From assembly GCA_963799365.1 (NCBI GenBank), contig CAWCWV010000017.1, positions 199,342-263,341 of the forward strand: a stretch of 64,000 nt of DNA, given 5' to 3'. How positions within the stretch are numbered: the stretch's first letter is position 1; every line of letters begins with the position of its first letter. Shown in pieces: positions 1-64,000 of this stretch. This DNA comes from an uncultured Flavobacteriaceae bacterium. Lineage in GTDB: Bacteria > Bacteroidota > Bacteroidia > Flavobacteriales > Flavobacteriaceae. The notes beneath the pieces were generated by a model that was not told where the DNA came from, ran no database searches, and saw only the letters and a program-made list of their open reading frames with translations. Position numbers and translations under genes: made by a program.

Positions 1-1047
1 TGCGCCAACATGAACGTGAGCAATAACCCAATCACTAAAATGCGCAATTGCATTTACGTTCTTGAGCGATAACATAGGCCCTTCAAACGTCGCCATTCCA
101 TAACCTGTAATCGCCACTACCATAAACTTTAGCACAGGATCTGTACGCACTTTATCCCACGCACCACGAAGGGTTAATAATCCGTTAATCATTCCACCCC
201 ATGAAGGTGCAAGTAGCATTATGGAAAATGCTACTCCTAAATTTTGCGCCCAATCTGGTAAAGATGAATACAATAAATGATGAGGTCCCGCCCAGATATA
301 AATGAAAATGAGGGACCAAAAGTGAACAATGGAAAGCCTGTAAGAATAAACGGGTCTATTGGCTGCCTTTGGAACAAAATAATACATAAGCCCAAGGAAA
401 GGAGTAGTTAAGAAGAAGGCTACCGCGTTGTGCCCATACCACCATTGTACCAGGGCATCCTGCACACCTGCATAGACCGAGTAACTCTTTAAAGCACTCA
501 CAGGAATTTCAATACTGTTTACTATATGAAGTACGGCTACTGTAACAAAGGTGGCTAGGTAAAACCAGATGGCTACATACAAATGCCGTTGTCTTCTTTT
601 TATAATAGTCCCAATTAAGTTGGCTCCAAAGGCTACCCAGATAACAGCAATGGCAATATCGAACGGCCACTCCAATTCTGCATATTCTTTAGATGTTGTG
701 TACCCTAATGGCAGCGTAATGGCAGCTCCAACAATAATGGCCTGCCAACCCCAAAAATTTAAATTACTCAACCAGTTTTTCCACATTCTGGCTTTTAATA
801 ATCGCTGGGTAGAATAATAAACACCAGCAAAAATGGCGTTCCCTACAAAGGCAAATATTACCGCATTGGTGTGCAAAGGACGTAAACGACCAAAACTTAG
901 CCAGGATATGCCATCGGTCATATTCGGAAATAGAAACATAAAAGCCAAAAGCAAGCCTATGCTCATTCCCACAATACCCCAAAGCATCGTAGCTACAATA
1001 AATTTTCTAACAATTTTATTATCATAGTAGAATTTTTCAACTTCCAT
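1..1047 (-). CDS. ccoN: cbb3-type cytochrome c oxidase subunit I (CcoN or fused CcoNO), N-terminal part; continues past the window start
   Basis: Manual minus-strand translation from ATG at 1047 gives [42 protein letters not shown]...[37 protein letters not shown]. The frame is open to position 1. The heme-copper oxidase subunit I helix pattern is present. The gene starts 2 nt after the ccoS stop. It is absent from the ORF track because it is truncated. Confidence 0.8.
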
Positions 1048-1049
1048 AA

Positions 1050-1298
1050 TTATGCGTCTTTTGTATTTAAATTGGTTGGATTTTTTTCTAAGATATCTGT
1101 TGCCTCAGTTAAGGTTTCAGAAGGTAATTTTGTGGTGGAAGGAGTTTCCTCTTTTACAATTTCGTCTTCGAAAAGCATTCGTACGGAAGGCGTGTAAGTA
1201 TCGTCATACTGACCGCTTTTTACTGAAACAATAAAGGCTATAAAAAAGAGAATGGCGACAATAACGCTTATCGCCAGCAATACATAAATAATATTCAT
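1050..1298 (-). CDS. ccoS: cbb3 oxidase maturation protein CcoS/FixS
   Basis: 82 aa with a single N-terminal TM helix followed by SGQYDD, typical of CcoS. It lies immediately upstream of ccoN. Confidence 0.7.
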
Positions 1299-1348
1299 AC
1301 CTAACTGAATTATGGTGTAAAAATAATTGCGACCGCTTTCTTAAAATA

Positions 1349-1360
1349 TGACGAATGTCA
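1349..1360 (-). promoter_or_regulatory. FNR/FixK/CRP-like palindromic box TGACGAATGTCA
   Basis: Intergenic between the pdxH stop (1378) and the ccoS start (1298). On the minus strand it lies 23 nt upstream of TATTTTTA (a -7-like element). Confidence 0.65.
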
Positions 1361-1377
1361 GTTTTGGGATTTTTGTA

Positions 1378-1968
1378 TTATTCAGGAAGAAAGAAAATTG
1401 TTTTTTCCCAATCGGGATACTCGCGTAAAACGTATGTAGTAAAAGTAATCGCATTTTCAGAAGATTCTTCAAACACTATCTTAACAGGTCTCACCATATA
1501 CCCACCCCATTGCGCTGGTTTTTCTATGAATACATTTGCAAACAAATCTTCAAAGTGAGCATAACGTTCCTCTAGTGCTGCTCTAGATGCTATGAGTTCG
1601 CTTTGCTGCGATGCCCAAGCACTCAATTGACTCCCGCGAGGGCGAGCTTCAAAATAAGCTTCAGATTGTGCTTTGCTTATTTTTTCTGCTGTTCCTAAAA
1701 TCGTGATACGTTTGTTTGCTTTTTCCCACGGAAATGAAAGGCAAACTTTATTGTTTTTGGCTATCGCTTTTCCTTTTGAACTGCTGTACTGTGTATAGAA
1801 GATAAAGCCTTCCCAAGTATATTGCTTTAAAAGAACCATTCTCGTTTTAGGAAAGCCATCTGTTTCTAAAGTCGTTAATGCGATTGCATTGACTTCAATT
1901 TCTGGAAATTTGTCTTTTACGACACAAAACCATTGATGAAAATGCTGTATAGGATTTGGATCATTCAT
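1378..1968 (-). CDS. pdxH: pyridoxamine 5'-phosphate oxidase
   Basis: Aligns from memory to E. coli PdxH (RMVLLK..GFIFYT, EARPRGSQLSAWASQQS, WGGY). The ORF track extends to 1989, but the likely start is MNDPNP at 1968, which overlaps the ccoI stop by 8 nt. Confidence 0.8.
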   Translation of the reverse strand: MNDPNPIQHFHQWFCVVKDKFPEIEVNAIALTTLETDGFPKTRMVLLKQYTWEGFIFYTQYSSSKGKAIAKNNKVCLSFPWEKANKRITILGTAEKISKAQSEAYFEARPRGSQLSAWASQQSELIASRAALEERYAHFEDLFANVFIEKPAQWGGYMVRPVKIVFEESSENAITFTTYVLREYPDWEKTIFFLPE

Positions 1969-4366
1969 CCTCCATAGTTGAACCTGCATACCATCGCACC
2001 ATGAGCGTTGTAAACACTACAATACTAATAGAACTCAATGGCATTAAAATTGCCGCCACCACAGGCTTTAAATGGCCTGTTACTGCAAATGCAAGCCCGA
2101 TAACGTTGTAACAAAGTGAAAAAAGAAAACTCCATTTAATGATTTGAACACCTCTTTTTGATGCATCTAGGATATTAGGAATCGCACTAAATACACTAGC
2201 ATCCAAAATCCCATCACAGGCGGGTGTAAAAACGTTTGTGTTTTCTGAAATAGCAATACCTACATTACTTTGTTTTAAAGCTCCAGCATCATTAAGACCG
2301 TCACCAACCATTAATACAGTCTTGCCTTTTTCCTGTAACCTTTTAATAAACTGTAGTTTGTGTTCTGGCTTCTGATTGAAATAAAATTCTGTTCCTTCAG
2401 GTAGTAACTGAGACAGGTTTTCCAGCTCGCCATCATTATCTCCAGAGAGTATGATAAGGCTGTAGTTTTTTGCTACCCTTCGCATTGTATCTGTAATCCC
2501 TATTCGGTACGTATTATTAAATACATAACGGCCTTTATAGGTTTCGTTACTACTAATGTGAATGGCAGTTTGTTGTTTATTATTTAACAACGGATTTTCT
2601 GAATCTGCGTCCGTGACAAAATTATAGGAGCCTATTTTAATTTTATTTTGGGCTGTCCTGGCTGAAATACCTTTCCCAATAATCTCCTCATAATCATCTA
2701 ACAAGTCGATATTATTTTTTTGAAGCAATTTATACAATGCCCTACTTAATGGATGATTTGAACCTCGTAATGAAGATGATAAGAGTGTTGCCTCTTCTTC
2801 GGAAAGTGTTATTCCTTCATAGTTTATATGGTTTTTATGCGTAGCGGTAAGCGTTCCCGTTTTGTCGAATACCAATGTGTCTATCTTTGCCATTTGTTCA
2901 ATAACCGAAGGCTCTTTTAAATAACATTTCCTCTTTCCGAAGAGTCGCAAAACATTACCTAGTGTAAAAGGAGCCGCAAGAGCAATGGCGCATGGACAGG
3001 CAATAATTAATACGGCTGTAAATACGTTGAAAGCCTTTGTTGGATCGTACACAAGCCAAAATAGTGTAGCCAAAAAGGCAATGCTTAACACTGCCACGGT
3101 AAATTGTTTACTAATTCCATCTGTGATCGATTGAAAAGCGCTTTTTTGGGTTTTACTGAAAATTTCGTTACTCCACAACTGGGTGAGGTAGCTTTGTGAA
3201 ACTGGTTTTAAAACTTCAATTTCCAGAACACCACCTTGCTGCTTTCCGCCGGCATATACACTATCTCCAGACAATTTTGATACGGGAACCGCTTCTCCCG
3301 TGACAAAACTATAATCAATAAGTGCATCTCCCTTTAATAGTACTGCATCTACAGGAATAAGTTCGTTATTACGAATTAGCAATCGGTCGCCCCTTTGTAT
3401 GAGATGGACTTCGGTTTGTACTTCGGAATAGGTTCCCTTCTCCTTTTTAACAAGCTGGGTTACTGCCATGGGAAAATAGGACTTGTAATCCCGCTCAAAC
3501 GAAAGATAGGCGTAGGTTTTCTGCTGAAAGAATTTACCGAGCAATAAAAAAAAGATTAAGCCCGTGAGGCTGTCGAAAAACCCTGAACCGGTATCAAAAA
3601 CGATATCCAGGGTACTCCTTATAAATAATACCGAAATACCCAATGCTATAGGCACATCTATATTTAATATCCGAGAACGCAGTCCTTTATAGGCAGAAAT
3701 AAAATAATCCTGTCCCGAATAAAAAACTACAGGAAGTGAAAACGCAAACATTAACCAGCGGAAAATATGTTTAAATTGGTCCAGCCAGAATTCGGTTTCT
3801 TCGAAGTATTCGGGAAAAGAAAGAAACATCACATTTCCGAAAGCAAAACCAGCAACTCCTACTTTATAGATAAGTGTTTTGTTATGGTTTCGTTTTTTGG
3901 GCTGGGCATCGTCTAGAGAAATGTAGGGTTCGTAGCCTATTTTTGACAATAAATGTACCAGCTGTTTTAAATCTACCTTTTCCGATGAAAAAGTAATCCG
4001 TACTGTTTTTTCAGGAAAGTTTACTTGCGACGTATATACGGCAGGGTTTAATTTATTTAAATTTTCAAGTACCCAAATACAAGAGCTGCAATGAATGGAT
4101 GGAATTAAAAAGGAAACCACTTGGGTACCACCTTCATCAAATTCTAATAATTTTTTTGCAATTTCTGGGTTCTCCAGAAAATCGAATTTGGCTTCGCTTG
4201 GTTTGGGAGACGTACCTGGCGTTTTTTCTAAATTGTAATAATGTCCAAGATCGTTGTCATTCAAAATATCATAGACGGTCTTGCAGCCAAAACAGCAGAA
4301 GTTTTTGTCCATGTGTAAAATTAACGCTTCTTCGCAGGGATCCCCGCAATGGTAGCATGATGTCAT
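1961..4366 (-). CDS. ccoI: heavy-metal (copper) translocating P1B-type ATPase, CcoI/FixI type
   Basis: 801 aa with an N-terminal CxxC-rich region (MTSCYHCGDPC, CCFGC), a CPC motif (ACPCAIALAAP), DKTGTLT and GDGLNDAGAL. It sits in a cco gene context. Confidence 0.85.
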   Translation of the reverse strand: MTSCYHCGDPCEEALILHMDKNFCCFGCKTVYDILNDNDLGHYYNLEKTPGTSPKPSEAKFDFLENPEIAKKLLEFDEGGTQVVSFLIPSIHCSSCIWVLENLNKLNPAVYTSQVNFPEKTVRITFSSEKVDLKQLVHLLSKIGYEPYISLDDAQPKKRNHNKTLIYKVGVAGFAFGNVMFLSFPEYFEETEFWLDQFKHIFRWLMFAFSLPVVFYSGQDYFISAYKGLRSRILNIDVPIALGISVLFIRSTLDIVFDTGSGFFDSLTGLIFFLLLGKFFQQKTYAYLSFERDYKSYFPMAVTQLVKKEKGTYSEVQTEVHLIQRGDRLLIRNNELIPVDAVLLKGDALIDYSFVTGEAVPVSKLSGDSVYAGGKQQGGVLEIEVLKPVSQSYLTQLWSNEIFSKTQKSAFQSITDGISKQFTVAVLSIAFLATLFWLVYDPTKAFNVFTAVLIIACPCAIALAAPFTLGNVLRLFGKRKCYLKEPSVIEQMAKIDTLVFDKTGTLTATHKNHINYEGITLSEEEATLLSSSLRGSNHPLSRALYKLLQKNNIDLLDDYEEIIGKGISARTAQNKIKIGSYNFVTDADSENPLLNNKQQTAIHISSNETYKGRYVFNNTYRIGITDTMRRVAKNYSLIILSGDNDGELENLSQLLPEGTEFYFNQKPEHKLQFIKRLQEKGKTVLMVGDGLNDAGALKQSNVGIAISENTNVFTPACDGILDASVFSAIPNILDASKRGVQIIKWSFLFSLCYNVIGLAFAVTGHLKPVVAAILMPLSSISIVVFTTLMVRWYAGSTMEDE

Positions 4367-4428
4367 ACCTATTTAAATTTACTCATTATACCTTTTACAA
4401 AGATTGAAAACGATAAAGATTCAAAAAA

Positions 4429-4440
4429 TGATATTTGTCA
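4429..4440 (-). promoter_or_regulatory. FNR/FixK/CRP-like palindromic box TGATATTTGTCA
   Basis: 63 nt upstream of the ccoI start. On the minus strand it lies 23 nt upstream of AATCTTTG (a -7-like element). Confidence 0.6.
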
Positions 4441-4482
4441 GCTACAGCAAATTACCTCAAAGAAAGTATATTATAAAAGCAC

Positions 4483-4629
4483 TTAGCTATTAAAACGCTT
4501 TTTAGATTCCCGCTCCAAAGCTTCCCTATGGTCTGGATGGGCAATAGAAATAAGCGCTTTTGCCCTTTGTTCCAGTCCTTTTCCAAAAAGATTTACTACT
4601 CCAAATTCTGTCACTACATAATGCACATG
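4483..4629 (-). pseudogene. C-terminal fragment of an acetyl-CoA hydrolase/transferase family gene, cut off by the IS3 insertion
   Basis: Manual translation gives [48 protein letters not shown]. This continues ...VTTTRAH of ORF 6042..7181 exactly once the IS is removed. Confidence 0.85.
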
Positions 4630-4737
4630 TGTATTATACTGAAATAGGTTGACTCTTTTTTAGTTAATATTTCCACGTTCAAAAGATTTTTTTCAGCCGT
4701 TTGGAAGGCAAAAAAATAGTTTGAACTAGGTCTGTTC

Positions 4738-5634
4738 TTAAATCGTTAGTTCAGGTAAATTTACATTATTTTTTCTATAGGATTTGTATTTGATATTTGG
4801 ATTTGAATGGACTTCAGCTGGTTTTCTTAAATCCAGGCTAAAATGGGTTCTTAGATTGTTATAGATATATACGGCTTGCTGCGTCATTTTCTGCGCTAAA
4901 TCCGTGTTTTTAATGGTTTGTTTAAGTCCGTACTCATATTTCAATGTTCTGTTAATTCGTTCTGCCACAGCATTTTCATATGGGTCGTATTGTTCTGTCA
5001 TACTCATTGTAATGCTGTTGTTTTCTGCAAATTTCGTGTACTTTGGATTGCAGTACTGGAACCCTCTGTCAGAATGATGGATCAATTTTTGCTTAGGATA
5101 TTTTCTGTTTTTAATGGCCATAGCGAGCGCATCTGTGCAAAGGGATGTTCTCATATGGTCATCGAGTTTATAGCCCATGATTTGCTTGGAATAGGCGTCT
5201 GTCACAAGTGCTAAATAATTGTGTCCATTTTCAGTTTTGATGTATGTAATATCGCTTACCCATAGCTGTTCTGGACGATTGGGGACTTGGTCTTTTACGA
5301 GGTTCTTATATTTTTTGTACATATGGTTTGAGTTTGTTGTGGTGATATAGTTTTTTGTTTTAGGAACCAGTAGCTTATTAAGTCTTAAGAAGCGATAGAA
5401 CTTATCTCTACCTATCTTAATATCAGCGTTTATGAAGTCTTGCTTTAGTTCAGAATGTAATTTTATTCCACCGGTTTTAGACCCTACTTTTTTACGGTAG
5501 TCCTTGACCATTTTTATTAGTTTTTGATGGTCTATCTGTTGTATTCGTTGGATTTTGAGCCTTTTGTAGTAGGCTTGTTTAGAGATTCCAAGGCACTGAT
5601 AGATCCATTTTCTTTTAAACGGTTTTTCTTTTTT
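4738..5634 (-). CDS. IS3 transposase OrfB (DDE integrase core), probably expressed as an OrfAB fusion by -1 frameshift
   Basis: rve-type motifs are present (WVSDITYI, HHSDRGFQY, YDPYENAVAERIN). The frame is open upstream of the first Met (5511) as far as the A_AAA_AAG heptamer, which reads CTTTTTT on the plus strand at 5628-5634. The -1 frame reads KKEKPFKRKWIYQCLGISKQAYYKRL. Confidence 0.85.
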   Translation of the reverse strand, partial: KKEKPFKRKWIYQCLGISKQAYYKRLKIQRIQQIDHQKLIKMVKDYRKKVGSKTGGIKLHSELKQDFINADIKIGRDKFYRFLRLNKLLVPKTKNYITTTNSNHMYKKYKNLVKDQVPNRPEQLWVSDITYIKTENGHNYLALVTDAYSKQIMGYKLDDHMRTSLCTDALAMAIKNRKYPKQKLIHHSDRGFQYCNPKYTKFAENNSITMSMTEQYDPYENAVAERINRTLKYEYGLKQTIKNTDLAQKMTQQAVYIYNNLRTHFSLDLRKPAEVHSNPNIKYKSYRKNNVNLPELTI

Positions 5635-5990
5635 CGTTCTATCTCTTTCGCGAGTGACTTGGGCAAGGACTTTTTTGACATATCGACGCCTGTAATGAGT
5701 TCCATGTCAGCTATAATATCTTGTTGAAAGTCCTTTACGAACTCAAGCTCTTCAATCTTTTCCTTAAGTTTTTTTATCTCGTCGTTTTTGCTCATACCTG
5801 TGTTTTGTTGTACTAAGGTACTGTATTTTCTCAACCAATAGGTAATGGTGGTTCTAGGGACATCATACTTTTTAGAAGCGAAGTTTGTCGATAGTTGTCC
5901 GTTTAGGATTTGGTCAACGACTAAAAGTTTGGTCTCTAAAGTTGCTTTTTGGTAGCTTTTTTTTAGCCAGTGTTCTTTTTTTGGTTTCAT
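5532..5990 (-). CDS. IS3 transposase OrfA (HTH)
   Basis: 152 aa with an N-terminal HTH (KYDVPRTTITYWLRKY) and a coiled-coil/leucine-zipper-like region. It contains CGA AAA AAG in the zero frame. Confidence 0.85.
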   Translation of the reverse strand: MKPKKEHWLKKSYQKATLETKLLVVDQILNGQLSTNFASKKYDVPRTTITYWLRKYSTLVQQNTGMSKNDEIKKLKEKIEELEFVKDFQQDIIADMELITGVDMSKKSLPKSLAKEIERKKKNRLKENGSISALESLNKPTTKGSKSNEYNR

Positions 5991-6041
5991 AAGTGACTGT
6001 AATTAATTGATTAATTTTTAGTCAACCTATTTCAGGAAAGT

Positions 6042-7181
6042 TCAATGTGCACGTGTCGTAGTAACACTGGCACCCTCTTTCAAAAAAGGAGTGATTTTGG
6101 ATAGTCCTTTATTAGTGACTGAGGGCATTGCTATGATTGGCTTGCCTCCTTTTGAAAGCGATGCACCACGAATAAAATCCATTTGTCCTCCAACCCCTGA
6201 ATATTGATAAGCTCCAATGGAATCTGCACACACCTGCCCTGTAAGATCAATTTCAATAGCACTATTAATAGCGGTTACTTTTGGGTTTTGTCTAATAATG
6301 GCTGTGTCATTGGTGTATCCCGCTTCTTTGAAGTGAAATATAGGATTGTCATCCACAAAATCATACAATTTCTGGGTTCCCATGGCAAAGCAGGTAACGA
6401 TTTTTCCTGTTTTTATTTCTTTATCTTCTCCCGTAATAATTCCGTTTTCAACAAGTGGTAAAATTCCATCGCTGAACATTTCGGTATGAATCCCTAATCG
6501 CTTGTGGTTTGTAAGATTACTTAGCACAGCATTCGGAATATTACCTATGCCCATTTGTAGTGTGGCTCCATCTTCAATAATACCAGCAATGTGTTTGCCA
6601 ATGGTTATCTCGGTTGGGGTTGGGTCGGTTAGGATAGAGGCATGGATTGGGGTATCTATTTCAACACCATAGGTGATCTTACTTACATGTATAATACCGT
6701 CTCCATGGGTTCTTGGCACCCTGGGGTTGATAAGTGCTATTACTTTTTTTGCTGTTTGAATTGCCGGCAAGGTGATGTCTACTGAAACCCCCAAAGAACA
6801 ATACCCATGAGGATCGGGTGGGGAAACCTGAATAAATGCAACATCCAGAGGCAGAATATTTCTTCTAAACAACCAATGAATTTCACTCAAAAATACTGGA
6901 ATATAATCTCCTCTATGCGAGGCAATCCCTTGCCGCACATTATTCCCAACAAAACAACTGCTTAGCTGAAACGCATTCGAGTAGGGTGCCCGGGTATATT
7001 TGGCATCGCCGTGGGTATGAATTTGGATAATTTCTACATTTTCTAATTCTTGATAGCGCTCACATAAAGAATCTATCAATAGATTTGGAGTCATGGCAGC
7101 TCCCTGAAAAAAGATTCGATCATTAGATTTAACTACTGAAACTGCCTCCTGGGGCGTAACTAATTGCAACGATTTTGACAT
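6042..7181 (-). pseudogene. acetyl-CoA hydrolase/transferase family protein (4-hydroxybutyrate CoA-transferase-like), N-terminal 379 codons, truncated by IS3
   Basis: Family-typical GIGNIPNAV and GGQMDF motifs are present. The stop codon TGA is supplied by the IS terminus. The remainder of the gene is at 4483..4629. Confidence 0.8.
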
Positions 7182-7196
7182 AACTATATGTATAAT

Positions 7197-7799
7197 TTAA
7201 AGTGCTGAAACATTCATAAGTGAAACTAAATCTTCTATAATAGCCACTCCTTTATCATTATTATACCAAAATTGAAGGTCTTTTTTAAAATCTGCATCCA
7301 GTTGCCCGTGAAGGTTCTTGTAGTTAATAACCAATTGAGTAGCTTTAAAAGATCGCGGACCCCAGGTAGTTATTAGTTCGTTGTTACTGTCTAGTATGAT
7401 TAATATAGGAATAGACTGAGAGCCATTCGTAAGAAATGAATTCATTAAATCCTCATTAACATCGCGGAGGAGTAGCTTTAGCTGTATGTTTTCATTGAGG
7501 CTTGCCATTTTATTTAAAAATGGAATTGATTGGGCAGCATCTCCACACCAGGTTTCAGTAATTACCAACCATGTTTGAGGTGTTTCCACATTGCTAAATG
7601 TGGCTATGGCACTTGCTGAGAGCGTCGCTGTTTTATCCAGTCTCTTTGTCCTGCTCCAATTGAGTTTGGTAAAATCTATTTTTTCAGGACTTTGCTCGTT
7701 TCCAGTAGTTCTTTCTTCTTCAACCAATTGTTTAAAAAGCAGATTATATTCGGGATACGAAATTGCTTTGTCTATGTATTCTTTAAATGTATATTTCAT
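7197..7799 (-). CDS. thioredoxin-fold family protein (single-Cys WCGD motif)
   Basis: 200 aa. TETWCGDAAQSIP sits at the thioredoxin active-site position, followed by IPILIILD. Confidence 0.55.
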   Translation of the reverse strand: MKYTFKEYIDKAISYPEYNLLFKQLVEEERTTGNEQSPEKIDFTKLNWSRTKRLDKTATLSASAIATFSNVETPQTWLVITETWCGDAAQSIPFLNKMASLNENIQLKLLLRDVNEDLMNSFLTNGSQSIPILIILDSNNELITTWGPRSFKATQLVINYKNLHGQLDADFKKDLQFWYNNDKGVAIIEDLVSLMNVSAL

Positions 7800-8133
7800 A
7801 TACTGTTGTTGTAATAATTTTCTCAGGTAAAAAATTTTAATTCCTACTGGTTCTTATAAAACTTGTTCGGTCTCAAAATAAGTAAGCGAATGTAATTATT
7901 GCTTAGTTCGTTTAAAAATCCTTTCGCATTACTTTCCGCTTAATAAAAAAGAGCGGTACTATTACCCAAAGCAGCTTCATCTGCAGAAAAAATAGATATA
8001 GCATCGTAATTTAATGCCAGCATCGCCGTTTTTGAAGTAAGACGCTTCTCTGTAAAAGTCATTTTATGTGTACCTGTATTCGCTTCCTCAAGCAAGGGAA
8101 TCTCAAAGGGTTTGGCACTATAAATTAATACTT

Positions 8134-8769
8134 TTATTCTTTGACTAATAAGAGATTGTTCTCTTCCAAATTTTTGAAAAGCACTGTAATATAACTGTTA
8201 ATATTTCGATTTACTCTATTGCCATCTACCAATTCAATTTCCCCGCTCCACAAGAGATCACGCTCTTTACCTGGGCAAATACAGTATAACGAAGTCTCTG
8301 TGGTGTAAACCTGATAACGCTCTTGCTTTTCTTTAAAATAGAGGTGTTGATTGCCATAATAGTAATCTTCAAAAGTTGGATAGTTATTAGAGAAGTTTTG
8401 GTAGGAATTTACCACAGTTACCCGACTTTCCTTTCCAGTAATTTTGGTGAAGAGAATAGCATCAAAACCAGCTTTTAATAGTTGATTTTCAATAGTGTTC
8501 AATTGTTGTATTGATTTTTTATTATCGGTAAATGATTTTTCAAAAAAGTCTATACTTTTAACACCAATAACACCTTCCTTCTCTAATGCATCTACCATCT
8601 TTTTTTCATAGGTACGGCGCAATTCTTTGTCTGCCGAAATACCAACAACAAGTACTTTATTTGCTTCAAAATTGATGGTCTCTGGATTTTTATATTCTTG
8701 GACCAATTTTGTTGAACTACAGCCCGATATAAAAATGGACACTAATAATAAAAGGGATAAAAATTTCAT
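8134..8769 (-). CDS. hypothetical lipoprotein
   Basis: Signal peptide with lipobox (LLLVSIFISGC). No family recognised. Confidence 0.5.
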   Translation of the reverse strand: MKFLSLLLLVSIFISGCSSTKLVQEYKNPETINFEANKVLVVGISADKELRRTYEKKMVDALEKEGVIGVKSIDFFEKSFTDNKKSIQQLNTIENQLLKAGFDAILFTKITGKESRVTVVNSYQNFSNNYPTFEDYYYGNQHLYFKEKQERYQVYTTETSLYCICPGKERDLLWSGEIELVDGNRVNRNINSYITVLFKNLEENNLLLVKE

Positions 8770-8849
8770 TTGGCTTGTTTTTTAGGAATAAGGTTAGACG
8801 CTTGTTTTAGCTAAATTTTTTAGAGTATTTTTTGTCACTACGCAGGTTG

Positions 8850-9287
8850 TTATGATAGTTTTTTTTGTTTGCTATGCTTTAAGAGGTCTGCGAGCATTTT
8901 AAAAATAATCCGCTTGGATTTCTTTACGTCTGCGTGGAAATCCATCATATCCATCATCAGTTTATAATGCGTATCCTTATAGTCCCTTAATTCGTTAGGA
9001 ATAGCTACCTCATCCATTAAAAATTGCAAGTTATTTGCATGATTTTTTAATCTCTTTAGTAAGAGAACTACCCTATTGTTATAGGTATGTAAGGTAGCTC
9101 CTATTGTAGATACCTGTTCGTAAGGTTTTCCATAAATGAGTTCTAATGTTCGGTTTGCTACAATTTCAGAAAGAAATCGTAATTCATCTTTTAAGAATAG
9201 CAATTCAGCTATAGCAATTACAACATCTTCATGTAATCCACTGGTATCAAGCCACTGAATGTATTTTATATGTGTTTTGTTTTTCAT
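8850..9287 (-). CDS. hypothetical protein, predicted all-helical and His-rich
   Basis: 145-aa ORF with no recognisable family. It lies downstream of a box-containing promoter at 9465-9507. Confidence 0.45.
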   Translation of the reverse strand: MKNKTHIKYIQWLDTSGLHEDVVIAIAELLFLKDELRFLSEIVANRTLELIYGKPYEQVSTIGATLHTYNNRVVLLLKRLKNHANNLQFLMDEVAIPNELRDYKDTHYKLMMDMMDFHADVKKSKRIIFKMLADLLKHSKQKKLS

Positions 9288-9495
9288 ATTTCAGGTATTG
9301 AGTAAGGCAGAAAATTATTCTCTTTCTGATAGCTGCTTCTCCAGAAAAATAAACTATCTCAATCCTTTTTTAGAGAATTACAATCTAGCATAGCTTTGAA
9401 TGAGTTGTAGCTTTACTAAAGATAAATGCGTTACTATTTTAAAGATTATTAGTCTTTACAAAAGTAAAAATAAGACACTCTAAAGCATTTGGAAA

Positions 9496-9507
9496 TGACA
9501 TTTGTCA
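9496..9507 (-). promoter_or_regulatory. FNR/FixK/CRP-like palindromic box TGACATTTGTCA
   Basis: On the minus strand it lies 23 nt upstream of TATTTTTA (plus coordinates 9465-9472). This is about 170 nt upstream of the start at 9287. Confidence 0.55.
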
Positions 9508-9903
9508 GTTTTGAATTGTTTAATCTGAAATTTTAACTACCCGTACACTACCTAATAGTTGAAGCAAGATTTAACGTGTTTGCTATAACTTTTTACTAAC
9601 AAGCAATAACATCAGCCTCTTCAAAAGGGCTTTATTATCTTCAGATGTGTTGGATATATTTAGTAGTGAACGATTATTTCTATCGTGATATTAAATTCTG
9701 GATATCCTAAAAAATTATGTGGGCATATTCAATTAATCGATAAAAGTGAAAGTATTAATCCGGAAGTTTAACACTGCTATTTTTTTACAGACTCTCCTAA
9801 TGAAGAAGAAGCTGTACCTATAAATAAAATGCAGCGATGAGATTTAGCTAACCCAAAAACTTTAAAGATTCAAATGGTTTTAGGGTGAAAACAGCAGAAA
9901 GTT

Positions 9904-11274
9904 TTAAACTAAAACCTCTGTTACCGTATCTAATTTGGGAATGGTAACTTTCCAACTATACGTATCCTGAATCTTTACCCGAAGTACATCCTGAGCAGTA
10001 GGCTCTCCGTGAATTAAAAAGATATTTTCTGGAATATTTTTAAGATCCTGCAACCAATTTATAATTCCAGCCTGATCTGCGTGTGCCGAAAGACTTTCAA
10101 TATGTTCTACCTTGGCATTAACTGGATAATATTTTCCGAAAAATTTTAGTTCGTGTGCACCTTCTAATAAATGTCGCCCACGAGTACCTTCAGCCTGGTA
10201 TCCCACCATTAAAATAGTTGTATTTGGTTCATCAATTAGCTGTTTTAGGTAGGTTAGTATCCTGCCGCCAGTAACCATTCCACTCCCTGCAATCACTATT
10301 TTGGGTCTTGGATCGTCTATGGTTTCCCAGGTTTCTTTATAGGATTTTATTATATGCATCCTGTTTTTCATTGCGATAAATTCAGCTGGTGGAATTTTAT
10401 GCCAACTGGCGAATCCCTCAAAAATTCCTAGCACATTGGTACCCATAGGACTGTCTATAAAAATTGGAATATTGGGAATACGTCCCTCCTTATATAGTTT
10501 CCAAAGCAGCCACATTAATGTTTGTAATCGTTCTACTGCAAATGAGGGGATAAGTAATGCCCCGCGGTTATGTACTGTAGAATTAATGAGTTCAATAAGT
10601 TTTTCTGAAACACTTGTTGTTGGATGCAATTTGTTTCCATAGGTACTCTCCAGAAACAGATAATCTGCCTGTTGCGGCTTTTCTGGTGGAAATAAAAGTA
10701 AATCCTCTTGTCTTCCAATATCCCCCGAAAAAACAAAGATTTTGCCAAATAATTGTAATTCAATAAACGTGGCTCCTATGATATGTCCATTATATTTAAA
10801 GCGGTATTTGATATGCTCTGAAAGAGAGTGCCAAGTATCTTTTTCAGAAGGTGTAAACATATTGATAGCTTGTTCAGCATCATATATCGTATAAAATGGT
10901 TGTGCAGGATGGTGCTTGCTATAGTTTTCTTCATTAGCCCTTTCTGCATCTTCTTCATTAATCTTGGCACTATCCAATAGAATTATTCTGGTAATTTCCA
11001 ATGTAGGCGCTGTAGCAATAATTTTTCCATTAAATCCCTGCTTTACCAATCTGGGTAAATATCCGGTGTGGTCTAAATGCCCATGAGTGAGCAACACCGT
11101 ATTGATTGATGAAACATTAAATGGAAAATCTTCCCAGTTCTGCTCCCGAAGCTCTTTTAATCCTTGAAACATTCCACAGTCCACAAGGATATTCTGTTCG
11201 GGTGTTTCTAGCAAAAATTTAGAGCCTGTTACAGTTCGGGAAGCACCTAAAAAATGAATTTTTATTGTTCTCAT
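9904..11274 (-). CDS. MBL-fold metallo-hydrolase of the beta-CASP (RNase J/CPSF-like) type
   Basis: HGHLDHTG motif, with later D/H motifs and a C-terminal RNA-specificity-like region (SAHADQ). The ORF track starts at 11310, but the likely start is MRTIKIHFLGA at 11274. Confidence 0.75.
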   Translation of the reverse strand: MRTIKIHFLGASRTVTGSKFLLETPEQNILVDCGMFQGLKELREQNWEDFPFNVSSINTVLLTHGHLDHTGYLPRLVKQGFNGKIIATAPTLEITRIILLDSAKINEEDAERANEENYSKHHPAQPFYTIYDAEQAINMFTPSEKDTWHSLSEHIKYRFKYNGHIIGATFIELQLFGKIFVFSGDIGRQEDLLLFPPEKPQQADYLFLESTYGNKLHPTTSVSEKLIELINSTVHNRGALLIPSFAVERLQTLMWLLWKLYKEGRIPNIPIFIDSPMGTNVLGIFEGFASWHKIPPAEFIAMKNRMHIIKSYKETWETIDDPRPKIVIAGSGMVTGGRILTYLKQLIDEPNTTILMVGYQAEGTRGRHLLEGAHELKFFGKYYPVNAKVEHIESLSAHADQAGIINWLQDLKNIPENIFLIHGEPTAQDVLRVKIQDTYSWKVTIPKLDTVTEVLV

Positions 11275-11281
11275 ATGATTT

Positions 11282-12112
11282 CTAATTACAGAGCATTGAA
11301 ATTTCAGCAAGTATCTTGTTTTTTCTTGTTTCAGAAACCCCCAGGTGATCTAAATAAAAGGTATCATCTGCCAATTGTCTGCACAACACAATTTCTCTAC
11401 TTAATAAAAATTGTTTTTCTCTATTGGTCATCAATGTTGACACGGTGATAGGATAAAGCCCCAATCTGTCAATACGATCTTTTAGTCCATTATCTTTGGG
11501 ATAATCCCAGCTTAACAGATAAAGACCCACACATTTCCCGTACATCAACGCATTCGATGTAAATCTGGTATTAGTTACTACCCAGCCTTCATTAGGACAT
11601 TGGTTCGGATTATCAAATTGCGCTACAATATCCTGGTATCGGGAATTTATATATAAAGGGATTTTCACATTACAGGTAGTTGTTTTTTCGCTGTGAAATT
11701 TACATTCAGCAACGATGTGCTTTCCATTTTTTTTGGCGATAACATCTACCTCGTGAGAAACACATTTTCCTTGTAATATGGCACCAATCGAAATAGAATA
11801 TCCCGAATATTCTAACAAGGCTCCAATAAATCTTTCAAATGGAAATCCGGTTGGCCCAAGCTCATAAATAGCTTTCTTAAGTTTATATTTAGAAGCGTAA
11901 ATTGACTTACTCTTTTTCAATAAGGCAAACGCCCGATTGTAAATCTCCTTGGTAGAAATCCCCTGGTACAATTCATCTCGTACCACATTGATAATTGTAT
12001 CGACCGTGAGTTCATCTGCGCCACTTCTATACAAACTATTTCGCAGCTTCGTTATGGAGAAATCTGCTTTTTCTCCTGAAGATTTTATCACTTGAAATTT
12101 TTCAGTTTTCAT
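11282..12112 (-). CDS. ATP-cone domain protein fused to a PD-(D/E)xK (Mrr-like) restriction-endonuclease-fold domain
   Basis: The N-terminus (VIKSSGEKADFSITKLRNSLYRSG...EIYNRAF) resembles an ATP-cone. The central region (ERFIGALLE...HEVDVIAKKNGKHIVAECKF) matches a D...ExK nuclease core. Confidence 0.6.
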   Translation of the reverse strand: MKTEKFQVIKSSGEKADFSITKLRNSLYRSGADELTVDTIINVVRDELYQGISTKEIYNRAFALLKKSKSIYASKYKLKKAIYELGPTGFPFERFIGALLEYSGYSISIGAILQGKCVSHEVDVIAKKNGKHIVAECKFHSEKTTTCNVKIPLYINSRYQDIVAQFDNPNQCPNEGWVVTNTRFTSNALMYGKCVGLYLLSWDYPKDNGLKDRIDRLGLYPITVSTLMTNREKQFLLSREIVLCRQLADDTFYLDHLGVSETRKNKILAEISMLCN

Positions 12113-12120
12113 AGCGATAT

Positions 12121-12973
12121 TTAGTTTCGTAAATCATGCAATGCCAACACGGGTATGGTCGCATGAAAGCCCAATTCTTTCACCATGGGTTTGGAAAAGA
12201 TAGACCCAAAGAATGCGTGTTTCTTGTTTATAAAAGCAATCATTTCACTATTTCTGCTCTGTGTAAAGATGTTAAGTGCAGTTTGCACGTTTGAGCCATC
12301 GAGAAAATGAAAGGTATATTCCAAACCCTCAAAACACTCTTCCAATAGTGCTTTTCGTTCTTCTTGTTCTTCAGAGAGCTTGTTTTTTTTTTGAAACGTG
12401 TACTATTCGAATAGGGGCATTGGTAATTTTCGAAATTTCGCTAAGATGGTTAAGTTCCCTACTCTTGAAATGTGTTTTAAAACTTGTAGGGAATACAATT
12501 TCGTTTGGATTTTTGTAGCTTATAGTCCCTGGAATTGCTAAAACGGGGCAGGCACGAATTTTTTCCATTATATCTATGGTATTAGTACCAAAAATGATAT
12601 TCCTATTATCAGTTTCACCACGTGAGCCCATCACCACCAATTCGATATCATTTTTATCAACAGTATTTTTCATAACGTCCAACAATGGACCAAATTCACT
12701 TACAAAATGATAGGTATGACCAGGAGGATCATTCCTAGATTTTAACTCGCTTTTTGTTTCTTCCATCTTTTTTTCAGAAACCATTTTTAGCGCTTCAAAT
12801 ATGCTGCTTCCAGTTTCTGGAATCAGCATATTATCTGTAGCATATCCTGGTGAATAATAGGAGTTGAAGATATAAAAATCCACTTTCTTTTTTTTAAACA
12901 ATTCATTGGCATAAGCTATCGCATTGTAGGCATTTTCTGAAAAATCTGTGGGAATTAAAATTTTCTTTTTCAT
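12121..12973 (-). pseudogene. tandem-domain universal stress protein, reading frame broken in an A10 run
   Basis: ORFs 12371..13000 and 12121..12345 together match the layout of the neighbouring ~280-aa USPs (N-terminal ILIPTDFSENAYNAI, C-terminal IPVLALH). The frames join if the T10 run on the plus strand at 12383-12392 were 9 nt long. Confidence 0.7.
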
Positions 12974-13030
12974 CTCGATACATTTTAAGGTTCTTGACAT
13001 AAATGTATGTACTTAACAAAAAAGTAACTA

Positions 13031-13042
13031 TGATAAATGTCA
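13031..13042 (-). promoter_or_regulatory. FNR/FixK/CRP-like palindromic box TGATAAATGTCA
   Basis: 58 nt upstream of the MKKKILIPTDFS start (12973). It lies 23 nt upstream of TACATTTA on the minus strand. Confidence 0.6.
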
Positions 13043-13180
13043 GTCTTGTGCTGTTAATATCAGGAATGGGATACTTGTATATTTTGCTATGTCTTTTATA
13101 GTAGCATCTCTAAATAATCGCACTATTGCATTGTTTGAAAAATCTGTGGACAATAATATTTGTTTCATAGTTAAAAGCTT

Positions 13181-14029
13181 TTAAGAACGTTCTAAGTTTT
13201 GAAGAACCAGAAAGGGTATTTTAATTTCCAATCCTACTTTTTCTATCGTGGAGCGGTATAGTATATGTTCAAGATACGAGTGGCGCTGATTTACCATGAC
13301 TAACATATCGAAAGCGGTATCCTGTAGTATTTTATTTATACCCTGTGTAATATCTTTTCCAGGTGCGTTTATCTGAGAAACCAAATGCTCTTCGAAATAA
13401 CTGCTCGCAAAAGCTCTGTTATCTTTTTGCCTGTGAGACAGTTCTTTTGCCTCGGAAATATGAAGAAAATGAACCCTTGTTACAAACCGAGATGCTAACG
13501 CACTTACCAACTTTAACTCCCGGCGTTTAAAAGGAAGCATATAGTCTGAAGGAAACAACATATTTTGAAGTGGGTAGCCATGATAGCTTACCGGAACAGC
13601 AAGAACAGGACATTTTACATATTTAATTACCTGTAAGGTTTGACTCCCAAATGTGACCTCCTCACGGTTGGTTTTACCTTTTGTTCCCATGACCACAATA
13701 GCTGCATTGTGTTTATCTACTAAGTGGTTTACCTCATCTACCAAACTCCCAAAAGAAGCCATAATTTTGAAAGTATGCTTTGGATTTGGGGAAATAGCTA
13801 ACACCTCGGCAATGACTTTTTGAAGGGATCGCTCTGTTGCTACTTCCAGTTTATCCTTAAACTCTTCAAAGAATTCACGATCCATCTCCATAGTATTTTC
13901 ATAAACGTCATCTGCAAATGCATTCATGATTAGAAACTCACTGTTCTCGTATTTAAAAAGCTCCACAGCATACCGAATTGCATTCAATGCTGTTTCAGAA
14001 AAATCGGTTGGAATAATTATCTTTCTCAT
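13181..14029 (-). CDS. universal stress protein (two USP domains)
   Basis: IIIPTDFSETALNAIRYA, VVMGTKG, CPVLAVP and C-terminal IPFLVL motifs. Confidence 0.85.
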   Translation of the reverse strand: MRKIIIPTDFSETALNAIRYAVELFKYENSEFLIMNAFADDVYENTMEMDREFFEEFKDKLEVATERSLQKVIAEVLAISPNPKHTFKIMASFGSLVDEVNHLVDKHNAAIVVMGTKGKTNREEVTFGSQTLQVIKYVKCPVLAVPVSYHGYPLQNMLFPSDYMLPFKRRELKLVSALASRFVTRVHFLHISEAKELSHRQKDNRAFASSYFEEHLVSQINAPGKDITQGINKILQDTAFDMLVMVNQRHSYLEHILYRSTIEKVGLEIKIPFLVLQNLERS

Positions 14030-14083
14030 GGAATATCATTTTAAGAGACAACCAAAGCTATAGTCTTAGCTTGGATTATAAAA

Positions 14084-14095
14084 TGATAAATATCA
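14084..14095 (-). promoter_or_regulatory. FNR/FixK/CRP-like palindromic box TGATAAATATCA
   Basis: 55 nt upstream of the start at 14029. It lies 23 nt upstream of TAGCTTTG on the minus strand. Confidence 0.65.
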
Positions 14096-14138
14096 GTACC
14101 TTCCCATTTCTATCAGTTACGATTTCAGAAATACCAAG

Positions 14139-14975
14139 TTATTCGTGTAATACTAAAAATGGAATATGAATATGATAGCTTATTTGTGCTACCTGAGGTC
14201 TGAACAAAATACGCTGAAAGAAGTTAAGGTTTTTTGCAATCATTGCCACCATATCAATTTGCATAGTGTTTACAAAAGATTGCAATGCATTTTCCAGGTT
14301 AGGATTTTCAATCACGTGAAAACTATGGGGAATGCCACGTAAGCGCTCCTTTAAAATCTGCCGATTATTGCTCTGAAAATTATCCAAAGGTTTTTGTGTC
14401 TGGGCAACCCTTAATACTCTTATCGAAGAGTTTGAAACCCTTGATATATTTTGTAAGGTGTCTATCACTTTATACTTATAGCTCATATTGAAATCTGTAG
14501 GGAAGCCAATGGAAAGGGTTTTTTTAAAAGACGCTTTCTCAGGTATTACTAAAATAGAACACTTTACGCGGGTTATAACTGCACCCGCTCTACTCCCCAA
14601 AGTCATTTCTTTTAAACCTGAAGCTCCTTTGGTTCCCATAACCATAAAGTCGATACTATTTTCTAGAATAAAGTTTCGGATACCGTCTATAAAAGGCGCT
14701 TGGATAATAGCGTGTTTAAATGTATGCTGGGGGTTTGAATATTGTGTATTGACTTTTCGCATCCAGTCATCCATATCGGAATTTAAATGATCCGGTACTT
14801 CTTTTTTTATGGAAAGACCTGCGTAATGTAAGTTATCATCACTGCCTTTGTGAAATGAAATGTCGATATGTAAAAAATGAAATGTGGTTTTTTCATTATT
14901 AAAAAAACGCAATGCATACGCTGTTGCATTCCAGGCATTCTGAGAAAAATCGGTCGGGATCAAAAATTGCTGCAT
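14139..14975 (-). CDS. universal stress protein (two USP domains)
   Basis: FLIPTDFSQNAWNATAYA, MVMGTKGASG and C-terminal IPFLVLHE motifs. Confidence 0.85.
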   Translation of the reverse strand: MQQFLIPTDFSQNAWNATAYALRFFNNEKTTFHFLHIDISFHKGSDDNLHYAGLSIKKEVPDHLNSDMDDWMRKVNTQYSNPQHTFKHAIIQAPFIDGIRNFILENSIDFMVMGTKGASGLKEMTLGSRAGAVITRVKCSILVIPEKASFKKTLSIGFPTDFNMSYKYKVIDTLQNISRVSNSSIRVLRVAQTQKPLDNFQSNNRQILKERLRGIPHSFHVIENPNLENALQSFVNTMQIDMVAMIAKNLNFFQRILFRPQVAQISYHIHIPFLVLHE

Positions 14976-15024
14976 AGTACTTTTTCTATAGTCAAAAGTA
15001 TCAATGCCTCTTAAAATGGAATAT

Positions 15025-15036
15025 GATAAAAATCAG
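15025..15036 (-). promoter_or_regulatory. FNR/FixK/CRP-like palindromic box TGATAAAAATCA
   Basis: 50 nt upstream of the start at 14975. It lies 23 nt upstream of TACTTTTG. It also sits only 11 nt downstream of the regulator gene's stop codon. Confidence 0.65.
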
Positions 15037-15046
15037 TTCTACAAAA

Positions 15047-16099
15047 TTATTCTATATTTTCTAAGGAATTAAGTTCAAGGATTTTAATATTTCTACCTTC
15101 AATCGCTATAAGTCCTTTTTTCTTAAATTCTGAAAGCGTACGTATTAAACTTTCTGTAGCGATCCCAGCAACACTTGCCAAATCACTTCGGGAAATTTTA
15201 ATAGCTTCATCTGGTTTTTTATTGAGAACACGGGCAAACTGCAAGATTGTCTGAGCTGTTTTTTTCCTTACAGAGCTATACGCCATTTGTAATAACTGCT
15301 CTTTTATTTCGGTGATATTATCGGTAAGAACATTCATTAATTCTAGGGAAACATTCTGATTTTTTCCAAGAATATTTTTTAACTCACTTTTCAAAATTCC
15401 TGATACCGTTACGTCTTCAATGGCTATAGCAGTTTCTTCATATCGTATGTTATGGTTAAATGATGTAAATCCTAAAAAACTGTCTGTTTGGTATAGATTG
15501 GTGATTAACTCTTTGCCATCATCTTCCGTTCGGGAACACTTTACAATCCCTTTTGTGATAAGATAAACATAATTTGAGTGAGCACCCCTTCTGTAAATAA
15601 CTTCCCCTTTGGCAAAAGTTCTCATCGTTCCCGTATCGTCAAATAAGTTTTTGAGTTCATTGAGGCTTCTTATATCCTCTTCAGGATCTAATTTTTTTTT
15701 TGAGGTGGTTTCCAGTGCTTTTGAAAGAATTTCGGCTTTGGCCAATCTACTTTCTATAGCGCTCATTAATTCTTCCTCTTCAAATGGTTTGGTAAGGTAG
15801 TCGTCTGCCCCTAAATCCATTCCTTTTCGAATTTCTTTATGTTCTGTTCTTGCAGATAAAAAAATAAATGGGATATGTGTAGTGGAAGGCTCTAATGAAA
15901 CTGCCTCTAAAACTCCATAACCATCTACCTCGGGCATCATGATATCGCAAACAATAATATCAGGGAGGTGTTTCTTGGCTACTTCAATCCCAATTTTGCC
16001 ATTTGGGGCTGTAAACACTCTGTAATTAGCAAGTTCTAACAACTCTGCCGTATTTTCACGCAATGCAAGATCGTCTTCAATTAAAAGGATGGTTTTCAT
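15047..16099 (-). CDS. hybrid response regulator: CheY-like receiver fused to a Crp/Fnr-type cNMP-binding domain and C-terminal HTH
   Basis: Receiver: KTILLIEDD...PDIIVCDIMMPEVDG...LSA...KP. Effector domain: beta-roll (GEVIYRRGAHSNYVYLITKGIVK) plus HTH (ISRSDLASVAGIATESLIRTLSEFKKKGLI) with the E-x3-R recognition pattern seen in FNR/FixK/CRP. There is no FNR-type Cys cluster. The likely start is MKTILL at 16099; the ORF track gives 16168. Confidence 0.8.
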   Translation of the reverse strand: MKTILLIEDDLALRENTAELLELANYRVFTAPNGKIGIEVAKKHLPDIIVCDIMMPEVDGYGVLEAVSLEPSTTHIPFIFLSARTEHKEIRKGMDLGADDYLTKPFEEEELMSAIESRLAKAEILSKALETTSKKKLDPEEDIRSLNELKNLFDDTGTMRTFAKGEVIYRRGAHSNYVYLITKGIVKCSRTEDDGKELITNLYQTDSFLGFTSFNHNIRYEETAIAIEDVTVSGILKSELKNILGKNQNVSLELMNVLTDNITEIKEQLLQMAYSSVRKKTAQTILQFARVLNKKPDEAIKISRSDLASVAGIATESLIRTLSEFKKKGLIAIEGRNIKILELNSLENIE

Positions 16100-16210
16100 C
16101 TGTTGCAGTTTTTGAGAAATTGGAATATTCGGGGCTGCTTTTCTGACACAGCACACCAACGCATACATCTTCAGCTCAATGGCAAATTGCCTAGGGGTAC
16201 TTTATCATAT

Positions 16211-17719
16211 TTAATCAATAAGCAAGGGTAGTGTTACTGTAAATGTAGTGCCCACATTATGTTTACTTGTAAAGATAATCGTACCGCCTAGATTTTCCAA
16301 ATGTGTTTTCACAATGTTTAACCCTATTCCTGTTCCCTGGTTTAATAGCGCATTTTCCGCTCTAAAATACCGGTTAAATATATATTTTTGTTCGTTTTTC
16401 GGAATCCCAATCCCTTCGTCTTTTATGGTTAATACCAATACGCTATCTTCTTCCTTTGCTGTTAAATATATAGTTGAATTTTCGGAAGAATACTTAATCG
16501 CGTTATTCACCAGATTCGTCAAAATAAGTTCCAGTATCTTCTCGTCAAAATTGATAAAAATGGCATCTATATTTTCAGGGTATTCAATATGTTGTCCGTC
16601 TTTTAGTAACATATTTGCATCGTAGATGACTTCGTTAACTATTTTGCTCAACGGAAAATTGGTAAACATATATTTAAATTTTCCGCTCTCTAAGCGTTCA
16701 ATAGATAAAAAGTCGTTAATTATATTGTTGAGATATTTTACTTTTCCCTGTATCGTTTTTAAATGTTTTTCCCGTTTATCCTGCTGTTCCTCTTTCTCAT
16801 ATTTACCTGCCAAGGTAGCAGAAGTTAATATGCCACTTAAAGGGGTTTTAAACTCGTGAGAGACCAAGGAGAGAAATTTTGTCTTTAATTCTCCTAGTTC
16901 TTTTTCTTTTTTTAATGCTTCTTCCAGTTGCCTGGTACGCTCGGCAACTGTATGCTCGAGTTTGAGCGTATATTGTTCCTGCTCTGTTATATCTAAAATA
17001 ATAGCCACCAATGTATCATCATCAGCAGAAGATGATTTTTGTAAATGTATTTCTACAGGATAGGTAGAGCCATCTTTACGTTTATGGAAGGTGTTAAATT
17101 TTAATTTATGGACAGCACCTTCAATCAGTGGTTTTAGCTTTTCTATAAATTCTTCTTTGCTGAAATCAGGTTTAATATCTACAGGCGTCATGGCTCTAAG
17201 CTCCTCCAGAGTGTATCCTATATTGGATAAAGCTCCCTTATTTACATCAATAAACAATAAAGTGTGAGCATCAAAAATAAAGATCTCATTAAGCGACTCA
17301 TTAAATATTTTGGCCCAGTGTTTTAATTCTTGTTCGGCTTTTTTTCTAACAGTAATATCTATAACCAAGGCCATTACATAATCATTGTCATAAATTGAAA
17401 AAGGGTTAAGCCCTGCTTCTACTGGAAACTGATATCCATCTTTTCGTATTCCGAACAAATCCCTACCATGTCCCATCTGCCGCTTGCCACTATCTTTCAA
17501 AAAAACACTTACGTGTTCGTGGTGATCCTTGTGATATTTTTTGGGTATCAAAATATCCAGATGCTGCCCAATGAGCTCATCTTCGGCATAACCAAACAAA
17601 GTATTTGCAGCTTTATTTGTAGCTACTATGGTCTGCGCTTTATTTACAATAACAATCCCTTCAGAAACAGCTTCTGAAAGAATTTTAAAGACATTGTCCC
17701 CTTTTTGAAAAACTTCCAT
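16211..17719 (-). CDS. PAS-PAS sensor histidine kinase (FixL-like architecture, cytoplasmic)
   Basis: Two PAS domains, then HisKA (LSLVSHEFKTPL) and HATPase_c (NAIKY, DEGIGI, GTGIGL). No TM segments. The PAS1 segment FGYAEDELIGQHLDILIPKKYHKDHHEHV...GRDLFGIRKDGYQFPVE aligns from memory with the FixL heme-PAS region. Confidence 0.8.
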   Translation of the reverse strand: MEVFQKGDNVFKILSEAVSEGIVIVNKAQTIVATNKAANTLFGYAEDELIGQHLDILIPKKYHKDHHEHVSVFLKDSGKRQMGHGRDLFGIRKDGYQFPVEAGLNPFSIYDNDYVMALVIDITVRKKAEQELKHWAKIFNESLNEIFIFDAHTLLFIDVNKGALSNIGYTLEELRAMTPVDIKPDFSKEEFIEKLKPLIEGAVHKLKFNTFHKRKDGSTYPVEIHLQKSSSADDDTLVAIILDITEQEQYTLKLEHTVAERTRQLEEALKKEKELGELKTKFLSLVSHEFKTPLSGILTSATLAGKYEKEEQQDKREKHLKTIQGKVKYLNNIINDFLSIERLESGKFKYMFTNFPLSKIVNEVIYDANMLLKDGQHIEYPENIDAIFINFDEKILELILTNLVNNAIKYSSENSTIYLTAKEEDSVLVLTIKDEGIGIPKNEQKYIFNRYFRAENALLNQGTGIGLNIVKTHLENLGGTIIFTSKHNVGTTFTVTLPLLID

Positions 17720-17755
17720 ATACCAAAAGTACCAAATATAATTTTGAATACTAAC

Positions 17756-17767
17756 TGATAAATATCA
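17756..17767. promoter_or_regulatory. FNR/FixK/CRP-like palindromic box TGATAAATATCA shared by divergent promoters
   Basis: On the plus strand it lies 23 nt upstream of TATTTTTA (17791-17798), facing the start at 17820. On the minus strand it lies 24 nt upstream of TACTTTTG (17724-17731), facing the kinase start at 17719. Confidence 0.65.
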
Positions 17768-17819
17768 TAGTCTATCTATTATCCCAACCCTATTTTTACA
17801 ACATAAATTAAACTGTACC

Positions 17820-18227
17820 ATGAGTATCATACATACCTCCGAAATTGTTTTTTACCAGAAGTTAGGCGAGTTATTTTATGCAGTAGCAGCGTCAGACAAG
17901 GTTGTTCATGAAGCAGAATATAAAGTTTTAACCACTCTGGTAGAGAAAGAATGGAAACAAATGGATGCGTATCAGGACCAATTTGGAGCTGATGCTGCAT
18001 ACCAGATATCAATTGTATTTGAATGGTTTGATTATGAACGTATGGATGCTAATGATTGTTTTGAGAGTTTCAGTGAATACTATAAGGAGCATAAAAAATT
18101 ATTCACTGGGCAAAGGAAAAAACTTGTTCTAAGTACGGTTAAACAAATTGCGAACGCCTTCGCAGGTAGTAATAAAAGTGAACTTATGATGAGTGCCAAA
18201 CTTCAATTACTTTTTAATAAAAATTAA
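17820..18227 (+). CDS. TerB-like (tellurite-resistance TerB family) protein
   Basis: 135 aa. The helical pattern FYQKLGELFYAVAASDKVVHEAEYKVL resembles TerB-family proteins annotated in flavobacteria (from memory). Confidence 0.45.
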   Translation: MSIIHTSEIVFYQKLGELFYAVAASDKVVHEAEYKVLTTLVEKEWKQMDAYQDQFGADAAYQISIVFEWFDYERMDANDCFESFSEYYKEHKKLFTGQRKKLVLSTVKQIANAFAGSNKSELMMSAKLQLLFNKN

Positions 18228-18237
18228 ACCTTTACTT

Positions 18238-19131
18238 ATGAAATATATCATGATACTATTGATGACAATGTTCCTTTTTTCTTGTAAAAATGATAAAACA
18301 CAATCTTCAGAAAATGGTGAGCCCGAAACTGATGTAGTAAAAACCATGCCTTTTGAAGAGGTATTACCCTTTGATTCTACCTATACTAATAATGATACAG
18401 AATTGAAAAAAACAAATTCTATTGTTATAAAAAGACAAAGTTTAATTGATAAGGGAGACGATAAATCTGAATTGCAGGAACTGGTCCTCCAAAAGAAATT
18501 TAAGAAGGATGAAGATTTATACCTAATCGATTATACCTATCCCTACCTAAATGAAACCATAAAAGCTTCCTATCATAATTTTAACGAATATCTGGAAAAA
18601 ACGTACATGGATATTGCAGGAGTAGAGGCCAGTATTTTAGAAAGTAAAGAACTTATTTGCGACACCTTACGCATAAATAGGTTTAAAGAAAAACGCTTTG
18701 TGGATTATAAAATTTACAACCTGAACAAAAATATTATCAGCGTGCTTTTTTATAAAGAAAACTACTATGCTGGCACCTTGCACCCATCCTATACGTTCGA
18801 TTGTTTAAATTTTGATCTGGACCGCTCGGTATTCATGAATTATGAAGACTTCTTCAATGAGGGAAGTGAAGAAGAAATGACATCCATTTTAAATGAAGTG
18901 CTCACTGAAAAAATAAATAGTGGTGATATCTATTATGATTGCTGGGAAATTTCCTTCGACGATTTTTTTGAGTACAAGAATAATTTTGTTGTTGATGACA
19001 GCAAAGTGGAGTATTATTTTGACGACTGTGTCATCTGCCCATCGTATACAGGAACATTTTCTGTGGAAATCCCTTTAGAACGTTTACTACCCATTCTAAG
19101 AAAATACAAATTAAATCCATTTATACTATAA
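18238..19131 (+). CDS. lipoprotein, DUF3298/DUF4163-like (RsiV-type fold)
   Basis: Lipobox (MTMFLFSC) after the start MKYIMILL at 18238. YPYLNE...HPSYTFDCLNFDL resembles the DUF4163/DUF3298 pattern. The family call is tentative. Confidence 0.45.
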   Translation: MKYIMILLMTMFLFSCKNDKTQSSENGEPETDVVKTMPFEEVLPFDSTYTNNDTELKKTNSIVIKRQSLIDKGDDKSELQELVLQKKFKKDEDLYLIDYTYPYLNETIKASYHNFNEYLEKTYMDIAGVEASILESKELICDTLRINRFKEKRFVDYKIYNLNKNIISVLFYKENYYAGTLHPSYTFDCLNFDLDRSVFMNYEDFFNEGSEEEMTSILNEVLTEKINSGDIYYDCWEISFDDFFEYKNNFVVDDSKVEYYFDDCVICPSYTGTFSVEIPLERLLPILRKYKLNPFIL

Positions 19132-19132
19132 G

Positions 19133-19777
19133 ATGAAGATCTATGCCTACATATATCTATTTGGGTATGCATTGCTTATAGTCACGCTATTCGTACTTCC
19201 TTTTTTATCTTTTGAAGGATATGCACTTGTACGCAACACTATTGGCGAACTGGGAGCGCAAAAAGTATCGGGTAATTGGTTGGCCAATACATCCATTATG
19301 GTGCTCAGCATTGCTATTGCGCTATTAGCAACAAAGCAATTACGAATCTATTGGAAACAGCTTACGGCGCTCTATTTTTTCTGTATTTCTTTTTTCTACA
19401 CAGGTATTTATCAATTGGCTGGCCTTGATGCACACACATATATTTTCAATTATACTAATGATGCTTTACACGTTCTTTTTTCTATAATTACAGGATTTGC
19501 TTTCTGTGTTTTTTGTGTTTTCTTTATCTTTATTGTAAAAGAAAAAAAACACAAATGGCAAACAGCTGGTGCGTTCTTAGTAGCATTGTTAGCGCCTTTG
19601 CTCATGGAGTACTTTCCAGAATATAGAGGGCTTTGGCAGCGTATTCTTTTTCTGGGGATCTTTGGCTGGTTGTTTTATGCATTAACTTCGTACCCCTTGA
19701 AATGGCGCAGTAGTACTGCCTCAAGAATGAAGCGTTTTGAAGAAATTAGAAAACATATACATACAGATGAAAAGTAA
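19133..19777 (+). CDS. integral membrane protein (about 6 TM; DUF998-like)
   Basis: The hydrophobic helix pattern supports a membrane protein. The family assignment is weak. Confidence 0.4.
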
Positions 19778-20063
19778 CTTTAAAACTATTATTAATTCAG
19801 AAACACCAGTCTTAGTAGATTTTTTTGCAGAATGGTGCGGGCCTTGCAAGGCACTAGCCCCTATACTTAAACAAGTAAAAGAAGAAATGGGCGATGCTGT
19901 GAAAATAGTAAAGATTGATATCGATAAAAACCAAGCACTTGCCAATCAGTTTCAGGTTAGGGGCGTTCCCACGATGCTATTATTCAAAAATGGAAATCTG
20001 AAATGGCGACAGTCCGGAGTGCTTCAAAAAAACGAAATTATTCAAATTATAAACAGTAAATAG
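19767..20063 (+). CDS. trxA: thioredoxin
   Basis: WCGPCK active site and [13 protein letters not shown]. The likely start is the ATG at 19767, which overlaps the upstream stop (ATGAAAAGTAA). Confidence 0.85.
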
Positions 20064-20141
20064 TTCGACCAACTAGCCTATTTTCATAATGGGTTATTTA
20101 AGAAGTAGGCAAGATTGTAAAAAGAATTAGACACCCAAATC

Positions 20142-20597
20142 ATGATTAAAAAATTAGACGATAAAGAAAAAATGCTCTTACTTAGTTCAAACTACATAGG
20201 TAGTTTAGGCTATATATTTCAGAACAAATCTTTTGTGGTGCCCATTACCTATTTCTACAACCAAGAAAAAAATAACATCATCTGTTATTCAGCCAACGGC
20301 CATAAAATTAATGCATTGAGGAAAAACAATTCGGTATCTCTTTCTGTAACCGATATCGACTCCGTCAACGACTGGAAATCGGTTTTGGTTCAAGGTACCT
20401 ATAAAGAAGTGGAGGGCAGTACCGCCAGGGCCTTGTTACATCAGTTTTCATTAGGGGTAAAGGATCTTATTCTGCGAAAAGAACTTCGTGACTTAGATTT
20501 TATTAGTCAGTTTTCCAGCAAGGTGTATAAAGATGATATACCAATAGTATTCACCATAGAAATTAATGAGATAACTGGAAGGATGCGAACGTTTTAG
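20142..20597 (+). CDS. pyridoxamine 5'-phosphate oxidase family (FMN-binding split-barrel) protein
   Basis: 151 aa. The pattern NYIGSLGYIFQNKSFVVPITYFY...NSVSLSV...WKSVLVQGTYKEV is typical of general-stress PPOX-family proteins. Confidence 0.6.
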   Translation: MIKKLDDKEKMLLLSSNYIGSLGYIFQNKSFVVPITYFYNQEKNNIICYSANGHKINALRKNNSVSLSVTDIDSVNDWKSVLVQGTYKEVEGSTARALLHQFSLGVKDLILRKELRDLDFISQFSSKVYKDDIPIVFTIEINEITGRMRTF

Positions 20598-20631
20598 TAG
20601 GATATTTCATCTTTTAAATATATAAATCAAT

Positions 20632-20663
20632 AAAAAAGGGAATCTATTAAAGATTCCCTTTTT
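20632..20663. terminator. bidirectional rho-independent terminator
   Basis: AAAAAA-GGGAATCT-attaa-AGATTCCC-TTTTT, located between convergent genes. Confidence 0.75.
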
Positions 20664-20684
20664 ACACTTAATTAAATTAGTTCA

Positions 20685-21518
20685 TTACATTTTAAAGGTC
20701 ATAATAGGTAAATCACTATGATTCACAATCCCCTCGCCTACTTTTTCTGAAAAGAAATGAGCCAAGCCGCGTCTGCCATGAGTAGGAATCACGACCAAAT
20801 CTGCTTCCACCTCGTTGCTGAAGCTATAAATCCCGTGTTCTAATCTATAATCGCAATAATAGGCTGTATTGTCATAGACATCAGTATTATCCACGCCACT
20901 TTGCATCATAAATGTAAAGGCACGTTCCTGCATTTGTTGATTGCTTAGAAATTTTTCTGGTGTATTGATAAAAACCACTTGAAACTCTGCACCAATTTTT
21001 TCAAAGAAATTCCAGGCATTTTTAAAGGGTTCTACATAATCCATATTAAAGTCACACGCAAAGACAACCTTATCCATTTTAAAATTATTCATTCTATTTT
21101 TTACCACAAGTACAGGTATTTCTGAAGTACGAACTACTTTTTCGGTATTGGAGCCAACAAACACTTCTTTGAGACCACTGGCCCCGTGAGAACCCATCAC
21201 AATCAAATCGGCTTTAAAATCTTTGGCTACATTATTGATCTCATGAAATTCTTTGTAGTTCTGAACAGTCGTTTCAACTGTTATTCCTTTTAGATAGTCT
21301 TTGTCTAAAAAGTCACTAAAACGTTTTTCGGCCAGCTTCATATAATAAATGGCTTCAAACATCTCTTGAGATTCATCTCTCGTTAGTACAGCTTCAGAAA
21401 GCCCCATCATATGTAAGGCAATTAATGAAGCATTGTTTTTTCTAGCTATGGTGGCTGCCACTTCTAAAGCATAATCTGAATGTTCAGAAAAATCGATGGG
21501 TATAAGTATCTTTTTCAT
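20685..21518 (-). CDS. universal stress protein (two USP domains)
   Basis: ILIPIDFSEHSDYALEVA, IVMGSHGASG, IPVLVV and C-terminal LPIMTFK motifs. Confidence 0.85.
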   Translation of the reverse strand: MKKILIPIDFSEHSDYALEVAATIARKNNASLIALHMMGLSEAVLTRDESQEMFEAIYYMKLAEKRFSDFLDKDYLKGITVETTVQNYKEFHEINNVAKDFKADLIVMGSHGASGLKEVFVGSNTEKVVRTSEIPVLVVKNRMNNFKMDKVVFACDFNMDYVEPFKNAWNFFEKIGAEFQVVFINTPEKFLSNQQMQERAFTFMMQSGVDNTDVYDNTAYYCDYRLEHGIYSFSNEVEADLVVIPTHGRRGLAHFFSEKVGEGIVNHSDLPIMTFKM

Positions 21519-21830
21519 TTAAGAGGATATATTTTGTTTTGTAAATTTTGCTTTCCGCTTTTTTAATTGCTTTTCAATGTCACTAATGGTCTCTTTAACT
21601 GCCATTTCAAAGTTTTTTTCATTGGAAGTTGCAAAAATCTTCGGTCCTGGAAGACTCACTTCCATTTCGCAGATATGACCATTTTCGCTTGGGTCGTTTT
21701 CTATTTTGAAGAATACATCAATCCGTACGATCCAATCATATTTCTTTTCAATTTTTTGAAGCTTTTTGGTAACATACGCAGACATACTTTCGCTAGTCTT
21801 CATTTTTACATATTGAATTTGTATCGTCAT
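21519..21830 (-). CDS. hpf: ribosome hibernation promoting factor / RaiA family
   Basis: 103 aa with the short HPF pattern (YVTKKLQKIEKKY...EVSLPGPKIFATSNEKNFEMAV...KQLKKRK). Its stop abuts the start of the downstream USP gene. Confidence 0.75.
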   Translation of the reverse strand: MTIQIQYVKMKTSESMSAYVTKKLQKIEKKYDWIVRIDVFFKIENDPSENGHICEMEVSLPGPKIFATSNEKNFEMAVKETISDIEKQLKKRKAKFTKQNISS

Positions 21831-21884
21831 AACTTTTTATTAAAATTCTACCTCAAAAGTAAGAACCAGGGAAAGAGTAAACTA

Positions 21885-21896
21885 TGATAAATATCA
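21885..21896 (-). promoter_or_regulatory. FNR/FixK/CRP-like palindromic box TGATAAATATCA
   Basis: 55 nt upstream of the hpf start. It lies 23 nt upstream of TACTTTTG on the minus strand. Confidence 0.65.
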
Positions 21897-22380
21897 GTTG
21901 TGAATTATGAACCAATTTTAATTAGTTCTACGGTTGTGGAGGCTAATTAAACCTTCCCGTCTGTATCCAATATTTTTTTATGAATTCTTTCGTATTAATT
22001 TTTACTCAAAATTATTAAATACTAAATGCTAGAAAAAGTAAGAAGATGAGAAAATAATTATGCCCAGAACTGGTTGCAACACTCCAAATTTTGAAGCAAC
22101 TATCACACAAAAAACTAAAATTTAAGACTTTGCCGATTGAAATGGGTGATTATTTTTCATTTCCAACCAACTTTACACCGGTTTATAGCTTAGAACTAAG
22201 TGGTTTTGCTAAACCAAAAGAAGCATTTATATGCCATTTCAATAATAGCCGATATTGAGATGCTGGTAGCCTAGCTATACAGAATGTTACAACCTATCGA
22301 AAGTTAATTAGCAGCAGTACGAAAGTTACCTATTCAAGTGAAATTAAAATTAATTTGATGGTTACTATAAGGTATCTAGT

Positions 22381-23076
22381 TTAACTTTTTAGCAGCGGTT
22401 TTAAGGTTTCCCAGACGGTATTAGCTACTATTTTATGTCCTTCAATAGTTGGATGAATACCATCTGCTTGGTTTAATCCTGGGACTCCACCAACATCTTT
22501 CAAAATAAAAGGTATAAAAGCGACGTTATTTTGTTCAGCTAAGTCCACATAGAGCTGTCTGAAACCATTTGTGTATTCCTGTCCCATATTTGGGGGCAAT
22601 TCCATGCCAGCAAGAATGATTTTGGTTGCTGGACTTTTTTCTTTCACCACATCAATTATATCCTGTAAATTAGAACGTGTTTCAGATAATGCTACGCCAC
22701 GTAGGCCATCATTGGCACCAAGCTCCAATAAAAAAATAGCTATGTTCTGTTGTACTACCCAGTCAATTCTACTTTTACCACCAGCAGTTGTTTCGCCACT
22801 TACTCCGGAGTTGATCACCGTGTACTCCATGTCTAAAGAGTCAATCTTTTGTTGCACCACTGCAGGATAGGCGTCATTGCTATCTTCCAATCCATACCCT
22901 GCAGTAATGCTATCTCCAAAAAAGAGAATTTTTTTGGTATTAGGTTTTGTTGCTAAAATAGCTTCACTCTCTTCTTCAGCAATTTGACCTTCAGTTGCTT
23001 TTTCAGTTTTCACATCGCCACAGGACAAAAGAAATAAGGCTATAAAAAAATAACTAAACTTTATGAGTTTTGACAT
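22381..23076 (-). CDS. SGNH/GDSL arylesterase-lysophospholipase (TesA-like) lipoprotein
   Basis: FFGDSITAGYG (block I), GANDG and DGIHPT motifs. It is divergent from ybbA/ybbP-like genes, as in E. coli tesA-ybbAP. The likely start is MSKLIKF at 23076. Confidence 0.8.
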   Translation of the reverse strand: MSKLIKFSYFFIALFLLSCGDVKTEKATEGQIAEEESEAILATKPNTKKILFFGDSITAGYGLEDSNDAYPAVVQQKIDSLDMEYTVINSGVSGETTAGGKSRIDWVVQQNIAIFLLELGANDGLRGVALSETRSNLQDIIDVVKEKSPATKIILAGMELPPNMGQEYTNGFRQLYVDLAEQNNVAFIPFILKDVGGVPGLNQADGIHPTIEGHKIVANTVWETLKPLLKS

Positions 23077-23150
23077 ATATGACATTGGTAAATTAAAGTG
23101 AAATTGTTTATTATACAACTTGATTATATATTGCTATTTAAATTAAAACC

Positions 23151-23840
23151 ATGTCAAAGATATTAAAGATTACCGGTTTGGAAAAAACATACATTAGTGG
23201 CGACAAGCAAATAAAAGTCTTACAAGATATCAGCTTTGATGTTGAGGAAGGCAAGACTTTTTCAATTGTAGGACCTTCGGGAAGTGGTAAAACTACTTTA
23301 TTGGGTCTGTGTGCTGGTCTGGATGCTCCAAGTGCAGGTTCAGTATTATTGTGCGAAAAGGATTTAAGTAGCTTAAATGAAGACCAACGTGCGCAATTAC
23401 GAAATAAGGAAGTAGGTTTTATATTTCAGAATTTTCAATTGTTACCAACACTTACAGCACTTGAAAATGTGAGCGTCCCTTTAGAATTACAGGGGGCAAA
23501 AAATGCAATACAAAAAAGCAGAAATTTATTAGAAAAGGTAGGGCTAGCAGACCGGGTCCACCACTACCCGTCTCAATTATCTGGTGGCGAGCAGCAACGT
23601 GTAGCACTTGCAAGAGCTTTTGCGAATACACCTTCCATCCTATTTGCAGATGAACCCACAGGAAATCTGGATGCTGAAACCGGTGAAAAAGTGATTCAGT
23701 TATTATTCGATTTGAACAAAGAAAAAGGTACCACCTTGGTCATAATAACCCACGATCTAGAATTAGCCAACCGTACGCAGCAAATACTGAAACTTAAAGG
23801 TGGGAAAATAGTAACCAATCAACCTACTCCCATATTTTGA
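23151..23840 (+). CDS. ABC transporter ATP-binding protein (YbbA/LolD-like)
   Basis: [34 protein letters not shown] and ITHD motifs. Confidence 0.85.
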
Positions 23841-26383
23841 ACAATTTAAAATCTAACAATAATTTGCAGATACCTTGGCTTTTTAAAATGGCCTGGCGTG
23901 ATGCCAAAACCAGCAAAGTACGTTTGCTGCTATTTATGGCATCTATTATTTTGGGGATTGCAGCAGTTGTTTCCATACAATTGTTCAGCACGAATTTAAA
24001 GGATACCATTCAGCGCCAATCAAAAATTATGATGGGAGCCGATTTCATTATAGATTCCAGGCAAATACCAACAGTACGTGCTCAAGCAATCATCGATTCG
24101 TTACAGCCTGATGCATATGAAGTCAACTTTGTTTCCATGGCAGCTTTTCCAAAAAGTGGCAGCACCAAATTAGTAAAAGTTCGCGGTTTAGAAGGTAGTT
24201 TTCCCTTTTATGGAAAGTTAGAAACTCAACCGTGTGTCGCAGCAACTACCTACCAAGAATCAGCTGGTGCCTTGGTAGATGCCACGCTTATGCTTCAGTT
24301 TAATGTGAAGGTAGGCGATTCTATAAAAGTAGGCGAGCTTACCATTCCTATTGTGGGTGCCTTACAATCTATTCCAGGAACTTCCGCCATTTCTAGCTCT
24401 GTGGCGCCACTTGTTATAATTCCATATCGCTTTATAGCATCTACAAATTTATTGCAATATGGAAGCCGAAAAGAATACCAATATTTTTATAAGGTACTAG
24501 ATACGGTAAATCTAAAGAAGCTTCAAGACAAACTTGAACCTGCATTGGATATGGAAAATGCCGATCTAGACACACATACCAGCACTACCCAACGCTTGGG
24601 CAGACGTTACGATAATGTAGGAAAGTTTCTAAATTTAGCAGCTTTTATTGCATTGCTTTTAGGATGTATTGGCATCGCCAGTTCGGTACATATTTACATA
24701 AAAGAAAAATTAAATACCATTGCGATTTTGAAGTGTATGGGCGCCTCCAGACTCCAAAGTTTTCTCATTTTCTTGATTCAGATTGCTGGGATTGGAATTA
24801 TTGGAGGCATTGTCGGGTCACTCATAGGTGTTGGTATTCAGGGGATTTTTCCGTATTTACTGAAAGAATTTTTACCCTTTACAATTGAAATTACTATTTC
24901 GGCTGAACCTATACTCATTGGAGTACTGCTCGGATTATTTATGTCGGTTCTATTTGCGCTACTCCCCTTACTAAGAACCTGGTATGTGTCCCCTTTAGAT
25001 GTATTGCGAGTGGATGAAAATTCCTCTCAAGAACCTCAAAAAATAAGGGTTTTGGTTTTCGGAGCCATTTTGGTATTCCTGTTTTTATTCTCATTTTGGC
25101 TTATTAAAGATGCACTGTATGCCCTAATATTTGTAGGTGCTACCATACTTACATTTGCGATTATAGCAGGTGTCGCTTTGTTTTTTATAAAGATGGTAAA
25201 ACGTTTTTTTCCAAAGCGTTGGAGCTTTACCGCACGACAAAGTTTACTTAATCTTTTTAGACCTAACAATCAAACCGTTGTCTTGGTGGTTGCTATAGGC
25301 TTAGGCACGTTCTTGATTAGCACCTTGTATTTTACCAAGGATATCCTGTTAGCAAAGACAGAAATTGGGCAGACTGCCGAAAATGCAAACATCATCATTT
25401 TAGACATTCAACCTGAACAGCGCGATTCAGTAGCTACAAGTATTTCTAATATAGGATTGAGGGTTCTTAATAGTATCCCATTGGTGACTATGCGCATGCA
25501 CAGTATTAATGGAAAGTTGATAAATGAATTACAACAAGACAGCACCCGTCAAGTACGGGGTTGGATTTTGAACCACGAATTTAGAACCACCTACCGCAAA
25601 ACGCTTACGCCCTCTGAAAAATTAATGGATGGTACTTGGGTTTCAGAAGTAAAGGCAGGAGATCCAGTATTTATTTCTATTTCAGAAAACCTTGCTACAG
25701 ACTCCAAACTTACCGTTGGCGATCCTGTTGTTTTTAATGTGCAAGGGGTATTAATGGAAGCAACTGTAGGGAGTATACGACAAGTAGATTGGGCACAAAT
25801 GCAGCTTAATTTTAGCATCGTGTTTCCTAAAGGCGTCCTTGAGCAAGCGCCACAATTTAATGTTTTTACAACTCAGGTAGCAGACGAGCAAGGCTCTGCA
25901 AGGTTACAACAAGATCTAGTTGCCAAATTTCCGAACGTGACCATTATCGATTTAAGACAAGTATATACTTTGGTTGAAGATGTATTAAACCAAGTATCTT
26001 GGGTTATCAATTTTATGGCCTTCTTTAGTATTCTTACAGGAATCATAGTATTAATTGGTTCCGTAAGAACAAGTAAATATCAGCGTATTAGAGAAAGTGT
26101 ATTGCTTAGAACATTGGGTGCTACTAATAAACAGATTTTAAAAATTGCAGCATTAGAGTATGTCTTTTTAGGGTTGCTTGGAAGTTTGGTTGGTATCATA
26201 CTGGCCTTACTAAGCGCATTTTGCCTGGCCACGTTTGTATTTAAAGAGCCTTTTCTACCCTCCATAATTCCTTTTGTGGTGTTTGTGCCAGGAATTACAG
26301 TATTGATTTTAGGAATTGGCTTAAGTAACATCCAAACCGTATTGCACAGCTCGCCTTTGGAGGTGTTACGTAGGGAAACTTAA
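23837..26383 (+). CDS. FtsX-like ABC transporter permease (YbbP-like, duplicated FtsX domains)
   Basis: 848 aa with two clusters of TM helices separated by large periplasmic domains. It overlaps the ATPase gene by 4 nt. Confidence 0.75.
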   Translation: MNNLKSNNNLQIPWLFKMAWRDAKTSKVRLLLFMASIILGIAAVVSIQLFSTNLKDTIQRQSKIMMGADFIIDSRQIPTVRAQAIIDSLQPDAYEVNFVSMAAFPKSGSTKLVKVRGLEGSFPFYGKLETQPCVAATTYQESAGALVDATLMLQFNVKVGDSIKVGELTIPIVGALQSIPGTSAISSSVAPLVIIPYRFIASTNLLQYGSRKEYQYFYKVLDTVNLKKLQDKLEPALDMENADLDTHTSTTQRLGRRYDNVGKFLNLAAFIALLLGCIGIASSVHIYIKEKLNTIAILKCMGASRLQSFLIFLIQIAGIGIIGGIVGSLIGVGIQGIFPYLLKEFLPFTIEITISAEPILIGVLLGLFMSVLFALLPLLRTWYVSPLDVLRVDENSSQEPQKIRVLVFGAILVFLFLFSFWLIKDALYALIFVGATILTFAIIAGVALFFIKMVKRFFPKRWSFTARQSLLNLFRPNNQTVVLVVAIGLGTFLISTLYFTKDILLAKTEIGQTAENANIIILDIQPEQRDSVATSISNIGLRVLNSIPLVTMRMHSINGKLINELQQDSTRQVRGWILNHEFRTTYRKTLTPSEKLMDGTWVSEVKAGDPVFISISENLATDSKLTVGDPVVFNVQGVLMEATVGSIRQVDWAQMQLNFSIVFPKGVLEQAPQFNVFTTQVADEQGSARLQQDLVAKFPNVTIIDLRQVYTLVEDVLNQVSWVINFMAFFSILTGIIVLIGSVRTSKYQRIRESVLLRTLGATNKQILKIAALEYVFLGLLGSLVGIILALLSAFCLATFVFKEPFLPSIIPFVVFVPGITVLILGIGLSNIQTVLHSSPLEVLRRET

Positions 26384-26404
26384 TTTATATGATTCAATTT
26401 TTTA

Positions 26405-27826
26405 CTAATTGAAATTATCACCAATTCCCAAAACGTTATACAAACTCGCGTTTGCCTGTAATGATCTAACCTGAAGTTCATTCGCCTTTAAGCGTGCCTC
26501 AATTAATTTTTGCTCACGTGAATTTACCAAAAACAAAGAGCTCTCTCCTAATTGAAACTTTCGCTCTTCGGCAGCGACAAGGGTTTGATAATCTCCAACT
26601 ATTTGTGTTACAAGAATATTTTGTGTCTGCAAGGAATTTATTTCTATAGTCACAGCGGTTATTTTATTTTGAAGTGTAAGCGATGTAGCCGTTCGTTCAA
26701 AATTGGCGTCTTGTATTTTAAGGTTGGTTAATTTTAAATCGCCACGTTCTTTTCTAAGAAAAATAGGAAAACTTACTTGTAAGCCTGCTTTATAATTTGC
26801 TGTGTTAAAACTATTAAGCTGATCTCTATCTGGTGTTAAAAAATTGTATTGTAAATCTACCTTCGGCAATAGCTTGTTCCGTTTCAAAAATCGGTCTACT
26901 TCCAGGCTTTCTACCTTGGCATCTATACTTCGCAATATAGGGTGATTTACTAACGATGCTTCATTTATGGTGATACCTTCCAGAAATAAGGAGTTTTGTA
27001 TAATTTCAGTAGATGGCGCCTGAGGCACCATAGCATCCTCAATTTGCAAAGGCACCTGGTCTAACCACAAATAATTACTCACTTTTAAGGCAGCTTTTCT
27101 CCTTTTTAGCCAAGCAGCTTCCAGATTTAGCCTTCTATCCTGCCACGTAATTCTTGCTTCAGTACTATCTATGGCAGCTTTATCGCCTTCTTCCACGCTC
27201 CGTTTTACGCCTTTAAAACGTATTTCGGCATTGCTTAAAAAGCTTTCGTAAATCTGTTGTTCATTATAAGCTTCAACCCATTCAAAATAGGTTACGCTTG
27301 CATCAAAAATAAGTTGGTTAATGAGTAAGTCCCTTTCTGCTTTGGTTTGTTCTACAAAAAACTTAGCTTTCTTTAAGGTAGCCATACGTTCGTTTATTAA
27401 AAACCCTTGTGCTAGTGAAAATGAAACTCCTGCACTATACAATCCTTCATCAGGCACTGTTAAACTTGGATCTAAGAAAGTACCCGTATTTTCTTCAAAA
27501 TTTGCTTTAAATTCTATTCCATACCATGTTGGAATTTTAAAGGCTGCGTTTAACTGATCGTAATATTCTGTCCCTTTGAACTTTTTTCGGTCGTAGTCTA
27601 CTTCAATCTTTGGATCAAAACCGCCTCGTGCACTTAGCAAATTGGCTTCCCCTATGCTTAACTGTAAGTTGGCCTGCTTTGCCAAAGGGTGGTATTTCTT
27701 TACATACCCCAGATATTCTTCAAAAGTAAAAACGCTATCTAATGAATGAGCAGGTACTTGAGCCGAAATCATCGTACTAAAGACCCAAAAGCTTAAGCAT
27801 AAAATAGTATTGAAACATCTTTGCAT
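26405..27826 (-). CDS. TolC-family outer membrane efflux protein
   Basis: 473 aa with a signal peptide and coiled-coil repeat halves. It is the last gene of the TetR-ABC-HlyD operon. Confidence 0.75.
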   Translation of the reverse strand: MQRCFNTILCLSFWVFSTMISAQVPAHSLDSVFTFEEYLGYVKKYHPLAKQANLQLSIGEANLLSARGGFDPKIEVDYDRKKFKGTEYYDQLNAAFKIPTWYGIEFKANFEENTGTFLDPSLTVPDEGLYSAGVSFSLAQGFLINERMATLKKAKFFVEQTKAERDLLINQLIFDASVTYFEWVEAYNEQQIYESFLSNAEIRFKGVKRSVEEGDKAAIDSTEARITWQDRRLNLEAAWLKRRKAALKVSNYLWLDQVPLQIEDAMVPQAPSTEIIQNSLFLEGITINEASLVNHPILRSIDAKVESLEVDRFLKRNKLLPKVDLQYNFLTPDRDQLNSFNTANYKAGLQVSFPIFLRKERGDLKLTNLKIQDANFERTATSLTLQNKITAVTIEINSLQTQNILVTQIVGDYQTLVAAEERKFQLGESSLFLVNSREQKLIEARLKANELQVRSLQANASLYNVLGIGDNFN

Positions 27827-27833
27827 AATTAGT

Positions 27834-29180
27834 TTATTTTGTAGTTTTTGCAGCAGTTTTTGGGGTATAATAGTTGGGTGGAAATCCGTTCAGCTGTCGC
27901 CATATTTCATACCAAATAGGAACGTCTTCCAACAATGCGATAGTATAAGCACCAGAGCCCGCGCGCATATTTTCAGGCCACTTTTCGGCTTGTGGATCTG
28001 GGGCGATAAGAATTCTGAATTTCCCATTATCACTTATAAATGTTTCCACTGCAACCACTTTACCCCCATAAGTTCCAAATGAAGCATTGGGCCATCCACT
28101 AAAGAAAATCGCTGGCCAGCCATCAAATTGAATTCGAACTTCTTCCTCCAAATGAATCAACGGCAAATCTATTGGATCTACAAAAGTCTCTACGGCCAGG
28201 TCATAATCTGACGGCATAATGTTTACCAATCGCTCCCCTTCCTTAAAGGTTTCCCCCAACCCTGCTCGTATGGCTTTGTTTATATATCCATTTTGTGGGG
28301 CCGTTACGTAATACATAGCATTGCGCATCTCGTAATTGGTGGATTGACTTTCTAGCTTCTGTACTTCGGCAACAGTTTCAAATTGGCTGGACTCTGCTGT
28401 GAAACGTTCGCTACTGGCTTTAGCAATTTTATCTGCATATTCTGCTGCAACCCGACTTATCTCAACCTGAGCGTTAATTACTTCGTTCTGACTTGCGAGG
28501 TATTTATTTTCCTGTGAAATAAGTTTCGCTTGTGTTTCTTGTGTTTTTAACCGTTTTTCTTCTACATCTACAACCGATTTTAATCCTTCCTGTTGAAGTG
28601 TTTCGGTACGGTTAAATTGTCTTTCTGCAATGTCCAGATTGGTTCTTGCAGCTATCAAATCTATACTATCACTTTTAACTTTAAGACGCGCTTGTTTTAA
28701 CTTGTTTTCGGCTTGTTGCAATTTCAGCATACGTTCTTGATTCAATGCTGATATCTGATTTTTTAATGCTGAAATCTTACCGTCGTAAGACACTACAGAT
28801 TGTGTTTTAGCATCGCGCTGGGCATTGGTTCGCTCTACCAGTCTCGGATCTTGATATTCCGTTTTTATTTCAGAAATAAATAAAATCGTATCTCCTTTGT
28901 TTACAAAATCCCCTTCTTTTACAAACCACTGTTCAATACGTCCCGGAATTTGAGATTGTATGGTTTGTGGGCGTTGTCCGGGCGTTAGGGTAGTAACGTA
29001 GCCGTTCCCGGTAACATTTTGAGTCCAGGGTAGCATTAGGATTAGAAAGACTGTAATTCCAAATGCCAACAAAAACCGATTAAACATCTTGTAATGCTTG
29101 GCTTTGAAAGCCTTAGAAAATGAATTATACCCTTCTAAAGTCACCTTCTTATTTAATTGATTGTGTGAAATATTAAGCAT
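27834..29180 (-). CDS. HlyD-family membrane fusion protein
   Basis: N-terminal TM helix, a long coiled coil, and lipoyl/beta-barrel segments (GDFVNKGDTILFI). Confidence 0.8.
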   Translation of the reverse strand: MLNISHNQLNKKVTLEGYNSFSKAFKAKHYKMFNRFLLAFGITVFLILMLPWTQNVTGNGYVTTLTPGQRPQTIQSQIPGRIEQWFVKEGDFVNKGDTILFISEIKTEYQDPRLVERTNAQRDAKTQSVVSYDGKISALKNQISALNQERMLKLQQAENKLKQARLKVKSDSIDLIAARTNLDIAERQFNRTETLQQEGLKSVVDVEEKRLKTQETQAKLISQENKYLASQNEVINAQVEISRVAAEYADKIAKASSERFTAESSQFETVAEVQKLESQSTNYEMRNAMYYVTAPQNGYINKAIRAGLGETFKEGERLVNIMPSDYDLAVETFVDPIDLPLIHLEEEVRIQFDGWPAIFFSGWPNASFGTYGGKVVAVETFISDNGKFRILIAPDPQAEKWPENMRAGSGAYTIALLEDVPIWYEIWRQLNGFPPNYYTPKTAAKTTK

Positions 29181-30840
29181 TGGTATTATTTATTAAGGTT
29201 CCATTATTCAACTGTATAATTTTTGTGCAATGTTTTCTCCACAATGGGTTTCGCGAGGACACCACAAGCGACCAGGGGTGACGAGTATCGATTAAATATT
29301 CAATAATCCGCTGTGCTTCTTGTTGCTCGAAATTCTCCAAGGGATCTTTAAGTAATAGCAGTTCTGGACTGTGCACAATGGCACGCGCAATTACAATCTT
29401 TTTCGCAATAGTATAGGGTATTTGCTGGCCTTCAGGATAGATCATTGTTTGAAGTCCGTTGGGCTGTTTTTTAATAAACTGTAAGAGTCCAATATTCTCC
29501 AAAACTTCGTGAACCCGATCTCTGGAAATTGAGGGATCTCCAAACGTTATATTTTCAAGCAAAGTCCCTTCAAATGGATGCTGTTCAGGTAGTACCTGCC
29601 CTACTTTTGCCCTGTATTTATTGGGCCAAACCCCCTGTATAGAAGTATTATTTATATATAATGAACCATGGGTTGGAAATTTTATACCGGACAATAGTTT
29701 CAACAGAGTAGATTTACCAGACCCTGAAGGGCCATCTAGTAATACACGCTCTTTGGCTAGTATTGAAAAACTAATATTTTTTAGAATACCTAGTTCATTG
29801 GGTGTGCTGTAATTCACCTGGTCCAATTCTACTTTTAAAGGTTGGCTGGTTTCGAACGGATCAATACCATCTTGAGGCTCCAGCTCTTTATCTACTACTT
29901 GTCCTATTTTTTCTAGGGATGTAAGCACGTCGTAAAAAGTTTCCAGACCGGTAATTAGTTTTTCTACTGAAGCAATCACTAAAAGTATAATGATTTCGGC
30001 AGCGACAAATTGACCAATATTCATTTGCTGATTTAGCACTAACAATCCACCAATAATTAATAATCCAGCAGTGACAAGAACCTTAAAGCCTACCATTTGG
30101 ATAAACTGTAATAACAGAACCCTAAAATGATTTTCCCGTGATTCTAAATATTTTGTAGTTAAAACATCGTTGCGTTGCATAGCAAGTGTGGTATTTCCTG
30201 ATAACTTAAAACTTAAAACAGACCTTGCTATCTCTTGAATCCAGTGTGCTACTCTGTATTTATTTTTAGATTCTTCCAGGCTGGTATGAAGTCCTTTTTT
30301 TGCAGTAAACCGAAAAACTATATAAATGAGTACTACCAGCAATATTCCATAGATTATGAAAAAGGGATGGTAGAAAGACAGCAATAACAAACCGAAGACG
30401 ATTTGTAAGATTGCCGCCGGAAAATCTATTAAAATTTTGGAAAGTCCTTTTTGCACAGTAAGCGTATCGAAAAATCTATTGGCCAATTCTGGCGGGTAAT
30501 ACTCTCTTAATTCACTACTTTTTATTTTGGGGAAGCGAAAAGCAAACTCAAAAGAAGAACGTGTAAATATCTTTTGTTGAATGTTTTCGAGAATTCTTAT
30601 TTGCATGAGTTGCAAAGTACCCTGAAATGCAACTCCAAGGGTTACCAATACCACTAAAACGATCCATGATGTAGAAATCTGTGCACCTTGAATAAGGTTG
30701 ATAATTGCTTGAATACCTAAGGGTAGCGATAAAGCAACGACCCCAGCAAATATGGCATAGTAAATAATTTGTCTGATATCTCGTTTGTCTAGCTGCAAAA
30801 GCCCTACAAAGCGTTGCCAAGGTGACATAGGTTTTTTCAT
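29173..30840 (-). CDS. ABC exporter (TMD-NBD half transporter) with a degenerate nucleotide-binding domain
   Basis: Six-TM exporter domain. Walker A (GPSGSGKST) and the Q-loop are intact. The signature motif reads IPYTIAKK, the Walker B region reads LLLLKDP, and the H-loop reads VSSRN. Confidence 0.75.
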   Translation of the reverse strand: MKKPMSPWQRFVGLLQLDKRDIRQIIYYAIFAGVVALSLPLGIQAIINLIQGAQISTSWIVLVVLVTLGVAFQGTLQLMQIRILENIQQKIFTRSSFEFAFRFPKIKSSELREYYPPELANRFFDTLTVQKGLSKILIDFPAAILQIVFGLLLLSFYHPFFIIYGILLVVLIYIVFRFTAKKGLHTSLEESKNKYRVAHWIQEIARSVLSFKLSGNTTLAMQRNDVLTTKYLESRENHFRVLLLQFIQMVGFKVLVTAGLLIIGGLLVLNQQMNIGQFVAAEIIILLVIASVEKLITGLETFYDVLTSLEKIGQVVDKELEPQDGIDPFETSQPLKVELDQVNYSTPNELGILKNISFSILAKERVLLDGPSGSGKSTLLKLLSGIKFPTHGSLYINNTSIQGVWPNKYRAKVGQVLPEQHPFEGTLLENITFGDPSISRDRVHEVLENIGLLQFIKKQPNGLQTMIYPEGQQIPYTIAKKIVIARAIVHSPELLLLKDPLENFEQQEAQRIIEYLIDTRHPWSLVVSSRNPLWRKHCTKIIQLNNGTLINNTNA

Positions 30841-31520
30841 TTCATAGTGATGTTAAGTGAACTGAAGACAAGATGCTTGCAAAAATTAGTTGGGGTAACA
30901 GTCGCGTTACAATCCGTAATGGAAGGAAAATGATCTTTTAAAAAATACTGATGTAGCGATCCTTCAACCACGGTACTAGCAAGTGATGCAGGAAAGGGAT
31001 ATGTTGGCTTTACAGCTAGAATGGCATCCTTAACTCTAGAAATAAGTCTTTTATAGGTAGTAAAATATCCCTCCTTATTTTCTTCATCTACATCCTTGGT
31101 TAAAAAAGATTTGGAATATTCGTTTATTACAATAGTATTCAATTTAACTTCATCAATATGGGAGAAATTGGAATCTGTTTCAATAGCCATTGTAATGATT
31201 TCGAGGATTCTTGCTAATTTTTCTTCAGGATTTGTGATACTGAACGTTTTTAGGACCAATTGATATTCTAACCAAGCCCAGTACCAAGAGGTTAAGTATA
31301 GCAAAAGTTTGTGCTTATTTTCGAAATAACGATATACCGAAGCCTCAGGTGATTTTATACGATCTCCTAATTTTTTAAAGGTAAAGGTCTCAAAACCGAT
31401 TTCATTGATAAGGATGATACTATTTTCTACGATACGCTTCCCTAAAGTAGAAGACTCAGGATCTTTCAGGTAAATTTTATCATTCACCTTTATTTGTAAA
31501 TTTTTCAACAATTCTTGCAT
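30837..31520 (-). CDS. TetR/AcrR-family transcriptional regulator
   Basis: N-terminal HTH (GFETFTFKKLGDRIKSPEASVYRYFENKHKLL). First gene of the exporter operon. Confidence 0.75.
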   Translation of the reverse strand: MQELLKNLQIKVNDKIYLKDPESSTLGKRIVENSIILINEIGFETFTFKKLGDRIKSPEASVYRYFENKHKLLLYLTSWYWAWLEYQLVLKTFSITNPEEKLARILEIITMAIETDSNFSHIDEVKLNTIVINEYSKSFLTKDVDEENKEGYFTTYKRLISRVKDAILAVKPTYPFPASLASTVVEGSLHQYFLKDHFPSITDCNATVTPTNFCKHLVFSSLNITMK

Positions 31521-31542
31521 CTCAAAATATTTGAAGCAAACA

Positions 31543-31581
31543 TAATAGTATTACTATTAATTACAAATAGTTTAACTATTT
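31543..31581. promoter_or_regulatory. two perfect palindromes; candidate TetR operators
   Basis: TAATAGTATTACTATTA at 31543-31559 and AAATAGTTTAACTATTT at 31565-31581. They share the core ATAGT-N3-ACTAT and their centres are 22 bp apart. They sit in the divergent intergenic region upstream of tetR. Confidence 0.5.
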
Positions 31582-31636
31582 ATTATGAAAGTAAAACAAT
31601 TAAAATAATACTTTTATACATGAAATACAAGTTGCT

Positions 31637-31951
31637 ATGATGACATTACAAATAGTATCCAAGCAAAAAGAATTGCTAGATGAAATAGGCATATTTTTAT
31701 TGAATGAGCAATTAATTGCTAATGCTATGACTTCAGAAAGAATACGCTATAAAGAGATGAACAGTGGAAGCATAGAAGAAACAGAGCGGTTTCTTCTGAA
31801 ATGTATTACAAAGTCCTTACTATTCAGCACCATCAATGAAAAACTTCGCAAACGGTATAAAGAAAGGACACCACTTATTTATTCCGAACCCATTATACTA
31901 ATAGATCCCTTACAAACTGAAGAGATTATTGCCAGATTGGTCAAGGTTTAA
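31637..31951 (+). CDS. hypothetical protein
   Basis: 104-aa ORF followed by a strong terminator. Only a weak resemblance to a CutA-like fold, so not assigned. Confidence 0.4.
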   Translation: MMTLQIVSKQKELLDEIGIFLLNEQLIANAMTSERIRYKEMNSGSIEETERFLLKCITKSLLFSTINEKLRKRYKERTPLIYSEPIILIDPLQTEEIIARLVKV

Positions 31952-31980
31952 TCTTTAAGTAGTAATTAACTATTTTGCAC

Positions 31981-32011
31981 AAAAAAACCCACCTCGAAAG
32001 AGGTGGGTTTT
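31981..32011. terminator. bidirectional rho-independent terminator
   Basis: AAAAAAA-CCCACCTC-gaaa-GAGGTGGG-TTTTG, located between convergent genes. Confidence 0.8.
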
Positions 32012-32030
32012 GTAATTTTCTAACTGGTAA

Positions 32031-32222
32031 TTAAACCAACTGAACGCGTACTGCTGTTAAGCCTTTACGCCCCATTTCTTCTTCGTATTGCACGGTGTCA
32101 TCTTCTCTAATCTCATCGATTAGGTTCGTTGTGTGTACAAATACATCGTCTCCACCATCTGCTGGCTTAATAAATCCAAATCCTTTTGAATTGTTAAAGA
32201 ATTTTACTGTTCCTTCTTTCAT
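32031..32222 (-). CDS. cspA: cold-shock protein (CspA family)
   Basis: GTVKFFNNSKGFGFI (RNP1) and VFVH (RNP2). 63 aa. There is a long upstream non-coding region. Confidence 0.9.
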   Translation of the reverse strand: MKEGTVKFFNNSKGFGFIKPADGGDDVFVHTTNLIDEIREDDTVQYEEEMGRKGLTAVRVQLV

Positions 32223-32572
32223 TTTGGTACTCTTTTAAAATTAATTGTTACTAAATTCCTATTTCAAAATTGAAATAAAAATCGCAATGTACTTTGCTGA
32301 AATAGTCAGGCAAAAATCATACATCACTAACTTTACAAAGCAATAATCATAATATATGATTGTTACTTCTAATGCTTTGGAAAAAAAAGATAAGGAATGG
32401 ATTAATTACTCTTGAAGGGTACTATATAATACAAGCGAACTCACTTTTTAACAATGCAAACATACATGAATTAAATGATTTAATCTTGTGTTTGGCTTTT
32501 TATTGGGAAAATGTCCTAGAGAAACCAATTTGAAATGAGCGTAGTTCCATTTAATCTTTATCAAACAATCAA

Positions 32573-32950
32573 TTAAGCAGTTGCATGTAATGTAGGATTG
32601 TCTTCGGCTTTGTTATAGTGAAATAACAAGGTTTTATAATAACGGTTTTGCATTTTACCATTTTCAAGACACCCTTTTAGGGTTTCTTCTAAGTCGCTGT
32701 AGGAGACTTTTGTAGCAACAGCTTCATTAATATCATAAATTTTATAATCTTGTGGTGTTCTTGGTTTTGAATTCCAAAGAAGGATAGTTTCTTTATCAAA
32801 ATCTATAGTAACATCTATTGCTCCAAAATAGAATTTTAAAAGCGATTTCTGAAAACTGTAATAGTCCTTGCTTAAATTTTCTGTAAACTGACAACTATTT
32901 TCGATGAGTTTTCTCATTTCTTCCTGTATGACCTGCTCTTGATTTTCCAT
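32573..32950 (-). CDS. hypothetical protein
   Basis: 125-aa ORF with no recognised family. Confidence 0.35.
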   Translation of the reverse strand: MENQEQVIQEEMRKLIENSCQFTENLSKDYYSFQKSLLKFYFGAIDVTIDFDKETILLWNSKPRTPQDYKIYDINEAVATKVSYSDLEETLKGCLENGKMQNRYYKTLLFHYNKAEDNPTLHATA

Positions 32951-33071
32951 AGGATAAAAATTTTAATCTGGACTAAAATATAAATCACTATGTGAAAATT
33001 TCGTTAATTGAAGATGCTTTGGCTTCAATTTAACTCTAACAAAATCAATGTGTTAAGGAAATTAAGAAGAT

Positions 33072-33467
33072 TTAATTGTCGGTTTCTAGCCCATCCTCTT
33101 CCCAGGCTGTGATACCACCTTTTAAATCATAAATTTTGGTAAAGCCTAAATCGGCAAGTATTTTCGCCGCTCTGGCACTTCTTCCTCCAGATTTACAATA
33201 CACATATACTGGTTCATCTTTGTCCAAGGTTTTTACCTTTTCTTGGAAATCGTCTTCAGTTACACAAATATTTTGAGCGTCTTTTAAATGTGAGACTCCA
33301 TATTCGTCTGCGGTTCTTACATCTACTAGTTGTAGTGAAGAATTATTTTTATTGTAAACAGCATCATATACTTCTTGTGGACTCACCGTCTCAATATCCT
33401 TGCTAGGTTGAGAACAAGAAGTAAGTGATAAAATTGCGAATGAAAATAGAATTAGGATTTGTTTCAT
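33072..33467 (-). CDS. rhodanese-like domain lipoprotein
   Basis: Lipobox (LSLTSC). Active-site loop CKSGGRS. Confidence 0.75.
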   Translation of the reverse strand: MKQILILFSFAILSLTSCSQPSKDIETVSPQEVYDAVYNKNNSSLQLVDVRTADEYGVSHLKDAQNICVTEDDFQEKVKTLDKDEPVYVYCKSGGRSARAAKILADLGFTKIYDLKGGITAWEEDGLETDN

Positions 33468-33781
33468 TATAAATTAGTTTTATCACCGGTCCATTCGCTA
33501 AATCCTCCCAATAAGTTGTAGGTTTTTTCAAAACCCATGGATTCTAAAATCATACATGCTTGTGCGCTCCTTCCCCCTGAACGGCAATAAATATAGTAAT
33601 TTTTAGATTTATCCAACTCTTGGGCACCCGCCATAAAAGAAGGGGCGTTCTGGATATCAAGGTGTTGCGAATTCGGAATTATACCTTCGTCAACTTCATG
33701 TGGGGTGCGAACGTCTAAAATAACGCCAGTTGCATCTTCAAGCACTTTTTTGTGCCACTCTTCTTGTGTTAGGTCTTGCAT
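33467..33781 (-). CDS. rhodanese-like domain protein
   Basis: Active-site loop CRSGGRS. 104 aa. ATGA overlap with the next gene. Confidence 0.75.
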   Translation of the reverse strand: MQDLTQEEWHKKVLEDATGVILDVRTPHEVDEGIIPNSQHLDIQNAPSFMAGAQELDKSKNYYIYCRSGGRSAQACMILESMGFEKTYNLLGGFSEWTGDKTNL

Positions 33782-33863
33782 TCTAAATAAAATTTAAGCA
33801 AAAATAAAAAATCCGCGACAGATATATACCGTAGCGGATTGTTTTGTTACAAAATCTTATACA

Positions 33864-34574
33864 CTATGCCTTCTTCTGCTTCACAGAACAACCTATTGCC
33901 TTGGTTTCTTTTACCGAAACTTCCTTCCCAGCCAATAATTCATCTATAGCTTTAGCTAAAAATTGATCTTTAACGGCATCGCCATCACGCACATTGTCAT
34001 CAATGGCTCCAATATATTTAACCACATTGCCTCTGTCTTCCTTTTTCAATAAATAAACGTGAGGGGTTTTGGTGGCTCCGTAGGATGCATATATTGAGTT
34101 TGAAGCGTCATACAAATAAGGAAATGAGAAATTTGCTTCCTTTGCTTTTTTCTGCATCAACTCATACGTATCATCGGGTTGTACCTCTGGATCGTTAGGA
34201 TTAACGGCGATTACAGGGTAGCCCTTTGCTTTGTACTTTTTATCGAGTGCCACCATTCGTTCTTCACTGGCCACGGCAAATGGGCAAGTGTTGCAGGTGA
34301 AAATGACAACAAATCCTTTGGCATCTTTATAATCACTAAGTGATACCATTTTTCCGTTTACATCTTTTAATTTAAAGTCTGTGGCTACATCGCCTATGCC
34401 ATACCCTTTAGTTGCGATGAGTTCTTCTTTGTCTGCCATTGCCACTTCCTTAGTTGTTATAGACGCAACTTGAGTAGTTACTTCTTTTTCTTTAGTTTCC
34501 TGGCAGGCTACAAAAAGAGTTGTAATTGCTACAACTGCTGCTAATTTTAAAAATTTTGTTTTCATGTTGTTCAT
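33864..34574 (-). CDS. thioredoxin-fold (redoxin/AhpC-TSA-like) lipoprotein
   Basis: Signal peptide with Cys. FTCNTCPF CxxC-type motif and TKTPHVYLL. Confidence 0.6.
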   Translation of the reverse strand: MNNMKTKFLKLAAVVAITTLFVACQETKEKEVTTQVASITTKEVAMADKEELIATKGYGIGDVATDFKLKDVNGKMVSLSDYKDAKGFVVIFTCNTCPFAVASEERMVALDKKYKAKGYPVIAVNPNDPEVQPDDTYELMQKKAKEANFSFPYLYDASNSIYASYGATKTPHVYLLKKEDRGNVVKYIGAIDDNVRDGDAVKDQFLAKAIDELLAGKEVSVKETKAIGCSVKQKKA

Positions 34575-35146
34575 TATAAAATTGTTTTTAATTCGGTTTC
34601 TAATTCAGCGTATGTAAATGATTTTTCATAAAATTTTTGTGTGGAGCCCTTAATAAATAGGGTTGCTGGAATAGCCCCACTCCATTGGTCACTTACTTTT
34701 GGAATCCATGTATTGGCATCCGGATCGTCCAAAAGTAATATTTCACTTTGCAAATTATGTTTTTCTATGAAGGGTAGTACCTGTTTTTCTATCTGCTTCG
34801 GAAAATCCAGACTCACCAAAACTACTTTTACATTTTTATCTCTATAGTTTTTATGAAGTGCTTCAAAATAAGGTAGTTCACTTATACAAGGCTTGCACCA
34901 TGTGGCCCAAAAGTTAATTACATAAGCTGTTTCAGGAGAGGGTTGCTGAAGGTATCTCGCTTCAAATTCATTAAAATCTACTAATTCTAATTCTTCATAA
35001 GAAGTGGTTTCAGTTTCAACAGAAGTATTGGTAGTGGTTTTAGTGATGGTTTTAACTATCGCATTAGCATCCAATTGTTCGTTTTGGGTATTGTTTCCGC
35101 AGGATACCAATAAAATCCCTAATAGTACACTCAGTATTAGTTTCAT
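34574..35146 (-). CDS. TlpA-like thiol-disulfide oxidoreductase lipoprotein
   Basis: Lipobox (LLVSC). NFWATWCKPC active site. Confidence 0.75.
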   Translation of the reverse strand: MKLILSVLLGILLVSCGNNTQNEQLDANAIVKTITKTTTNTSVETETTSYEELELVDFNEFEARYLQQPSPETAYVINFWATWCKPCISELPYFEALHKNYRDKNVKVVLVSLDFPKQIEKQVLPFIEKHNLQSEILLLDDPDANTWIPKVSDQWSGAIPATLFIKGSTQKFYEKSFTYAELETELKTIL

Positions 35147-35235
35147 AAGATAAAAATATACATTAGAATGATTGCCATTAATGAAATGCTGTTAAATTAA
35201 TGGTAAAAAGTATATTGGTCTAAAATTTATATTAC

Positions 35236-35251
35236 ATTTGTATATACAAAT
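35236..35251. promoter_or_regulatory. 16-bp perfect palindrome ATTTGTATATACAAAT; candidate MarR operator
   Basis: Located 16 nt upstream of the marR start codon. Confidence 0.4.
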
Positions 35252-35266
35252 ATTGTTATTACAAGT

Positions 35267-35719
35267 ATGAAAATTGAAGAGGCTATTAAATCTATTCACA
35301 GCATGGGTCTTACTACTAAGACTGTGATTAATATTATGTTTACGAGCCGCATGATTGAAGAAAATATTCAGGCAGTTTTAAAGGAGTTCGAGCTTTCCAT
35401 GCCACAATACAATGTCTTGCGCATTTTAAGGGGCCAACGCGGGAATCCTGCCAATCTTTCTACACTTCAAGAACGAATGATAGACAAAAGCAGCAATACT
35501 ACCCGTTTGGTAGATAAATTAATTAAAAAAGGTTGGGCTAAACGCCAAATATGCGCCAATAATCGAAGAAAAATTGAAATATTTATAACTGATGATGGTC
35601 TTACCCTTTTAAAAACCTTAGATCCATTAATTGAACAAAACAATGAAAACATAGTGAGCGCTGTTACTGAAACCGAATTAGAAACCTTAAACAATTTATT
35701 AGATAAATTTAGATCCTAA
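35267..35719 (+). CDS. MarR-family transcriptional regulator
   Basis: Winged-HTH pattern (SMPQYNVLRILRG...STLQERMIDKSSNTTRLVDKLIKKGW). Confidence 0.75.
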   Translation: MKIEEAIKSIHSMGLTTKTVINIMFTSRMIEENIQAVLKEFELSMPQYNVLRILRGQRGNPANLSTLQERMIDKSSNTTRLVDKLIKKGWAKRQICANNRRKIEIFITDDGLTLLKTLDPLIEQNNENIVSAVTETELETLNNLLDKFRS

Positions 35720-35738
35720 ACTTTAAAAAACAAAAATC

Positions 35739-36308
35739 ATGAAAACATTTAAATCTTTATTATTAATCGCTGTGGTTATAACAGCTTCAGCATTTACAAA
35801 TCCTATGAACATGAAAAAGAAAATAGACATTAAAGAAAGCCAGATTGAATGGAAAGGCAAGAAAATTCTTGGCTCACACACAGGTACCATACAATTAAAA
35901 GATGGATTTCTAGAAATGGAAGGCGAAAATCTGGTAGGCGGAATGTTTACCGTGGATATGACGAGCATTAATGTAACAGACCTAAAAGGAGAAGACAAAG
36001 CAAAATTGGAAGGACACCTTAAAAGTGCCGATTTCTTTGGAATTGAAAATCATCCAACTTCAGTACTTGTAATTAACAGCGCTACCAAAAATGGCAATAC
36101 GTATAATGTAAAAGCCAACATCACCATAAAAGGACATACAGAGGCAGTAGCATTCGACCTAGAGATGGGAGAAAGCGCTGCACAAGCAAGTTTTAAAATA
36201 GACCGCACCAAATTCGACATTCGTTATGGTTCAGGAAGTTTTACAGACAACTTAGGTGACAACGCTATTAGCGATAATTTCACGCTAGACGTTTTGCTGA
36301 AATTTTAA
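35739..36308 (+). CDS. YceI-family periplasmic protein
   Basis: Signal peptide. WKGKKILGSHTGTI...GGMFTVDMTSI...LEGHLKSADFF is a YceI-like pattern. Confidence 0.7.
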   Translation: MKTFKSLLLIAVVITASAFTNPMNMKKKIDIKESQIEWKGKKILGSHTGTIQLKDGFLEMEGENLVGGMFTVDMTSINVTDLKGEDKAKLEGHLKSADFFGIENHPTSVLVINSATKNGNTYNVKANITIKGHTEAVAFDLEMGESAAQASFKIDRTKFDIRYGSGSFTDNLGDNAISDNFTLDVLLKF

Positions 36309-36358
36309 GAATTTGTTGTTTGTAATTTAATATTTCATCTCTATATTTGGAACTTCAA

Positions 36359-36415
36359 ATGAAAAACACAAATACACATTCTTGGTGGTGGACTAACCTA
36401 CGTAAAACAACGTGA
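36359..36415 (+). CDS. trpL: trp operon leader peptide MKNTNTHSWWWTNLRKTT
   Basis: 18-codon ORF with three consecutive TGG codons (36383-36391). It ends 27 nt before an intrinsic terminator that precedes trpE. Confidence 0.7.
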   Translation: MKNTNTHSWWWTNLRKTT

Positions 36416-36442
36416 GCTACCCCCGTATGTAACAATCATATA

Positions 36443-36473
36443 AAGGCTTATCTTCACGATAAGCCTTTTTTTA
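36443..36473 (+). terminator. attenuator terminator of the trp leader
   Basis: 10-bp perfect stem AAGGCTTATC / GATAAGCCTT (36443-52 and 36458-67), loop ttcac, followed by a T7 run. Confidence 0.75.
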
Positions 36474-36532
36474 TTCCCGCTCTTCGACTCCGTTCAGGGT
36501 GAGTGAAATATTAAACAAAGATTTTCGCTGAG

Positions 36533-37951
36533 ATGAAAATGACAAAAATGAAGTATACTTTAACAACCCATTCAAAAAAATTATTGGCAGATACCCTCAC
36601 TCCCGTTTCTGTTTACCTGCGGCTGCGAGATAAATTCCCAAATAGCTTGTTATTGGAAAGTAGCGACTATCATGCCAACGACAATAGCTTCAGTTACATA
36701 TGTTGCAACCCAATCGCATTTTTTAAAGTTGAAAATGAAGTGATCACCACACAATTTCCAAAGGGTTCTTTTACAAGCAGTAGCACAAAAGAAAATAGTG
36801 TTGTTAAGGCTTTAGAGACATTTTCAAATGCCTTTGAATCTAAATCTGATACAAAATACAAATTCATCAACAACGGAATTTTTGGATTTACTGCATATGA
36901 TGCAGTGCGTTATTTTGAGGCTATTGAAATAAACAAATCTAAAGCATCGCTCAACATTCCAGATATATACTATGCAGTCTACCAAAATATCATTGCGATA
37001 AATCATTTCAATAATGAGGCATATATCTTTTCACACAATTATGAATCTGAAAATAATATTTCAGAAATAGAACAACTTCTTAAGTCGAAGGATTTTGCAG
37101 AATATCCTTTTTATCGAAATGGAAAACCCACAACCAATCTTGAAGATTCGGCCTTCAAAGATTTGGTCTTAAAGTGCAAACAACATTGCGCCCGTGGCGA
37201 TGTGTTCCAAATTGTTCCCAGTAAACGCTTTACACAAGGTTTTACTGGAGACGAATTTAATGTATACCGAGCCTTACGAAGTATAAACCCATCACCGTAT
37301 TTATTCTATTTCGACTACGGAAATTTTAAAATATTTGGAAGCTCACCTGAAGCACAGTTGGTTGTTAAAGAGGGAATTGCAGAAATCCATCCCATCGCAG
37401 GAACTTTTAAGAGAACTGGGAACGATGAACAAGATGCCATCCTTGCCAAACAATTATCTGAAGATGACAAAGAAAATAGCGAACACGTTATGTTGGTAGA
37501 TTTAGCCAGAAATGATCTAAGTCGCCACGGTAGTGGTGTAAAAGTAGAGACGTATAGAGAGGTTCAGTTTTTTAGCCATGTAATTCATTTAGTGAGCAAA
37601 GTGACCGCAAAGATTCATAAGGGCACAAGTACAATGCAAATTGTTGCAGACACTTTTCCAGCAGGGACTCTAAGTGGCGCCCCGAAACACAAGGCAATGC
37701 AATTGTTGGAGAAATACGAAAACACCAACCGTGAGTTTTACGGAGGTGCCATTGGTTTTATGGACTTTAAAGGGAATTATAACCACGCAATTATTATTCG
37801 ATCGTTTGTAAGTAAAAATCATACATTAAATTACCAGGCAGGCGCTGGTATTGTGTCAGAAAGCGATCCAGAAAGTGAACTTCAGGAAGTGTACAATAAA
37901 TTAGGAGCCCTAACAAAAGCCTTAGAACTAGCTGAAGAAATAACCACCTAA
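36533..37951 (+). CDS. trpE: anthranilate synthase component I
   Basis: LLESS, AGTFKRTG, and the C-terminal GGAIGF...IRS and AGAGIVSES motifs. Confidence 0.9.
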   Translation: MKMTKMKYTLTTHSKKLLADTLTPVSVYLRLRDKFPNSLLLESSDYHANDNSFSYICCNPIAFFKVENEVITTQFPKGSFTSSSTKENSVVKALETFSNAFESKSDTKYKFINNGIFGFTAYDAVRYFEAIEINKSKASLNIPDIYYAVYQNIIAINHFNNEAYIFSHNYESENNISEIEQLLKSKDFAEYPFYRNGKPTTNLEDSAFKDLVLKCKQHCARGDVFQIVPSKRFTQGFTGDEFNVYRALRSINPSPYLFYFDYGNFKIFGSSPEAQLVVKEGIAEIHPIAGTFKRTGNDEQDAILAKQLSEDDKENSEHVMLVDLARNDLSRHGSGVKVETYREVQFFSHVIHLVSKVTAKIHKGTSTMQIVADTFPAGTLSGAPKHKAMQLLEKYENTNREFYGGAIGFMDFKGNYNHAIIIRSFVSKNHTLNYQAGAGIVSESDPESELQEVYNKLGALTKALELAEEITT

Positions 37952-38033
37952 TGCCCTAAAAGGGAATTATGGAGTTTACATAAATTAAAAACATTAAAAA
38001 ACTTCTCCCCCTTGGGGAGATTGACAGGGGATT

Positions 38034-38600
38034 ATGAAAATATTAGTAATAGACAACTACGATAGCTTTGTGTATAATCTGGTTCACTATCTGGAAGAAT
38101 TAGATTGCGAGGTTATTGTTTTACGTAACGATCAATTTCATCTTGACGAAATAACTACCTACGATAAAATCCTGCTTTCGCCAGGGCCTGGTATTCCAGA
38201 GGAAGCTGGTTTGCTTAAAGATGTCATTAAAATGTATGCAGGAAAAAAACCAATCTTCGGTGTTTGTTTGGGACAGCAAGCCATTGGAGAAGTTTTTGGA
38301 GGTTCTCTTATTAATTTAAGCGCAGTATTTCACGGTGTAGCCACCAAGGCTAAAATTTTAGTAAACGATGAACCATTATTCAAAGATTTAGAGAACGAGA
38401 TAGAAATTGGCCGCTACCATTCGTGGGTAGTCTCCAGAGAAGATTTTCCTGATTGTCTGGAAATTACCTCTATAGATGAAAACGGACAAATCATGTCCTT
38501 ACGTCACCGAGAATTAGACATAAGAGGGGTGCAATTTCATCCCGAAAGTGTCCTAACACCAAAAGGAAAACAAATTATAAAAAACTGGGTAGAAAGCTAG
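38034..38600 (+). CDS. trpG: anthranilate synthase component II (glutamine amidotransferase)
   Basis: ILVIDNYDSFVYNL, GVCLGQQAIG (catalytic Cys) and VQFHPES motifs. Confidence 0.9.
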   Translation: MKILVIDNYDSFVYNLVHYLEELDCEVIVLRNDQFHLDEITTYDKILLSPGPGIPEEAGLLKDVIKMYAGKKPIFGVCLGQQAIGEVFGGSLINLSAVFHGVATKAKILVNDEPLFKDLENEIEIGRYHSWVVSREDFPDCLEITSIDENGQIMSLRHRELDIRGVQFHPESVLTPKGKQIIKNWVES

Positions 38601-38655
38601 TTTGCCGCAATAATAAAAAAAATAAGTAGACTCAAATACATCTAAACTTTTATCA

Positions 38656-39654
38656 TTGAAACATATACTCAACAGACTCATCAACCACGAGCAACTCACG
38701 AAAGAGGAGTCGCGCAATGTGTTAATAAATATAAGCGAAGGCAAATATAACAATAGTCAGATAGCAGCATTCCTAACGGTATATATGATGCGAAGTGTTT
38801 CTATCGAAGAGCTGGAAGGCTTTCGCGATGCTTTATTAGATTTATGCCTTGAAGTAAATGTAAAAGCCTACAACACCATAGATTTATGTGGTACAGGAGG
38901 AGATGGAAAAAACACCTTTAACATTTCTACCTTGGCGAGCTTTGTAACGGCAGGGGCTAATATTAAAGTGACCAAACACGGCAATTATGGGGTTTCATCC
39001 ATTAGTGGTAGCAGCAATGTGATGGAGCAATTGGGTATAAAATTCAGTGCCGATTCCAGTTTTTTAATCCGTTGTTTGGACGAATCAAACATTTGCATAT
39101 TACACGCACCCCTCTTCCACCCTGCTATGAAAAACGTGGCGCCTATTAGATACGAGTTAGGGGTAAAAACATTTTTCAACATGTTGGGTCCCATGGTTAA
39201 TCCGGCATTTCCAAAAAACCAATTAGTGGGTGTTTTTAATTTGGAGTTGGCTAGAAAGTATGGCTATTTATATCAAAAAGGGACCAAAAATTACGCAATT
39301 TTGCACGCCATGGACGGGTACGATGAAGTTGCTTTAACGGGACCCGTAAAAATGATTTCAAATACTACCGAAACCATCTTAACTCCAGAAACCTTTGGTG
39401 TTCCACAAATTAAGCAATCTGAAATTTATGGAGGTGAAACGGTGGAAGCTTCCGCAAGAATATTTACTGAAATATTAAAAGGTAAGGGTACCCCGGCACA
39501 AAACAATGTAGTATGCGCAAATGCGGCTTTAGCCATTGCAACTGTTGAAAAATGTAACATTGAAACTGGATTTGAAAAAGCCAAGGAAAGTCTGGAATCC
39601 GGAAGTGCCTTGGCAAGCCTTAAAAAATTACAAACATTAAGTTCGATAATTTAA
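38656..39654 (+). CDS. trpD: anthranilate phosphoribosyltransferase
   Basis: DLCGTGGDGKNTFNIST and KHGN motifs. A non-ATG start is implied by the ORF track. Confidence 0.9.
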   Translation: MKHILNRLINHEQLTKEESRNVLINISEGKYNNSQIAAFLTVYMMRSVSIEELEGFRDALLDLCLEVNVKAYNTIDLCGTGGDGKNTFNISTLASFVTAGANIKVTKHGNYGVSSISGSSNVMEQLGIKFSADSSFLIRCLDESNICILHAPLFHPAMKNVAPIRYELGVKTFFNMLGPMVNPAFPKNQLVGVFNLELARKYGYLYQKGTKNYAILHAMDGYDEVALTGPVKMISNTTETILTPETFGVPQIKQSEIYGGETVEASARIFTEILKGKGTPAQNNVVCANAALAIATVEKCNIETGFEKAKESLESGSALASLKKLQTLSSII

Positions 39655-39703
39655 ATTTATTAGTATTCGACTTCGGTTTCGAAGTCGGTTTCATTTTCAC
39701 TTT

Positions 39704-40486
39704 ATGACTATTCTAGAAAAAATAACCAACTACAAACAAAAGGAAGTTTCAGCAAAAAAAGACGCCTTTCCTATTTCGCTATTGGAGCAATCGCCATGGT
39801 TTGAGCGTTCGACTCAATCGTTAGCTGCTGCTTTAAAAAATGCTCAAACAGGTATCATTGCAGAACACAAACGCAGATCGCCTAGTAAACCAATTATTAA
39901 CAACAACGTACAAGTACAAGATGTGGCTAAAGGGTATGAAACTGCTGGTGTTAGCGGCTTGTCTGTTCTTACAGATACCAACTTTTTTGGGGGTTCGTTA
40001 GAAGATTTGCTCGTGGCAAGAAAAGCAACTTCGTTTCCGCTATTACGGAAAGAATTTATCATAGACCCTTACCAAATCTATGAAGCTAAGGCCAACGGAG
40101 CCGATGCCATTTTACTCATTGCCGCATGCTTAACTAAAACTGAATTGAAAGATTTTTCAATCTTGGCAAAATCGTTACAGCTTGATGTTTTGTTAGAGGT
40201 TCATAATGAGGAAGAAATCCATAAGTCCTTACACCAGACAGTAGATATGATAGGTGTAAATAACAGGAATCTAAAGACATTCGAAACTTCCATAGAAATC
40301 AGTAAACGTTTGGCGACTTTAATTCCAAATGATTTTATAAAGGTATCAGAAAGTGGAATAAGTTCTGTAACAGCAATTTCAGATTTAAAACAATATGGCT
40401 ACCAAGGTTTTTTAATTGGAGAAAATTTTATGAAAAGTGATCACCCAGGAGAGGCTGCCAAACAATTTATAAGTCAATTAAAATGA
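39704..40486 (+). CDS. trpC: indole-3-glycerol-phosphate synthase
   Basis: IIAEHKRRSPSK, SVLTD, LRKEFI and VESGI-like SESGI motifs. Confidence 0.9.
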   Translation: MTILEKITNYKQKEVSAKKDAFPISLLEQSPWFERSTQSLAAALKNAQTGIIAEHKRRSPSKPIINNNVQVQDVAKGYETAGVSGLSVLTDTNFFGGSLEDLLVARKATSFPLLRKEFIIDPYQIYEAKANGADAILLIAACLTKTELKDFSILAKSLQLDVLLEVHNEEEIHKSLHQTVDMIGVNNRNLKTFETSIEISKRLATLIPNDFIKVSESGISSVTAISDLKQYGYQGFLIGENFMKSDHPGEAAKQFISQLK

Positions 40487-41181
40487 AATTGAAAATCTGC
40501 GGAATGCACCATAACATTGCCGAAGTTGCTGCCTTGCAGCCCGACTATCTGGGCTTTATATTTTATAAAGGCAGTAAACGTAATTATACTGGTGAAGAGA
40601 TCCCCGACCTTCCGGGGATAAAGAAAGTTGGAGTTTTTGTGGATGCTTCAATTGAAGAAGTAATTGACAAGACCCGAAAATTTCGGTTGGATGTTATTCA
40701 ATTGCACGGTGATGAAAGTACTGAATTTTGTAAAAATTTAAAGATTGCAACTACATGTGCCTTTGAAGTTCCCGCATTGAGCGGAGTCGAAGTTCCAGCA
40801 CTGAGCGGAGTCGATGTTCCAGCACTGAGCGGAGTCGAAGTGTGGAAAGTGTTCAGCATTAAAGATCATTTCAATTTTTCAATAGTAAAACCCTATGAAA
40901 ATATAGTAGACGCCTTCCTCTTCGATACAAAAGGCCCGGAAAAAGGCGGTAATGGCTACACTTTTAATTGGGATGTTCTCAGGGATTATCCGTCTCAAAC
41001 ACCATTTGTATTAAGTGGTGGAATTGGTTTGGAGGAAATTTCGGCAGTCAAGGAAATTCAAAAAACCAAGCTTCCTATTATGGCGATAGACGTAAACAGC
41101 AAATTTGAAACAGCACCAGGATTAAAAAATATTGAAACGATACGTACTTTTCTAAATGAAACGAGAAACAATGAACAATAA
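40483..41181 (+). CDS. trpF: phosphoribosylanthranilate isomerase carrying a 24-aa in-frame repeat insertion
   Basis: [20 protein letters not shown] and LSGGIGLEE motifs. At 232 aa it is longer than the roughly 205-215 aa usual for TrpF, owing to (VPALSGVE/D)x3. Confidence 0.85.
40768..40839 (+). repeat. 3 x 24-bp head-to-tail tandem repeat inside the trpF coding sequence
   Basis: Copies at 40768-40791 (GTTCCCGCATTGAGCGGAGTCGAA), 40792-40815 (GTTCCAGCACTGAGCGGAGTCGAT) and 40816-40839 (GTTCCAGCACTGAGCGGAGTCGAA). Confidence 0.95.
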
Positions 41182-42376
41182 TCAACAAACTACAAACACT
41201 TTTAATGTAAACGATAAAGGTTACTACGGCGAATTTGGGGGAGCTTACATTCCTGAAATGCTTTATCCAAATGTAGAAGAATTGCGTCAAAACTATATAA
41301 ATGTGATGCAGGAAGAGGACTTTATTAATGAATTTAATTCGTTATTAAAAGAATATGTAGGACGCCCTACGCCACTCTATTTTGCGAAACGCCTTTCAGA
41401 AAAATACAACACAAAAATTTATCTGAAACGAGAAGATCTTTGTCATACAGGTGCACATAAAGTAAATAATACAATTGGGCAGATCTTGATGGCAAAACGC
41501 CTGGGTAAAAACCGAATAATTGCTGAAACTGGTGCAGGACAACACGGCGTTGCTACTGCAACCGTTTGTGCGTTAATGGGATTGGAATGTATAGTGTATA
41601 TGGGCTCTATAGATATTAAGCGCCAAGCCCCAAACGTAGCGAGGATGAAAATGCTGGGAGCTACCGTTGTCCCAGCTACTAGCGGAAGTAAAACCCTTAA
41701 AGATGCCACTAACGAAGCCATAAGAGATTGGATTAATAACCCCACAGACACCCACTATATTATTGGTAGTGTGGTAGGCCCTCACCCCTATCCAGATATG
41801 GTAGCACGATTTCAAAGTGTGATTTCGCAGGAAATAAAAATTCAATTACAGGAAAAAGAAAATCGGGAAGCTCCGGATTATGTAGTTGCCTGTGTAGGGG
41901 GTGGTAGCAACGCGGCTGGCGCTTATTATCATTACCTGGACAACACAAATGTAGGAATAATTGCTGTAGAAGCTGCCGGGAAAGGAGTACATAGCGGGGA
42001 GAGTGCTGCAACTTCTGCTTTAGGAAAAATAGGTATTATTCACGGTAGCAAAACTTTGTTGATGCAAACAACAGACGGACAAATAACCGAACCTTATAGT
42101 ATTTCAGCAGGCTTAGATTATCCGGGTGTAGGCCCAATGCACGCAAACTTGTATGCAAGTGGAAGAGGCGAATTTATCTCGGTAACAGATGAAGATGCTA
42201 TGAAAGCTGGACTTGAATTAAGCAAACTGGAAGGCATCATTCCTGCCATTGAAACCAGTCATGCCCTAGCTATTTTTGAAACCCGTAAATTTAAACCCAA
42301 CGATATTGTGGTGGTAAACCTAAGTGGGCGTGGAGATAAGGATCTTTCAACGTATATAGACTACTTTAATTTATAG
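41171..42376 (+). CDS. trpB: tryptophan synthase beta chain
   Basis: [19 protein letters not shown] (PLP lysine), GGGSNA and SHAL motifs. The ORF track starts at 41156, but the likely start is MNNNQQ at 41171. Confidence 0.9.
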
Positions 42377-42453
42377 GGCGAGTCCCTAAACGGGTCGGGC
42401 TATCATCGCTTAACGGTAGCGTATTCTATCCCTCTCGCAAAAACATAACAACT

Positions 42454-43215
42454 ATGAAACGTATTCAGGAAAAACTACAGGAAAACAAAAAACTATTATC
42501 TATTTATTTCACTGCCGGATATCCTAATCTAGAAGACACTGTCCCTATTTTGGAAGCCCTGGAAAAAAATGGTGTGGATATGGTAGAAATTGGATTGCCT
42601 TTTAGCGATCCCCTGGCAGACGGCCCAACCATTCAGGCTAGTTCTACGCAAGCATTAAGAAATGGTATGACTACCCAAAAGCTTTTTGAACAATTAGAAG
42701 GTATTCGCGAAAAGATCTCCATTCCGTTAATTATAATGGGATATTTTAATCCTGTGCTACAATATGGTGTAGAAGCTTTCTGCAAAAAATGCCTAGAAAC
42801 AGGAATTGATGGATTGATTCTCCCAGATCTTCCGTTAGCTGAATACCAAGAACATTACCAATCCATTTTTGAAAAATATGGTCTTGCTAACATATTTCTT
42901 ATCACACCCCAAACTTCAGATGAAAGAATTAAAGAACTAGATAATGCGAGTAATGCATTTATATACATGGTAAGTAGCGCAACTGTTACAGGTTCGAAAG
43001 AAGGATTTGGAGACACACAAACCAAATATTTCAACCGTATTGCGACTATGAATTTAATGAACCCACAAATTGTAGGGTTTGGTATTGGTGATTCAGATAC
43101 ATTTCAGGCTGCTACAAAACAAGCAAAAGGGGCTATTATTGGGAGTGCGTTTATTAAAATGATAACCGAAGAAGGTCTTACTGGAATTCCTGATTTTGTT
43201 AATAGTATGAGATAG
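42454..43215 (+). CDS. trpA: tryptophan synthase alpha chain
   Basis: VEIGLPFSDPLADGPTIQ and GFGI motifs. Confidence 0.9.
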   Translation: MKRIQEKLQENKKLLSIYFTAGYPNLEDTVPILEALEKNGVDMVEIGLPFSDPLADGPTIQASSTQALRNGMTTQKLFEQLEGIREKISIPLIIMGYFNPVLQYGVEAFCKKCLETGIDGLILPDLPLAEYQEHYQSIFEKYGLANIFLITPQTSDERIKELDNASNAFIYMVSSATVTGSKEGFGDTQTKYFNRIATMNLMNPQIVGFGIGDSDTFQAATKQAKGAIIGSAFIKMITEEGLTGIPDFVNSMR

Positions 43216-43488
43216 TTTAACCCGAGTTTAGCAACCTCTTAAGTAAAATTTGCATTTACTATCCCTATATTTAATTAACAAATAAAAAAAATATGGAACG
43301 TAAATTTGAAAGAAAAACAGTACAGAACACTCCTACAAATCCCAACCCTAAAACAAAAAGGGAGAACAATGAGTTTGATATAGAGAAAAAAACTATCAAA
43401 AAACAACAAAATAAAACATAGGATAATCCTAAAGTTATGTCTAGTCCTAAATAACCGATACAGATTATTAAAGGATTAAATTTATTAA

Positions 43489-44412
43489 TTAAAGCTGAAC
43501 AATGATATCATTGTTCAGCTTTTTTGATTTGTACTGTTTTCTTTTCAGTTTATTCTGTGCGTGCATTTGTACAGGTGTGAGCATATGGTTTGACAAATGA
43601 GGTCTTTGATTGTTATAGATTTCTATTGCATTTTTTATGAGCGCCCTTTTTAATGCTAAGCTTTTGATATTTCTTGCCACCCCAAATTCTTGTTTCAATA
43701 TACCATTAACCCTTTCGGCGATTGCATTTTCATAGGGGTCATACTTTTCTGTCATACTTGAGCTTATGTCGTTGTCGTTAAGTAGTTGTTGGTACTCGTT
43801 GGAACAATATTGCAACCCCCTGTCGGAGTGATGTATCAGCGTTTGGTTCTTATGAACTCTTTTTTTAAGTGCCATACCTAGTGCTTTCAAAGACCCTGTC
43901 ACGCTTAAGCTTTTTGACACATTATAACCTACAATTTTCTTTGAGTATGCATCTGTAATCAAAGCCAGGTAAGATGGGTCTGCCCTAGTTCCAACATAGG
44001 TTATGTCGCTGACCCATATGGTTTCTGGTTTTTCTATTTCAATAGTAGTGATAAGGTTCTTGTGTTTTCTGAAACGGTGATGGGAGTCTGTTGTGATATG
44101 ATAACTTCGCTTTGGTTTTATGAGCATATGGTTGGCTCTTAAAATTCTATAGAGTTTGTCCCTGCCCACATTTAAGATAGCAAGTTCAGCTTTGAGTAAA
44201 TAGTACAACTTTCTTGTACCTAGTCTTGGCATAATACCGCGTATGTCTCTAACTAACGCTATAACCTTTTGAGCTACAAGTTGTTTGTAGGCTTTTGATT
44301 TGATGGATCTATAGTAAACCTGTCTGTTTACCCCGAGTAAATCACAGGTAGAAACTAACGTTTCTTTGTGTTCTTCTTTGAAGCGGTCGATAACTCGGGT
44401 TTGTAATTTTTT
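43489..44412 (-). CDS. IS3 transposase OrfB (DDE), frame open upstream to a slippery A-run
   Basis: WVSDITYV, HHSDRGLQY and YDPYENAIAERVN motifs. The -1 frame is open from AAAAAAT (plus-strand ATTTTTT at 44406-44412) and reads KKLQTRVIDRFKEEHKETLVSTCDLLGVNRQVYYRS... Confidence 0.8.
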   Translation of the reverse strand, partial: KKLQTRVIDRFKEEHKETLVSTCDLLGVNRQVYYRSIKSKAYKQLVAQKVIALVRDIRGIMPRLGTRKLYYLLKAELAILNVGRDKLYRILRANHMLIKPKRSYHITTDSHHRFRKHKNLITTIEIEKPETIWVSDITYVGTRADPSYLALITDAYSKKIVGYNVSKSLSVTGSLKALGMALKKRVHKNQTLIHHSDRGLQYCSNEYQQLLNDNDISSSMTEKYDPYENAIAERVNGILKQEFGVARNIKSLALKRALIKNAIEIYNNQRPHLSNHMLTPVQMHAQNKLKRKQYKSKKLNNDIIVQL

Positions 44413-44789
44413 CTGATTTGGATATCATATTCCTTCTCTGCCATATCTACCAGCATATCGAAGATGATGACTTTCTTATCCGCCCTTTCAGCAAGATGCT
44501 CTGCACGAGCCTTCTGTTTCTCCAATAGTTTGACTTTGGCCTCTAGTTCAAGGATTCTTTGTTCAGGTGTCTTTGCCACGGTTGTCTTAGATTGATTTTC
44601 CCAATCAAAGTTACCATATTTTCTGAGCCATTCCCTAATAGTAGATTTAGCTTGGATGCCATATTTGTGGCAAGCTTCCGTTCTGCTTAATTCACCAAGC
44701 TCTATTTCTTGGACAACTTGGAGTTTAAAAGAAATCGAGTAATCTTTCTGGGTACGTTTTACATAACCCGTGTTTTCTGATGTTTTCAT
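44355..44789 (-). CDS. IS3 transposase OrfA (HTH)
   Basis: 144 aa with an HTH (ACHKYGIQAKSTIREWLRKY) and a coiled coil. Confidence 0.8.
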   Translation of the reverse strand: MKTSENTGYVKRTQKDYSISFKLQVVQEIELGELSRTEACHKYGIQAKSTIREWLRKYGNFDWENQSKTTVAKTPEQRILELEAKVKLLEKQKARAEHLAERADKKVIIFDMLVDMAEKEYDIQIRKNYKPELSTASKKNTKKR

Positions 44790-44837
44790 TACACTAGAGT
44801 TTTAGTGTATCGCTATTTTAGGACGGGACATTATTTT

Positions 44838-44876
44838 AAAACAAAACCCCCTTCCATTTCTGGAAGAGGGTTTCTT
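44838..44876 (-). terminator. rho-independent terminator of the 1193-aa gene
   Basis: On the minus strand: CCCTCTTCCA-gaaa-TGGAAGGGGG followed by TTTTGTTTT. The stem contains one bulge. Confidence 0.65.
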
Positions 44877-44901
44877 TTGGTTGGTTAAATAATCTTTTGG
44901 A

Positions 44902-47900
44902 TTATTCTTTAATCAAACGTTTTACAACGCTTGCGTTTTCACTTTCTATCTGTACAATATAAACTCCAGAAGCCAATTTAGAAATATCAATTGTTTTCTC
45001 TGTGCTCATATTTGTAAGATCTACAGTGTTCACTAACTTTCCATTTACATCGTACATAGTTGCTTTGTTAAGCAGGATGTTAGATGCGTTAGACAGTACC
45101 ACTTGGTTCTGTGCAGGGTTAGGATATAGTGTTATTCCTGTCTCTAGTGAGTTATCGTCTACACCTAAAACGCTTTCGATGGTAAGTTCGAAGGTACAAG
45201 TACCTATGTTGCCATACTCATCTGTTGCGCTCAAGGTAACTGTATACACACCATCACCAAGGAACGATCCTGCTACTGGATCCTGTGTGAATAGCGTCAC
45301 TGGATCTGTACAGTTGTCTAGAGCAGTAGCAAGTCCATCTGCGAAGTAATCTGGTACTTCATACAATTGGGTACCTGCTCCTGGATCTATAGTCATATCT
45401 GCCGGGCAGGTAACTACTGGAGCCAATAGGTCCACAACAGTTACGGTAGCTGTACAGGAAGCAAGGTTTCCACTTGGGTCACTTACGAATAGTGTTACTG
45501 TTTGTGGAGTTCCTATATCATCACAGTCAAAGTCATCCATACTTACTGCATCTACACTAAGACCACAAGCCTCAAAGGTAAGATCCATATCTATAAGGTC
45601 CATAGGGTCTAGCATAGCTGTACCATCTGCTCCTAATTCAAGAGTGAAGTCTTTACATACTAAGATAGGATCTATGTTGTCTATTACATTTATTGTTGCA
45701 GTACACATAGAAGTGTTTCCAGCGGTATCAGTAACTGTTACTTCAACAGTCATCTCTCCTACGTCTTCACAATCTACCATGAAACTTTCAACAGGTACTG
45801 GTGTAGTAGATTCAACTAAATAGTTAATTCTTCCATTCCAGATTCTAGGGCTAAACGCTGTACCAGCAAATGGCGCAGCAGATGAAGCTCCTAAATTAAG
45901 GGTTACATCTGCATTACTATACATAAGCATTCCTGGTGCAGGATTTGTTCCTGTTCCTGAATACGAATGACCGTGCGTAGCATCCATCACTAGGGCAACA
46001 CCGTAAGTAGTTCCTGCTGTTAATGTTACAGAAGCGTCCAGTACCGCATTACTAGGTACGTTTACAGTTCCTGAAGCAGTACCAGCACCTGTAGCAGATA
46101 ATGTCCAAGGGGCAGGATTTGCAGTGTTTCCTACATAAGTTCCTACTAGGGTGTACATCTCTACCGTAAAGGCTCCTGGGTCTCCCGTATTAAGATCTAA
46201 ATCTGTGATCTCAATATCGTTAGCTCCTACAGTAACATCAAAGTATACTGCACTACCACCGCCAAGACCGTTGTTAGAGTCAAATACAGTTGTAATAGAA
46301 GATGCAGCAATTCCAGTAACGTCGGTAGTTGCTGTTACAGCACCACAGTTATCTGTTGCACTTACTAATAGATCGGCAACATTTACAGTAGCCATACCGT
46401 TAGCGTCTAAGATTACATTAAATGGTGGAGAAGTAGCAAGGTTATAAGATAATATGAAATTATCTACTCCAGCGCCCCATCCCCAATCGTTTTCATCATC
46501 GAAAGTAAAACGAACTTGGAAGTTTGCGTTTGCAAAAGCAAGCACATCAACAGGTGCGAAAGTTGTAGGAGCTTGGTCAGTATCATCTACCACAAGGATC
46601 GATTGCCAAGCGGCACCATCAAAAACCTCTACAGTAAAAAGTCCTGCTCCAATAAAATCCTGCACAGCATAGTCAAAACCAACTGTAGCCATATCGGCTC
46701 CTGTAAGATCATACACTGGAGATAACAACTCTACAGTATTATCCAATTCTCCAGATCCTGCAGCATCATCATTAAAAATTGCAGCGTTGGTTGGGAAATC
46801 AGCACCAATTGGCATATCGCCACTTCCAAATTCCCAATCAAAATTACCAGAAACTACATTAGTACTCCATCCGGCTGGAGTAGTTGCACCTTCAAATTCT
46901 TCCAAAATATTGAACACACCTGGCTCACCAATACATTGTATCTGTGGAGCTTCATCATCAGTTACTGTAACGTTCATAGTACAATCTGCACTGTTTCCAG
47001 CAGCATCTGTATAGGTCCAGGTTACCACTGTAGTTCCTACTGGGTAGAAATCTGAGGCATCATTAGTTCCGTTATAATCGTTGCTCAATGTTGAACCAGT
47101 AGCCATTCCTTGCTCTGCACTCAAACTATAATTGTTACCACCTGCACATAAAGTAGGATTAACTTGTGGATCAGCTAAAAGTGTAAATGTAAGGTCTGGA
47201 CCAAAAGTAGTTACCCAACCATTCCAAGTTGCTTCAGGAATTGTAACAACAGCTTGATTTGGAGCAGCAGGACAGTCTGCAGTATTTGAGCTATCACTTA
47301 GCACCAAAGAACCATCAGGACCTTGAAGGTCGAAAGATTCTCCTGGGAAACTAAAGTCTCCAGTAAAGGTAGCTGTTAGTGTTACATCGCCTCCAATAGA
47401 CATTTGAGTACCAGCGATAACCGTTGGCGTGTTTGCCAATTGTCCAGTACCTAGGAAATTTGTGGTAGGACTGTTAGCAACCGGAGGTGGATTGTTTGCC
47501 ACCACAGGACAGTTGTCCATAATAGTTGGTGCTGGAACCGTTACATTAGCGCCGCAAACACCAACATCGTTTGATTGTGATATATCTGCCGGACACGTTA
47601 TGGTTGGCGCTTCATTATCTACTACCGTTATTGTAAACTGGCAAGTAGTTGTTTCGTTAGGGGCATCGTCATTGGTTGCTGTAAACTCTATAATGGTCAC
47701 TCCTACAGGATAAGGTCCTGGAGATGGAGCTCCCATAGTTTGTGTTACTGTTACCGTTCCGCCATTAGGGTCTAATGCCGTTGGTGTCGCAAAACCAAAA
47801 GGCGCTTCACAAGCTCCCGGACTGGCATTAACCATTTGATCGCCTGGGCAGTTTATGATTGGATCATCAGCTCCGGCTACTGCATAGGTAACACGCAATT

Positions 47901-48483
47901 GCGGAACAAAAAAGTTTCCAGTATCTCCAAATCCAGTATCTGAGATCCGTACGATCCAATTACCATTGGGATTTAATCCAGATGCTGTTATAGCTGCAGC
48001 AAAATTTGCAAAATTTGCAGATGGTGGATTTCCAACCAAACTAGTGTTTGGAAAATAAGCACAACGAGCGTCATCACGACATATAACCGCACCACCAAGG
48101 ATTGTATTACCCATTGTCTCAGGGTTATCCATAGACGTATCGTTAAAAGTAATTGGTGAAGTTGTAAGTAAATCACTACTATCTCCAGCACCTGTATCAG
48201 TTCCAGGCTTATTTACTAAACCAATAGAATTTCCAGTAGGAGCGGTTAATGTAATAATAAGATCGCCAGCCCAAGTATGGTTAATGGCAAGATCTACACT
48301 CACATTTGTAATAGTAGCACCAGCTGGGATGCCTGCAATTGCAACATTGCTTGGTATACCAGTGGGATTATTATCTGGTATGGCTACAGAGGTGAGATTA
48401 CTGCCCGTAACCGTTTGTGCTGTACTCACCCACACACAACACGTGAGCAGTAAAGCCATTAAGGTAAATGTAATTTTTTTCAT
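44902..48483 (-). CDS. large secreted T9SS cargo protein: N-terminal proprotein-convertase P-domain-like module, about 5 HYR-like modules, a MAM/choice-of-anchor-like module, and a C-terminal Por sorting domain
   Basis: Signal peptide. P-domain-like INHTWAGDLIITLTAPTG. Repeated ...TDxxGNxxxCxxxVxVxDxxxPxxxC modules. C-terminal LYPNPAQNQVVL...GVYIVQIESENASVVKRLIKE (TIGR04183-like). Confidence 0.75.
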   Translation of the reverse strand: MKKITFTLMALLLTCCVWVSTAQTVTGSNLTSVAIPDNNPTGIPSNVAIAGIPAGATITNVSVDLAINHTWAGDLIITLTAPTGNSIGLVNKPGTDTGAGDSSDLLTTSPITFNDTSMDNPETMGNTILGGAVICRDDARCAYFPNTSLVGNPPSANFANFAAAITASGLNPNGNWIVRISDTGFGDTGNFFVPQLRVTYAVAGADDPIINCPGDQMVNASPGACEAPFGFATPTALDPNGGTVTVTQTMGAPSPGPYPVGVTIIEFTATNDDAPNETTTCQFTITVVDNEAPTITCPADISQSNDVGVCGANVTVPAPTIMDNCPVVANNPPPVANSPTTNFLGTGQLANTPTVIAGTQMSIGGDVTLTATFTGDFSFPGESFDLQGPDGSLVLSDSSNTADCPAAPNQAVVTIPEATWNGWVTTFGPDLTFTLLADPQVNPTLCAGGNNYSLSAEQGMATGSTLSNDYNGTNDASDFYPVGTTVVTWTYTDAAGNSADCTMNVTVTDDEAPQIQCIGEPGVFNILEEFEGATTPAGWSTNVVSGNFDWEFGSGDMPIGADFPTNAAIFNDDAAGSGELDNTVELLSPVYDLTGADMATVGFDYAVQDFIGAGLFTVEVFDGAAWQSILVVDDTDQAPTTFAPVDVLAFANANFQVRFTFDDENDWGWGAGVDNFILSYNLATSPPFNVILDANGMATVNVADLLVSATDNCGAVTATTDVTGIAASSITTVFDSNNGLGGGSAVYFDVTVGANDIEITDLDLNTGDPGAFTVEMYTLVGTYVGNTANPAPWTLSATGAGTASGTVNVPSNAVLDASVTLTAGTTYGVALVMDATHGHSYSGTGTNPAPGMLMYSNADVTLNLGASSAAPFAGTAFSPRIWNGRINYLVESTTPVPVESFMVDCEDVGEMTVEVTVTDTAGNTSMCTATINVIDNIDPILVCKDFTLELGADGTAMLDPMDLIDMDLTFEACGLSVDAVSMDDFDCDDIGTPQTVTLFVSDPSGNLASCTATVTVVDLLAPVVTCPADMTIDPGAGTQLYEVPDYFADGLATALDNCTDPVTLFTQDPVAGSFLGDGVYTVTLSATDEYGNIGTCTFELTIESVLGVDDNSLETGITLYPNPAQNQVVLSNASNILLNKATMYDVNGKLVNTVDLTNMSTEKTIDISKLASGVYIVQIESENASVVKRLIKE

Positions 48484-48671
48484 ATAAATAAAGTTTAATA
48501 GTTAAGAGGGTGTTAATATAACAAAAAAAACGTTAAAATTAGGGTTGCTACACAATAAACTTGACGTTACATTGAAATATTCTTATTTAAGAATTTCATT
48601 TTCTCAAAACACAAATACCCAATATTCAATGTCATGTTTTTATATATTTGTTTGGCCTAAATAATCCAGCC

Positions 48672-51600
48672 ATGAAAAAGATACTACTAGTTAGCTTCGG
48701 GTCATTATTCATAATAAGTTGTACAGATTCAGCTACTGAGAAAAACAGAGATGGAGCTTACACAGGTAAAGCGGAAACATTATTTACGAAGGTATTTTCA
48801 GAACAAAGCAATCTAACTTTCACCAACACCATTAGAGAAGACCTGGAATTCAACTTTCTTAACTATCCCTATTTATATGCCGGGGCAGGTGTAGCCATTG
48901 GCGATGTCGACAAAGATGGCCTAGAAGATATCTTTATTGTTTCAACGTTTGGAGCCAATAAACTATATAAAAATAATGGGGATTTTGTTTTTGAAGATAT
49001 TTCTAAAAATGCCTTAGTAGAAGATGTTTCTGGCTTCACCACTGGAGCGAGTATGATAGATATTAACAATGATGGTTGGTTGGATATTTACGTGTGCAAA
49101 GCAGGTTCGCTAAACGACGATGCTGCACGGAGAAATAAGTTGTATGTAAATCAGCAAAATGGAACATTTAAAGAAATGGCCAAGCAATACGGACTAGACG
49201 ACCCCGGATATACCACACAAGCATATCAACTGGATTATGACAAAGATGGAGATTTAGATATCTATGTGGTTAATTACAGATACGATTTTAAAAACAATAC
49301 CAGAATTAGCAGTAAAATACAATCGGAGATTGAAGAGATTACGAGTGACCAGCTATACCGCAACGATGGAGAAACTTTCACTAAAGTAACTGGCGAAGCA
49401 GGAATTTATAACAAAGCCTGGGGATTGGCAGGTACTGTTGGGGATTTTAATAACGATGGTTGGGATGATATTTATATTTCTAACGATTTTTTAGAACCAG
49501 ACATACTCTATATCAATCAACAAAACGGAACATTTAAAGATGAATTAAAAAACTATTTTAATCATATCTCTTTTAATAGTATGGGAGCAGATTATGCAGA
49601 TTTGAATAACGATATGTATCCTGACCTCATAACAGTAGACATGCTAGCTGAAAACTATGCACGTAGCAAAGAAAACATGGCTTCCATGAGCACCGAAAAT
49701 TTTATGAGCATGGTAAAGGTGGGATACCACCACGCCTATATGGCAAATATGCTTCACATAAACTCAGGACATGGTAAATTTATAGAAACTGCCCAAATGA
49801 GCGGTGTGGTAAAAACTGATTGGAGTTGGGCACCTCTTATAGCAGATTTTGACAATGACGGGCTAAAAGATATTTTTATAACCAATGGTATATATAAAGA
49901 TTATCACAACCAGGATTTTAGAAATCAGTTAAAAGCTATTAACGAGAAGGGAGGATCTATGACCTTAGAAGCTTTATTGGCTATGATGCCTGCTGAAAAG
50001 TTAGACAATTATATCTATAAAAATAATGGCGACCTCACTTTCACAAAAAAAATTGAAGAGTGGGGATTAAAAGATCCAAGCTTCTCCAATGGTGCAGCCT
50101 ATGCAGATTTTGATAACGATGGTGATTTGGATTTGATTGTAAATAATATTAAAGATGAAATAGGTCTTTATAAAAATAATAGCAATCAAAATTTTATTAA
50201 AATTCAATTAAAAGGCCCTACAACGAATACACAAGCCATAGGAGCTGAAGTATTTGTTAAGACCGAGAAAGGCACCCAATTCCAACAATTATATGTAGCG
50301 CGGGGTTATGAATCTTCGGTAGCTCATACGCTAAACTTTGGTCTGGGCGATACTAAAAATATAGAAGAAATTATTGTGCAATGGCAAAACGGCACTTCAT
50401 CTACCCTTAAAAATCAAAAAGCAAACCAGCAAATCACTATATCACAAGCCAACGCTGTGGCTTCTACGCTAGATATTAGAAACAAAAAAGGGTTAAAGAA
50501 AAACATAGGTCCTACAGCTATAGCTCTTAACTATATGCACAAAGAGAATGATGTAAATGATTTTGATATCCAATTATTATTGCCCCAAAAACAATCCAGC
50601 AAAGGAACAGGTATTGCAAAAGCAGATGTAAATGGAGATGGCCTTGAAGATATGTTTGTAGGAAATGCAGCAGGTGCTCCAGCTACACTATTTCTTCAAA
50701 ATGCAGACGGTACTTTTACTGAAAACGATATATCGCTTTGGAAAAAAGATGCAGTATATGAAGATGCGAATGCCCTGTTTTTTGATGCAGATAGCGACGG
50801 TGACCAAGACTTATATGTTATAAGTGCGGGATACAACTTAAAAGAGAATGACCCACTGTTGCAAGACCGTTTGTATATAAATGACGGGAAAGGAAATTTC
50901 AGTAAAAAAGCAAATTCACTGCCCGTCATACGCATTTCAGGAAAAGCTATTGCAGCGGCAGACATAGATGCAGATGGAGATTTAGACTTATTTATAGGTG
51001 GTAATGTTGTACCTGGAAAATATCCCTTGGCGCCTAACTCCTATTTACTTCAGAATAACAACGGGGTTTTTAAAGACATTACCTCAAGTAATAAAGACCT
51101 GATAAACCCGGGAATGATTTCTGAAGCTTTGTTTACAGATTATGATGGAGACAAAGACCTAGATCTTTTGTTGGTTGGCGAATGGATGGCACCCACATTT
51201 TATAAGAATGAAAAGGGTTCTTTTACCAAAACCGAAACGGAAGCCTTTAAAAATAAAGAAGGTTGGTGGTTTAGCGCTATCCAAAAAGATATGGATGGCG
51301 ATGGGGATATGGACTATTTCTTCGGAAATATGGGAATGAATAATAAATTTCATCCTTCAGAAAAAAAGCCTCTTTTTATAAATGCAAAAGATTTTGACAA
51401 CAACGGAAGTTTCGACGTTGCTATGAGTAAAATAAGTAATGGCAAAATAGTTCCAGTGAGAGGAAAAGAATGCAGTAGCCAGCAAAATCCGTTCCTCCTT
51501 GAAAAAATTGGCACGTATAAAGAATTTGCGAACCTGGAGTTCGAGGAAATTTATGGAAAAGAAAAGTTAGACGATGCATTTAAACTAACCGTCCACACCT

Positions 51601-51962
51601 TTGAATCTATATATGCGCAAAATAATGGCAATGGAACTTTCACTGTAAGGAATTTACCCAATATGGCCCAGCTAGGTCCTACCCTTTCTCTACTGACCAA
51701 AGACTTTAATAACGACGGAAACTTAGACATCATGGGTGTAGGTGGTATATACGATGCTGAAGTAGAAACTATACGTTATGACAGTAATTATGGCTACGTA
51801 TTATTAGGTGATGGAAAAGGTGCTTTTGAATACTCCAAAATGTACGATCCTTACCTCACTACTGATGCCAAGTGCATTACCGAAATAAACATAAAAGGAA
51901 ATCCCTATTACGTAGTGGTGAGCAATAATGCACCTTTGGAAGTCTTTACATTTCAACCTTAG
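48672..51962 (+). CDS. VCBS/FG-GAP repeat lipoprotein with ASPIC/UnbV-like module (CRTAC1-like)
   Basis: Lipobox (FIISC). More than 10 DxDxDGxxD/FG-GAP calcium-binding repeats (DVDKDGLEDIF, DINNDGWLDIY, DYDKDGDLDIY...). An UnbV_ASPIC-like segment is present (GARGYESS, LNFGLG). The likely start is the ATG at 48672. Confidence 0.75.
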   Translation: MKKILLVSFGSLFIISCTDSATEKNRDGAYTGKAETLFTKVFSEQSNLTFTNTIREDLEFNFLNYPYLYAGAGVAIGDVDKDGLEDIFIVSTFGANKLYKNNGDFVFEDISKNALVEDVSGFTTGASMIDINNDGWLDIYVCKAGSLNDDAARRNKLYVNQQNGTFKEMAKQYGLDDPGYTTQAYQLDYDKDGDLDIYVVNYRYDFKNNTRISSKIQSEIEEITSDQLYRNDGETFTKVTGEAGIYNKAWGLAGTVGDFNNDGWDDIYISNDFLEPDILYINQQNGTFKDELKNYFNHISFNSMGADYADLNNDMYPDLITVDMLAENYARSKENMASMSTENFMSMVKVGYHHAYMANMLHINSGHGKFIETAQMSGVVKTDWSWAPLIADFDNDGLKDIFITNGIYKDYHNQDFRNQLKAINEKGGSMTLEALLAMMPAEKLDNYIYKNNGDLTFTKKIEEWGLKDPSFSNGAAYADFDNDGDLDLIVNNIKDEIGLYKNNSNQNFIKIQLKGPTTNTQAIGAEVFVKTEKGTQFQQLYVARGYESSVAHTLNFGLGDTKNIEEIIVQWQNGTSSTLKNQKANQQITISQANAVASTLDIRNKKGLKKNIGPTAIALNYMHKENDVNDFDIQLLLPQKQSSKGTGIAKADVNGDGLEDMFVGNAAGAPATLFLQNADGTFTENDISLWKKDAVYEDANALFFDADSDGDQDLYVISAGYNLKENDPLLQDRLYINDGKGNFSKKANSLPVIRISGKAIAAADIDADGDLDLFIGGNVVPGKYPLAPNSYLLQNNNGVFKDITSSNKDLINPGMISEALFTDYDGDKDLDLLLVGEWMAPTFYKNEKGSFTKTETEAFKNKEGWWFSAIQKDMDGDGDMDYFFGNMGMNNKFHPSEKKPLFINAKDFDNNGSFDVAMSKISNGKIVPVRGKECSSQQNPFLLEKIGTYKEFANLEFEEIYGKEKLDDAFKLTVHTFESIYAQNNGNGTFTVRNLPNMAQLGPTLSLLTKDFNNDGNLDIMGVGGIYDAEVETIRYDSNYGYVLLGDGKGAFEYSKMYDPYLTTDAKCITEINIKGNPYYVVVSNNAPLEVFTFQP

Positions 51963-52622
51963 TTAGAAAAATTCCCGATATTGCAGGACCCTAAAATCAA
52001 TTGTATTGAAGTTAGGGTCTTTCTTTTTTAATTCTTTATACAACGCAATGCTTCCAACGGCTCTATTGGCAGCGCCACTTGGAGCTGTTAAAGACACGGT
52101 TTTAATAAGTCGGTTACTTTTGGGAAGTTGAAAAGTATGTATACGAGGTACTTCCGCAGACACTACTTTTAAAGAAAGCTGATAGGTTTTTAAGTGTCTT
52201 CGGAAGAAATACTCAGGCCCGTTTTTACTGTTTCCGCCTGTAAAAAGCAGGGTATTCACTTTAGGACGTTTTTCTAACACTGAGATCAAATCCCTCAAGA
52301 TAACATCTTGCATCCCCAGATCGCTGGCATCCACTTTTTCGCGTATTGCTGAAGCTACAATATCGCAAATCCCAATTCGATGGGCTTTCAAAAAATTTTT
52401 TCGTTGTTGGATAGCCAGTTGCGTGGTTTCATAGCTTAGTTGTAAGTTGAAAATGCTATCCATGATAGGCCATAGTTGTCCATCCCTGCTACCATAGCAA
52501 AAGTTTACATCATTTACTTTCAGGTCACCTGTTGTAAATCTGGGCGGTGGCAACGTACCTACAATAAGCTTGGTTGCTCCTTCGGGTATAAATGGTGGGT
52601 ATGGATGGGTGTGGTGGAACAT
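51963..52622 (-). CDS. uracil-DNA glycosylase superfamily protein (possibly a hypoxanthine/deoxyinosine glycosylase-like family)
   Basis: LIVGTLPPP...FCYGSRDGQLWPI and a late TAPSGAANRA resemble UDG-superfamily motifs A and B. Assignment is from memory only. Confidence 0.4.
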   Translation of the reverse strand: MFHHTHPYPPFIPEGATKLIVGTLPPPRFTTGDLKVNDVNFCYGSRDGQLWPIMDSIFNLQLSYETTQLAIQQRKNFLKAHRIGICDIVASAIREKVDASDLGMQDVILRDLISVLEKRPKVNTLLFTGGNSKNGPEYFFRRHLKTYQLSLKVVSAEVPRIHTFQLPKSNRLIKTVSLTAPSGAANRAVGSIALYKELKKKDPNFNTIDFRVLQYREFF

Positions 52623-52672
52623 GGATTCTATTCTTGCTGTTCATGAATTTTGAGAAAATTTCATCATTCTTT

Positions 52673-52702
52673 GCCCTAGCCCTAGCCCTAGCCCTAGCCC
52701 TA
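52673..52702. repeat. (GCCCTA)5 hexanucleotide tandem repeat
   Basis: Five perfect copies located 51 nt upstream of the start at 52622. It creates the spurious RARARARA ORF in the track. Confidence 0.95.
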
Positions 52703-52801
52703 AAGGGAAGATCGATGAAATTTTCAGTACGGTAAATTGGATAAATACAGTTGTTCAAATAAAATTTGCATCTTAAAAAGTATAACTATTTTAACACACA
52801 A

Positions 52802-53536
52802 TCACTTCCAAATCAAGGACATCACTACATAAACTAGTAATATTACAGGAATCGCAATAAACTGAAGTAACACGATAGCAAGCAAACAAATTAATAAAAA
52901 CACATACCGAAGCAGATTAGATTTGATATCCCAGGTCTTAAATTTTAAGGCAAATAAGGGAATTTCAGCATTCATCAAAATACAGCCAAGGAGGGTAATG
53001 CCAATTAAAAACCAAGGATTTAAAATAATAACCTCAGTTAATGCAGAAGGTTGAAAAGTAAGTATTAATGGCAGACTTAAAATAAGCAATGTATTTGCTG
53101 GTGTTGGCAATCCAATAAAACTGCTAGTTTGACGAGTATCAACATTAAATTTTGCAAGACGATAGGCAGATCCTACTGCAATGAGTAATCCAATAAACGG
53201 TACATATTGATGCCAGCCAGCATTCCATCCTTCCGAAGAAAAATTATCGGCAATAGAAATAGGACTTCCTAAAATACTTTCGGAGAGTAGCTGCACCATC
53301 ACTACAGCTGGGGCAACCCCGCTTGTAACCATGTCGGCCAGAGAATCTAGTTGTAATCCAACTTCACTATGGGCATTCAACATTCTTGCTGCAAGTCCGT
53401 CAAAAAAGTCGAAAAATATACCAGTAAACACAAAGTATGAAGCTGTCACCAAGTCGCCAGAAATAGCAAAAAAAATAGCTACGCAGCCACATAATAAATT
53501 GAGAGAAGTAATAAGGTTGGGTATTTGTTTCACCAT
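52802..53536 (-). CDS. pssA: CDP-diacylglycerol--serine O-phosphatidyltransferase
   Basis: CDP-alcohol phosphatidyltransferase motif DGLAARMLNAHSEVGLQLDSLAD. 244-aa multi-TM protein. Confidence 0.8.
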   Translation of the reverse strand: MVKQIPNLITSLNLLCGCVAIFFAISGDLVTASYFVFTGIFFDFFDGLAARMLNAHSEVGLQLDSLADMVTSGVAPAVVMVQLLSESILGSPISIADNFSSEGWNAGWHQYVPFIGLLIAVGSAYRLAKFNVDTRQTSSFIGLPTPANTLLILSLPLILTFQPSALTEVIILNPWFLIGITLLGCILMNAEIPLFALKFKTWDIKSNLLRYVFLLICLLAIVLLQFIAIPVILLVYVVMSLIWK

Positions 53537-53634
53537 AAAAATGCGTATAGGTGTAAAAATAAGAAACTATTTTCGTCTAAGCCCTATACAGCACAATATC
53601 TAAACAAAATAATAGTTTAGTATTCTGTAAAATA

Positions 53635-54730
53635 ATGAGATATTTGCCCAAAATTGACAGCTTGAAACAGCACATTTTTTTCTTTTTAGTACTCACCACT
53701 TGTATAGCTTCTGCACAAACGGTTAGAAAATATTCTAACGAGTTTATGAATATTGGCGTAGATGCGGCGGCTTTTGGAATGTCCAATGCTGTGGTAGCTT
53801 CTACAAACGACGTAAACAGTGGGTATTGGAATCCCGCCGGACTGGTTGGTCTGGAAGACAAGCAACTCTCTCTAATGCACGCCTCATATTTTGCAAATAT
53901 TGCCAATTATGACTATGTAGGATTTGCAATGCCACTAGACAATCAAAGTGTTGTAGCACTTTCTATTATAAGATTTGGAGTGGATGACATTTTAAATACT
54001 ACCCAACTTATAGACGAGCAGGGGAATATAGATTACAACCGTATTAGTTTATTTTCTACGGCAGATTATGGAGTTACTTTTTCTTACGCTCGCGAATTGC
54101 CTTTAGACGGATTAAACCTTGGTGTTAATGCCAAAGTGATTAGAAGGATTATAGGTGAGTTTGCCTCTTCCTGGGGTTTTGGACTGGATGTAGGTATTCA
54201 GTTTAACAGTGGAAATTGGAACTTTGGTTCCATGGCACGTGATATTACGACCACATTTAATGCCTGGACCATAGATGAAGAACAGTTTGCAACTATTTCG
54301 GGAGCGGTGGAAGGACAAAACCAGGAACTTCCTGAAACGACCGAAATTACTATTCCGAAATTACAATTGGGAGCCGCTAGAAAATTTGTTTTCCACTACG
54401 ACTTTGAGTTGCTGGCCGAAGTAGACCTCAACTTTCGTTTTGCACAGACCAACGATATTATATCTACTTCTTATGCAAGTATAGACCCCGCATTGGGATT
54501 ACAATTTGGATATATTGAAATGATTTACGTACGTGCCGGGATGGGTAATTTTCAGAACATTCAGGCAATTAGACGGTAGTGAATCGGTTGGTTTTCAGCC
54601 TAATATTGGCGTAGGCTTCAAATATAAAGGAATACAAATTGATTACGCCCTTACCGATATTGGAGACCAGAGTGCAGCCCTATACTCCAACGTATTCTCT
54701 GTAAAACTGGACTGGAGCATCTTTCGTTAA
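53635..54730 (+). pseudogene. PorV/PorQ-family outer-membrane beta-barrel gene, reading frame broken near 54560
   Basis: The N-terminus (YSNEFMNIGVDAAAFGMSNAVVASTNDVNSGYWNPAGL) is PorV-family-like. ORF 53635..54579 ends at ...NIQAIRR*. The beta-barrel continues in the +1 frame (LDGSESVGFQPNIGVGFKYKGIQIDYALTD...) to 54730. Confidence 0.55.
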
Positions 54731-54818
54731 AATTCCAATCCCGATAGCTCTCGGAACCAAATAAAACAAAAACCAAAATATTTAATTTGTATTTTGCAAC
54801 ACATAAAACACTAGCGTC

Positions 54819-55994
54819 TTGTTTCAGAAAATAGTACTCCTCTTTCTTTTCTTTTTACTGAAAATTTCAGCTGTAGCGCAATATATTCCGCTATCACCAA
54901 GCGCTGAAATAAGCATTCTAACCATTGGCCCAGGAGATAATCTCTATGATAAGTTTGGTCACAGTGCTTTTTATATTCAAGATCCAGAAAACGGTATACA
55001 AGGCATCTACAATTATGGTGTATACGATTGGGACACCCCAAATTTTTATTTAAAATTTGCACAAGGGAAGCTACTCTATAAATTAGAAGGTGTGCAAGCA
55101 CAATCTTTTTTGGAAAATTATATCCAACAAAATCGCTGGATAAAACAACAAGTTCTAAACCTTACCTATACTGAAAAACAAGCCGTTTTCACTTTTTTAA
55201 ACAACAACCTAAAACCCGAAAATAAATACTACAAATACGATTTCTTTTACGACAATTGTGCTACTAGAATTAGAGATGTTTTAGTTTCTGTTTTAGGAAA
55301 TGATCTTGAGTACACAGACGATTTTATTGCTGAAAACAAATCTTTTAGGCACCTTATTCAGCAAAATGTACATTGGAACACCTGGGGAAGCTTGGGAATG
55401 GATGCGGCAATTGGTGCCGTTACAGATGTAAAAGCGAACTCATGGCAATATCAGTTTTTACCAGATTATGTTTATAAAGCAGCAGCTACAGCCACAATTA
55501 CAAAAGGCGAGCGTATCCCTTTAGTAAAAGAGACAAAAACGCTCTTTGAAAGTTCCAGAAAAGAAGTGGCACCAAATTTCATTACCTCTCCCCTTTTTGT
55601 TTTCTTAGGACTGGGATTTCTTATTATAGGTATTACAGTTAGAGACAGTAAGCGCAACAAACGTAGCAGAGGCCTGGATGTAACTATTTTTGCCATTACT
55701 GGGATTATTGGCATCTTTCTTTGCCTATTGTGGTTTGCAACAGACCATAGTGCTACGGTCAATAACTATAACCTTTTGTGGGCTTTTCCATTTTCAATAT
55801 TTATTGCAGTTGCCATTGGGAAGAAACAACCAAGGTTATGGGTACGGCGTTATGTGATTTTCTTGTTACTTTTATTGGTATTACTAACCATACATTGGTT
55901 TACCGGCGTACAGGAATTCGCTTACGGGTTTATTCCTTTGTTTGTGGCTTTAACTATCCGCTATTTGTATTTGCTGAAGGCATTAAAGGTATGA
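54819..55994 (+). CDS. DUF4105 (Lnb N-terminal periplasmic domain) protein with a C-terminal TM region
   Basis: ISILTIGPGDNLYDKFGHSAFYI...YNYGVYDW...FYLKFAQGKLLYKL. TTG start. Confidence 0.65.
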   Translation: MFQKIVLLFLFFLLKISAVAQYIPLSPSAEISILTIGPGDNLYDKFGHSAFYIQDPENGIQGIYNYGVYDWDTPNFYLKFAQGKLLYKLEGVQAQSFLENYIQQNRWIKQQVLNLTYTEKQAVFTFLNNNLKPENKYYKYDFFYDNCATRIRDVLVSVLGNDLEYTDDFIAENKSFRHLIQQNVHWNTWGSLGMDAAIGAVTDVKANSWQYQFLPDYVYKAAATATITKGERIPLVKETKTLFESSRKEVAPNFITSPLFVFLGLGFLIIGITVRDSKRNKRSRGLDVTIFAITGIIGIFLCLLWFATDHSATVNNYNLLWAFPFSIFIAVAIGKKQPRLWVRRYVIFLLLLLVLLTIHWFTGVQEFAYGFIPLFVALTIRYLYLLKALKV

Positions 55995-56158
55995 TTCGCC
56001 AGCACTGGCCCTAGCCCTGAAGGCACCTTTGCTGAAAATAAAAATTTTAACACCATAAGATTACCACCTACAAGCAAAGGATACTATAGTACTGACACTG
56101 ATTACTAATTAACCATTTCACTAATTAACTATTTAACCAATAAACCAATTCACTAAAA

Positions 56159-57553
56159 TCACTGTCCTCTAAAGAAAATAATTGTGCTTAAGGTTTTAAT
56201 CACGATACTTATATCCAAAAAGAGGCTCCGTCTTTTAATATAGTAGAGATCGTATTGTAGTTTTTCCAGGGCATCTTCTTGGGTCATTCCATATTTTGCA
56301 TTTACCTGTGCCCAGCCGGTTACTCCTGGCTTTACCAAGTGACGCACTTCATAAAAAGGAATTTTTTTTGAAAGTTCTTTTATAAAAACAGGTCTTTCGG
56401 GACGTGGACCTATTACACTCATATCCCCTTTTATCACATTGATAAACTGCGGAATTTCATCAAACCGCGACCGTCTTAAAAATCGGCCAAATTTAGTCAC
56501 CCTTGTATCTTTCTTTGAGGCAAATTGAGCGCCGTCTTTTTCGGCGTTCACAACCATACTTCGAAGTTTATAAATCCTGAAATGCTTCCCATTTTTACCG
56601 ACACGGGTTTGCGTATAGAAAACGGGGCCGCGATTGCCAATGATATTTCCAATGAGGATAAGTGGAAAAATAGCGACTCCAAAAGCTAGTCCAATAATTG
56701 AGAACAATAAATCTAAAATGCGATGAAAAAATAGGTATAGTTTGTTCTGATTACTTCTGCTAAACGGGAAGTATCTGTAAAAATCCTGTTCTACATATTG
56801 CACGGGGATTCTATGGGTGAGCTCTTCATACACCTGGGTATATTCACGAATGGGCACCCCTTTTTCCAGTAAGGAAACCAATTGATTATTCACTTCAATA
56901 GTCATTGCGTGTGTCTGTGGGGTGGCGACAACAATTTCAGAAATTGAAGCTATTGCCACAGTTTCAGCTATATTTTCAGTAGAAAAAAGAAAAAGCTCTT
57001 CCGGCAATTGTACTGTTATAGGTTTCTTTTCTATGTTAATAAAACCTACAATTTTATAATTAGGATCCGATTTCTGTAATGCCTCTAAAATTTTCAATAC
57101 CGAAGCTGAGTCTGTAATTAACAACACTTTCTTAAAAAAACGAGGAGCCGAAACAAGGGCAATATATGCATAGCGCCAAAGAAATAAAGCTATGTTTATA
57201 GAAAGGAAAAAATAGATTATCTGCATTCTGTTCGCAGGAAGTTGTGGTGTATAAAATGGTGTAAGCAAGTAAAATAGCACTGTTACCGAAGAGGTAAGAA
57301 TGATGTTTTGTACCACTGTTTCAAACTTGGCTGCTTTTTGTAGGTTGTACAGTTCGAAAATAGTAGCGAATACTGTTAAGTATAATGCTAGTACGATAGA
57401 CCAAACCCAACGTGTAGCATCTATCCTAAAATAATCGAATTTAAAAACGAGGCCAACCACATAAAGCAAAGCTAACACCGAACCTATATCTAACAAACGT
57501 AAAAGGATTTTACGTTCAGAAATATCAAAGTGGATATTCGATTTCTGTGACAT
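56159..57553 (-). CDS. polyprenyl glycosylphosphotransferase (bacterial sugar transferase, WbaP/EpsL-like); intact
   Basis: N-terminal TM helices and a C-terminal PGT domain (RVGKNGKHFRIYKLRSM, FDEIPQFINVIKGDMSVIGPRPERP, KPGVTGWAQV). Confidence 0.85.
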   Translation of the reverse strand: MSQKSNIHFDISERKILLRLLDIGSVLALLYVVGLVFKFDYFRIDATRWVWSIVLALYLTVFATIFELYNLQKAAKFETVVQNIILTSSVTVLFYLLTPFYTPQLPANRMQIIYFFLSINIALFLWRYAYIALVSAPRFFKKVLLITDSASVLKILEALQKSDPNYKIVGFINIEKKPITVQLPEELFLFSTENIAETVAIASISEIVVATPQTHAMTIEVNNQLVSLLEKGVPIREYTQVYEELTHRIPVQYVEQDFYRYFPFSRSNQNKLYLFFHRILDLLFSIIGLAFGVAIFPLILIGNIIGNRGPVFYTQTRVGKNGKHFRIYKLRSMVVNAEKDGAQFASKKDTRVTKFGRFLRRSRFDEIPQFINVIKGDMSVIGPRPERPVFIKELSKKIPFYEVRHLVKPGVTGWAQVNAKYGMTQEDALEKLQYDLYYIKRRSLFLDISIVIKTLSTIIFFRGQ

Positions 57554-57588
57554 TAGGATGGTTGATTTGGAATGTTAAAAATAGCTAT

Positions 57589-58608
57589 TTATTGCGACAA
57601 AAGCGAAATCCATTGATGTTTCACTACCTCCCAATCAAATTGTTCGACTTTTTTTCGTGCGGCTAGCGCCATAGCCTTTGCTATTTGGGGGTTTTCCAAT
57701 AGCTTTTGGATGGCCTGAACAAAAGCTTCAGGATGTTCCTTAGGTACTAAAAAACCGTCTACAGCATCTTCAATTAAATAAGGTAATCCGCCAACATTGG
57801 TAGAAACTACTGGCAATCCAAGTGCCATTGCTTCCATAACGCTCACGGGCGTATTATCGAAATTAGTGGTGTTTATAAAAATGTCATGATTTGTAGCCAA
57901 AGAAACCCAGTCTTCTTTACTTAATATTCCAGTAAATGTCACGGGTAGGTTTTCCTCTCGAGCGCGGTCTTTACATTTTGCAAAACTTTCATCTTTGGGT
58001 GGACCCACCATCGTTAGCGTGGCGGTATACCCTCACTGTATTAATAAATCTAGAACATCCAGCGCCAATTGCGGATTATAGAGCTTCGAAAAGGAACGCA
58101 CCCACAAAAGTTTAGGTTGTGGATTTTTCCGTAGTAAAAAAGGATAGTTTTCTATTTGTAATGTGTTAGGGATATGAATGAGGTTTGTAAATCCTTGTTT
58201 TTTAAAAGCTTCCATCAAATAGTAGGATGGCGCCACATTTACTTGGGCTCCTTCAAACAGTGCTTTACTTTTTTTGGGACTATTTTGGAGTCTTGTGGGG
58301 AGATTTCCGCCGTGCAAAATAGGTATGTAGGAAATTTGAAGCTGTCGGCATAGTTTTGCAATAATATAAGCGTAGTAAAAATTCAAAGTACTGTAAGTGT
58401 CTATTATTACCAGGTCTACTGTTTTCCTATGTTTCCAAACAGTATGCAACATATCCAGCATGCGTTGTGCTTTTATTTTTTTATCTGATACTGCAATAAC
58501 CTCGAAACCCTCCTCCTTTAATCTAGGAGCAAGCACATCAATAGCTGTGGCCGTATGGCCTTTATGCTTCAATTTGTTCCCTATGTACAGGAGTCTCTTT
58601 TTTTCCAT
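57589..58608 (-). pseudogene. GT4-family glycosyltransferase interrupted by an in-frame TGA
   Basis: ORFs 58033..58614 and 57589..58011 are in the same frame, separated only by TGA (58033-58035): ...LDLLIQ*GYTATLTMVGPPKDES... The C-terminal half carries the E-x7-E-like region (SVMEAMALGLPVVSTNVGG). Confidence 0.75.
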
Positions 58609-59897
58609 AGTCAATATTCAGCAAAGATAACCCATAAATAAAAGCAGGGGCGGCAATACGCATGGAGGAATGGGCGATGGTCAAGAACCAGAAAATAATA
58701 AATGGAAGAAAATATATATTTTTTCTTCCATTTAATTTCGAAATAAACGGAACGAATATTAAAATAAGGAGGGCAAAAATACCCATCAAACCATGTTCCG
58801 AGAACATTCTCGAAATTTCATTATGGCTTGGAAGTTCAATATTTAATTCTTCCTCATAAAAATCGGTTGACCGCCCAACGCCCAATCCAAAAATTGGTTG
58901 TTCACTAAATGCTTTTAAATCGGCATTTAACAAATCGGCCCTACCCGTTGTAACATCTTGCTTTTCCCTACCTAAGGCATCCTTATTAGCATATCTATTG
59001 GCTATAAGGCCATCAGTTTGTAAAACGGAATAAGTCCATATTGCCATACAAGCACCTATCACTGCAATAACTCTATAAGAGATTATAAATTTTGTGTCGA
59101 ATCCTTGATATAAAATAATATATCAAGGTAAAAACTGCGACCATTATAGCCGCTACCAAAACGCCACCTCTAGAAAAAGTTATAATCGCTCTATGCGCAA
59201 ATCCTAAGAGAATAAACATCATTAATAGGTGTAAAAGCTTGTTCTTATACGGAATTAAAAAACGGCTGTACAAGATAAATACTCCTAATCCCAAAACTGT
59301 TGCAACTTGATTTGGACCATATCCTCCAGAGGTTGCTGAAGTAGAAGCTGTTCCTGTAATGACTTCTCTAATATTAATGTTAAAAAAATAAATATAAAGT
59401 GTCATTGAAATTAGAGGGTATACCATAAAATTCAAACACGTAAAAAATTCTTTTAACTTTAAGGATCTACCATAGCAATACATGGCTGCCATTGTTAAAC
59501 ATAATGGACCACTTAGATTGAACAAAATGGTTTGCCGAAAAGTAGTATCGAATTCTTGGTTTAAAAAAGAAACATACACTCCAGGCAATAGGAGTAAAAA
59601 ATAGATAATGTAGGTTAATGAACTTCGTTTAAAACCGTTGTAGAACATTCCAATTATCAAATAAACAATGACCATATACTTACCAGTCTCGTATAAAAAA
59701 AAGGCTTTGGTCATTCTAAAGAATACTTCGGCCCCAACCATATATGACGTGGCAATAAGAACTTCCCTATGTTTATTTGGTAGAACAAATATTCTATATA
59801 AAAAGTAAACAACAACAATCAAAAAATAAATAATAATTGCTCCCCTGAATGCGGTGGCTAAGAGACCTATGCCTAAGTGAAAAAACACAAAGAACAA
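58562..59897 (-). pseudogene. O-antigen polymerase/ligase-like (Wzy/O-antigen ligase family) membrane protein, frameshifted
   Basis: The N-terminal multi-TM ORF 59073..59897 and the C-terminal ORF 58562..59062 (FSEQPIFGLGVG, more TM helices) are in frames offset by +1. The join must lie within 59073-59122. Confidence 0.6.
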
Positions 59898-59936
59898 CGG
59901 GTGATTTGCTATTTTGGTTATTGTTGAAATAGGAGT

Positions 59937-61101
59937 TTATTTTTGTTCTAAAATTTCTTGTAAGATACGATGGTTATAGTACGAATAGGTAAACTTAGAT
60001 GTAATGGAATATCCATTCACAGCTTTCTTTTTTAATACTTTAGTATTTTCACTTAGAATTTCTTTTAAAACAACTGAAAGTCGTTCTGCAGTCGTTGGAG
60101 AGAAACTATATCCATTTTGTTCATTTACATATTGTCCAATACTAGATACCTCTGAAACGATAGGAAGACACCCAAAATTCATTCCTTCTGCAATTACTTT
60201 AGGAAACCCTTCTGAAGCAGTGCTGGGTAAGAGTAAAAAACTACTTTCCCTGTATATAGCAAATACCTTGTCTCTTGGTAAAAAACCGTGAAATAATGCA
60301 GGTAATCCTAACGCAATACACTGTTCTTTATATGCCTTCATGCGTGTACCATTGCCTATAAAATGTATTTTTTTTACTAGCTCCAAGGGTGTATTTGCAA
60401 AAGCATCAATAATACGTTGTACGCCTTTGGCATCATCCAGCCTCCCTACAAAAATGAATGAAAAAGGTCCTTCGTAAGACTTCTCGTTTTATAACAGCAA
60501 TCCCTGCATTTCTATCTTCCAGCGTTAAGCAAGGATTTTCAAAAGAGTAACAGTGCTTTTGTTGTGCTGGCCATTGTCCATTGATAGTTACTTTTCGGGA
60601 TTGTTTTTTTAATAAGTTTCTTTGTAAACGATATCCTAATGGCGCATTTTCCTGGTTCCAATTACCTGCATATTTGTACCAACCTTGTTTTTTACTGAAA
60701 TAAGTAAGATAAGGGATAAGATACACTCCAATTCCTGTAGGAACCCTTAGTTGAAAAGCATCTACCTTTTTCAAGGTTTTTTTTACCACAGCAATTGTTT
60801 TTGGTGCCTGCAACAGTATTTTTAATTTATTAAGCGCTGTTGTTCCGCCAGAGGGAGGTAACGGCACAAAAATGATATTCGAATGAAGATAGGGTAAAGA
60901 ACTGGGCGGAGCTTCACTGGTATGCAGCATAGCCACATGATAAATAGTGTTAAAATGTTCAGCCAAATGGTTTATTTCACTAACCGTAGGTCCCCAACCT
61001 ACTATCCTCCCATGTGCATCTTTGTAATGTTCGGTATGTGAAATAATGGCGAGTTTCATGATCATAAAACCTTTATATATTTTTGAATTATAACGTCCCA
61101 T
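59937..61101 (-). pseudogene. glycosyltransferase (GT1/GT4 fold), frameshifted
   Basis: The N-frame ends at ...AVIKREVL...*. The +1 frame reads NEKSYEGPFSFIFVGRLDDAKGVQRIIDAFANTPLELVKKIHFIGNG...EGFPKVIAEGM. The switch lies at the T4 run on the plus strand, 60487-60490. Confidence 0.7.
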
Positions 61102-62145
61102 GTAAATTTATGGGACCAGGTAATCGCTCCTTGCGAATAGCTTTCATAATCCTGCAAGATAGTTTCTAATGCGCTTACAATAGCATCTGTATCATTATAT
61201 GCGACCAATTTACCTGAAACACTTTGAGAAATTGCATCTTCTATTCCACAGTTCTTAGCTCCAATGGCTGGTAAACCTAGTGCATTTGCCTCCAAAATAG
61301 CTATCCCGAAGCCTTCTACATCCCCTTCTGCAGTGGCCTGACTTAACATAATAAAAACTGAAGCCTTTTGCAATAATTCAATCTTTTGTGCTTCGGAAAC
61401 TTTTCCGTGAAAAATTACTGATTCTGCTACACCTATTTCTTTCGCCAATTGCAACGCAACTTCTTTTTCAGTAGGAATACCCGCCACGTGATACATAGCG
61501 CCAGGAAACCTTTTAAGAATAGCTGGCATAGCCCGTATTACGTTTTGTTGTCCTTTACGTTCGGTAACATTGCCTACCGTTATAAGTTGAATAGTTTCTG
61601 TAATATTAATTGTTGTTGTAAAAGGGGTTGCTATTTCAAACCCATTAGGAATAACTTCAACATGCTTTAATCCCCAGGTTTCAATAAGAGACCTGGTATA
61701 CGTAGAAACGGCAATCACTACATTAAGTCGTCTTACGCACCACTTAGTAACTATTTTTCTGAAAGAAGGAGGCATCGCTACTTCGGAACCATGAACAACG
61801 CCCACTATTTTTTTTGAAGTTACCAGGCTAAGTATCCCGCCAACCCAAAGTGAAAATTTGCCTGAAACTACTACTGTGTCGTTTTCCTTCACGAGAGCTA
61901 ATGCACTGCAAAGGCGCTTTAAATAAGTAAGTAGTATATAATCTTTTTCTAGGGATTCTTTTTATTTGGTAGCCTTGTTTGCTATCAAAAATTGTCTCTT
62001 CTGCTCCTAAAGCAGAACGATAATCTGTCAATACTGTAACAGCAAAGTTATTTTTGGTCAAGGATGCCGCTAAGTGATGCGCATGAATTCCTATACCACC
62101 AGGTTGGGGAGGAAATTCAGAGGCTATGAGCAGGAGTTTAGTCAA
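61062..62145 (-). pseudogene. GT4-family glycosyltransferase, frameshifted
   Basis: The N-terminus (KLLLIASEFPPQPGGIGIHAHHLA, ORF 61828..62145) continues in the +1 frame (ESLEKDYILLTYLKRLCSALALVKENDTVVV..., ORF 61062..61892). The switch lies within the A5/T5 runs at about 61943-61967. Confidence 0.7.
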
Positions 62146-63470
62146 GTGTTTGAATTAAGGGACCTTCGTGTAATTTTTTACTTGCCTTTCGCCAGGAAAT
62201 AAGTACTTGTATACAAATAATAGGCATCAAAAAGATAGAGACAAAGATACCCAAAAGCAATAGTTTTCGGTTCGTTTTAAATCGATAGGGGATAATAGAG
62301 GGTGGCACCGATTTTAGCAAAGCATATACAGCTCGTTTGTTTCCAAAGTAACTCCTAAAAAAATAGAGAACACTGGGTATAGGTCGAGGAGCAAAAATTT
62401 TGTTTGTCCTAAACGCATCCCAACTACCCATTTGTCTCAATCCCCCGGTTCCGACCTTAAGATGAATACGGGAAGCTTTTGGGTTTGAAATATTTTTATA
62501 GCCATTTACATAACATGCGCATACCAAATTCACCATCACCCATACGTTGTTTTTCAAATTGACGATCAAACATTCCTATGTTTCGAAATACTTCTTTTTT
62601 CAGCAATACATTTCCAGTATCCAATTGATCGGCAATACGGTAGAATGAATAATGTTGAGGAATCTTTCCATCTCCTGTGTTCAGTGAAACTCCAGAGGAG
62701 GCATCGGCATTAAAATAATCTAAACACGCCAGATGATTTGTAATCCAATCTGTCCCAACTCTACTATCATCATCAAAAAATAAAAGATATTCTCCGTTAG
62801 ACATTTCTATGGCTGTATTGCGAGCCAACCAAAGTGCTTTTTCTTCCTGCCTTTTGAATTGAAGGTCCAACTGAAACTTTTTGTAGAAGAATTCTGAAAA
62901 TTCGTCTGATTGATCCACTACGATCACTTCAAAATTCTGATAAGTCTGCTTTTCAAGATCTTCTAGAACATCTTTCAAATATTCATACCTGTTTAGTGTA
63001 GGTATAATTACAGATACAAATGGTTTTGAAACCACTAAATCACTAGAGAAAGTACTAAAATCGTTATATGGTAAAACTTCTGAAGAAAGTTGTTGTTTTT
63101 GAACATTTTTAGCATAGGAAAAGGCATTGAATTCTGCAATTGGATTTTTAAAACTGAATAATCTTATAATAAGAACATACCAGGACCAAACTGCACTAAA
63201 ATAAGATCTCACAAATACATATTCATCCTGTAATGGAAGTTTATCAAAACGTGTATAAAAGCTATCCCCGCCCATATATCCACAATGAATTGCTTGCCAT
63301 ACAGTATCGTATTCCATCGCAGTTTTTGAAGTATAGCTGGAATTTGGTACAAATTTTTGCAAAAGCCCTTCAGGAAGACTGCTCACCTTTGGATAGATAT
63401 AGGTTCCGTTCCGCCTAGGAATAGAGAAATAGCGAACAGGTTGCAGATAAAGCAAAAATCTAAAAGGCAT
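62138..63470 (-). pseudogene. GT2-family glycosyltransferase, frameshifted
   Basis: VSVIIPTLNRYEYL...EVIVVDQSD...FFDDDS (GT2 DxD). GDGEFGMR is then followed by YVNGYKNISNPKASRIHLK in the +1 frame. The switch lies near 62505-62515. Confidence 0.7.
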
Positions 63471-63485
63471 ATGCGAAGGTAGGCT

Positions 63486-64000
63486 TTACTCGGTTTCTGA
63501 AAAATAGGTTTCAATAAAAATTTTGGTAAACTTTTCAGCTCCGTCTGTGTTCAAATGGACTTGATCACTAAAATCAACTCTCTGTTCCATACTGCCAGAA
63601 AAGTTAGTATAATTAGGTAAATAGGTGTGTAACGTTTTAAAATCGTCTTTTAACCCATAATACGGGCTCGTAAAAAAATAGATCTTTATATTGTTTTGTT
63701 CACAAAGTTGGATAAGGTTTAGGTATAACTCGTTTTCTTTGGTTATGGTACCATCTGGTACAAACGGTTCATCTTTCTCTAGCACTCCTTCTAACGGCAT
63801 ATACCCCATACTAGCAGTATAGTTATACCCACCGCCAACAGCAGAAGAAACAACCTCCCTAAATCCTAGTCTCCCTGCATATTTCTGGTATCGATAAAAT
63901 GGAACATACTTGTAAAATCTGTAAGAAGCATCGTATTGCTCAAAATAATTATAAACTTCTTCTTCGTGAACATATGGTATCCAAGCGACTTCGCCTATAG
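63486..64000 (-). CDS. hypothetical protein, C-terminal part; the frame is open to the window end
   Basis: The ORF track starts at an internal Met (63809). Manual translation shows the same frame open from 64000 (IGEVAWIPYVHEEEVYNYFEQYD...). No family assigned. Confidence 0.45.
   Translation of the reverse strand, partial: IGEVAWIPYVHEEEVYNYFEQYDASYRFYKYVPFYRYQKYAGRLGFREVVSSAVGGGYNYTASMGYMPLEGVLEKDEPFVPDGTITKENELYLNLIQLCEQNNIKIYFFTSPYYGLKDDFKTLHTYLPNYTNFSGSMEQRVDFSDQVHLNTDGAEKFTKIFIETYFSETE

Follow-up and report, generated by a model that had tools for sequence, protein, structure and literature searches.

In rhizobia and Caulobacter, the FixL-FixJ-FixK system begins with a haem-PAS histidine kinase sensor and ends with FixK, a CRP/FNR-family effector without an Fe-S cluster, whose TGA-N6-TCA site is centered at -41.5 before fixNOQP/ccoNOQP, fixGHIS/ccoGHIS and hemN. 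The locus analyzed here is alike in all three respects, and the proximal His and distal Arg of the putative haem pocket are conserved in its kinase. However, it has no FixJ (REC-LuxR) step or transcriptional relay. The receiver and the CRP/FNR module are joined in one protein, so that phosphorylation, not synthesis, would control the effector; FixL-FixJ-FixK may in effect have been collapsed into two proteins. The promoters also belong to the Bacteroidota -7/-33 sigma-A type, USP and hpf genes predominate in the regulon, and scores against the NCBIfam equivalog models are far below cut-off (65 vs. 300 bits for FixK, 98 vs. 850 bits for FixL). The first-pass annotation had described the boxes as FNR/CRP/FixK-type sites. 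This holds for the TGA-N6-TCA core at -41, whereas the flanks are C/A-TGA...TCA-T and not the T-TGA...TCA-A of FNR and FixK, a difference that matches the Ile replacing the Ser before the Arg of the FNR/FixK helices.

The geometry is also that of Escherichia coli class II FNR/CRP promoters, with the center at -41.5 and 23 bp from the TGA-N6-TCA core to the -10/-7 element. The recognition-helix Glu and Arg of FNR are kept and the low-oxygen targets are similar. Unlike FNR, the protein encoded here has no N-terminal cysteine cluster and carries Ser at the equivalent of C122; sensing would be delegated to the kinase, while a flavobacterial paralogue keeps FNR-like cysteines. In Mycobacterium tuberculosis, DosS/DosT-DosR (DevRS) likewise combines haem-based kinases and a response regulator in a hypoxic, non-growing programme. 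The DosR regulon is rich in USPs, alpha-crystallin/Hsp20, a ribosome-hibernation factor and PPOX/nitroreductase-type proteins, and some of its genes lie in a cluster around that of the regulator. Nevertheless, DosS/DosT have GAF instead of PAS haem domains, the output of DosR is of the LuxR/NarL type, and its DNA motif is unrelated. The likeness would be functional convergence, if there is any relationship.

Sharing of one box by two CRP/FNR paralogues with different inputs is known for Anr and Dnr of Pseudomonas. FnrN and FixK of Rhizobium leguminosarum are a further pair with one shared DNA box (PMC7888657). An FNR-like protein and the receiver-CRP/FNR fusion (REC-Crp) are similarly found together in locus L014, but here the second paralogue is a phospho-accepting response regulator. 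Site sharing by these two proteins is suggested by their identical recognition helices.

Boxes and Promoters in the Window

The window is the whole 64-kb stretch of DNA that was analyzed; its source organism is a marine flavobacterium. The pattern TGAYNNNNRTCA has nine matches in it, while 3.7 ± 1.8 were obtained in shuffled sequence. Eight intergenic TGAY-N4-RTCA boxes had been claimed between 1349 and 21896, and eight are present there, all intergenic and all with a -7 element; the ninth match, at 53130, lies within a coding sequence and lacks a -7 element. Seven of the box coordinates were as first given, while the sixth box was off by one (15024-15035, not 15025-15036). The features discussed below are as follows:

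Box 1, 1349-1360, minus strand: cTGACATTCGTCAt on that strand; -7 element TATTTTTA at 1318-1325, 23-nt spacer; before ccoS (1050-1298, TIGR00847) and partial ccoN (1-1047, COX1).
Box 2, 4429-4440, minus strand: TGACAAATATCA; degenerate -7 element AATCTTTG at 4398-4405; before ccoI (1961-4366, P1B ATPase) and pdxH (1378-1989), labels confirmed.
Box 3, 9496-9507, minus strand: cTGACAAATGTCAt; -7 element TATTTTTA at 9465-9472; before a 145-aa gene of unknown function (8850-9287) with a leader of ~170 nt.
Box 4, 13031-13042, minus strand: cTGACATTTATCAt; -7 element TACATTTA at 13000-13007; before USP (12371-13000), then ATP-cone/Mrr_cat (11282-12112), then beta-CASP MBL (9904-11310).
Box 5, 14084-14095, minus strand: cTGATATTTATCAt; -7 element TAGCTTTG at 14053-14060; before a tandem-domain USP (13181-14029).
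Box 6, 15024-15035, minus strand: cTGATTTTTATCAt; -7 element TACTTTTG at 14993-15000; between the regulator-gene stop codon and USP (14139-14975), its target.
Candidate regulator, 15047-16099, minus strand: 350 aa.
Sensor histidine kinase, 16211-17719, minus strand: 502 aa, with PAS, PAS, HisKA and HATPase_c domains.
Box 7, 17756-17767, plus strand: cTGATAAATATCAt; -7 element TATTTTTA at 17791-17798, 23 nt; before a 135-aa gene (17820-18227), DUF3298 (18193-19131), DUF998 (19133-19777), trxA (19737-20063) and possibly a PPOX-class gene (20142-20597).
Box 7, minus side: TACTTTTG at 17724-17731, 24 nt away, abutting the kinase start codon.
Box 8, 21885-21896, minus strand: cTGATATTTATCAt; -7 element TACTTTTG at 21854-21861; before hpf (21519-21830, Ribosomal_S30AE) and USP (20685-21518).
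IS3-family element, 4738-5990, minus strand: orfA (5532-5990) and orfB (4738-5511); Pfam rve and HTH_psq.

The spacer, measured between the box's last base and the [T/A]AnnTTT[G/A] element, was re-counted for all promoters. It is exactly 23 nt for the boxes at 1349, 4429, 9496, 13031, 14084, 15024, 17756 (plus side) and 21885, and at the 17756 box it is 24 nt towards the kinase, in agreement with the spacers first claimed for eight promoters and for the kinase promoter. The -7 sequences had also been read correctly (TACTTTTG and TATTTTTA three times each, TAGCTTTG, TACATTTA and AATCTTTG once each). The -7-like pattern is found at 0.4-0.55% of positions, which makes it very improbable that eight or more of the nine boxes have such an element at exactly 23 nt by chance (P about 1e-15 to 1e-16).

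Gene labels were checked with Pfam and NCBIfam. Those of ccoN, ccoS, ccoI, pdxH, four USPs, hpf, trxA and the PPOX-class gene were retained, together with the ATP-cone plus Mrr_cat, beta-CASP MBL, PAS-HisKA-HATPase kinase and REC plus cNMP_binding plus HTH_Crp_2 assignments. The 'terB-like' label of 17820-18227 was dropped, as its product has no Pfam or NCBIfam match even at E < 1. USP 12371-13000 probably starts at an internal MKKKILIPTDF, near 12973. The intergenic box before ccoI (box 2) also faces a divergent FNR-like gene in other Flavobacteriia; in the window an IS3 element comes next. At box 3, an overlapping TACTTTTG lies 6 nt beyond the TATTTTTA element, Rfam gave no match, and homologues of the 145-aa protein elsewhere are also preceded by composite promoters.

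Conservation of the Promoters in Flavobacteriaceae

In 80 Flavobacteriaceae loci, 565 boxes were found against about 115 expected. TAnnTTT[GA] follows at exactly 23 nt in 420 of the 565, and the next commonest spacings account for at most 18 boxes each, so that 23 nt forms a single sharp spike and the fixed spacing extends to related genomes. The consensus of 422 unique promoters is A-A-[C/A]-TGA-Y-a-W-W-T-R-TCA-T. Only 25% of these promoters have G at -33, and the -33 element is therefore weak. The strict composite promoter of box and -7 element precedes the orthologues of ccoS (17/17), ccoN (15/16) and hpf (23/27) in related loci, the 135-aa gene on the plus side of box 7 in 58 of 64 loci and ~62% of USP genes, while operon-internal genes score 0, as expected. 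Composite promoters peak directly on both flanks of the kinase-regulator operon and are tightly clustered in 64 loci. On the kinase side, there are no strict matches (0/32) and the spacing varies among 24, 25, 20 and 12 nt. The '24-nt promoter' is consequently not a conserved class II site, and positive autoregulation is unsupported.

The metagenome scan for the composite promoter was not anchored on the regulator gene and is unbiased in this respect. The first downstream genes were ccoS (13 times), USP (8), hemN-like radical SAM (5) and 4Fe-4S ferredoxin/OFOR (5), along with PFOR, PFL, NiFe-hydrogenase small subunit, HemG-type flavodoxin, D-2-hydroxyacid dehydrogenase, Pta and cytochromes c. 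Relatives also have this promoter type before hemN, Hsp20, cytochromes c, PFL, PFOR/OFOR, hydrogenase and lactate dehydrogenase.

Mapped starts and expression data from Flavobacterium psychrophilum, a member of a related genus, bear on the box position and on the hypoxic induction of gene classes. Promoters of this species have TAnnTTTG at -12 to -5, and cbb3, hemN, a monohaem cytochrome c (cluster C52), peroxiredoxin and thioredoxins are induced when oxygen is limiting (PMC9723704). The start-site table of that paper (PMC9723704) includes THC0290_0041 (cytochrome c551/c552, in the hypoxia co-expression cluster C52) and THC0290_1233 (peroxiredoxin). In each, tgataWWtatca is followed after 23 nt by TACTTTTG or TACATTTA. 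This geometry places the box at -47 to -36, and its center, predicted near -41, is at -41.5. Taken together, the 23-nt spike, the kept orthologue promoters, the metagenome targets and the F. psychrophilum data support the low-oxygen regulon that had been proposed.

Candidate Regulator and Partner Kinase

The 64 kb contain a single CRP/FNR gene, which encodes the 15047-16099 protein. This protein consists of a receiver, a CRP/FNR-type beta-barrel and a winged helix-turn-helix, in this order (Pfam REC 4e-27, cNMP_binding 5e-16, HTH_Crp_2 3e-12). The receiver residues D9, D10, D52, S82 and K104 are invariant. The recognition helix reads T-E-S-L-I-R-T, in which TESLIR is invariant in 119 homologues, and its Glu and Arg align with E181/R185 of CRP and E209/R213 of FNR. 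An AF2 model, examined together with a PDB fold search, was of moderate confidence (pLDDT 77, pTM 0.49) and says nothing on the control of the CRP module by the REC domain.

The kinase and regulator genes are one co-transcribed operon; they are 111 nt apart here and ~20 nt in relatives, and adjoin each other in 78 of 80 loci. No membrane segment was predicted in the kinase. Its PAS1 (residues about 12-132) is FixL/DosP-like, with FixL 1d06 (3e-14) and DosP as the best PDB matches. Among PAS1 orthologues, the proximal His is kept in 77/77 and the distal Arg in 71/77, an invariant Met is found close to the distal pocket, and the residues equivalent to R200 and I209 of FixL are not conserved. The 15047-16099 protein is most likely the activator at these boxes in this genome segment. 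The earlier proposal of this protein as the regulator is strengthened by the REC-CRP/FNR fusion beside a FixL-like kinase, but not as regards exclusivity: a FNR-like paralogue has the same recognition helix, and assignment of all eight sites to REC-Crp is therefore likely rather than exclusive.

Proposed Mechanism and Alternative Explanations

We propose, with a probability of about 0.7, that the eight boxes are sites of a dimeric CRP/FNR-type activator, most likely the 15047-16099 protein with its kinase partner. The boxes would be centered at -41.5 of sigma-A promoters with a good -7 (TAnnTTTG at -12 to -5) and a poor -33 element, a combination expected of class II, activator-dependent architecture. 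By analogy with FixL, loss of O2 from the haem of a FixL/DosP-type pocket in PAS1 would let the kinase autophosphorylate and pass the phosphate to Asp52 of the regulator. The phosphorylated receiver domains would then dimerize and activate the CRP-like module, taking the role that the [4Fe-4S] N-terminus has in FNR, and the dimer would bind C/A-TGAY-N4-RTCA-T and recruit RNA polymerase. The sites, their spacing and conservation, the target genes, the domain architectures and the conserved residues are shown by the sequences; we infer the identity of the binding protein, the binding of haem, the way the response runs with O2 and that the effect is activation, not repression. In the window, the predicted output would comprise high-affinity respiration together with its assembly (ccoS-ccoNO..., ccoI-pdxH), a dormancy-like group (four USPs, hpf, thioredoxin, PPOX-class protein, ATP-cone nuclease and beta-CASP RNase) and conserved proteins whose function is unknown. 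No published description of this putative low-oxygen switch common to Flavobacteriaceae was found in the literature, and it is apparently undescribed.

The same class II sites might instead be occupied by the standalone, cysteine-bearing FNR-like paralogue encoded elsewhere in the genome, a probable [4Fe-4S] direct O2 sensor, with REC-Crp sharing the sites or controlling only a subset such as USP/hpf. This paralogue (225 aa, with conserved C4, C7, C53 and C106) belongs to a family whose recognition helix, G-T-A-T-E-S-x-I-R (ATESxIR), is the same as that of REC-Crp, and three of its four cysteines align with C20, C23 and C122 of E. coli FNR. Its members are abundant in genera of the Flavobacteriaceae, among them Algibacter, where REC-Crp is present as well. 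Six metagenome contigs have the FNR-like gene divergent from ccoI with a box between them, adjoining the ccoS promoter box, and a box-driven USP after the FNR-like gene; in L014 both regulator genes are within one island. Yet the 64-kb window contains no FNR-like gene, although both the cco and USP clusters are present, and the IS3 element fills the slot that the FNR-like gene and USP have in L014, L083, L127, L152 and L160. Of the 17 REC-Crp loci with ccoS, a single one has an FNR-like gene within 10 kb. Composite promoters bunch tightly about the kinase/REC-Crp operon in 64 loci. The GTCA proximal half-site, found in 16/18 ccoS promoters vs. 40% of USP promoters, would fit a division of targets, but it is a tendency, not a partition. 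We regard occupancy chiefly by the paralogue as unlikely, while such a protein, if encoded outside the window, could bind some or all sites, above all those of cco.

Even if REC-Crp acts at these boxes, the signal could be NO, CO, redox state or a general growth-arrest/stationary-phase programme. Haem-PAS domains can report NO, CO or redox state too, several diatomic gases are ligands of DosP and of some FixL relatives, and USP and hpf genes, which together with Hsp20 form part of the regulon, are responsive to general growth arrest as well. The unconserved R200/I209 equivalents and the invariant Met near the distal pocket of PAS1 point the same way, as does the induction of F. psychrophilum uspA in transition and stationary phase (PMC9723704). 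Nevertheless, cbb3 and its assembly, O2-independent hemN, HemG-type oxidase, PFL, PFOR and hydrogenase are low-O2 hallmarks, and cbb3, hemN, cytochrome c, peroxiredoxin and thioredoxin went up on oxygen deprivation in microarrays (PMC9723704), which makes another signal improbable. It is more improbable still that the boxes are repressor operators, at which RNA polymerase would be blocked in air and freed at low O2. A protein bound at -47 to -36 would abut or overlap the -33 region and could occlude the promoter, but occlusion needs no single-base-pair phasing of the kind seen in 420 of 565 boxes. Moreover, a weak -33 element is typical of activator-dependent promoters, and the geometry is the same as at E. 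coli class II FNR/CRP promoters, with the center at -41.5.

Composite Promoters in the Window

All eight TGAY-N4-RTCA palindromes (boxes) that the first-pass annotation had reported between genes in 1349-21896 were found, and all of them are intergenic. Its coordinates hold for seven, while the sixth lies at 15024-15035, one base to the left. The -7 sequences it had listed were all correct on re-reading, and the claimed gap of 23 nt, counted from the final base of the box up to a [T/A]AnnTTT[G/A] octamer, was exact at eight promoters when both strands were read.

Features of the window
1349, 4429, 9496, 13031, 14084, 15024, 17756 (plus side) and 21885, boxes of the promoters with the 23-nt gap
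4738-5990, IS3 element
8850-9287, 145-aa gene
15047-16099, minus strand, REC-Crp, a 350-aa protein with a receiver domain fused to a CRP/FNR module (candidate activator)
16211-17719, minus strand, 502-aa sensor histidine kinase, putative upstream partner of REC-Crp
17820-18227, 135-aa gene

The window contains nine copies of TGAYNNNNRTCA, compared with 3.7 +/- 1.8 expected from dinucleotide shuffles; the ninth, at 53130, is intragenic and has no -7 partner. With a background of 0.4-0.55% of positions for the -7-like pattern in the window, the chance that at least eight of nine boxes have a -7 element at that exact offset is about 1e-15. A sigma-70 promoter/terminator scan with the standard model was uninformative in this organism (59 sites vs 57 expected).

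Pfam and NCBIfam searches supported the labels of all named families beside the boxes. These include ccoN (partial, COX1), ccoS, ccoI (P1B ATPase) and pdxH, four USPs, hpf, trxA and a PPOX-class protein, together with an ATP-cone/Mrr_cat protein, a beta-CASP metallo-beta-lactamase and the IS3 element. The label "terB-like" for the 135-aa gene is unsupported, because its product has no family match in either database.

Mapped Start Sites in Flavobacterium psychrophilum

Start sites and condition-dependent arrays have been published for F. psychrophilum, and the sigma-A TAnnTTTG box of Flavobacterium is placed there at -12..-5 (Guerin et al., 2021, PMC9723704). Combined with this position, the 23-nt gap read from the sequence of our organism predicts a box at -47..-36, which is the class II position of about -41.5. 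At least two promoters in the start-site table of that study have the same arrangement, namely THC0290_0041 (cytochrome c551/c552, cluster C52; TGAtgatatttatcat-N22-TACTTTTGAA) and THC0290_1233 (peroxiredoxin; tgataaatatcac-N22-TACATTTA). Both have the box at -47..-36, centre -41.5, on the assumption that the 61-nt strings of the table run from -50 to +10, which reproduces the -12..-5 position. A distance of about 41 nt between start site and box centre had been set beforehand as the test of the proposal, and these two mapped promoters from a related genus therefore favour the class II reading.

The same study reports strong induction of the cbb3 operon of F. psychrophilum by oxygen limitation; the operon belongs to co-expression cluster C52, as do hemN and a monohaem cytochrome c, and oxygen limitation also induces peroxiredoxin, thioredoxins and haem-synthesis genes. 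This was the single hypoxia transcriptome study found for Flavobacteriaceae, and it names no regulator or motif (PMC9723704). The promoter geometry is that of class II FNR/CRP sites, and we consider it highly probable (about 85%) that the boxes are bound by an activator in the class II position and belong to a low-oxygen regulon.

Conservation of the Composite Promoters

The comparison set comprised 80 species-representative Flavobacteriaceae loci extending 10 kb to either side of the regulator (1.55 Mb in all). These loci contain 565 boxes, compared with about 115 expected, and the fixed spacing claimed for the window recurs in them as a single spike at 23 nt (420 cases), followed by 24 nt (18) and 12 nt (14). 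In the closest genome, Rasiella, which is syntenic with 8-22 kb of the window, the boxes are kept.

The profile of 422 distinct promoters reads A-A-[C/A]-TGA-Y-a-W-W-T-R-TCA-T-W, with C (64%) or A (30%) before TGA and, at the symmetric promoter-proximal position after TCA, T in 97%. The flanks are therefore unlike the FNR/FixK consensus (T-TGA...TCA-A) and asymmetric relative to the promoter, and the site is thus functionally asymmetric. The -33 region is weak: the profile has no strong -33 TTG, and G stands at -33 in 25%, in keeping with promoters that would depend on an activator. The T after TCA, at about -35, where a -33 TTTG would start, may be the leading T left over from such an element.

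Orthologues with a strict composite promoter (box, 23 nt, -7 element) at most 300 nt upstream
ccoS: 17/17
ccoN: 15/16
135-aa gene: 58/64
hpf: 23/27
USP genes: about 62%
Operon-internal genes: 0
Kinase: 0/32

The regulon is thus conserved, and other first genes behind composite promoters encode Hsp20, DUF1706/DinB-like, HMA and DUF2267 proteins, cytochromes c, peroxiredoxin and hemN. A regulator-independent scan of public metagenome contigs for TGAYAWWTRTCAT-N22-TANNTTTR gave at least 120 contigs. Among the matches listed, the first downstream genes were ccoS (13), USP (8), hpf (2), hemN-like radical SAM (5) and a 76-aa 4Fe-4S ferredoxin or 2-oxoacid:ferredoxin oxidoreductase (5). PFOR, pyruvate formate-lyase, NiFe-hydrogenase small subunit, several cytochromes c, HemG-type flavodoxin, D-2-hydroxyacid dehydrogenase, Pta and PPDK were also listed, followed by a tail of seemingly random small ORFs. 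This gene content is that expected of a low-oxygen regulon, in agreement with the earlier proposal that the targets fit oxygen limitation.

A conserved membrane peptide of 45-47 aa (MN.L.LPLYSHDNGTFIMIGVFALVIIGL...), for which no Pfam family was found, is encoded first behind composite promoters in the unrelated contigs L092, L093 and L199.

The REC-Crp Regulator

From N to C terminus, REC-Crp consists of a receiver domain, a cNMP-binding-type barrel and a Crp-type HTH in Pfam. The barrel (PF00027, 4.6e-16) and the HTH (PF13545, 3.2e-12) both exceed their gathering scores, which places the C-terminal two thirds of the protein in the CRP/FNR superfamily. The receiver (PF00072, 4.4e-27) is that of a response regulator with intact catalytic residues, E8, D9, D10, D52, S82, K104 and P105 being invariant in 42 sequences. 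In the AF2 model (pLDDT 77), receiver, long helix, disordered linker, barrel, a second long helix and winged HTH follow each other, and the second long helix occupies the position of the CRP C (dimerisation) helix. The best Foldseek matches were CAP, GlxR, MtbCRP, NtcA and FixK2 (E about 1e-15), all of them stand-alone CRP/FNR chains of about 200-230 aa; no solved chain with the REC-CRP/FNR architecture was among the matches, and no NCBIfam equivalog spans it.

The recognition helix T-E-S-L-I-R-T is invariant in the homologue alignment, including E316 and R320. TESLIR aligns with RETVGR in E. coli CRP and VETISR in E. coli FNR, so that the Glu and Arg correspond to CRP E181/R185 and FNR E209/R213. 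By alignment, REC-Crp has the Glu and Arg pair for reading a TGA half-site, although the residue before the helix Arg is Ile, compared with Ser in FNR/FixK. The protein lacks the cysteines of FNR proper: its N-terminus is the receiver domain, the C122 position is Ser, and its sole invariant Cys, C51, lies inside the receiver. Nor is it FixK, since the NCBIfam model NF050806 reaches 65.5 bits over residues 151-347 only, against a cut-off of 300, and FixK is a stand-alone protein of about 215-230 aa, in contrast to 350 aa with a receiver domain.

Identity of the regulator across Flavobacteriaceae is 65-91% (Rasiella, 89%; Ulvibacter, Aquimarina, Dokdonia, Maribacter, Arenibacter, Aequorivita, Kordia), and its homologues are annotated merely as "response regulator" in the source. 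To assess the breadth of the family, phmmer was run against 1.84 billion 50%-identity representatives; 1,687 had E<=1e-30, a tally that may include receiver-domain-only matches. Among the best 150 representatives, 139 were full length (36-61% identity), most of them with the E-[ST]-x-I-R helix, so that REC-CRP/FNR proteins form a large family rather than an isolated case of fusion.

The Sensor Kinase

The kinase is soluble, has the same orientation as the regulator and the layout PAS-PAS-HisKA-HATPase, and in 78/80 loci the kinase gene stops about 20 nt short of the regulator start, as expected of a cognate pair. The nearest solved relatives of the first PAS are the haem domains of FixL (1d06, 3e-14) and DosP. 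The predicted haem pocket has the FixL haem-PAS residues intact, the haem-proximal His (RmFixL H194) being kept in 77/77 kinase orthologues and the distal Arg (R214) in 71/77; the R200 and I209 positions are not conserved. The FixL equivalog (NF041777) scored 98.5 bits, below its cut-off of 850. The second PAS is absent from half of the kinases and the FixL-like PAS is kept in all.

Two forms of the kinase occur among the 80 loci (compare, e.g., L005-L007 with L001-L004). The form found in the window has both PAS domains and a length of about 500 aa, and the other, of about 410 aa, has a coiled-coil linker for PAS2. An invariant Met of the kinase orthologues is two residues away from the position of the distal Met ligand in DosP.

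The first-pass annotation had also assigned a kinase-side promoter to box 17756. Its 24-nt gap is present in the window, but it is not a conserved class II promoter. A box lies upstream of the kinase in 59/75 loci and is 23 nt from the -7 element of the divergent gene in 43/59, whereas the kinase-side distance varies (24, 25, 20, 12 nt); the box is therefore phased for the divergent gene. The kinase-side -7-like element at 17724-17731 ends 5 nt before the kinase ATG (17719), a layout shared with Rasiella and some Aquimarina loci, so that the kinase-regulator mRNA would be leaderless if this element is used.

An FNR-like Paralogue and the Identity of the Box-Binding Protein

Contigs from the metagenome scan revealed a stand-alone CRP/FNR family of 225 aa with conserved C4, C7, C53 and C106, of which C4, C7 and C106 correspond in the alignment to C20, C23 and C122 of E. 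coli FNR, the cysteines characteristic of FNR. It shares its helix, G-T-A-T-E-S-x-I-R, with REC-Crp. Members of the family are numerous in Flavobacteriaceae (Algibacter, Flavivirga, Pontimicrobium, Seonamhaeicola and others); genes were located at L083:7874-8548 and L014:3689-4327 and in L109, L096, L127, L152 and L160 (proteins P0133-P0252). In six contigs the FNR-like gene and ccoI diverge from an interval that contains a box; the FNR-like gene adjoins the ccoS box and is followed by a box-driven USP. In the four contigs with REC-Crp, the USP and hpf genes are box-driven. Divergence from ccoI is the usual arrangement of the FNR-like gene, and a box at 23 nt frequently serves the gene itself, pointing to autoregulation.

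Both regulators occur in one island in L014 (Spongiimicrobium), in the order ccoN-ccoS-ccoI, FNR-like, USP, acetyl-CoA hydrolase, 135-aa gene, kinase, REC-Crp and seven USPs. On comparison of window 4441-6045 with L014:3545-8322, L083, L127, L152 and L160, the interval from ccoI to the acetyl-CoA hydrolase gene in the window was found to hold the IS3 element instead of the FNR-like gene and USP, and no -7 element accompanies box 4429 on its plus side. The IS3 element in this slot and the lost -7 element suggest deletion or displacement of the FNR-like gene in this lineage.

The identical helix and the shared islands therefore make the box best seen as the predicted target of one ATESxIR subfamily in flavobacteria, which has two solutions for sensing. 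No further CRP/FNR gene was found within the 64-kb window, which thus encodes REC-Crp alone of the two, and an FNR-like copy elsewhere in the genome is possible. REC-Crp is probably the protein that acts on the boxes in this genome. Two other readings of the site were considered. A clean split into separate regulons for TGAC...GTCA and TGAT...ATCA was rejected: the proximal half-site is GTCA in 16/18 ccoS promoters vs 40% of USP promoters, a GTCA bias at ccoS and no partition. A rare FNR-like protein with an N-terminal Cys, encoded behind a composite promoter in L102, was dropped as a general rival because it has 12 homologues, compared with the abundant 225-aa family.

A Predicted Oxygen-Sensing Circuit

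Flavobacteriaceae are usually regarded as strict aerobes of ocean surface and particles. Marine and freshwater members play a major part in degrading algal and particulate organic matter, and they live in marine snow, biofilms, sediments and infected fish tissue, where oxygen gradients are steep. On the model of FixL, FNR and FixK, the kinase would become active when O2 leaves the haem, and phosphorylation of D52 would lead to dimerisation and activation of the CRP module, the receiver domain standing in for the cluster-binding N-terminus of FNR. The dimer would then bind at -41.5 and activate sigma-A RNA polymerase. The predicted outputs are high-affinity respiration with its maturation and a dormancy-like set, which functionally resembles the mycobacterial DosR regulon.

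We give even odds to a broader joint reading, in which a hypoxia island of Flavobacteriaceae is under two parallel O2 sensors that read one box. One would be the FNR-like [4Fe-4S] protein, tied to the cbb3 genes. The other would be a new REC-CRP/FNR class, in which a FixL-like haem kinase signals to a receiver that replaces the cluster-binding N-terminus; as a single-protein equivalent of FixJ plus FixK, it would drive a DosR-like dormancy programme (multiple USPs, hpf, Hsp20, nucleases). REC-CRP/FNR would then be a large unstudied family of phosphorylation-controlled factors.

The palindrome class, class II geometry and haem-PAS kinases are textbook knowledge. A FixL-like kinase coupled directly to a receiver-CRP/FNR fusion appears to be undescribed, as do the FNR-like paralogue with the same helix, the modified box and the conserved hypoxia island. 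The regulon architecture had been thought new for Flavobacteriia, and no description was found in full-text literature searches; early response-regulator censuses possibly mention the domain combination. No account was found there of how Flavobacteriaceae sense oxygen, and neither FNR nor Crp is named in the genome paper on F. columnare. RgzAB of F. johnsoniae (bioRxiv 2026) is an unrelated GAF/Hpt hybrid system, the Riemerella RAYM two-component system is of OmpR/PhoR type, and a CRP/FNR paper on the PNA microbiome handles Flavobacteriales homologues as MalR-like.

The single-bp-phased box, candidate haem kinase, unstudied response-regulator architecture, probable Fe-S paralogue and predicted regulon form a testable circuit, and the composite pattern is specific enough for annotating low-oxygen genes in metagenomes. 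The fusion is predicted to be a natural experiment in which CRP/FNR dimers are switched by phosphorylation and not by ligand or cluster.

Other Features of the Regulon Genes

A leader of about 170 nt (9288-9465) separates the box-3 promoter from the 145-aa gene, compared with about 20-25 nt in most regulon members. An Rfam scan of 1-24000 detected no RNA family, this leader included, and no convincing small ORF was found in it.

The first USP operon also encodes, at 9904-12112, an ATP-cone/Mrr-type nuclease fold fusion and a beta-CASP/RMMBL ribonuclease-like protein, nucleic-acid enzymes under a predicted low-oxygen promoter whose orthologues lie near the regulator in 17-23/80 loci. The USP at 12371-13000 has 209 aa, compared with 277-282 aa in its three paralogues, and is followed by a 74-aa ORF (12121-12345) in another frame; to judge from the sequence, the two may be a frameshifted tandem USP. 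Because the annotated ATG of this USP overlaps the -7 element, its true start is probably the internal MKKKILIPTDF.

Follow-up and report, generated by a model that had tools for sequence, protein, structure and literature searches.

A soluble PAS histidine kinase and a receiver-Crp hybrid regulator as a candidate oxygen- or redox-responsive two-component system in Flavobacteriaceae

The window, which is the whole 64-kb stretch of DNA from a marine flavobacterium that was analyzed, encodes a histidine kinase and a response regulator in which a receiver domain is followed by a Crp-type module. The balance of the evidence favors a two-component system that responds to oxygen or redox state through a heme-binding PAS1 domain in the kinase and a Crp module driven by the receiver in the regulator. 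The two genes are linked tightly: the kinase is directly upstream of the regulator in 78 of 80 Flavobacteriaceae loci, usually with a gap of ~20 nt, and the genes also are neighbors in two distant pairs, L164 and L165. The pair is surrounded by copies of a palindromic box, TGAY-N4-RTCA, that precede genes for universal stress proteins (Usp), a ribosome hibernation factor (HPF) and components of cbb3 oxidase. The positions of these features are collected in Table 1.

Table 1. Genes and palindromic boxes of the system, with positions counted from the first nucleotide of the window.
Feature	Position	Strand	Placement or basis
ccoS (1050-1298) and 5' part of ccoN (1-1047, continuing past the window edge)	1-1298	minus	NCBIfam (ccoS); translation (ccoN); tblastn relatives
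Box TGACGAATGTCA	1349-1360		62 nt before start of ccoS; position kept in metagenomic relatives
pdxH	1378-1989		after ccoI
ccoI, CcoI/FixI-type P-type ATPase	1961-4366	minus	ATPase-cat_bd, HMA and E1-E2; Pfam, NCBIfam
Box TGACAAATATCA (gene strand)	4429-4440		74 nt before start of ccoI
Box TGACATTTGTCA	9496-9507		no gene at canonical distance
Usp1, universal stress protein, predicted box target	12371-13000	minus	
Box TGATAAATGTCA	13031-13042		42 nt before listed ATG of Usp1; 69 nt if the start is M10
Usp2, universal stress protein, predicted box target	13181-14029	minus	
Box TGATAAATATCA	14084-14095		66 nt before start of Usp2
Usp3, tandem-domain universal stress protein, predicted box target	14139-14975	minus	Pfam
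Box TGATAAAAATCA	15024-15035		60 nt before start of Usp3
Hybrid response regulator, 350 aa	15047-16099	minus	REC, cNMP-fold and HTH_Crp; Pfam, homologues, AlphaFold2/Foldseek, CRP alignment
Sensor histidine kinase, predicted soluble, 502 aa	16211-17719	minus	PAS1-PAS2-HisKA-HATPase_c; Pfam, homologue alignments, AlphaFold2/Foldseek
Box TGATAAATATCA	17756-17767		common to divergent promoters; 64 nt before orf135 start codon, 48 nt before kinase start codon
orf135, 135 aa	17820-18227	plus	conserved, box-preceded; no Pfam or NCBIfam match
HPF, ribosome hibernation-promoting factor (21519-21830), then Usp4 (20685-21518), predicted box target	20685-21830	minus	NCBIfam TIGR00741 above cut-off; Pfam
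Box TGATAAATATCA	21885-21896		66 nt before start of HPF-Usp4 operon

Two PAS_9 domains, HisKA (residues 279-346) and HATPase_c (residues 392-499) were identified in the kinase with Pfam. PAS1 spans residues ~1-125 and PAS2 residues ~130-250; PAS1 is present in all orthologues and PAS2 is absent from roughly half of them. The catalytic residues are intact and His-288 is the phospho-accepting histidine of the H-box. Kyte-Doolittle values, taken over 19 residues, reach no higher than 1.19; the protein therefore has no hydrophobic or transmembrane segment, in agreement with the original prediction of a soluble PAS-PAS-HisKA-HATPase protein encoded upstream of the regulator. Neither the kinase nor the regulator is matched by a full-length family in NCBIfam. 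The kinase scored 98.5 bits against the equivalog model for rhizobial FixL (NF041777, sens_FixL_Rhizob) for which the cut-off is 850 bits and thus does not count as an orthologue of FixL.

By both sequence and predicted fold, PAS1 is a member of the FixL/DosP/FG214 group of heme-PAS domains. When PDB was searched with the single PAS1 sequence, the top 14 matches were heme-PAS proteins (E-values of 3e-14 to 2e-10) and the next match was at 2e-4. A profile built from the PAS1 family retrieved heme-PAS proteins as the 14 best distinct sequences (7.5e-21 to 2.5e-14), including DosP of E. coli (7.5e-21), RmFixL (1.4e-20), FG214 (1.9e-16) and BjFixL (~3e-15). The next class to appear in the profile search comprised LOV domains at 2.9e-9. 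An identity as a LOV or other flavin domain was considered and rejected, as the LOV matches trail those to heme-PAS proteins by at least five orders of magnitude and the kinase contains no cysteine residue. The AlphaFold2 model of PAS1, for which the orthologue set was the proteins recovered in the homologue search, had a pLDDT of 83.5 and a pTM of 0.78, with lower confidence over residues 61-90 that cover the F-helix and FG loop. The top 23 Foldseek matches to this model were all FixL, EcDOS/DosP or FG214 with query-normalized TM-scores of 0.69-0.82.

The residues around the putative heme pocket were compared with those of characterized proteins. His-66 lies in a predicted helix (residues 60-76), is invariant in two alignments of 55 and 25 orthologues, and occupies the column of the proximal histidine on the F-alpha helix (BjFixL H200, RmFixL H194, EcDOS H77, FG214 H156). 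The alignment to rhizobial FixL given with the original prediction, with a histidine at the proximal-ligand position, was reproduced with HMMER (RmFixL structure 1d06, E=3.4e-14). Among orthologues, Arg-80 is invariant and Met-82 is invariant or nearly so. Arg-86, which is in a G-x-G-R motif and is conserved in at least 90% of the sequences, matches the distal arginine of the FG loop (BjFixL R220, EcDOS R97). The position of the arginine that contacts a heme propionate in FixL (BjFixL R206, RmFixL R200) is taken by Val-72. Met-82 aligns exactly with M172 of FG214 which was proposed as an alternative distal ligand in a protein with H156 as the proximal ligand (bioRxiv 10.64898/2026.03.15.711900). 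Overall, the alignments suggest that PAS1 probably binds heme with His-66 as the proximal ligand, bearing in mind that a heme-PAS-like sequence on its own is no proof of heme loading.

The regulator unites a two-component receiver and a Crp/Fnr superfamily transcription factor, as judged by both domains and residues. The open reading frame extends to 373 aa when read from position 16168, but all 120 of the closest homologues are 347-353 aa in length and begin MKTILLIEDD. The start therefore was placed at Met-24, giving the length of 350 aa that had been predicted. Pfam identified, in order, Response_reg (5e-27), cNMP_binding (5e-16) and HTH_Crp_2 (3e-12), with PF00027 and PF13545 above their cut-offs; these profiles bear out the domain order proposed originally. 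The receiver active site (Asp-9, Asp-10, Asp-52, Ser-82 and Lys-104), in which Asp-52 is the phospho-acceptor, is invariant in the flavobacterial clade. The regulator model was of moderate quality (pLDDT 74.7, pTM 0.41) and is uninformative about communication between domains. It comprises a long alpha5/linker helix that joins the receiver to the beta-roll, strands between residues 158 and 236, a dimerization helix (252-291) and a helix-turn-helix (304-327), and Foldseek matched it to CRP-family proteins at 1e-13 to 5e-16. Among solved structures, the Crp module most closely resembles GlxR and MtbCRP, with FNR and FixK2 ranking lower. The regulator reached neither the FixK (NF050806, 65.5 bits; cut-off 300) nor the CRP (NF008732, 62 bits; cut-off 266) equivalog cut-off.

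The Crp module retains the elements for DNA recognition. CRP (E181/R185) and FNR (E209/R213) read TGA half-sites through a glutamate and an arginine. The recognition helix of the regulator, ATESLIRTL, has the same E-x3-R pattern, as noted in the original prediction, and its T-E-S-L-I-R segment aligns on R-E-T-V-G-R of CRP in BLASTP. Glu-316 and Arg-320 are invariant in homologues of 35-89% identity, and thus are kept even in relatives at 35-61%. The only cysteines are Cys-51 and Cys-188; an FNR-type [4Fe-4S] cluster and Fe-S sensing therefore are absent, and the N-terminal cysteine cluster of FNR is missing as had been recognized. The cAMP-binding residues of CRP (E72 and R82) are unmatched: the regulator has ETA where CRP has RSA, with a glutamate in place of Arg82, and possesses no GE motif, so binding of cAMP or another cyclic nucleotide is unlikely. 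A segment of the beta-roll, FLGFTSF..Y.E, nevertheless could indicate that a small ligand also matters: Phe-208, Gly-210, Phe-211, Thr-212, Ser-213, Tyr-220 and Glu-222 are invariant in close orthologues and Leu-209 nearly so. If the pocket were a second input, the regulator possibly could act as an AND gate for two signals.

The fusion of a receiver to a Crp module is widespread in Bacteroidota and constitutes a large family with generic annotation. When its distribution was surveyed, as proposed with the original prediction, no fewer than 548 species genomes proved to carry it; at a threshold of E<=1e-30 it was matched by 1687 clusters (50% identity). Literature searches for a response regulator of this receiver-Crp/cNMP type, for a FixL-like, Usp or hypoxia system in flavobacteria, and for experimental studies of the kinase and hybrid regulator design uncovered nothing relevant; Galperin's surveys of response regulators were outside the scope of these searches and may list the combination.

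The TGAY-N4-RTCA box is concentrated in intergenic DNA near the pair. In 1.6 Mb of sequence, assembled from 10 kb on either side of the pair in each genome, there were 482 intergenic and 92 coding matches, and the box is ~32 times as dense between genes as within them. Distances from the box start to the start codon show a sharp peak at 60-69 nt. In its extended form (n=355) the motif reads aAAC-TGAT-attT-aTCA-T and is followed, 35 nt past the box start, by a -7 element, TAnnTTTG. The box center lies ~41 bp before the predicted start of transcription, in class II geometry. The 5' flank is C or A, not T, and is asymmetric with C-TGAT preferred. Within the window TGAYNNNNRTCA occurs nine times compared to 3.7 expected; eight of the occurrences are intergenic, and all eight are located within 1-22 kb, upstream of genes. 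When one mismatch was allowed, the complete FNR consensus TTGAT-N4-ATCAA was not enriched (4 matches versus 6.2 expected). Genes for Usp, HPF, Hsp20 and thioredoxin dominate the box-preceded families near the pair, which also include orf135. There was no enrichment of the box at the distant pair L164, so remote clades may use a different motif.

The original prediction also linked the pair to cbb3 oxidase, and the boxes uphold this connection. They precede both ccoS-ccoN and ccoI in the window, and of the 17 closest metagenomic relatives found by tblastn, 15 have a box before ccoS. The distant pair L165, which has a FixL-type kinase and a hybrid regulator with 37% identity, lies beside ccoNOQP-ccoG; its two genes point away from ccoNO-ccoP-ccoG, and the spacer between them and the cco genes contains a box. 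The box at position 17756, which had been viewed as a sign of autoregulation, is indeed present, but its distance (-64) and flank orientation fit orf135 and not the kinase. In 51 of 76 loci, orf135 and the kinase operon are divergently transcribed; of 25 kinase operons without divergent orf135, 12 lack the box. Simple autoregulation accordingly was downgraded, and it is not a conserved feature. The usual argument that ties a regulator to a motif through its own promoter thereby is lost, as the operon often is boxless when divergent orf135 is absent.

In the proposed mechanism, the kinase would perceive its signal via heme in the N-terminal PAS1 domain, with His-66 as the proximal ligand and Met-82 and Arg-86 on the distal side. 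Scarce oxygen or reduced heme would trigger autophosphorylation at His-288 and transfer of the phosphate to Asp-52 in the regulator. The phosphorylated receivers would pair, taking over the role of the Fe-S cluster in FNR and of cAMP in CRP, and so would bring together two Crp modules with helices bearing Glu-316 and Arg-320 that read the TGAY-N4-RTCA palindrome. From boxes in the class II position, the regulator would switch on Usp, HPF, Hsp20, thioredoxin, orf135, ccoI and ccoS-ccoN. Heme binding, the nature and polarity of the signal, and phosphotransfer are inferred, as are the binding of the boxes by this regulator instead of another Crp/Fnr protein and their action in activation rather than repression.

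Other explanations bear on individual steps of this scheme. The boxes might belong to a stand-alone Fnr- or FixK-like protein that is encoded elsewhere and drives the Usp, HPF and cbb3 genes, whereas the hybrid regulator reads a different or overlapping site or competes. TGA-N6-TCA cores are a generic target of FNR, FixK and CRP, and several Crp/Fnr paralogues are usual in Bacteroidota genomes. Because the core is generic and the box census covered 10 kb on each side of the pair, such a protein could bind the boxes. The proportion of boxless kinase operons and the ccoS boxes on metagenomic contigs, which may or may not carry the regulator, point in the same direction. Nevertheless, 78 of 80 neighborhoods of 20 kb, the most box-dense regions, encode no Crp-like protein besides the regulator (phmmer detected two extra Crp-like proteins in the 80 loci), and no other was found with Pfam among 28 window ORFs. 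The invariant E-x3-R motif and the distant member with a box shared with a cco operon further argue for the hybrid regulator, and a separate factor appears unlikely.

It also is rather improbable that PAS1 is something other than an oxygen sensor, either lacking heme or harboring six-coordinate heme (His66/Met82, akin to EcDOS Met95 or the His/Met pair of FG214) that reports redox state, NO or CO. The invariance of Met-82 and its exact match to FG214, the absence of the propionate-binding arginine of FixL, a regulon of general stress and hibernation genes, and the lower model confidence over residues 61-90 all speak for this alternative. Conversely, all characterized close relatives bind heme through the aligned histidine, the distal arginine for oxygen in FixL and DosP is kept, and a high-affinity cbb3 oxidase is among the predicted targets. 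A regulator governed mainly by a ligand, in which the beta-roll pocket would gate DNA binding in the manner of CRP, CooA or NtcA and the receiver would only tune or localize the protein, is the most doubtful alternative. The pocket segment is largely invariant in close orthologues, the nearest solved relatives GlxR and MtbCRP bind cAMP, one family member (P0240) lacks the phospho-acceptor aspartate, and some members are orphans without a kinase in unrelated contexts. However, glutamate replaces the cAMP-binding arginine, the pocket motif is not kept across the wider family, and the receiver active site and the position of the kinase beside the regulator are conserved. Control of the Crp module by its receiver remains the preferred reading.

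The arrangement is reminiscent of the FixL-FixJ-FixK cascade of Sinorhizobium meliloti and Bradyrhizobium diazoefficiens and of FixLJ-FixK in Caulobacter. Both include a heme-PAS or heme-PAS-like kinase with aligned proximal histidine and distal arginine, and a Crp/Fnr-type output for a TGA-N6-TCA-type palindrome with cbb3 genes and the FixI/CcoI ATPase among the targets. However, a single hybrid protein replaces FixJ, which has a receiver and a LuxR-type HTH, and FixK, and hence there is no transcriptional relay step. Moreover, the FixL propionate arginine is missing, there is an invariant methionine in the FG loop, and Usp and HPF genes, not fix/nif genes, dominate in a non-diazotrophic flavobacterium. 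The merger of FixJ and FixK put forward in the original prediction is valid in the sense of a functional analogy and not of orthology, since the family cut-offs were missed and the Crp module is nearest to GlxR and MtbCRP instead of FixK2. The suggestion that input and output are the same as in the Fix cascade was borne out in part, as the dominant output near the pair is Usp, HPF, Hsp20 and thioredoxin genes and not the Fix regulon.

In mycobacteria, the DosS/DosT-DosR (DevSR) system governs a dormancy regulon, and DosR in hypoxia induces many Usps, alpha-crystallin/Hsp20, a factor of the ribosome-hibernation type and a P-type ATPase. It resembles the present system in this gene content and in that the sensor kinase, heme-based in mycobacteria and probably so here, signals to one response regulator with no intermediate. 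The heme of DosS/DosT is in a GAF domain and not in PAS, the output domain of DosR is of the NarL/LuxR type and reads another DNA motif, and homology could be detected only in the generic kinase and receiver domains. FNR (E. coli, Aliivibrio fischeri) is an oxygen-responsive class II activator that is activated by dimerization and acts near -41.5 on TGAT-N4-ATCA. The hybrid regulator shares with it the Crp/Fnr fold and an E-x3-R helix without R180 of CRP, but has no Fe-S cysteine cluster; the N-terminal receiver would provide the dimerization signal, and the preferred flank of the box is C-TGAT, not T-TGAT. FG214 of Fimbriimonas ginsengisoli (PDB 10jx) has in common with PAS1 an H-x2-H-x12-M-G motif (H66=H156, H69=H159, M82=M172), but is a one-component HTH-PAS protein with bis-His coordination via H175, where the window protein has glycine. 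DosP, the best profile match, has a c-di-GMP phosphodiesterase output in contrast to the histidine kinase here. Tentatively, the receiver-Crp proteins may be a distinct, unrecognized class of Bacteroidota regulators in which receiver dimerization replaces the cofactor or ligand switch. With heme-PAS kinases they might form a master low-oxygen and dormancy switch over cbb3 oxidase, Usp, ribosome hibernation and Hsp20 that is a convergent counterpart of FixLJ-FixK and DosRST, although this broader view is somewhat doubtful.

Aerobic marine Flavobacteriaceae are major degraders of algal particles, and how they sense and survive low oxygen inside particles and biofilms is poorly understood. The locus offers a compact, testable circuit with a single soluble candidate heme kinase, a single hybrid regulator and a single 12-bp box, and the box with its promoter geometry provides a design for reporters in Bacteroidota in which few regulated promoters have been characterized. 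The predicted regulon joins respiration, in the form of cbb3 oxidase with its ATPase for copper delivery, to the growth-arrest functions of Usp, HPF and Hsp20. If the proposed system is correct, the Crp/Fnr fold would be driven by phosphorylation instead of a ligand or Fe-S cluster, and the three-protein relay of FixL, FixJ and FixK would be shortened to two proteins.

The window has a G+C content of ~36% and, among named organisms, is most closely related to Rasiella sp. SM2506, with which the regulator shares 89% and the kinase 86% identity. The kinase gene is followed on the minus strand by the regulator gene and by three genes for universal stress proteins (Usp), and a kinase gene lies directly upstream of the regulator gene in 78 of 80 orthologous loci. 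The kinase showed a PAS-PAS-HisKA-HATPase_c architecture with Pfam in which His-288 is the H-box histidine, and its sequence contains neither hydrophobic segments nor cysteines. The regulator open reading frame (ORF) of 373 codons matched Response_reg (27-139), cNMP_binding (183-269) and HTH_Crp_2 (305-371). As the 120 closest homologues all are 347-353 aa long and possess the same three domains, the start codon is placed at M24 (position 16099), giving a protein of 350 aa. The spurious 23-codon extension stems from the spacer between the two genes, which is 111 nt in the window compared to ~20 nt in most orthologous loci.

The original prediction that the 350-aa protein joins a receiver, a cNMP-binding fold and a Crp-type helix-turn-helix in that order was confirmed, and its points on the recognition helix and on the missing Cys cluster also were borne out. 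The recognition helix ATESLIRTL possesses the E-x3-R pattern: T-E-S-L-I-R aligns with R180-E-T-V-G-R185 of Escherichia coli CRP, such that the regulator retains the Glu and Arg for reading TGA half-sites and lacks R180, as FNR does. The retained residues are E316 and R320, and neither varies even in relatives of 35-61% identity. The regulator has only two cysteines, which excludes an iron-sulfur cluster of the FNR type and sensing through it. Receiver residues D9, D10, D52, S82 and K104 are invariant among orthologues. One family member in the library of representatives, P0240, has Ser-Ala instead of Cys-Asp at the phospho-acceptor motif and represents a pseudo-receiver variant of the architecture. 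The C-terminal 210 residues matched GlxR (5e-16), MtbCRP (6e-13), FNR (3e-10), FixK2 (1e-9) and CRP (1e-8) in comparisons with known structures; Foldseek gave a matching picture and found no solved structure that spans the receiver and Crp parts together. The cAMP-binding Arg-82 of CRP corresponds to Glu in the regulator (ETA instead of RSA), and binding of a cyclic nucleotide therefore is unlikely judging from the pocket residues. Despite this loss, the FLGFTSF..Y.E stretch of the pocket is mostly invariant in close orthologues. NCBIfam contains no full-length model for either protein, and the FixL and FixK equivalog models scored far below their cut-offs.

The first PAS domain of the kinase (PAS1) had been likened to the heme-PAS domain of rhizobial FixL with a histidine in the proximal column, and this likeness was upheld in sequence, profile and predicted-fold comparisons. 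HMMER searches of all PDB sequences with PAS1 retrieved RmFixL (3.4e-14), E. coli DosP/EcDOS, BjFixL and 10jx, with the first non-heme PAS domain at 2e-4. With a profile built from 55 PAS1 orthologues the matches were DosP (7.5e-21), RmFixL (1.4e-20), 10jx (1.9e-16) and BjFixL (~3e-15), and the LOV domain of YtvA followed at 2.9e-9. The 10jx entry represents the PAS domain with which FG214 binds heme, and H156 has been assigned as its proximal ligand, H175 as the distal ligand and M172 as an alternative distal ligand (bioRxiv 10.64898/2026.03.15.711900). In HMMER alignments, H66 of the kinase coincides with the proximal His of RmFixL, EcDOS and FG214, H69 with H159 and M82 with M172 of FG214, and R86 with the distal Arg of FixL and DosP. 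No PAS1 orthologue differs at H66 or R80, and conservation of M82 and R86 is complete or ≥90%; V72 replaces the Arg that binds the heme propionate in FixL. In the AlphaFold2 model built for residues 1-136 (pLDDT 83.5), H66 is positioned on a helix of residues 60-76, and the best 23 Foldseek matches of the PAS1 model in the PDB all were heme-PAS structures. PAS1 is retained in every orthologous kinase and PAS2 is missing from roughly half; PAS1 therefore is the conserved sensor. Overall, PAS1 belongs to the heme-PAS group by every computable criterion and is predicted to bind heme.

The pattern TGAYNNNNRTCA occurs nine times in the window compared to 3.7 expected occurrences. Eight of the nine boxes are intergenic, and these eight lie within 1-22 kb.

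Boxes, genes and other features of the window (distances are from box to start codon)
Feature	Position (nt)	Strand	Remark
Box	1349		ccoS then ccoN, 62 nt
pdxH (PNPOx fold)	1378-1989	minus	bona fide; overlaps end of ccoI
Box	4429		ccoI, 74 nt
IS-like pair	4738-5990	minus	rve integrase 4738-5511; HTH_psq protein 5532-5990
Acetyl-CoA hydrolase/transferase ORF	6042-7181		
ORF of 145 aa	8850-9287	minus	no family matches
Box	9496-9507		no downstream gene at canonical distance
RNase J-like and ATP-cone genes	9904-12112	minus	overlapping beta-CASP/RMMBL metallo-beta-lactamase ORF and ATP-cone protein
Box	13031		Usp1, 42 nt (69 nt if start is M10)
Box	14084		Usp2, 66 nt
Box	15024		Usp3, 60 nt
Regulator	15047-16099	minus	
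Spacer	16100-16210		
Kinase	16211-17719	minus	
Box	17756-17767		orf135, 64 nt; kinase, 48 nt
orf135	17820-18227	plus	
PNPOx-fold protein	20142-20597	plus	151 aa; weakly NimA/PPOX-like
Box	21885		HPF-Usp4, 66 nt

The box at 9496, a perfect TGACATTTGTCA, is 220 nt from the start of the nearest minus-strand ORF, and possibly serves an RNA, a transcript with a long leader or a small gene that has not been annotated. The RNase J-like and ATP-cone genes, located between this box and the Usp cluster, recur near the regulator in ~20 of 80 loci. The IS-like pair is located between ccoI and the acetyl-CoA hydrolase/transferase ORF, which may be truncated by the insertion as its C-terminal Pfam domain stops at position 113 of 154.

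When the window and 80 loci were combined, 482 intergenic and 92 coding matches were found, a 32-fold difference in density, and box starts were sharply peaked at 60-69 nt upstream of start codons. The gene-oriented motif (n = 355) reads aAAC-TGAT-attT-aTCA-T and is accompanied by TAnnTTTG 35 nt after the box start, which matches the -7 promoter element of Bacteroidota. The box centre would then lie ~41 bp upstream of the predicted transcription start, in agreement with the class II position of FNR and CRP. Within the examined loci, boxes precede 174 Usp genes (79 loci) and genes for orf135 (61), the kinase (55), ribosome hibernation-promoting factor (HPF; 20), a DUF3298-like protein (16), an M50-like protease (14), thioredoxin (12), Hsp20 (11), acylphosphatase (9), P-type ATPases (5) and CcoS (2). 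The second most conserved of these regulon members, orf135, matched no Pfam or NCBIfam model. The ccoS-ccoN start codon is preceded by a box at a distance of 60-65 nt in 15 of the 17 closest metagenomic relatives and in 34 of 67 overall, against a chance expectation of ~0.01 matches per 200 nt estimated from pattern degeneracy. Both PNPOx-fold genes are inside the box-rich region of the window, and homologues of the 151-aa protein are box-preceded in three loci.

The regulator is the sole detectable Crp-like protein in 78 of the 80 box-rich neighbourhoods, and no further Crp/Fnr protein was found among 28 window ORFs that were scanned. This local exclusivity and the invariant E-x3-R helix make the regulator the best candidate for the box-binding protein, a role that could be filled instead by a stand-alone Fnr from another part of the genome. 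The box at 17756-17767 had been viewed as suggesting autoregulation. The box is present, but its orientation, distance and co-occurrence favour orf135 and render autoregulation doubtful. The flanking C at the 5′ end, the flanking T at the 3′ end and the 64-nt distance fit orf135, whereas relative to the kinase gene the box is reversed and 48 nt from the start codon. Among 76 loci, 51 have a divergent orf135, of which 49 contain the box, compared to 13 of the 25 loci that lack this arrangement; only ~4 of those 13 have the box in the close position. Thus, the box primarily is an orf135 site. In loci with a box ~48 nt before the kinase start, a -7 element of sequence TAnnTTTG (window 17720-17760; loci L015-L033 and others) is 36-37 nt past the box and ~5 nt before the ATG, and one box therefore could also drive a predicted leaderless kinase-regulator mRNA in the opposite direction. 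Loci with a box ~36 nt before the kinase start have a different geometry. Autoregulation of the kinase operon is feasible, yet unconserved.

The REC-Crp fusion is common and widespread. Relatives of the regulator were detected in at least 548 genomes when each species was represented by a single genome, and the matches listed include Aquimarina, Dokdonia, Maribacter, Arenibacter, Aequorivita, Kordia and other genera. A library clustered at 50% identity contained 1687 representatives at E ≤ 1e-30, the best 150 of which almost all were full-length matches of ~340-360 aa; more distant ones come from Gillisia and Chitinophagales. Source annotations are "response regulator" or "CRP-like cAMP-binding protein", literature searches retrieved no published description of REC-Crp regulators, and the kinase-regulator system apparently is uncharacterised. 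A distant regulator (37% identity to that of the window) on a metagenomic contig (L165:1-7029, 49% G+C) is paired with a 706-aa kinase that possesses a textbook FixL-type heme-PAS motif (ILMPSPDREQHDRYL...ARIIGKGREV). This pair is divergent from ccoNO-ccoP-ccoG, and the common spacer contains the box TGATTCTCATCA. A second distant regulator (L164; 40% identity) accompanies a kinase with H-x2-H-x12-M and has an NDH-2 gene nearby, and two more (L161 and L163) are orphans without an adjacent kinase.

The most likely arrangement is one in which a heme-based kinase would sense oxygen or redox state and phosphorylate the receiver-Crp hybrid, which then would dimerise on TGAY-N4-RTCA boxes; the signal and its polarity, phosphotransfer and DNA binding are inferred. 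The FixL-FixJ-FixK cascade is a working likeness in which the relay in the window is one protein shorter. The original interpretation is supported in part: the proposed merger of FixJ and FixK in one polypeptide stands as a functional analogy, but the regulon is broader than Fix genes. The output of the system also is similar to the mycobacterial DosR regulon, and the system is not orthologous with either. Bound to its boxes, the hybrid would activate a regulon of low-oxygen respiration and growth arrest.
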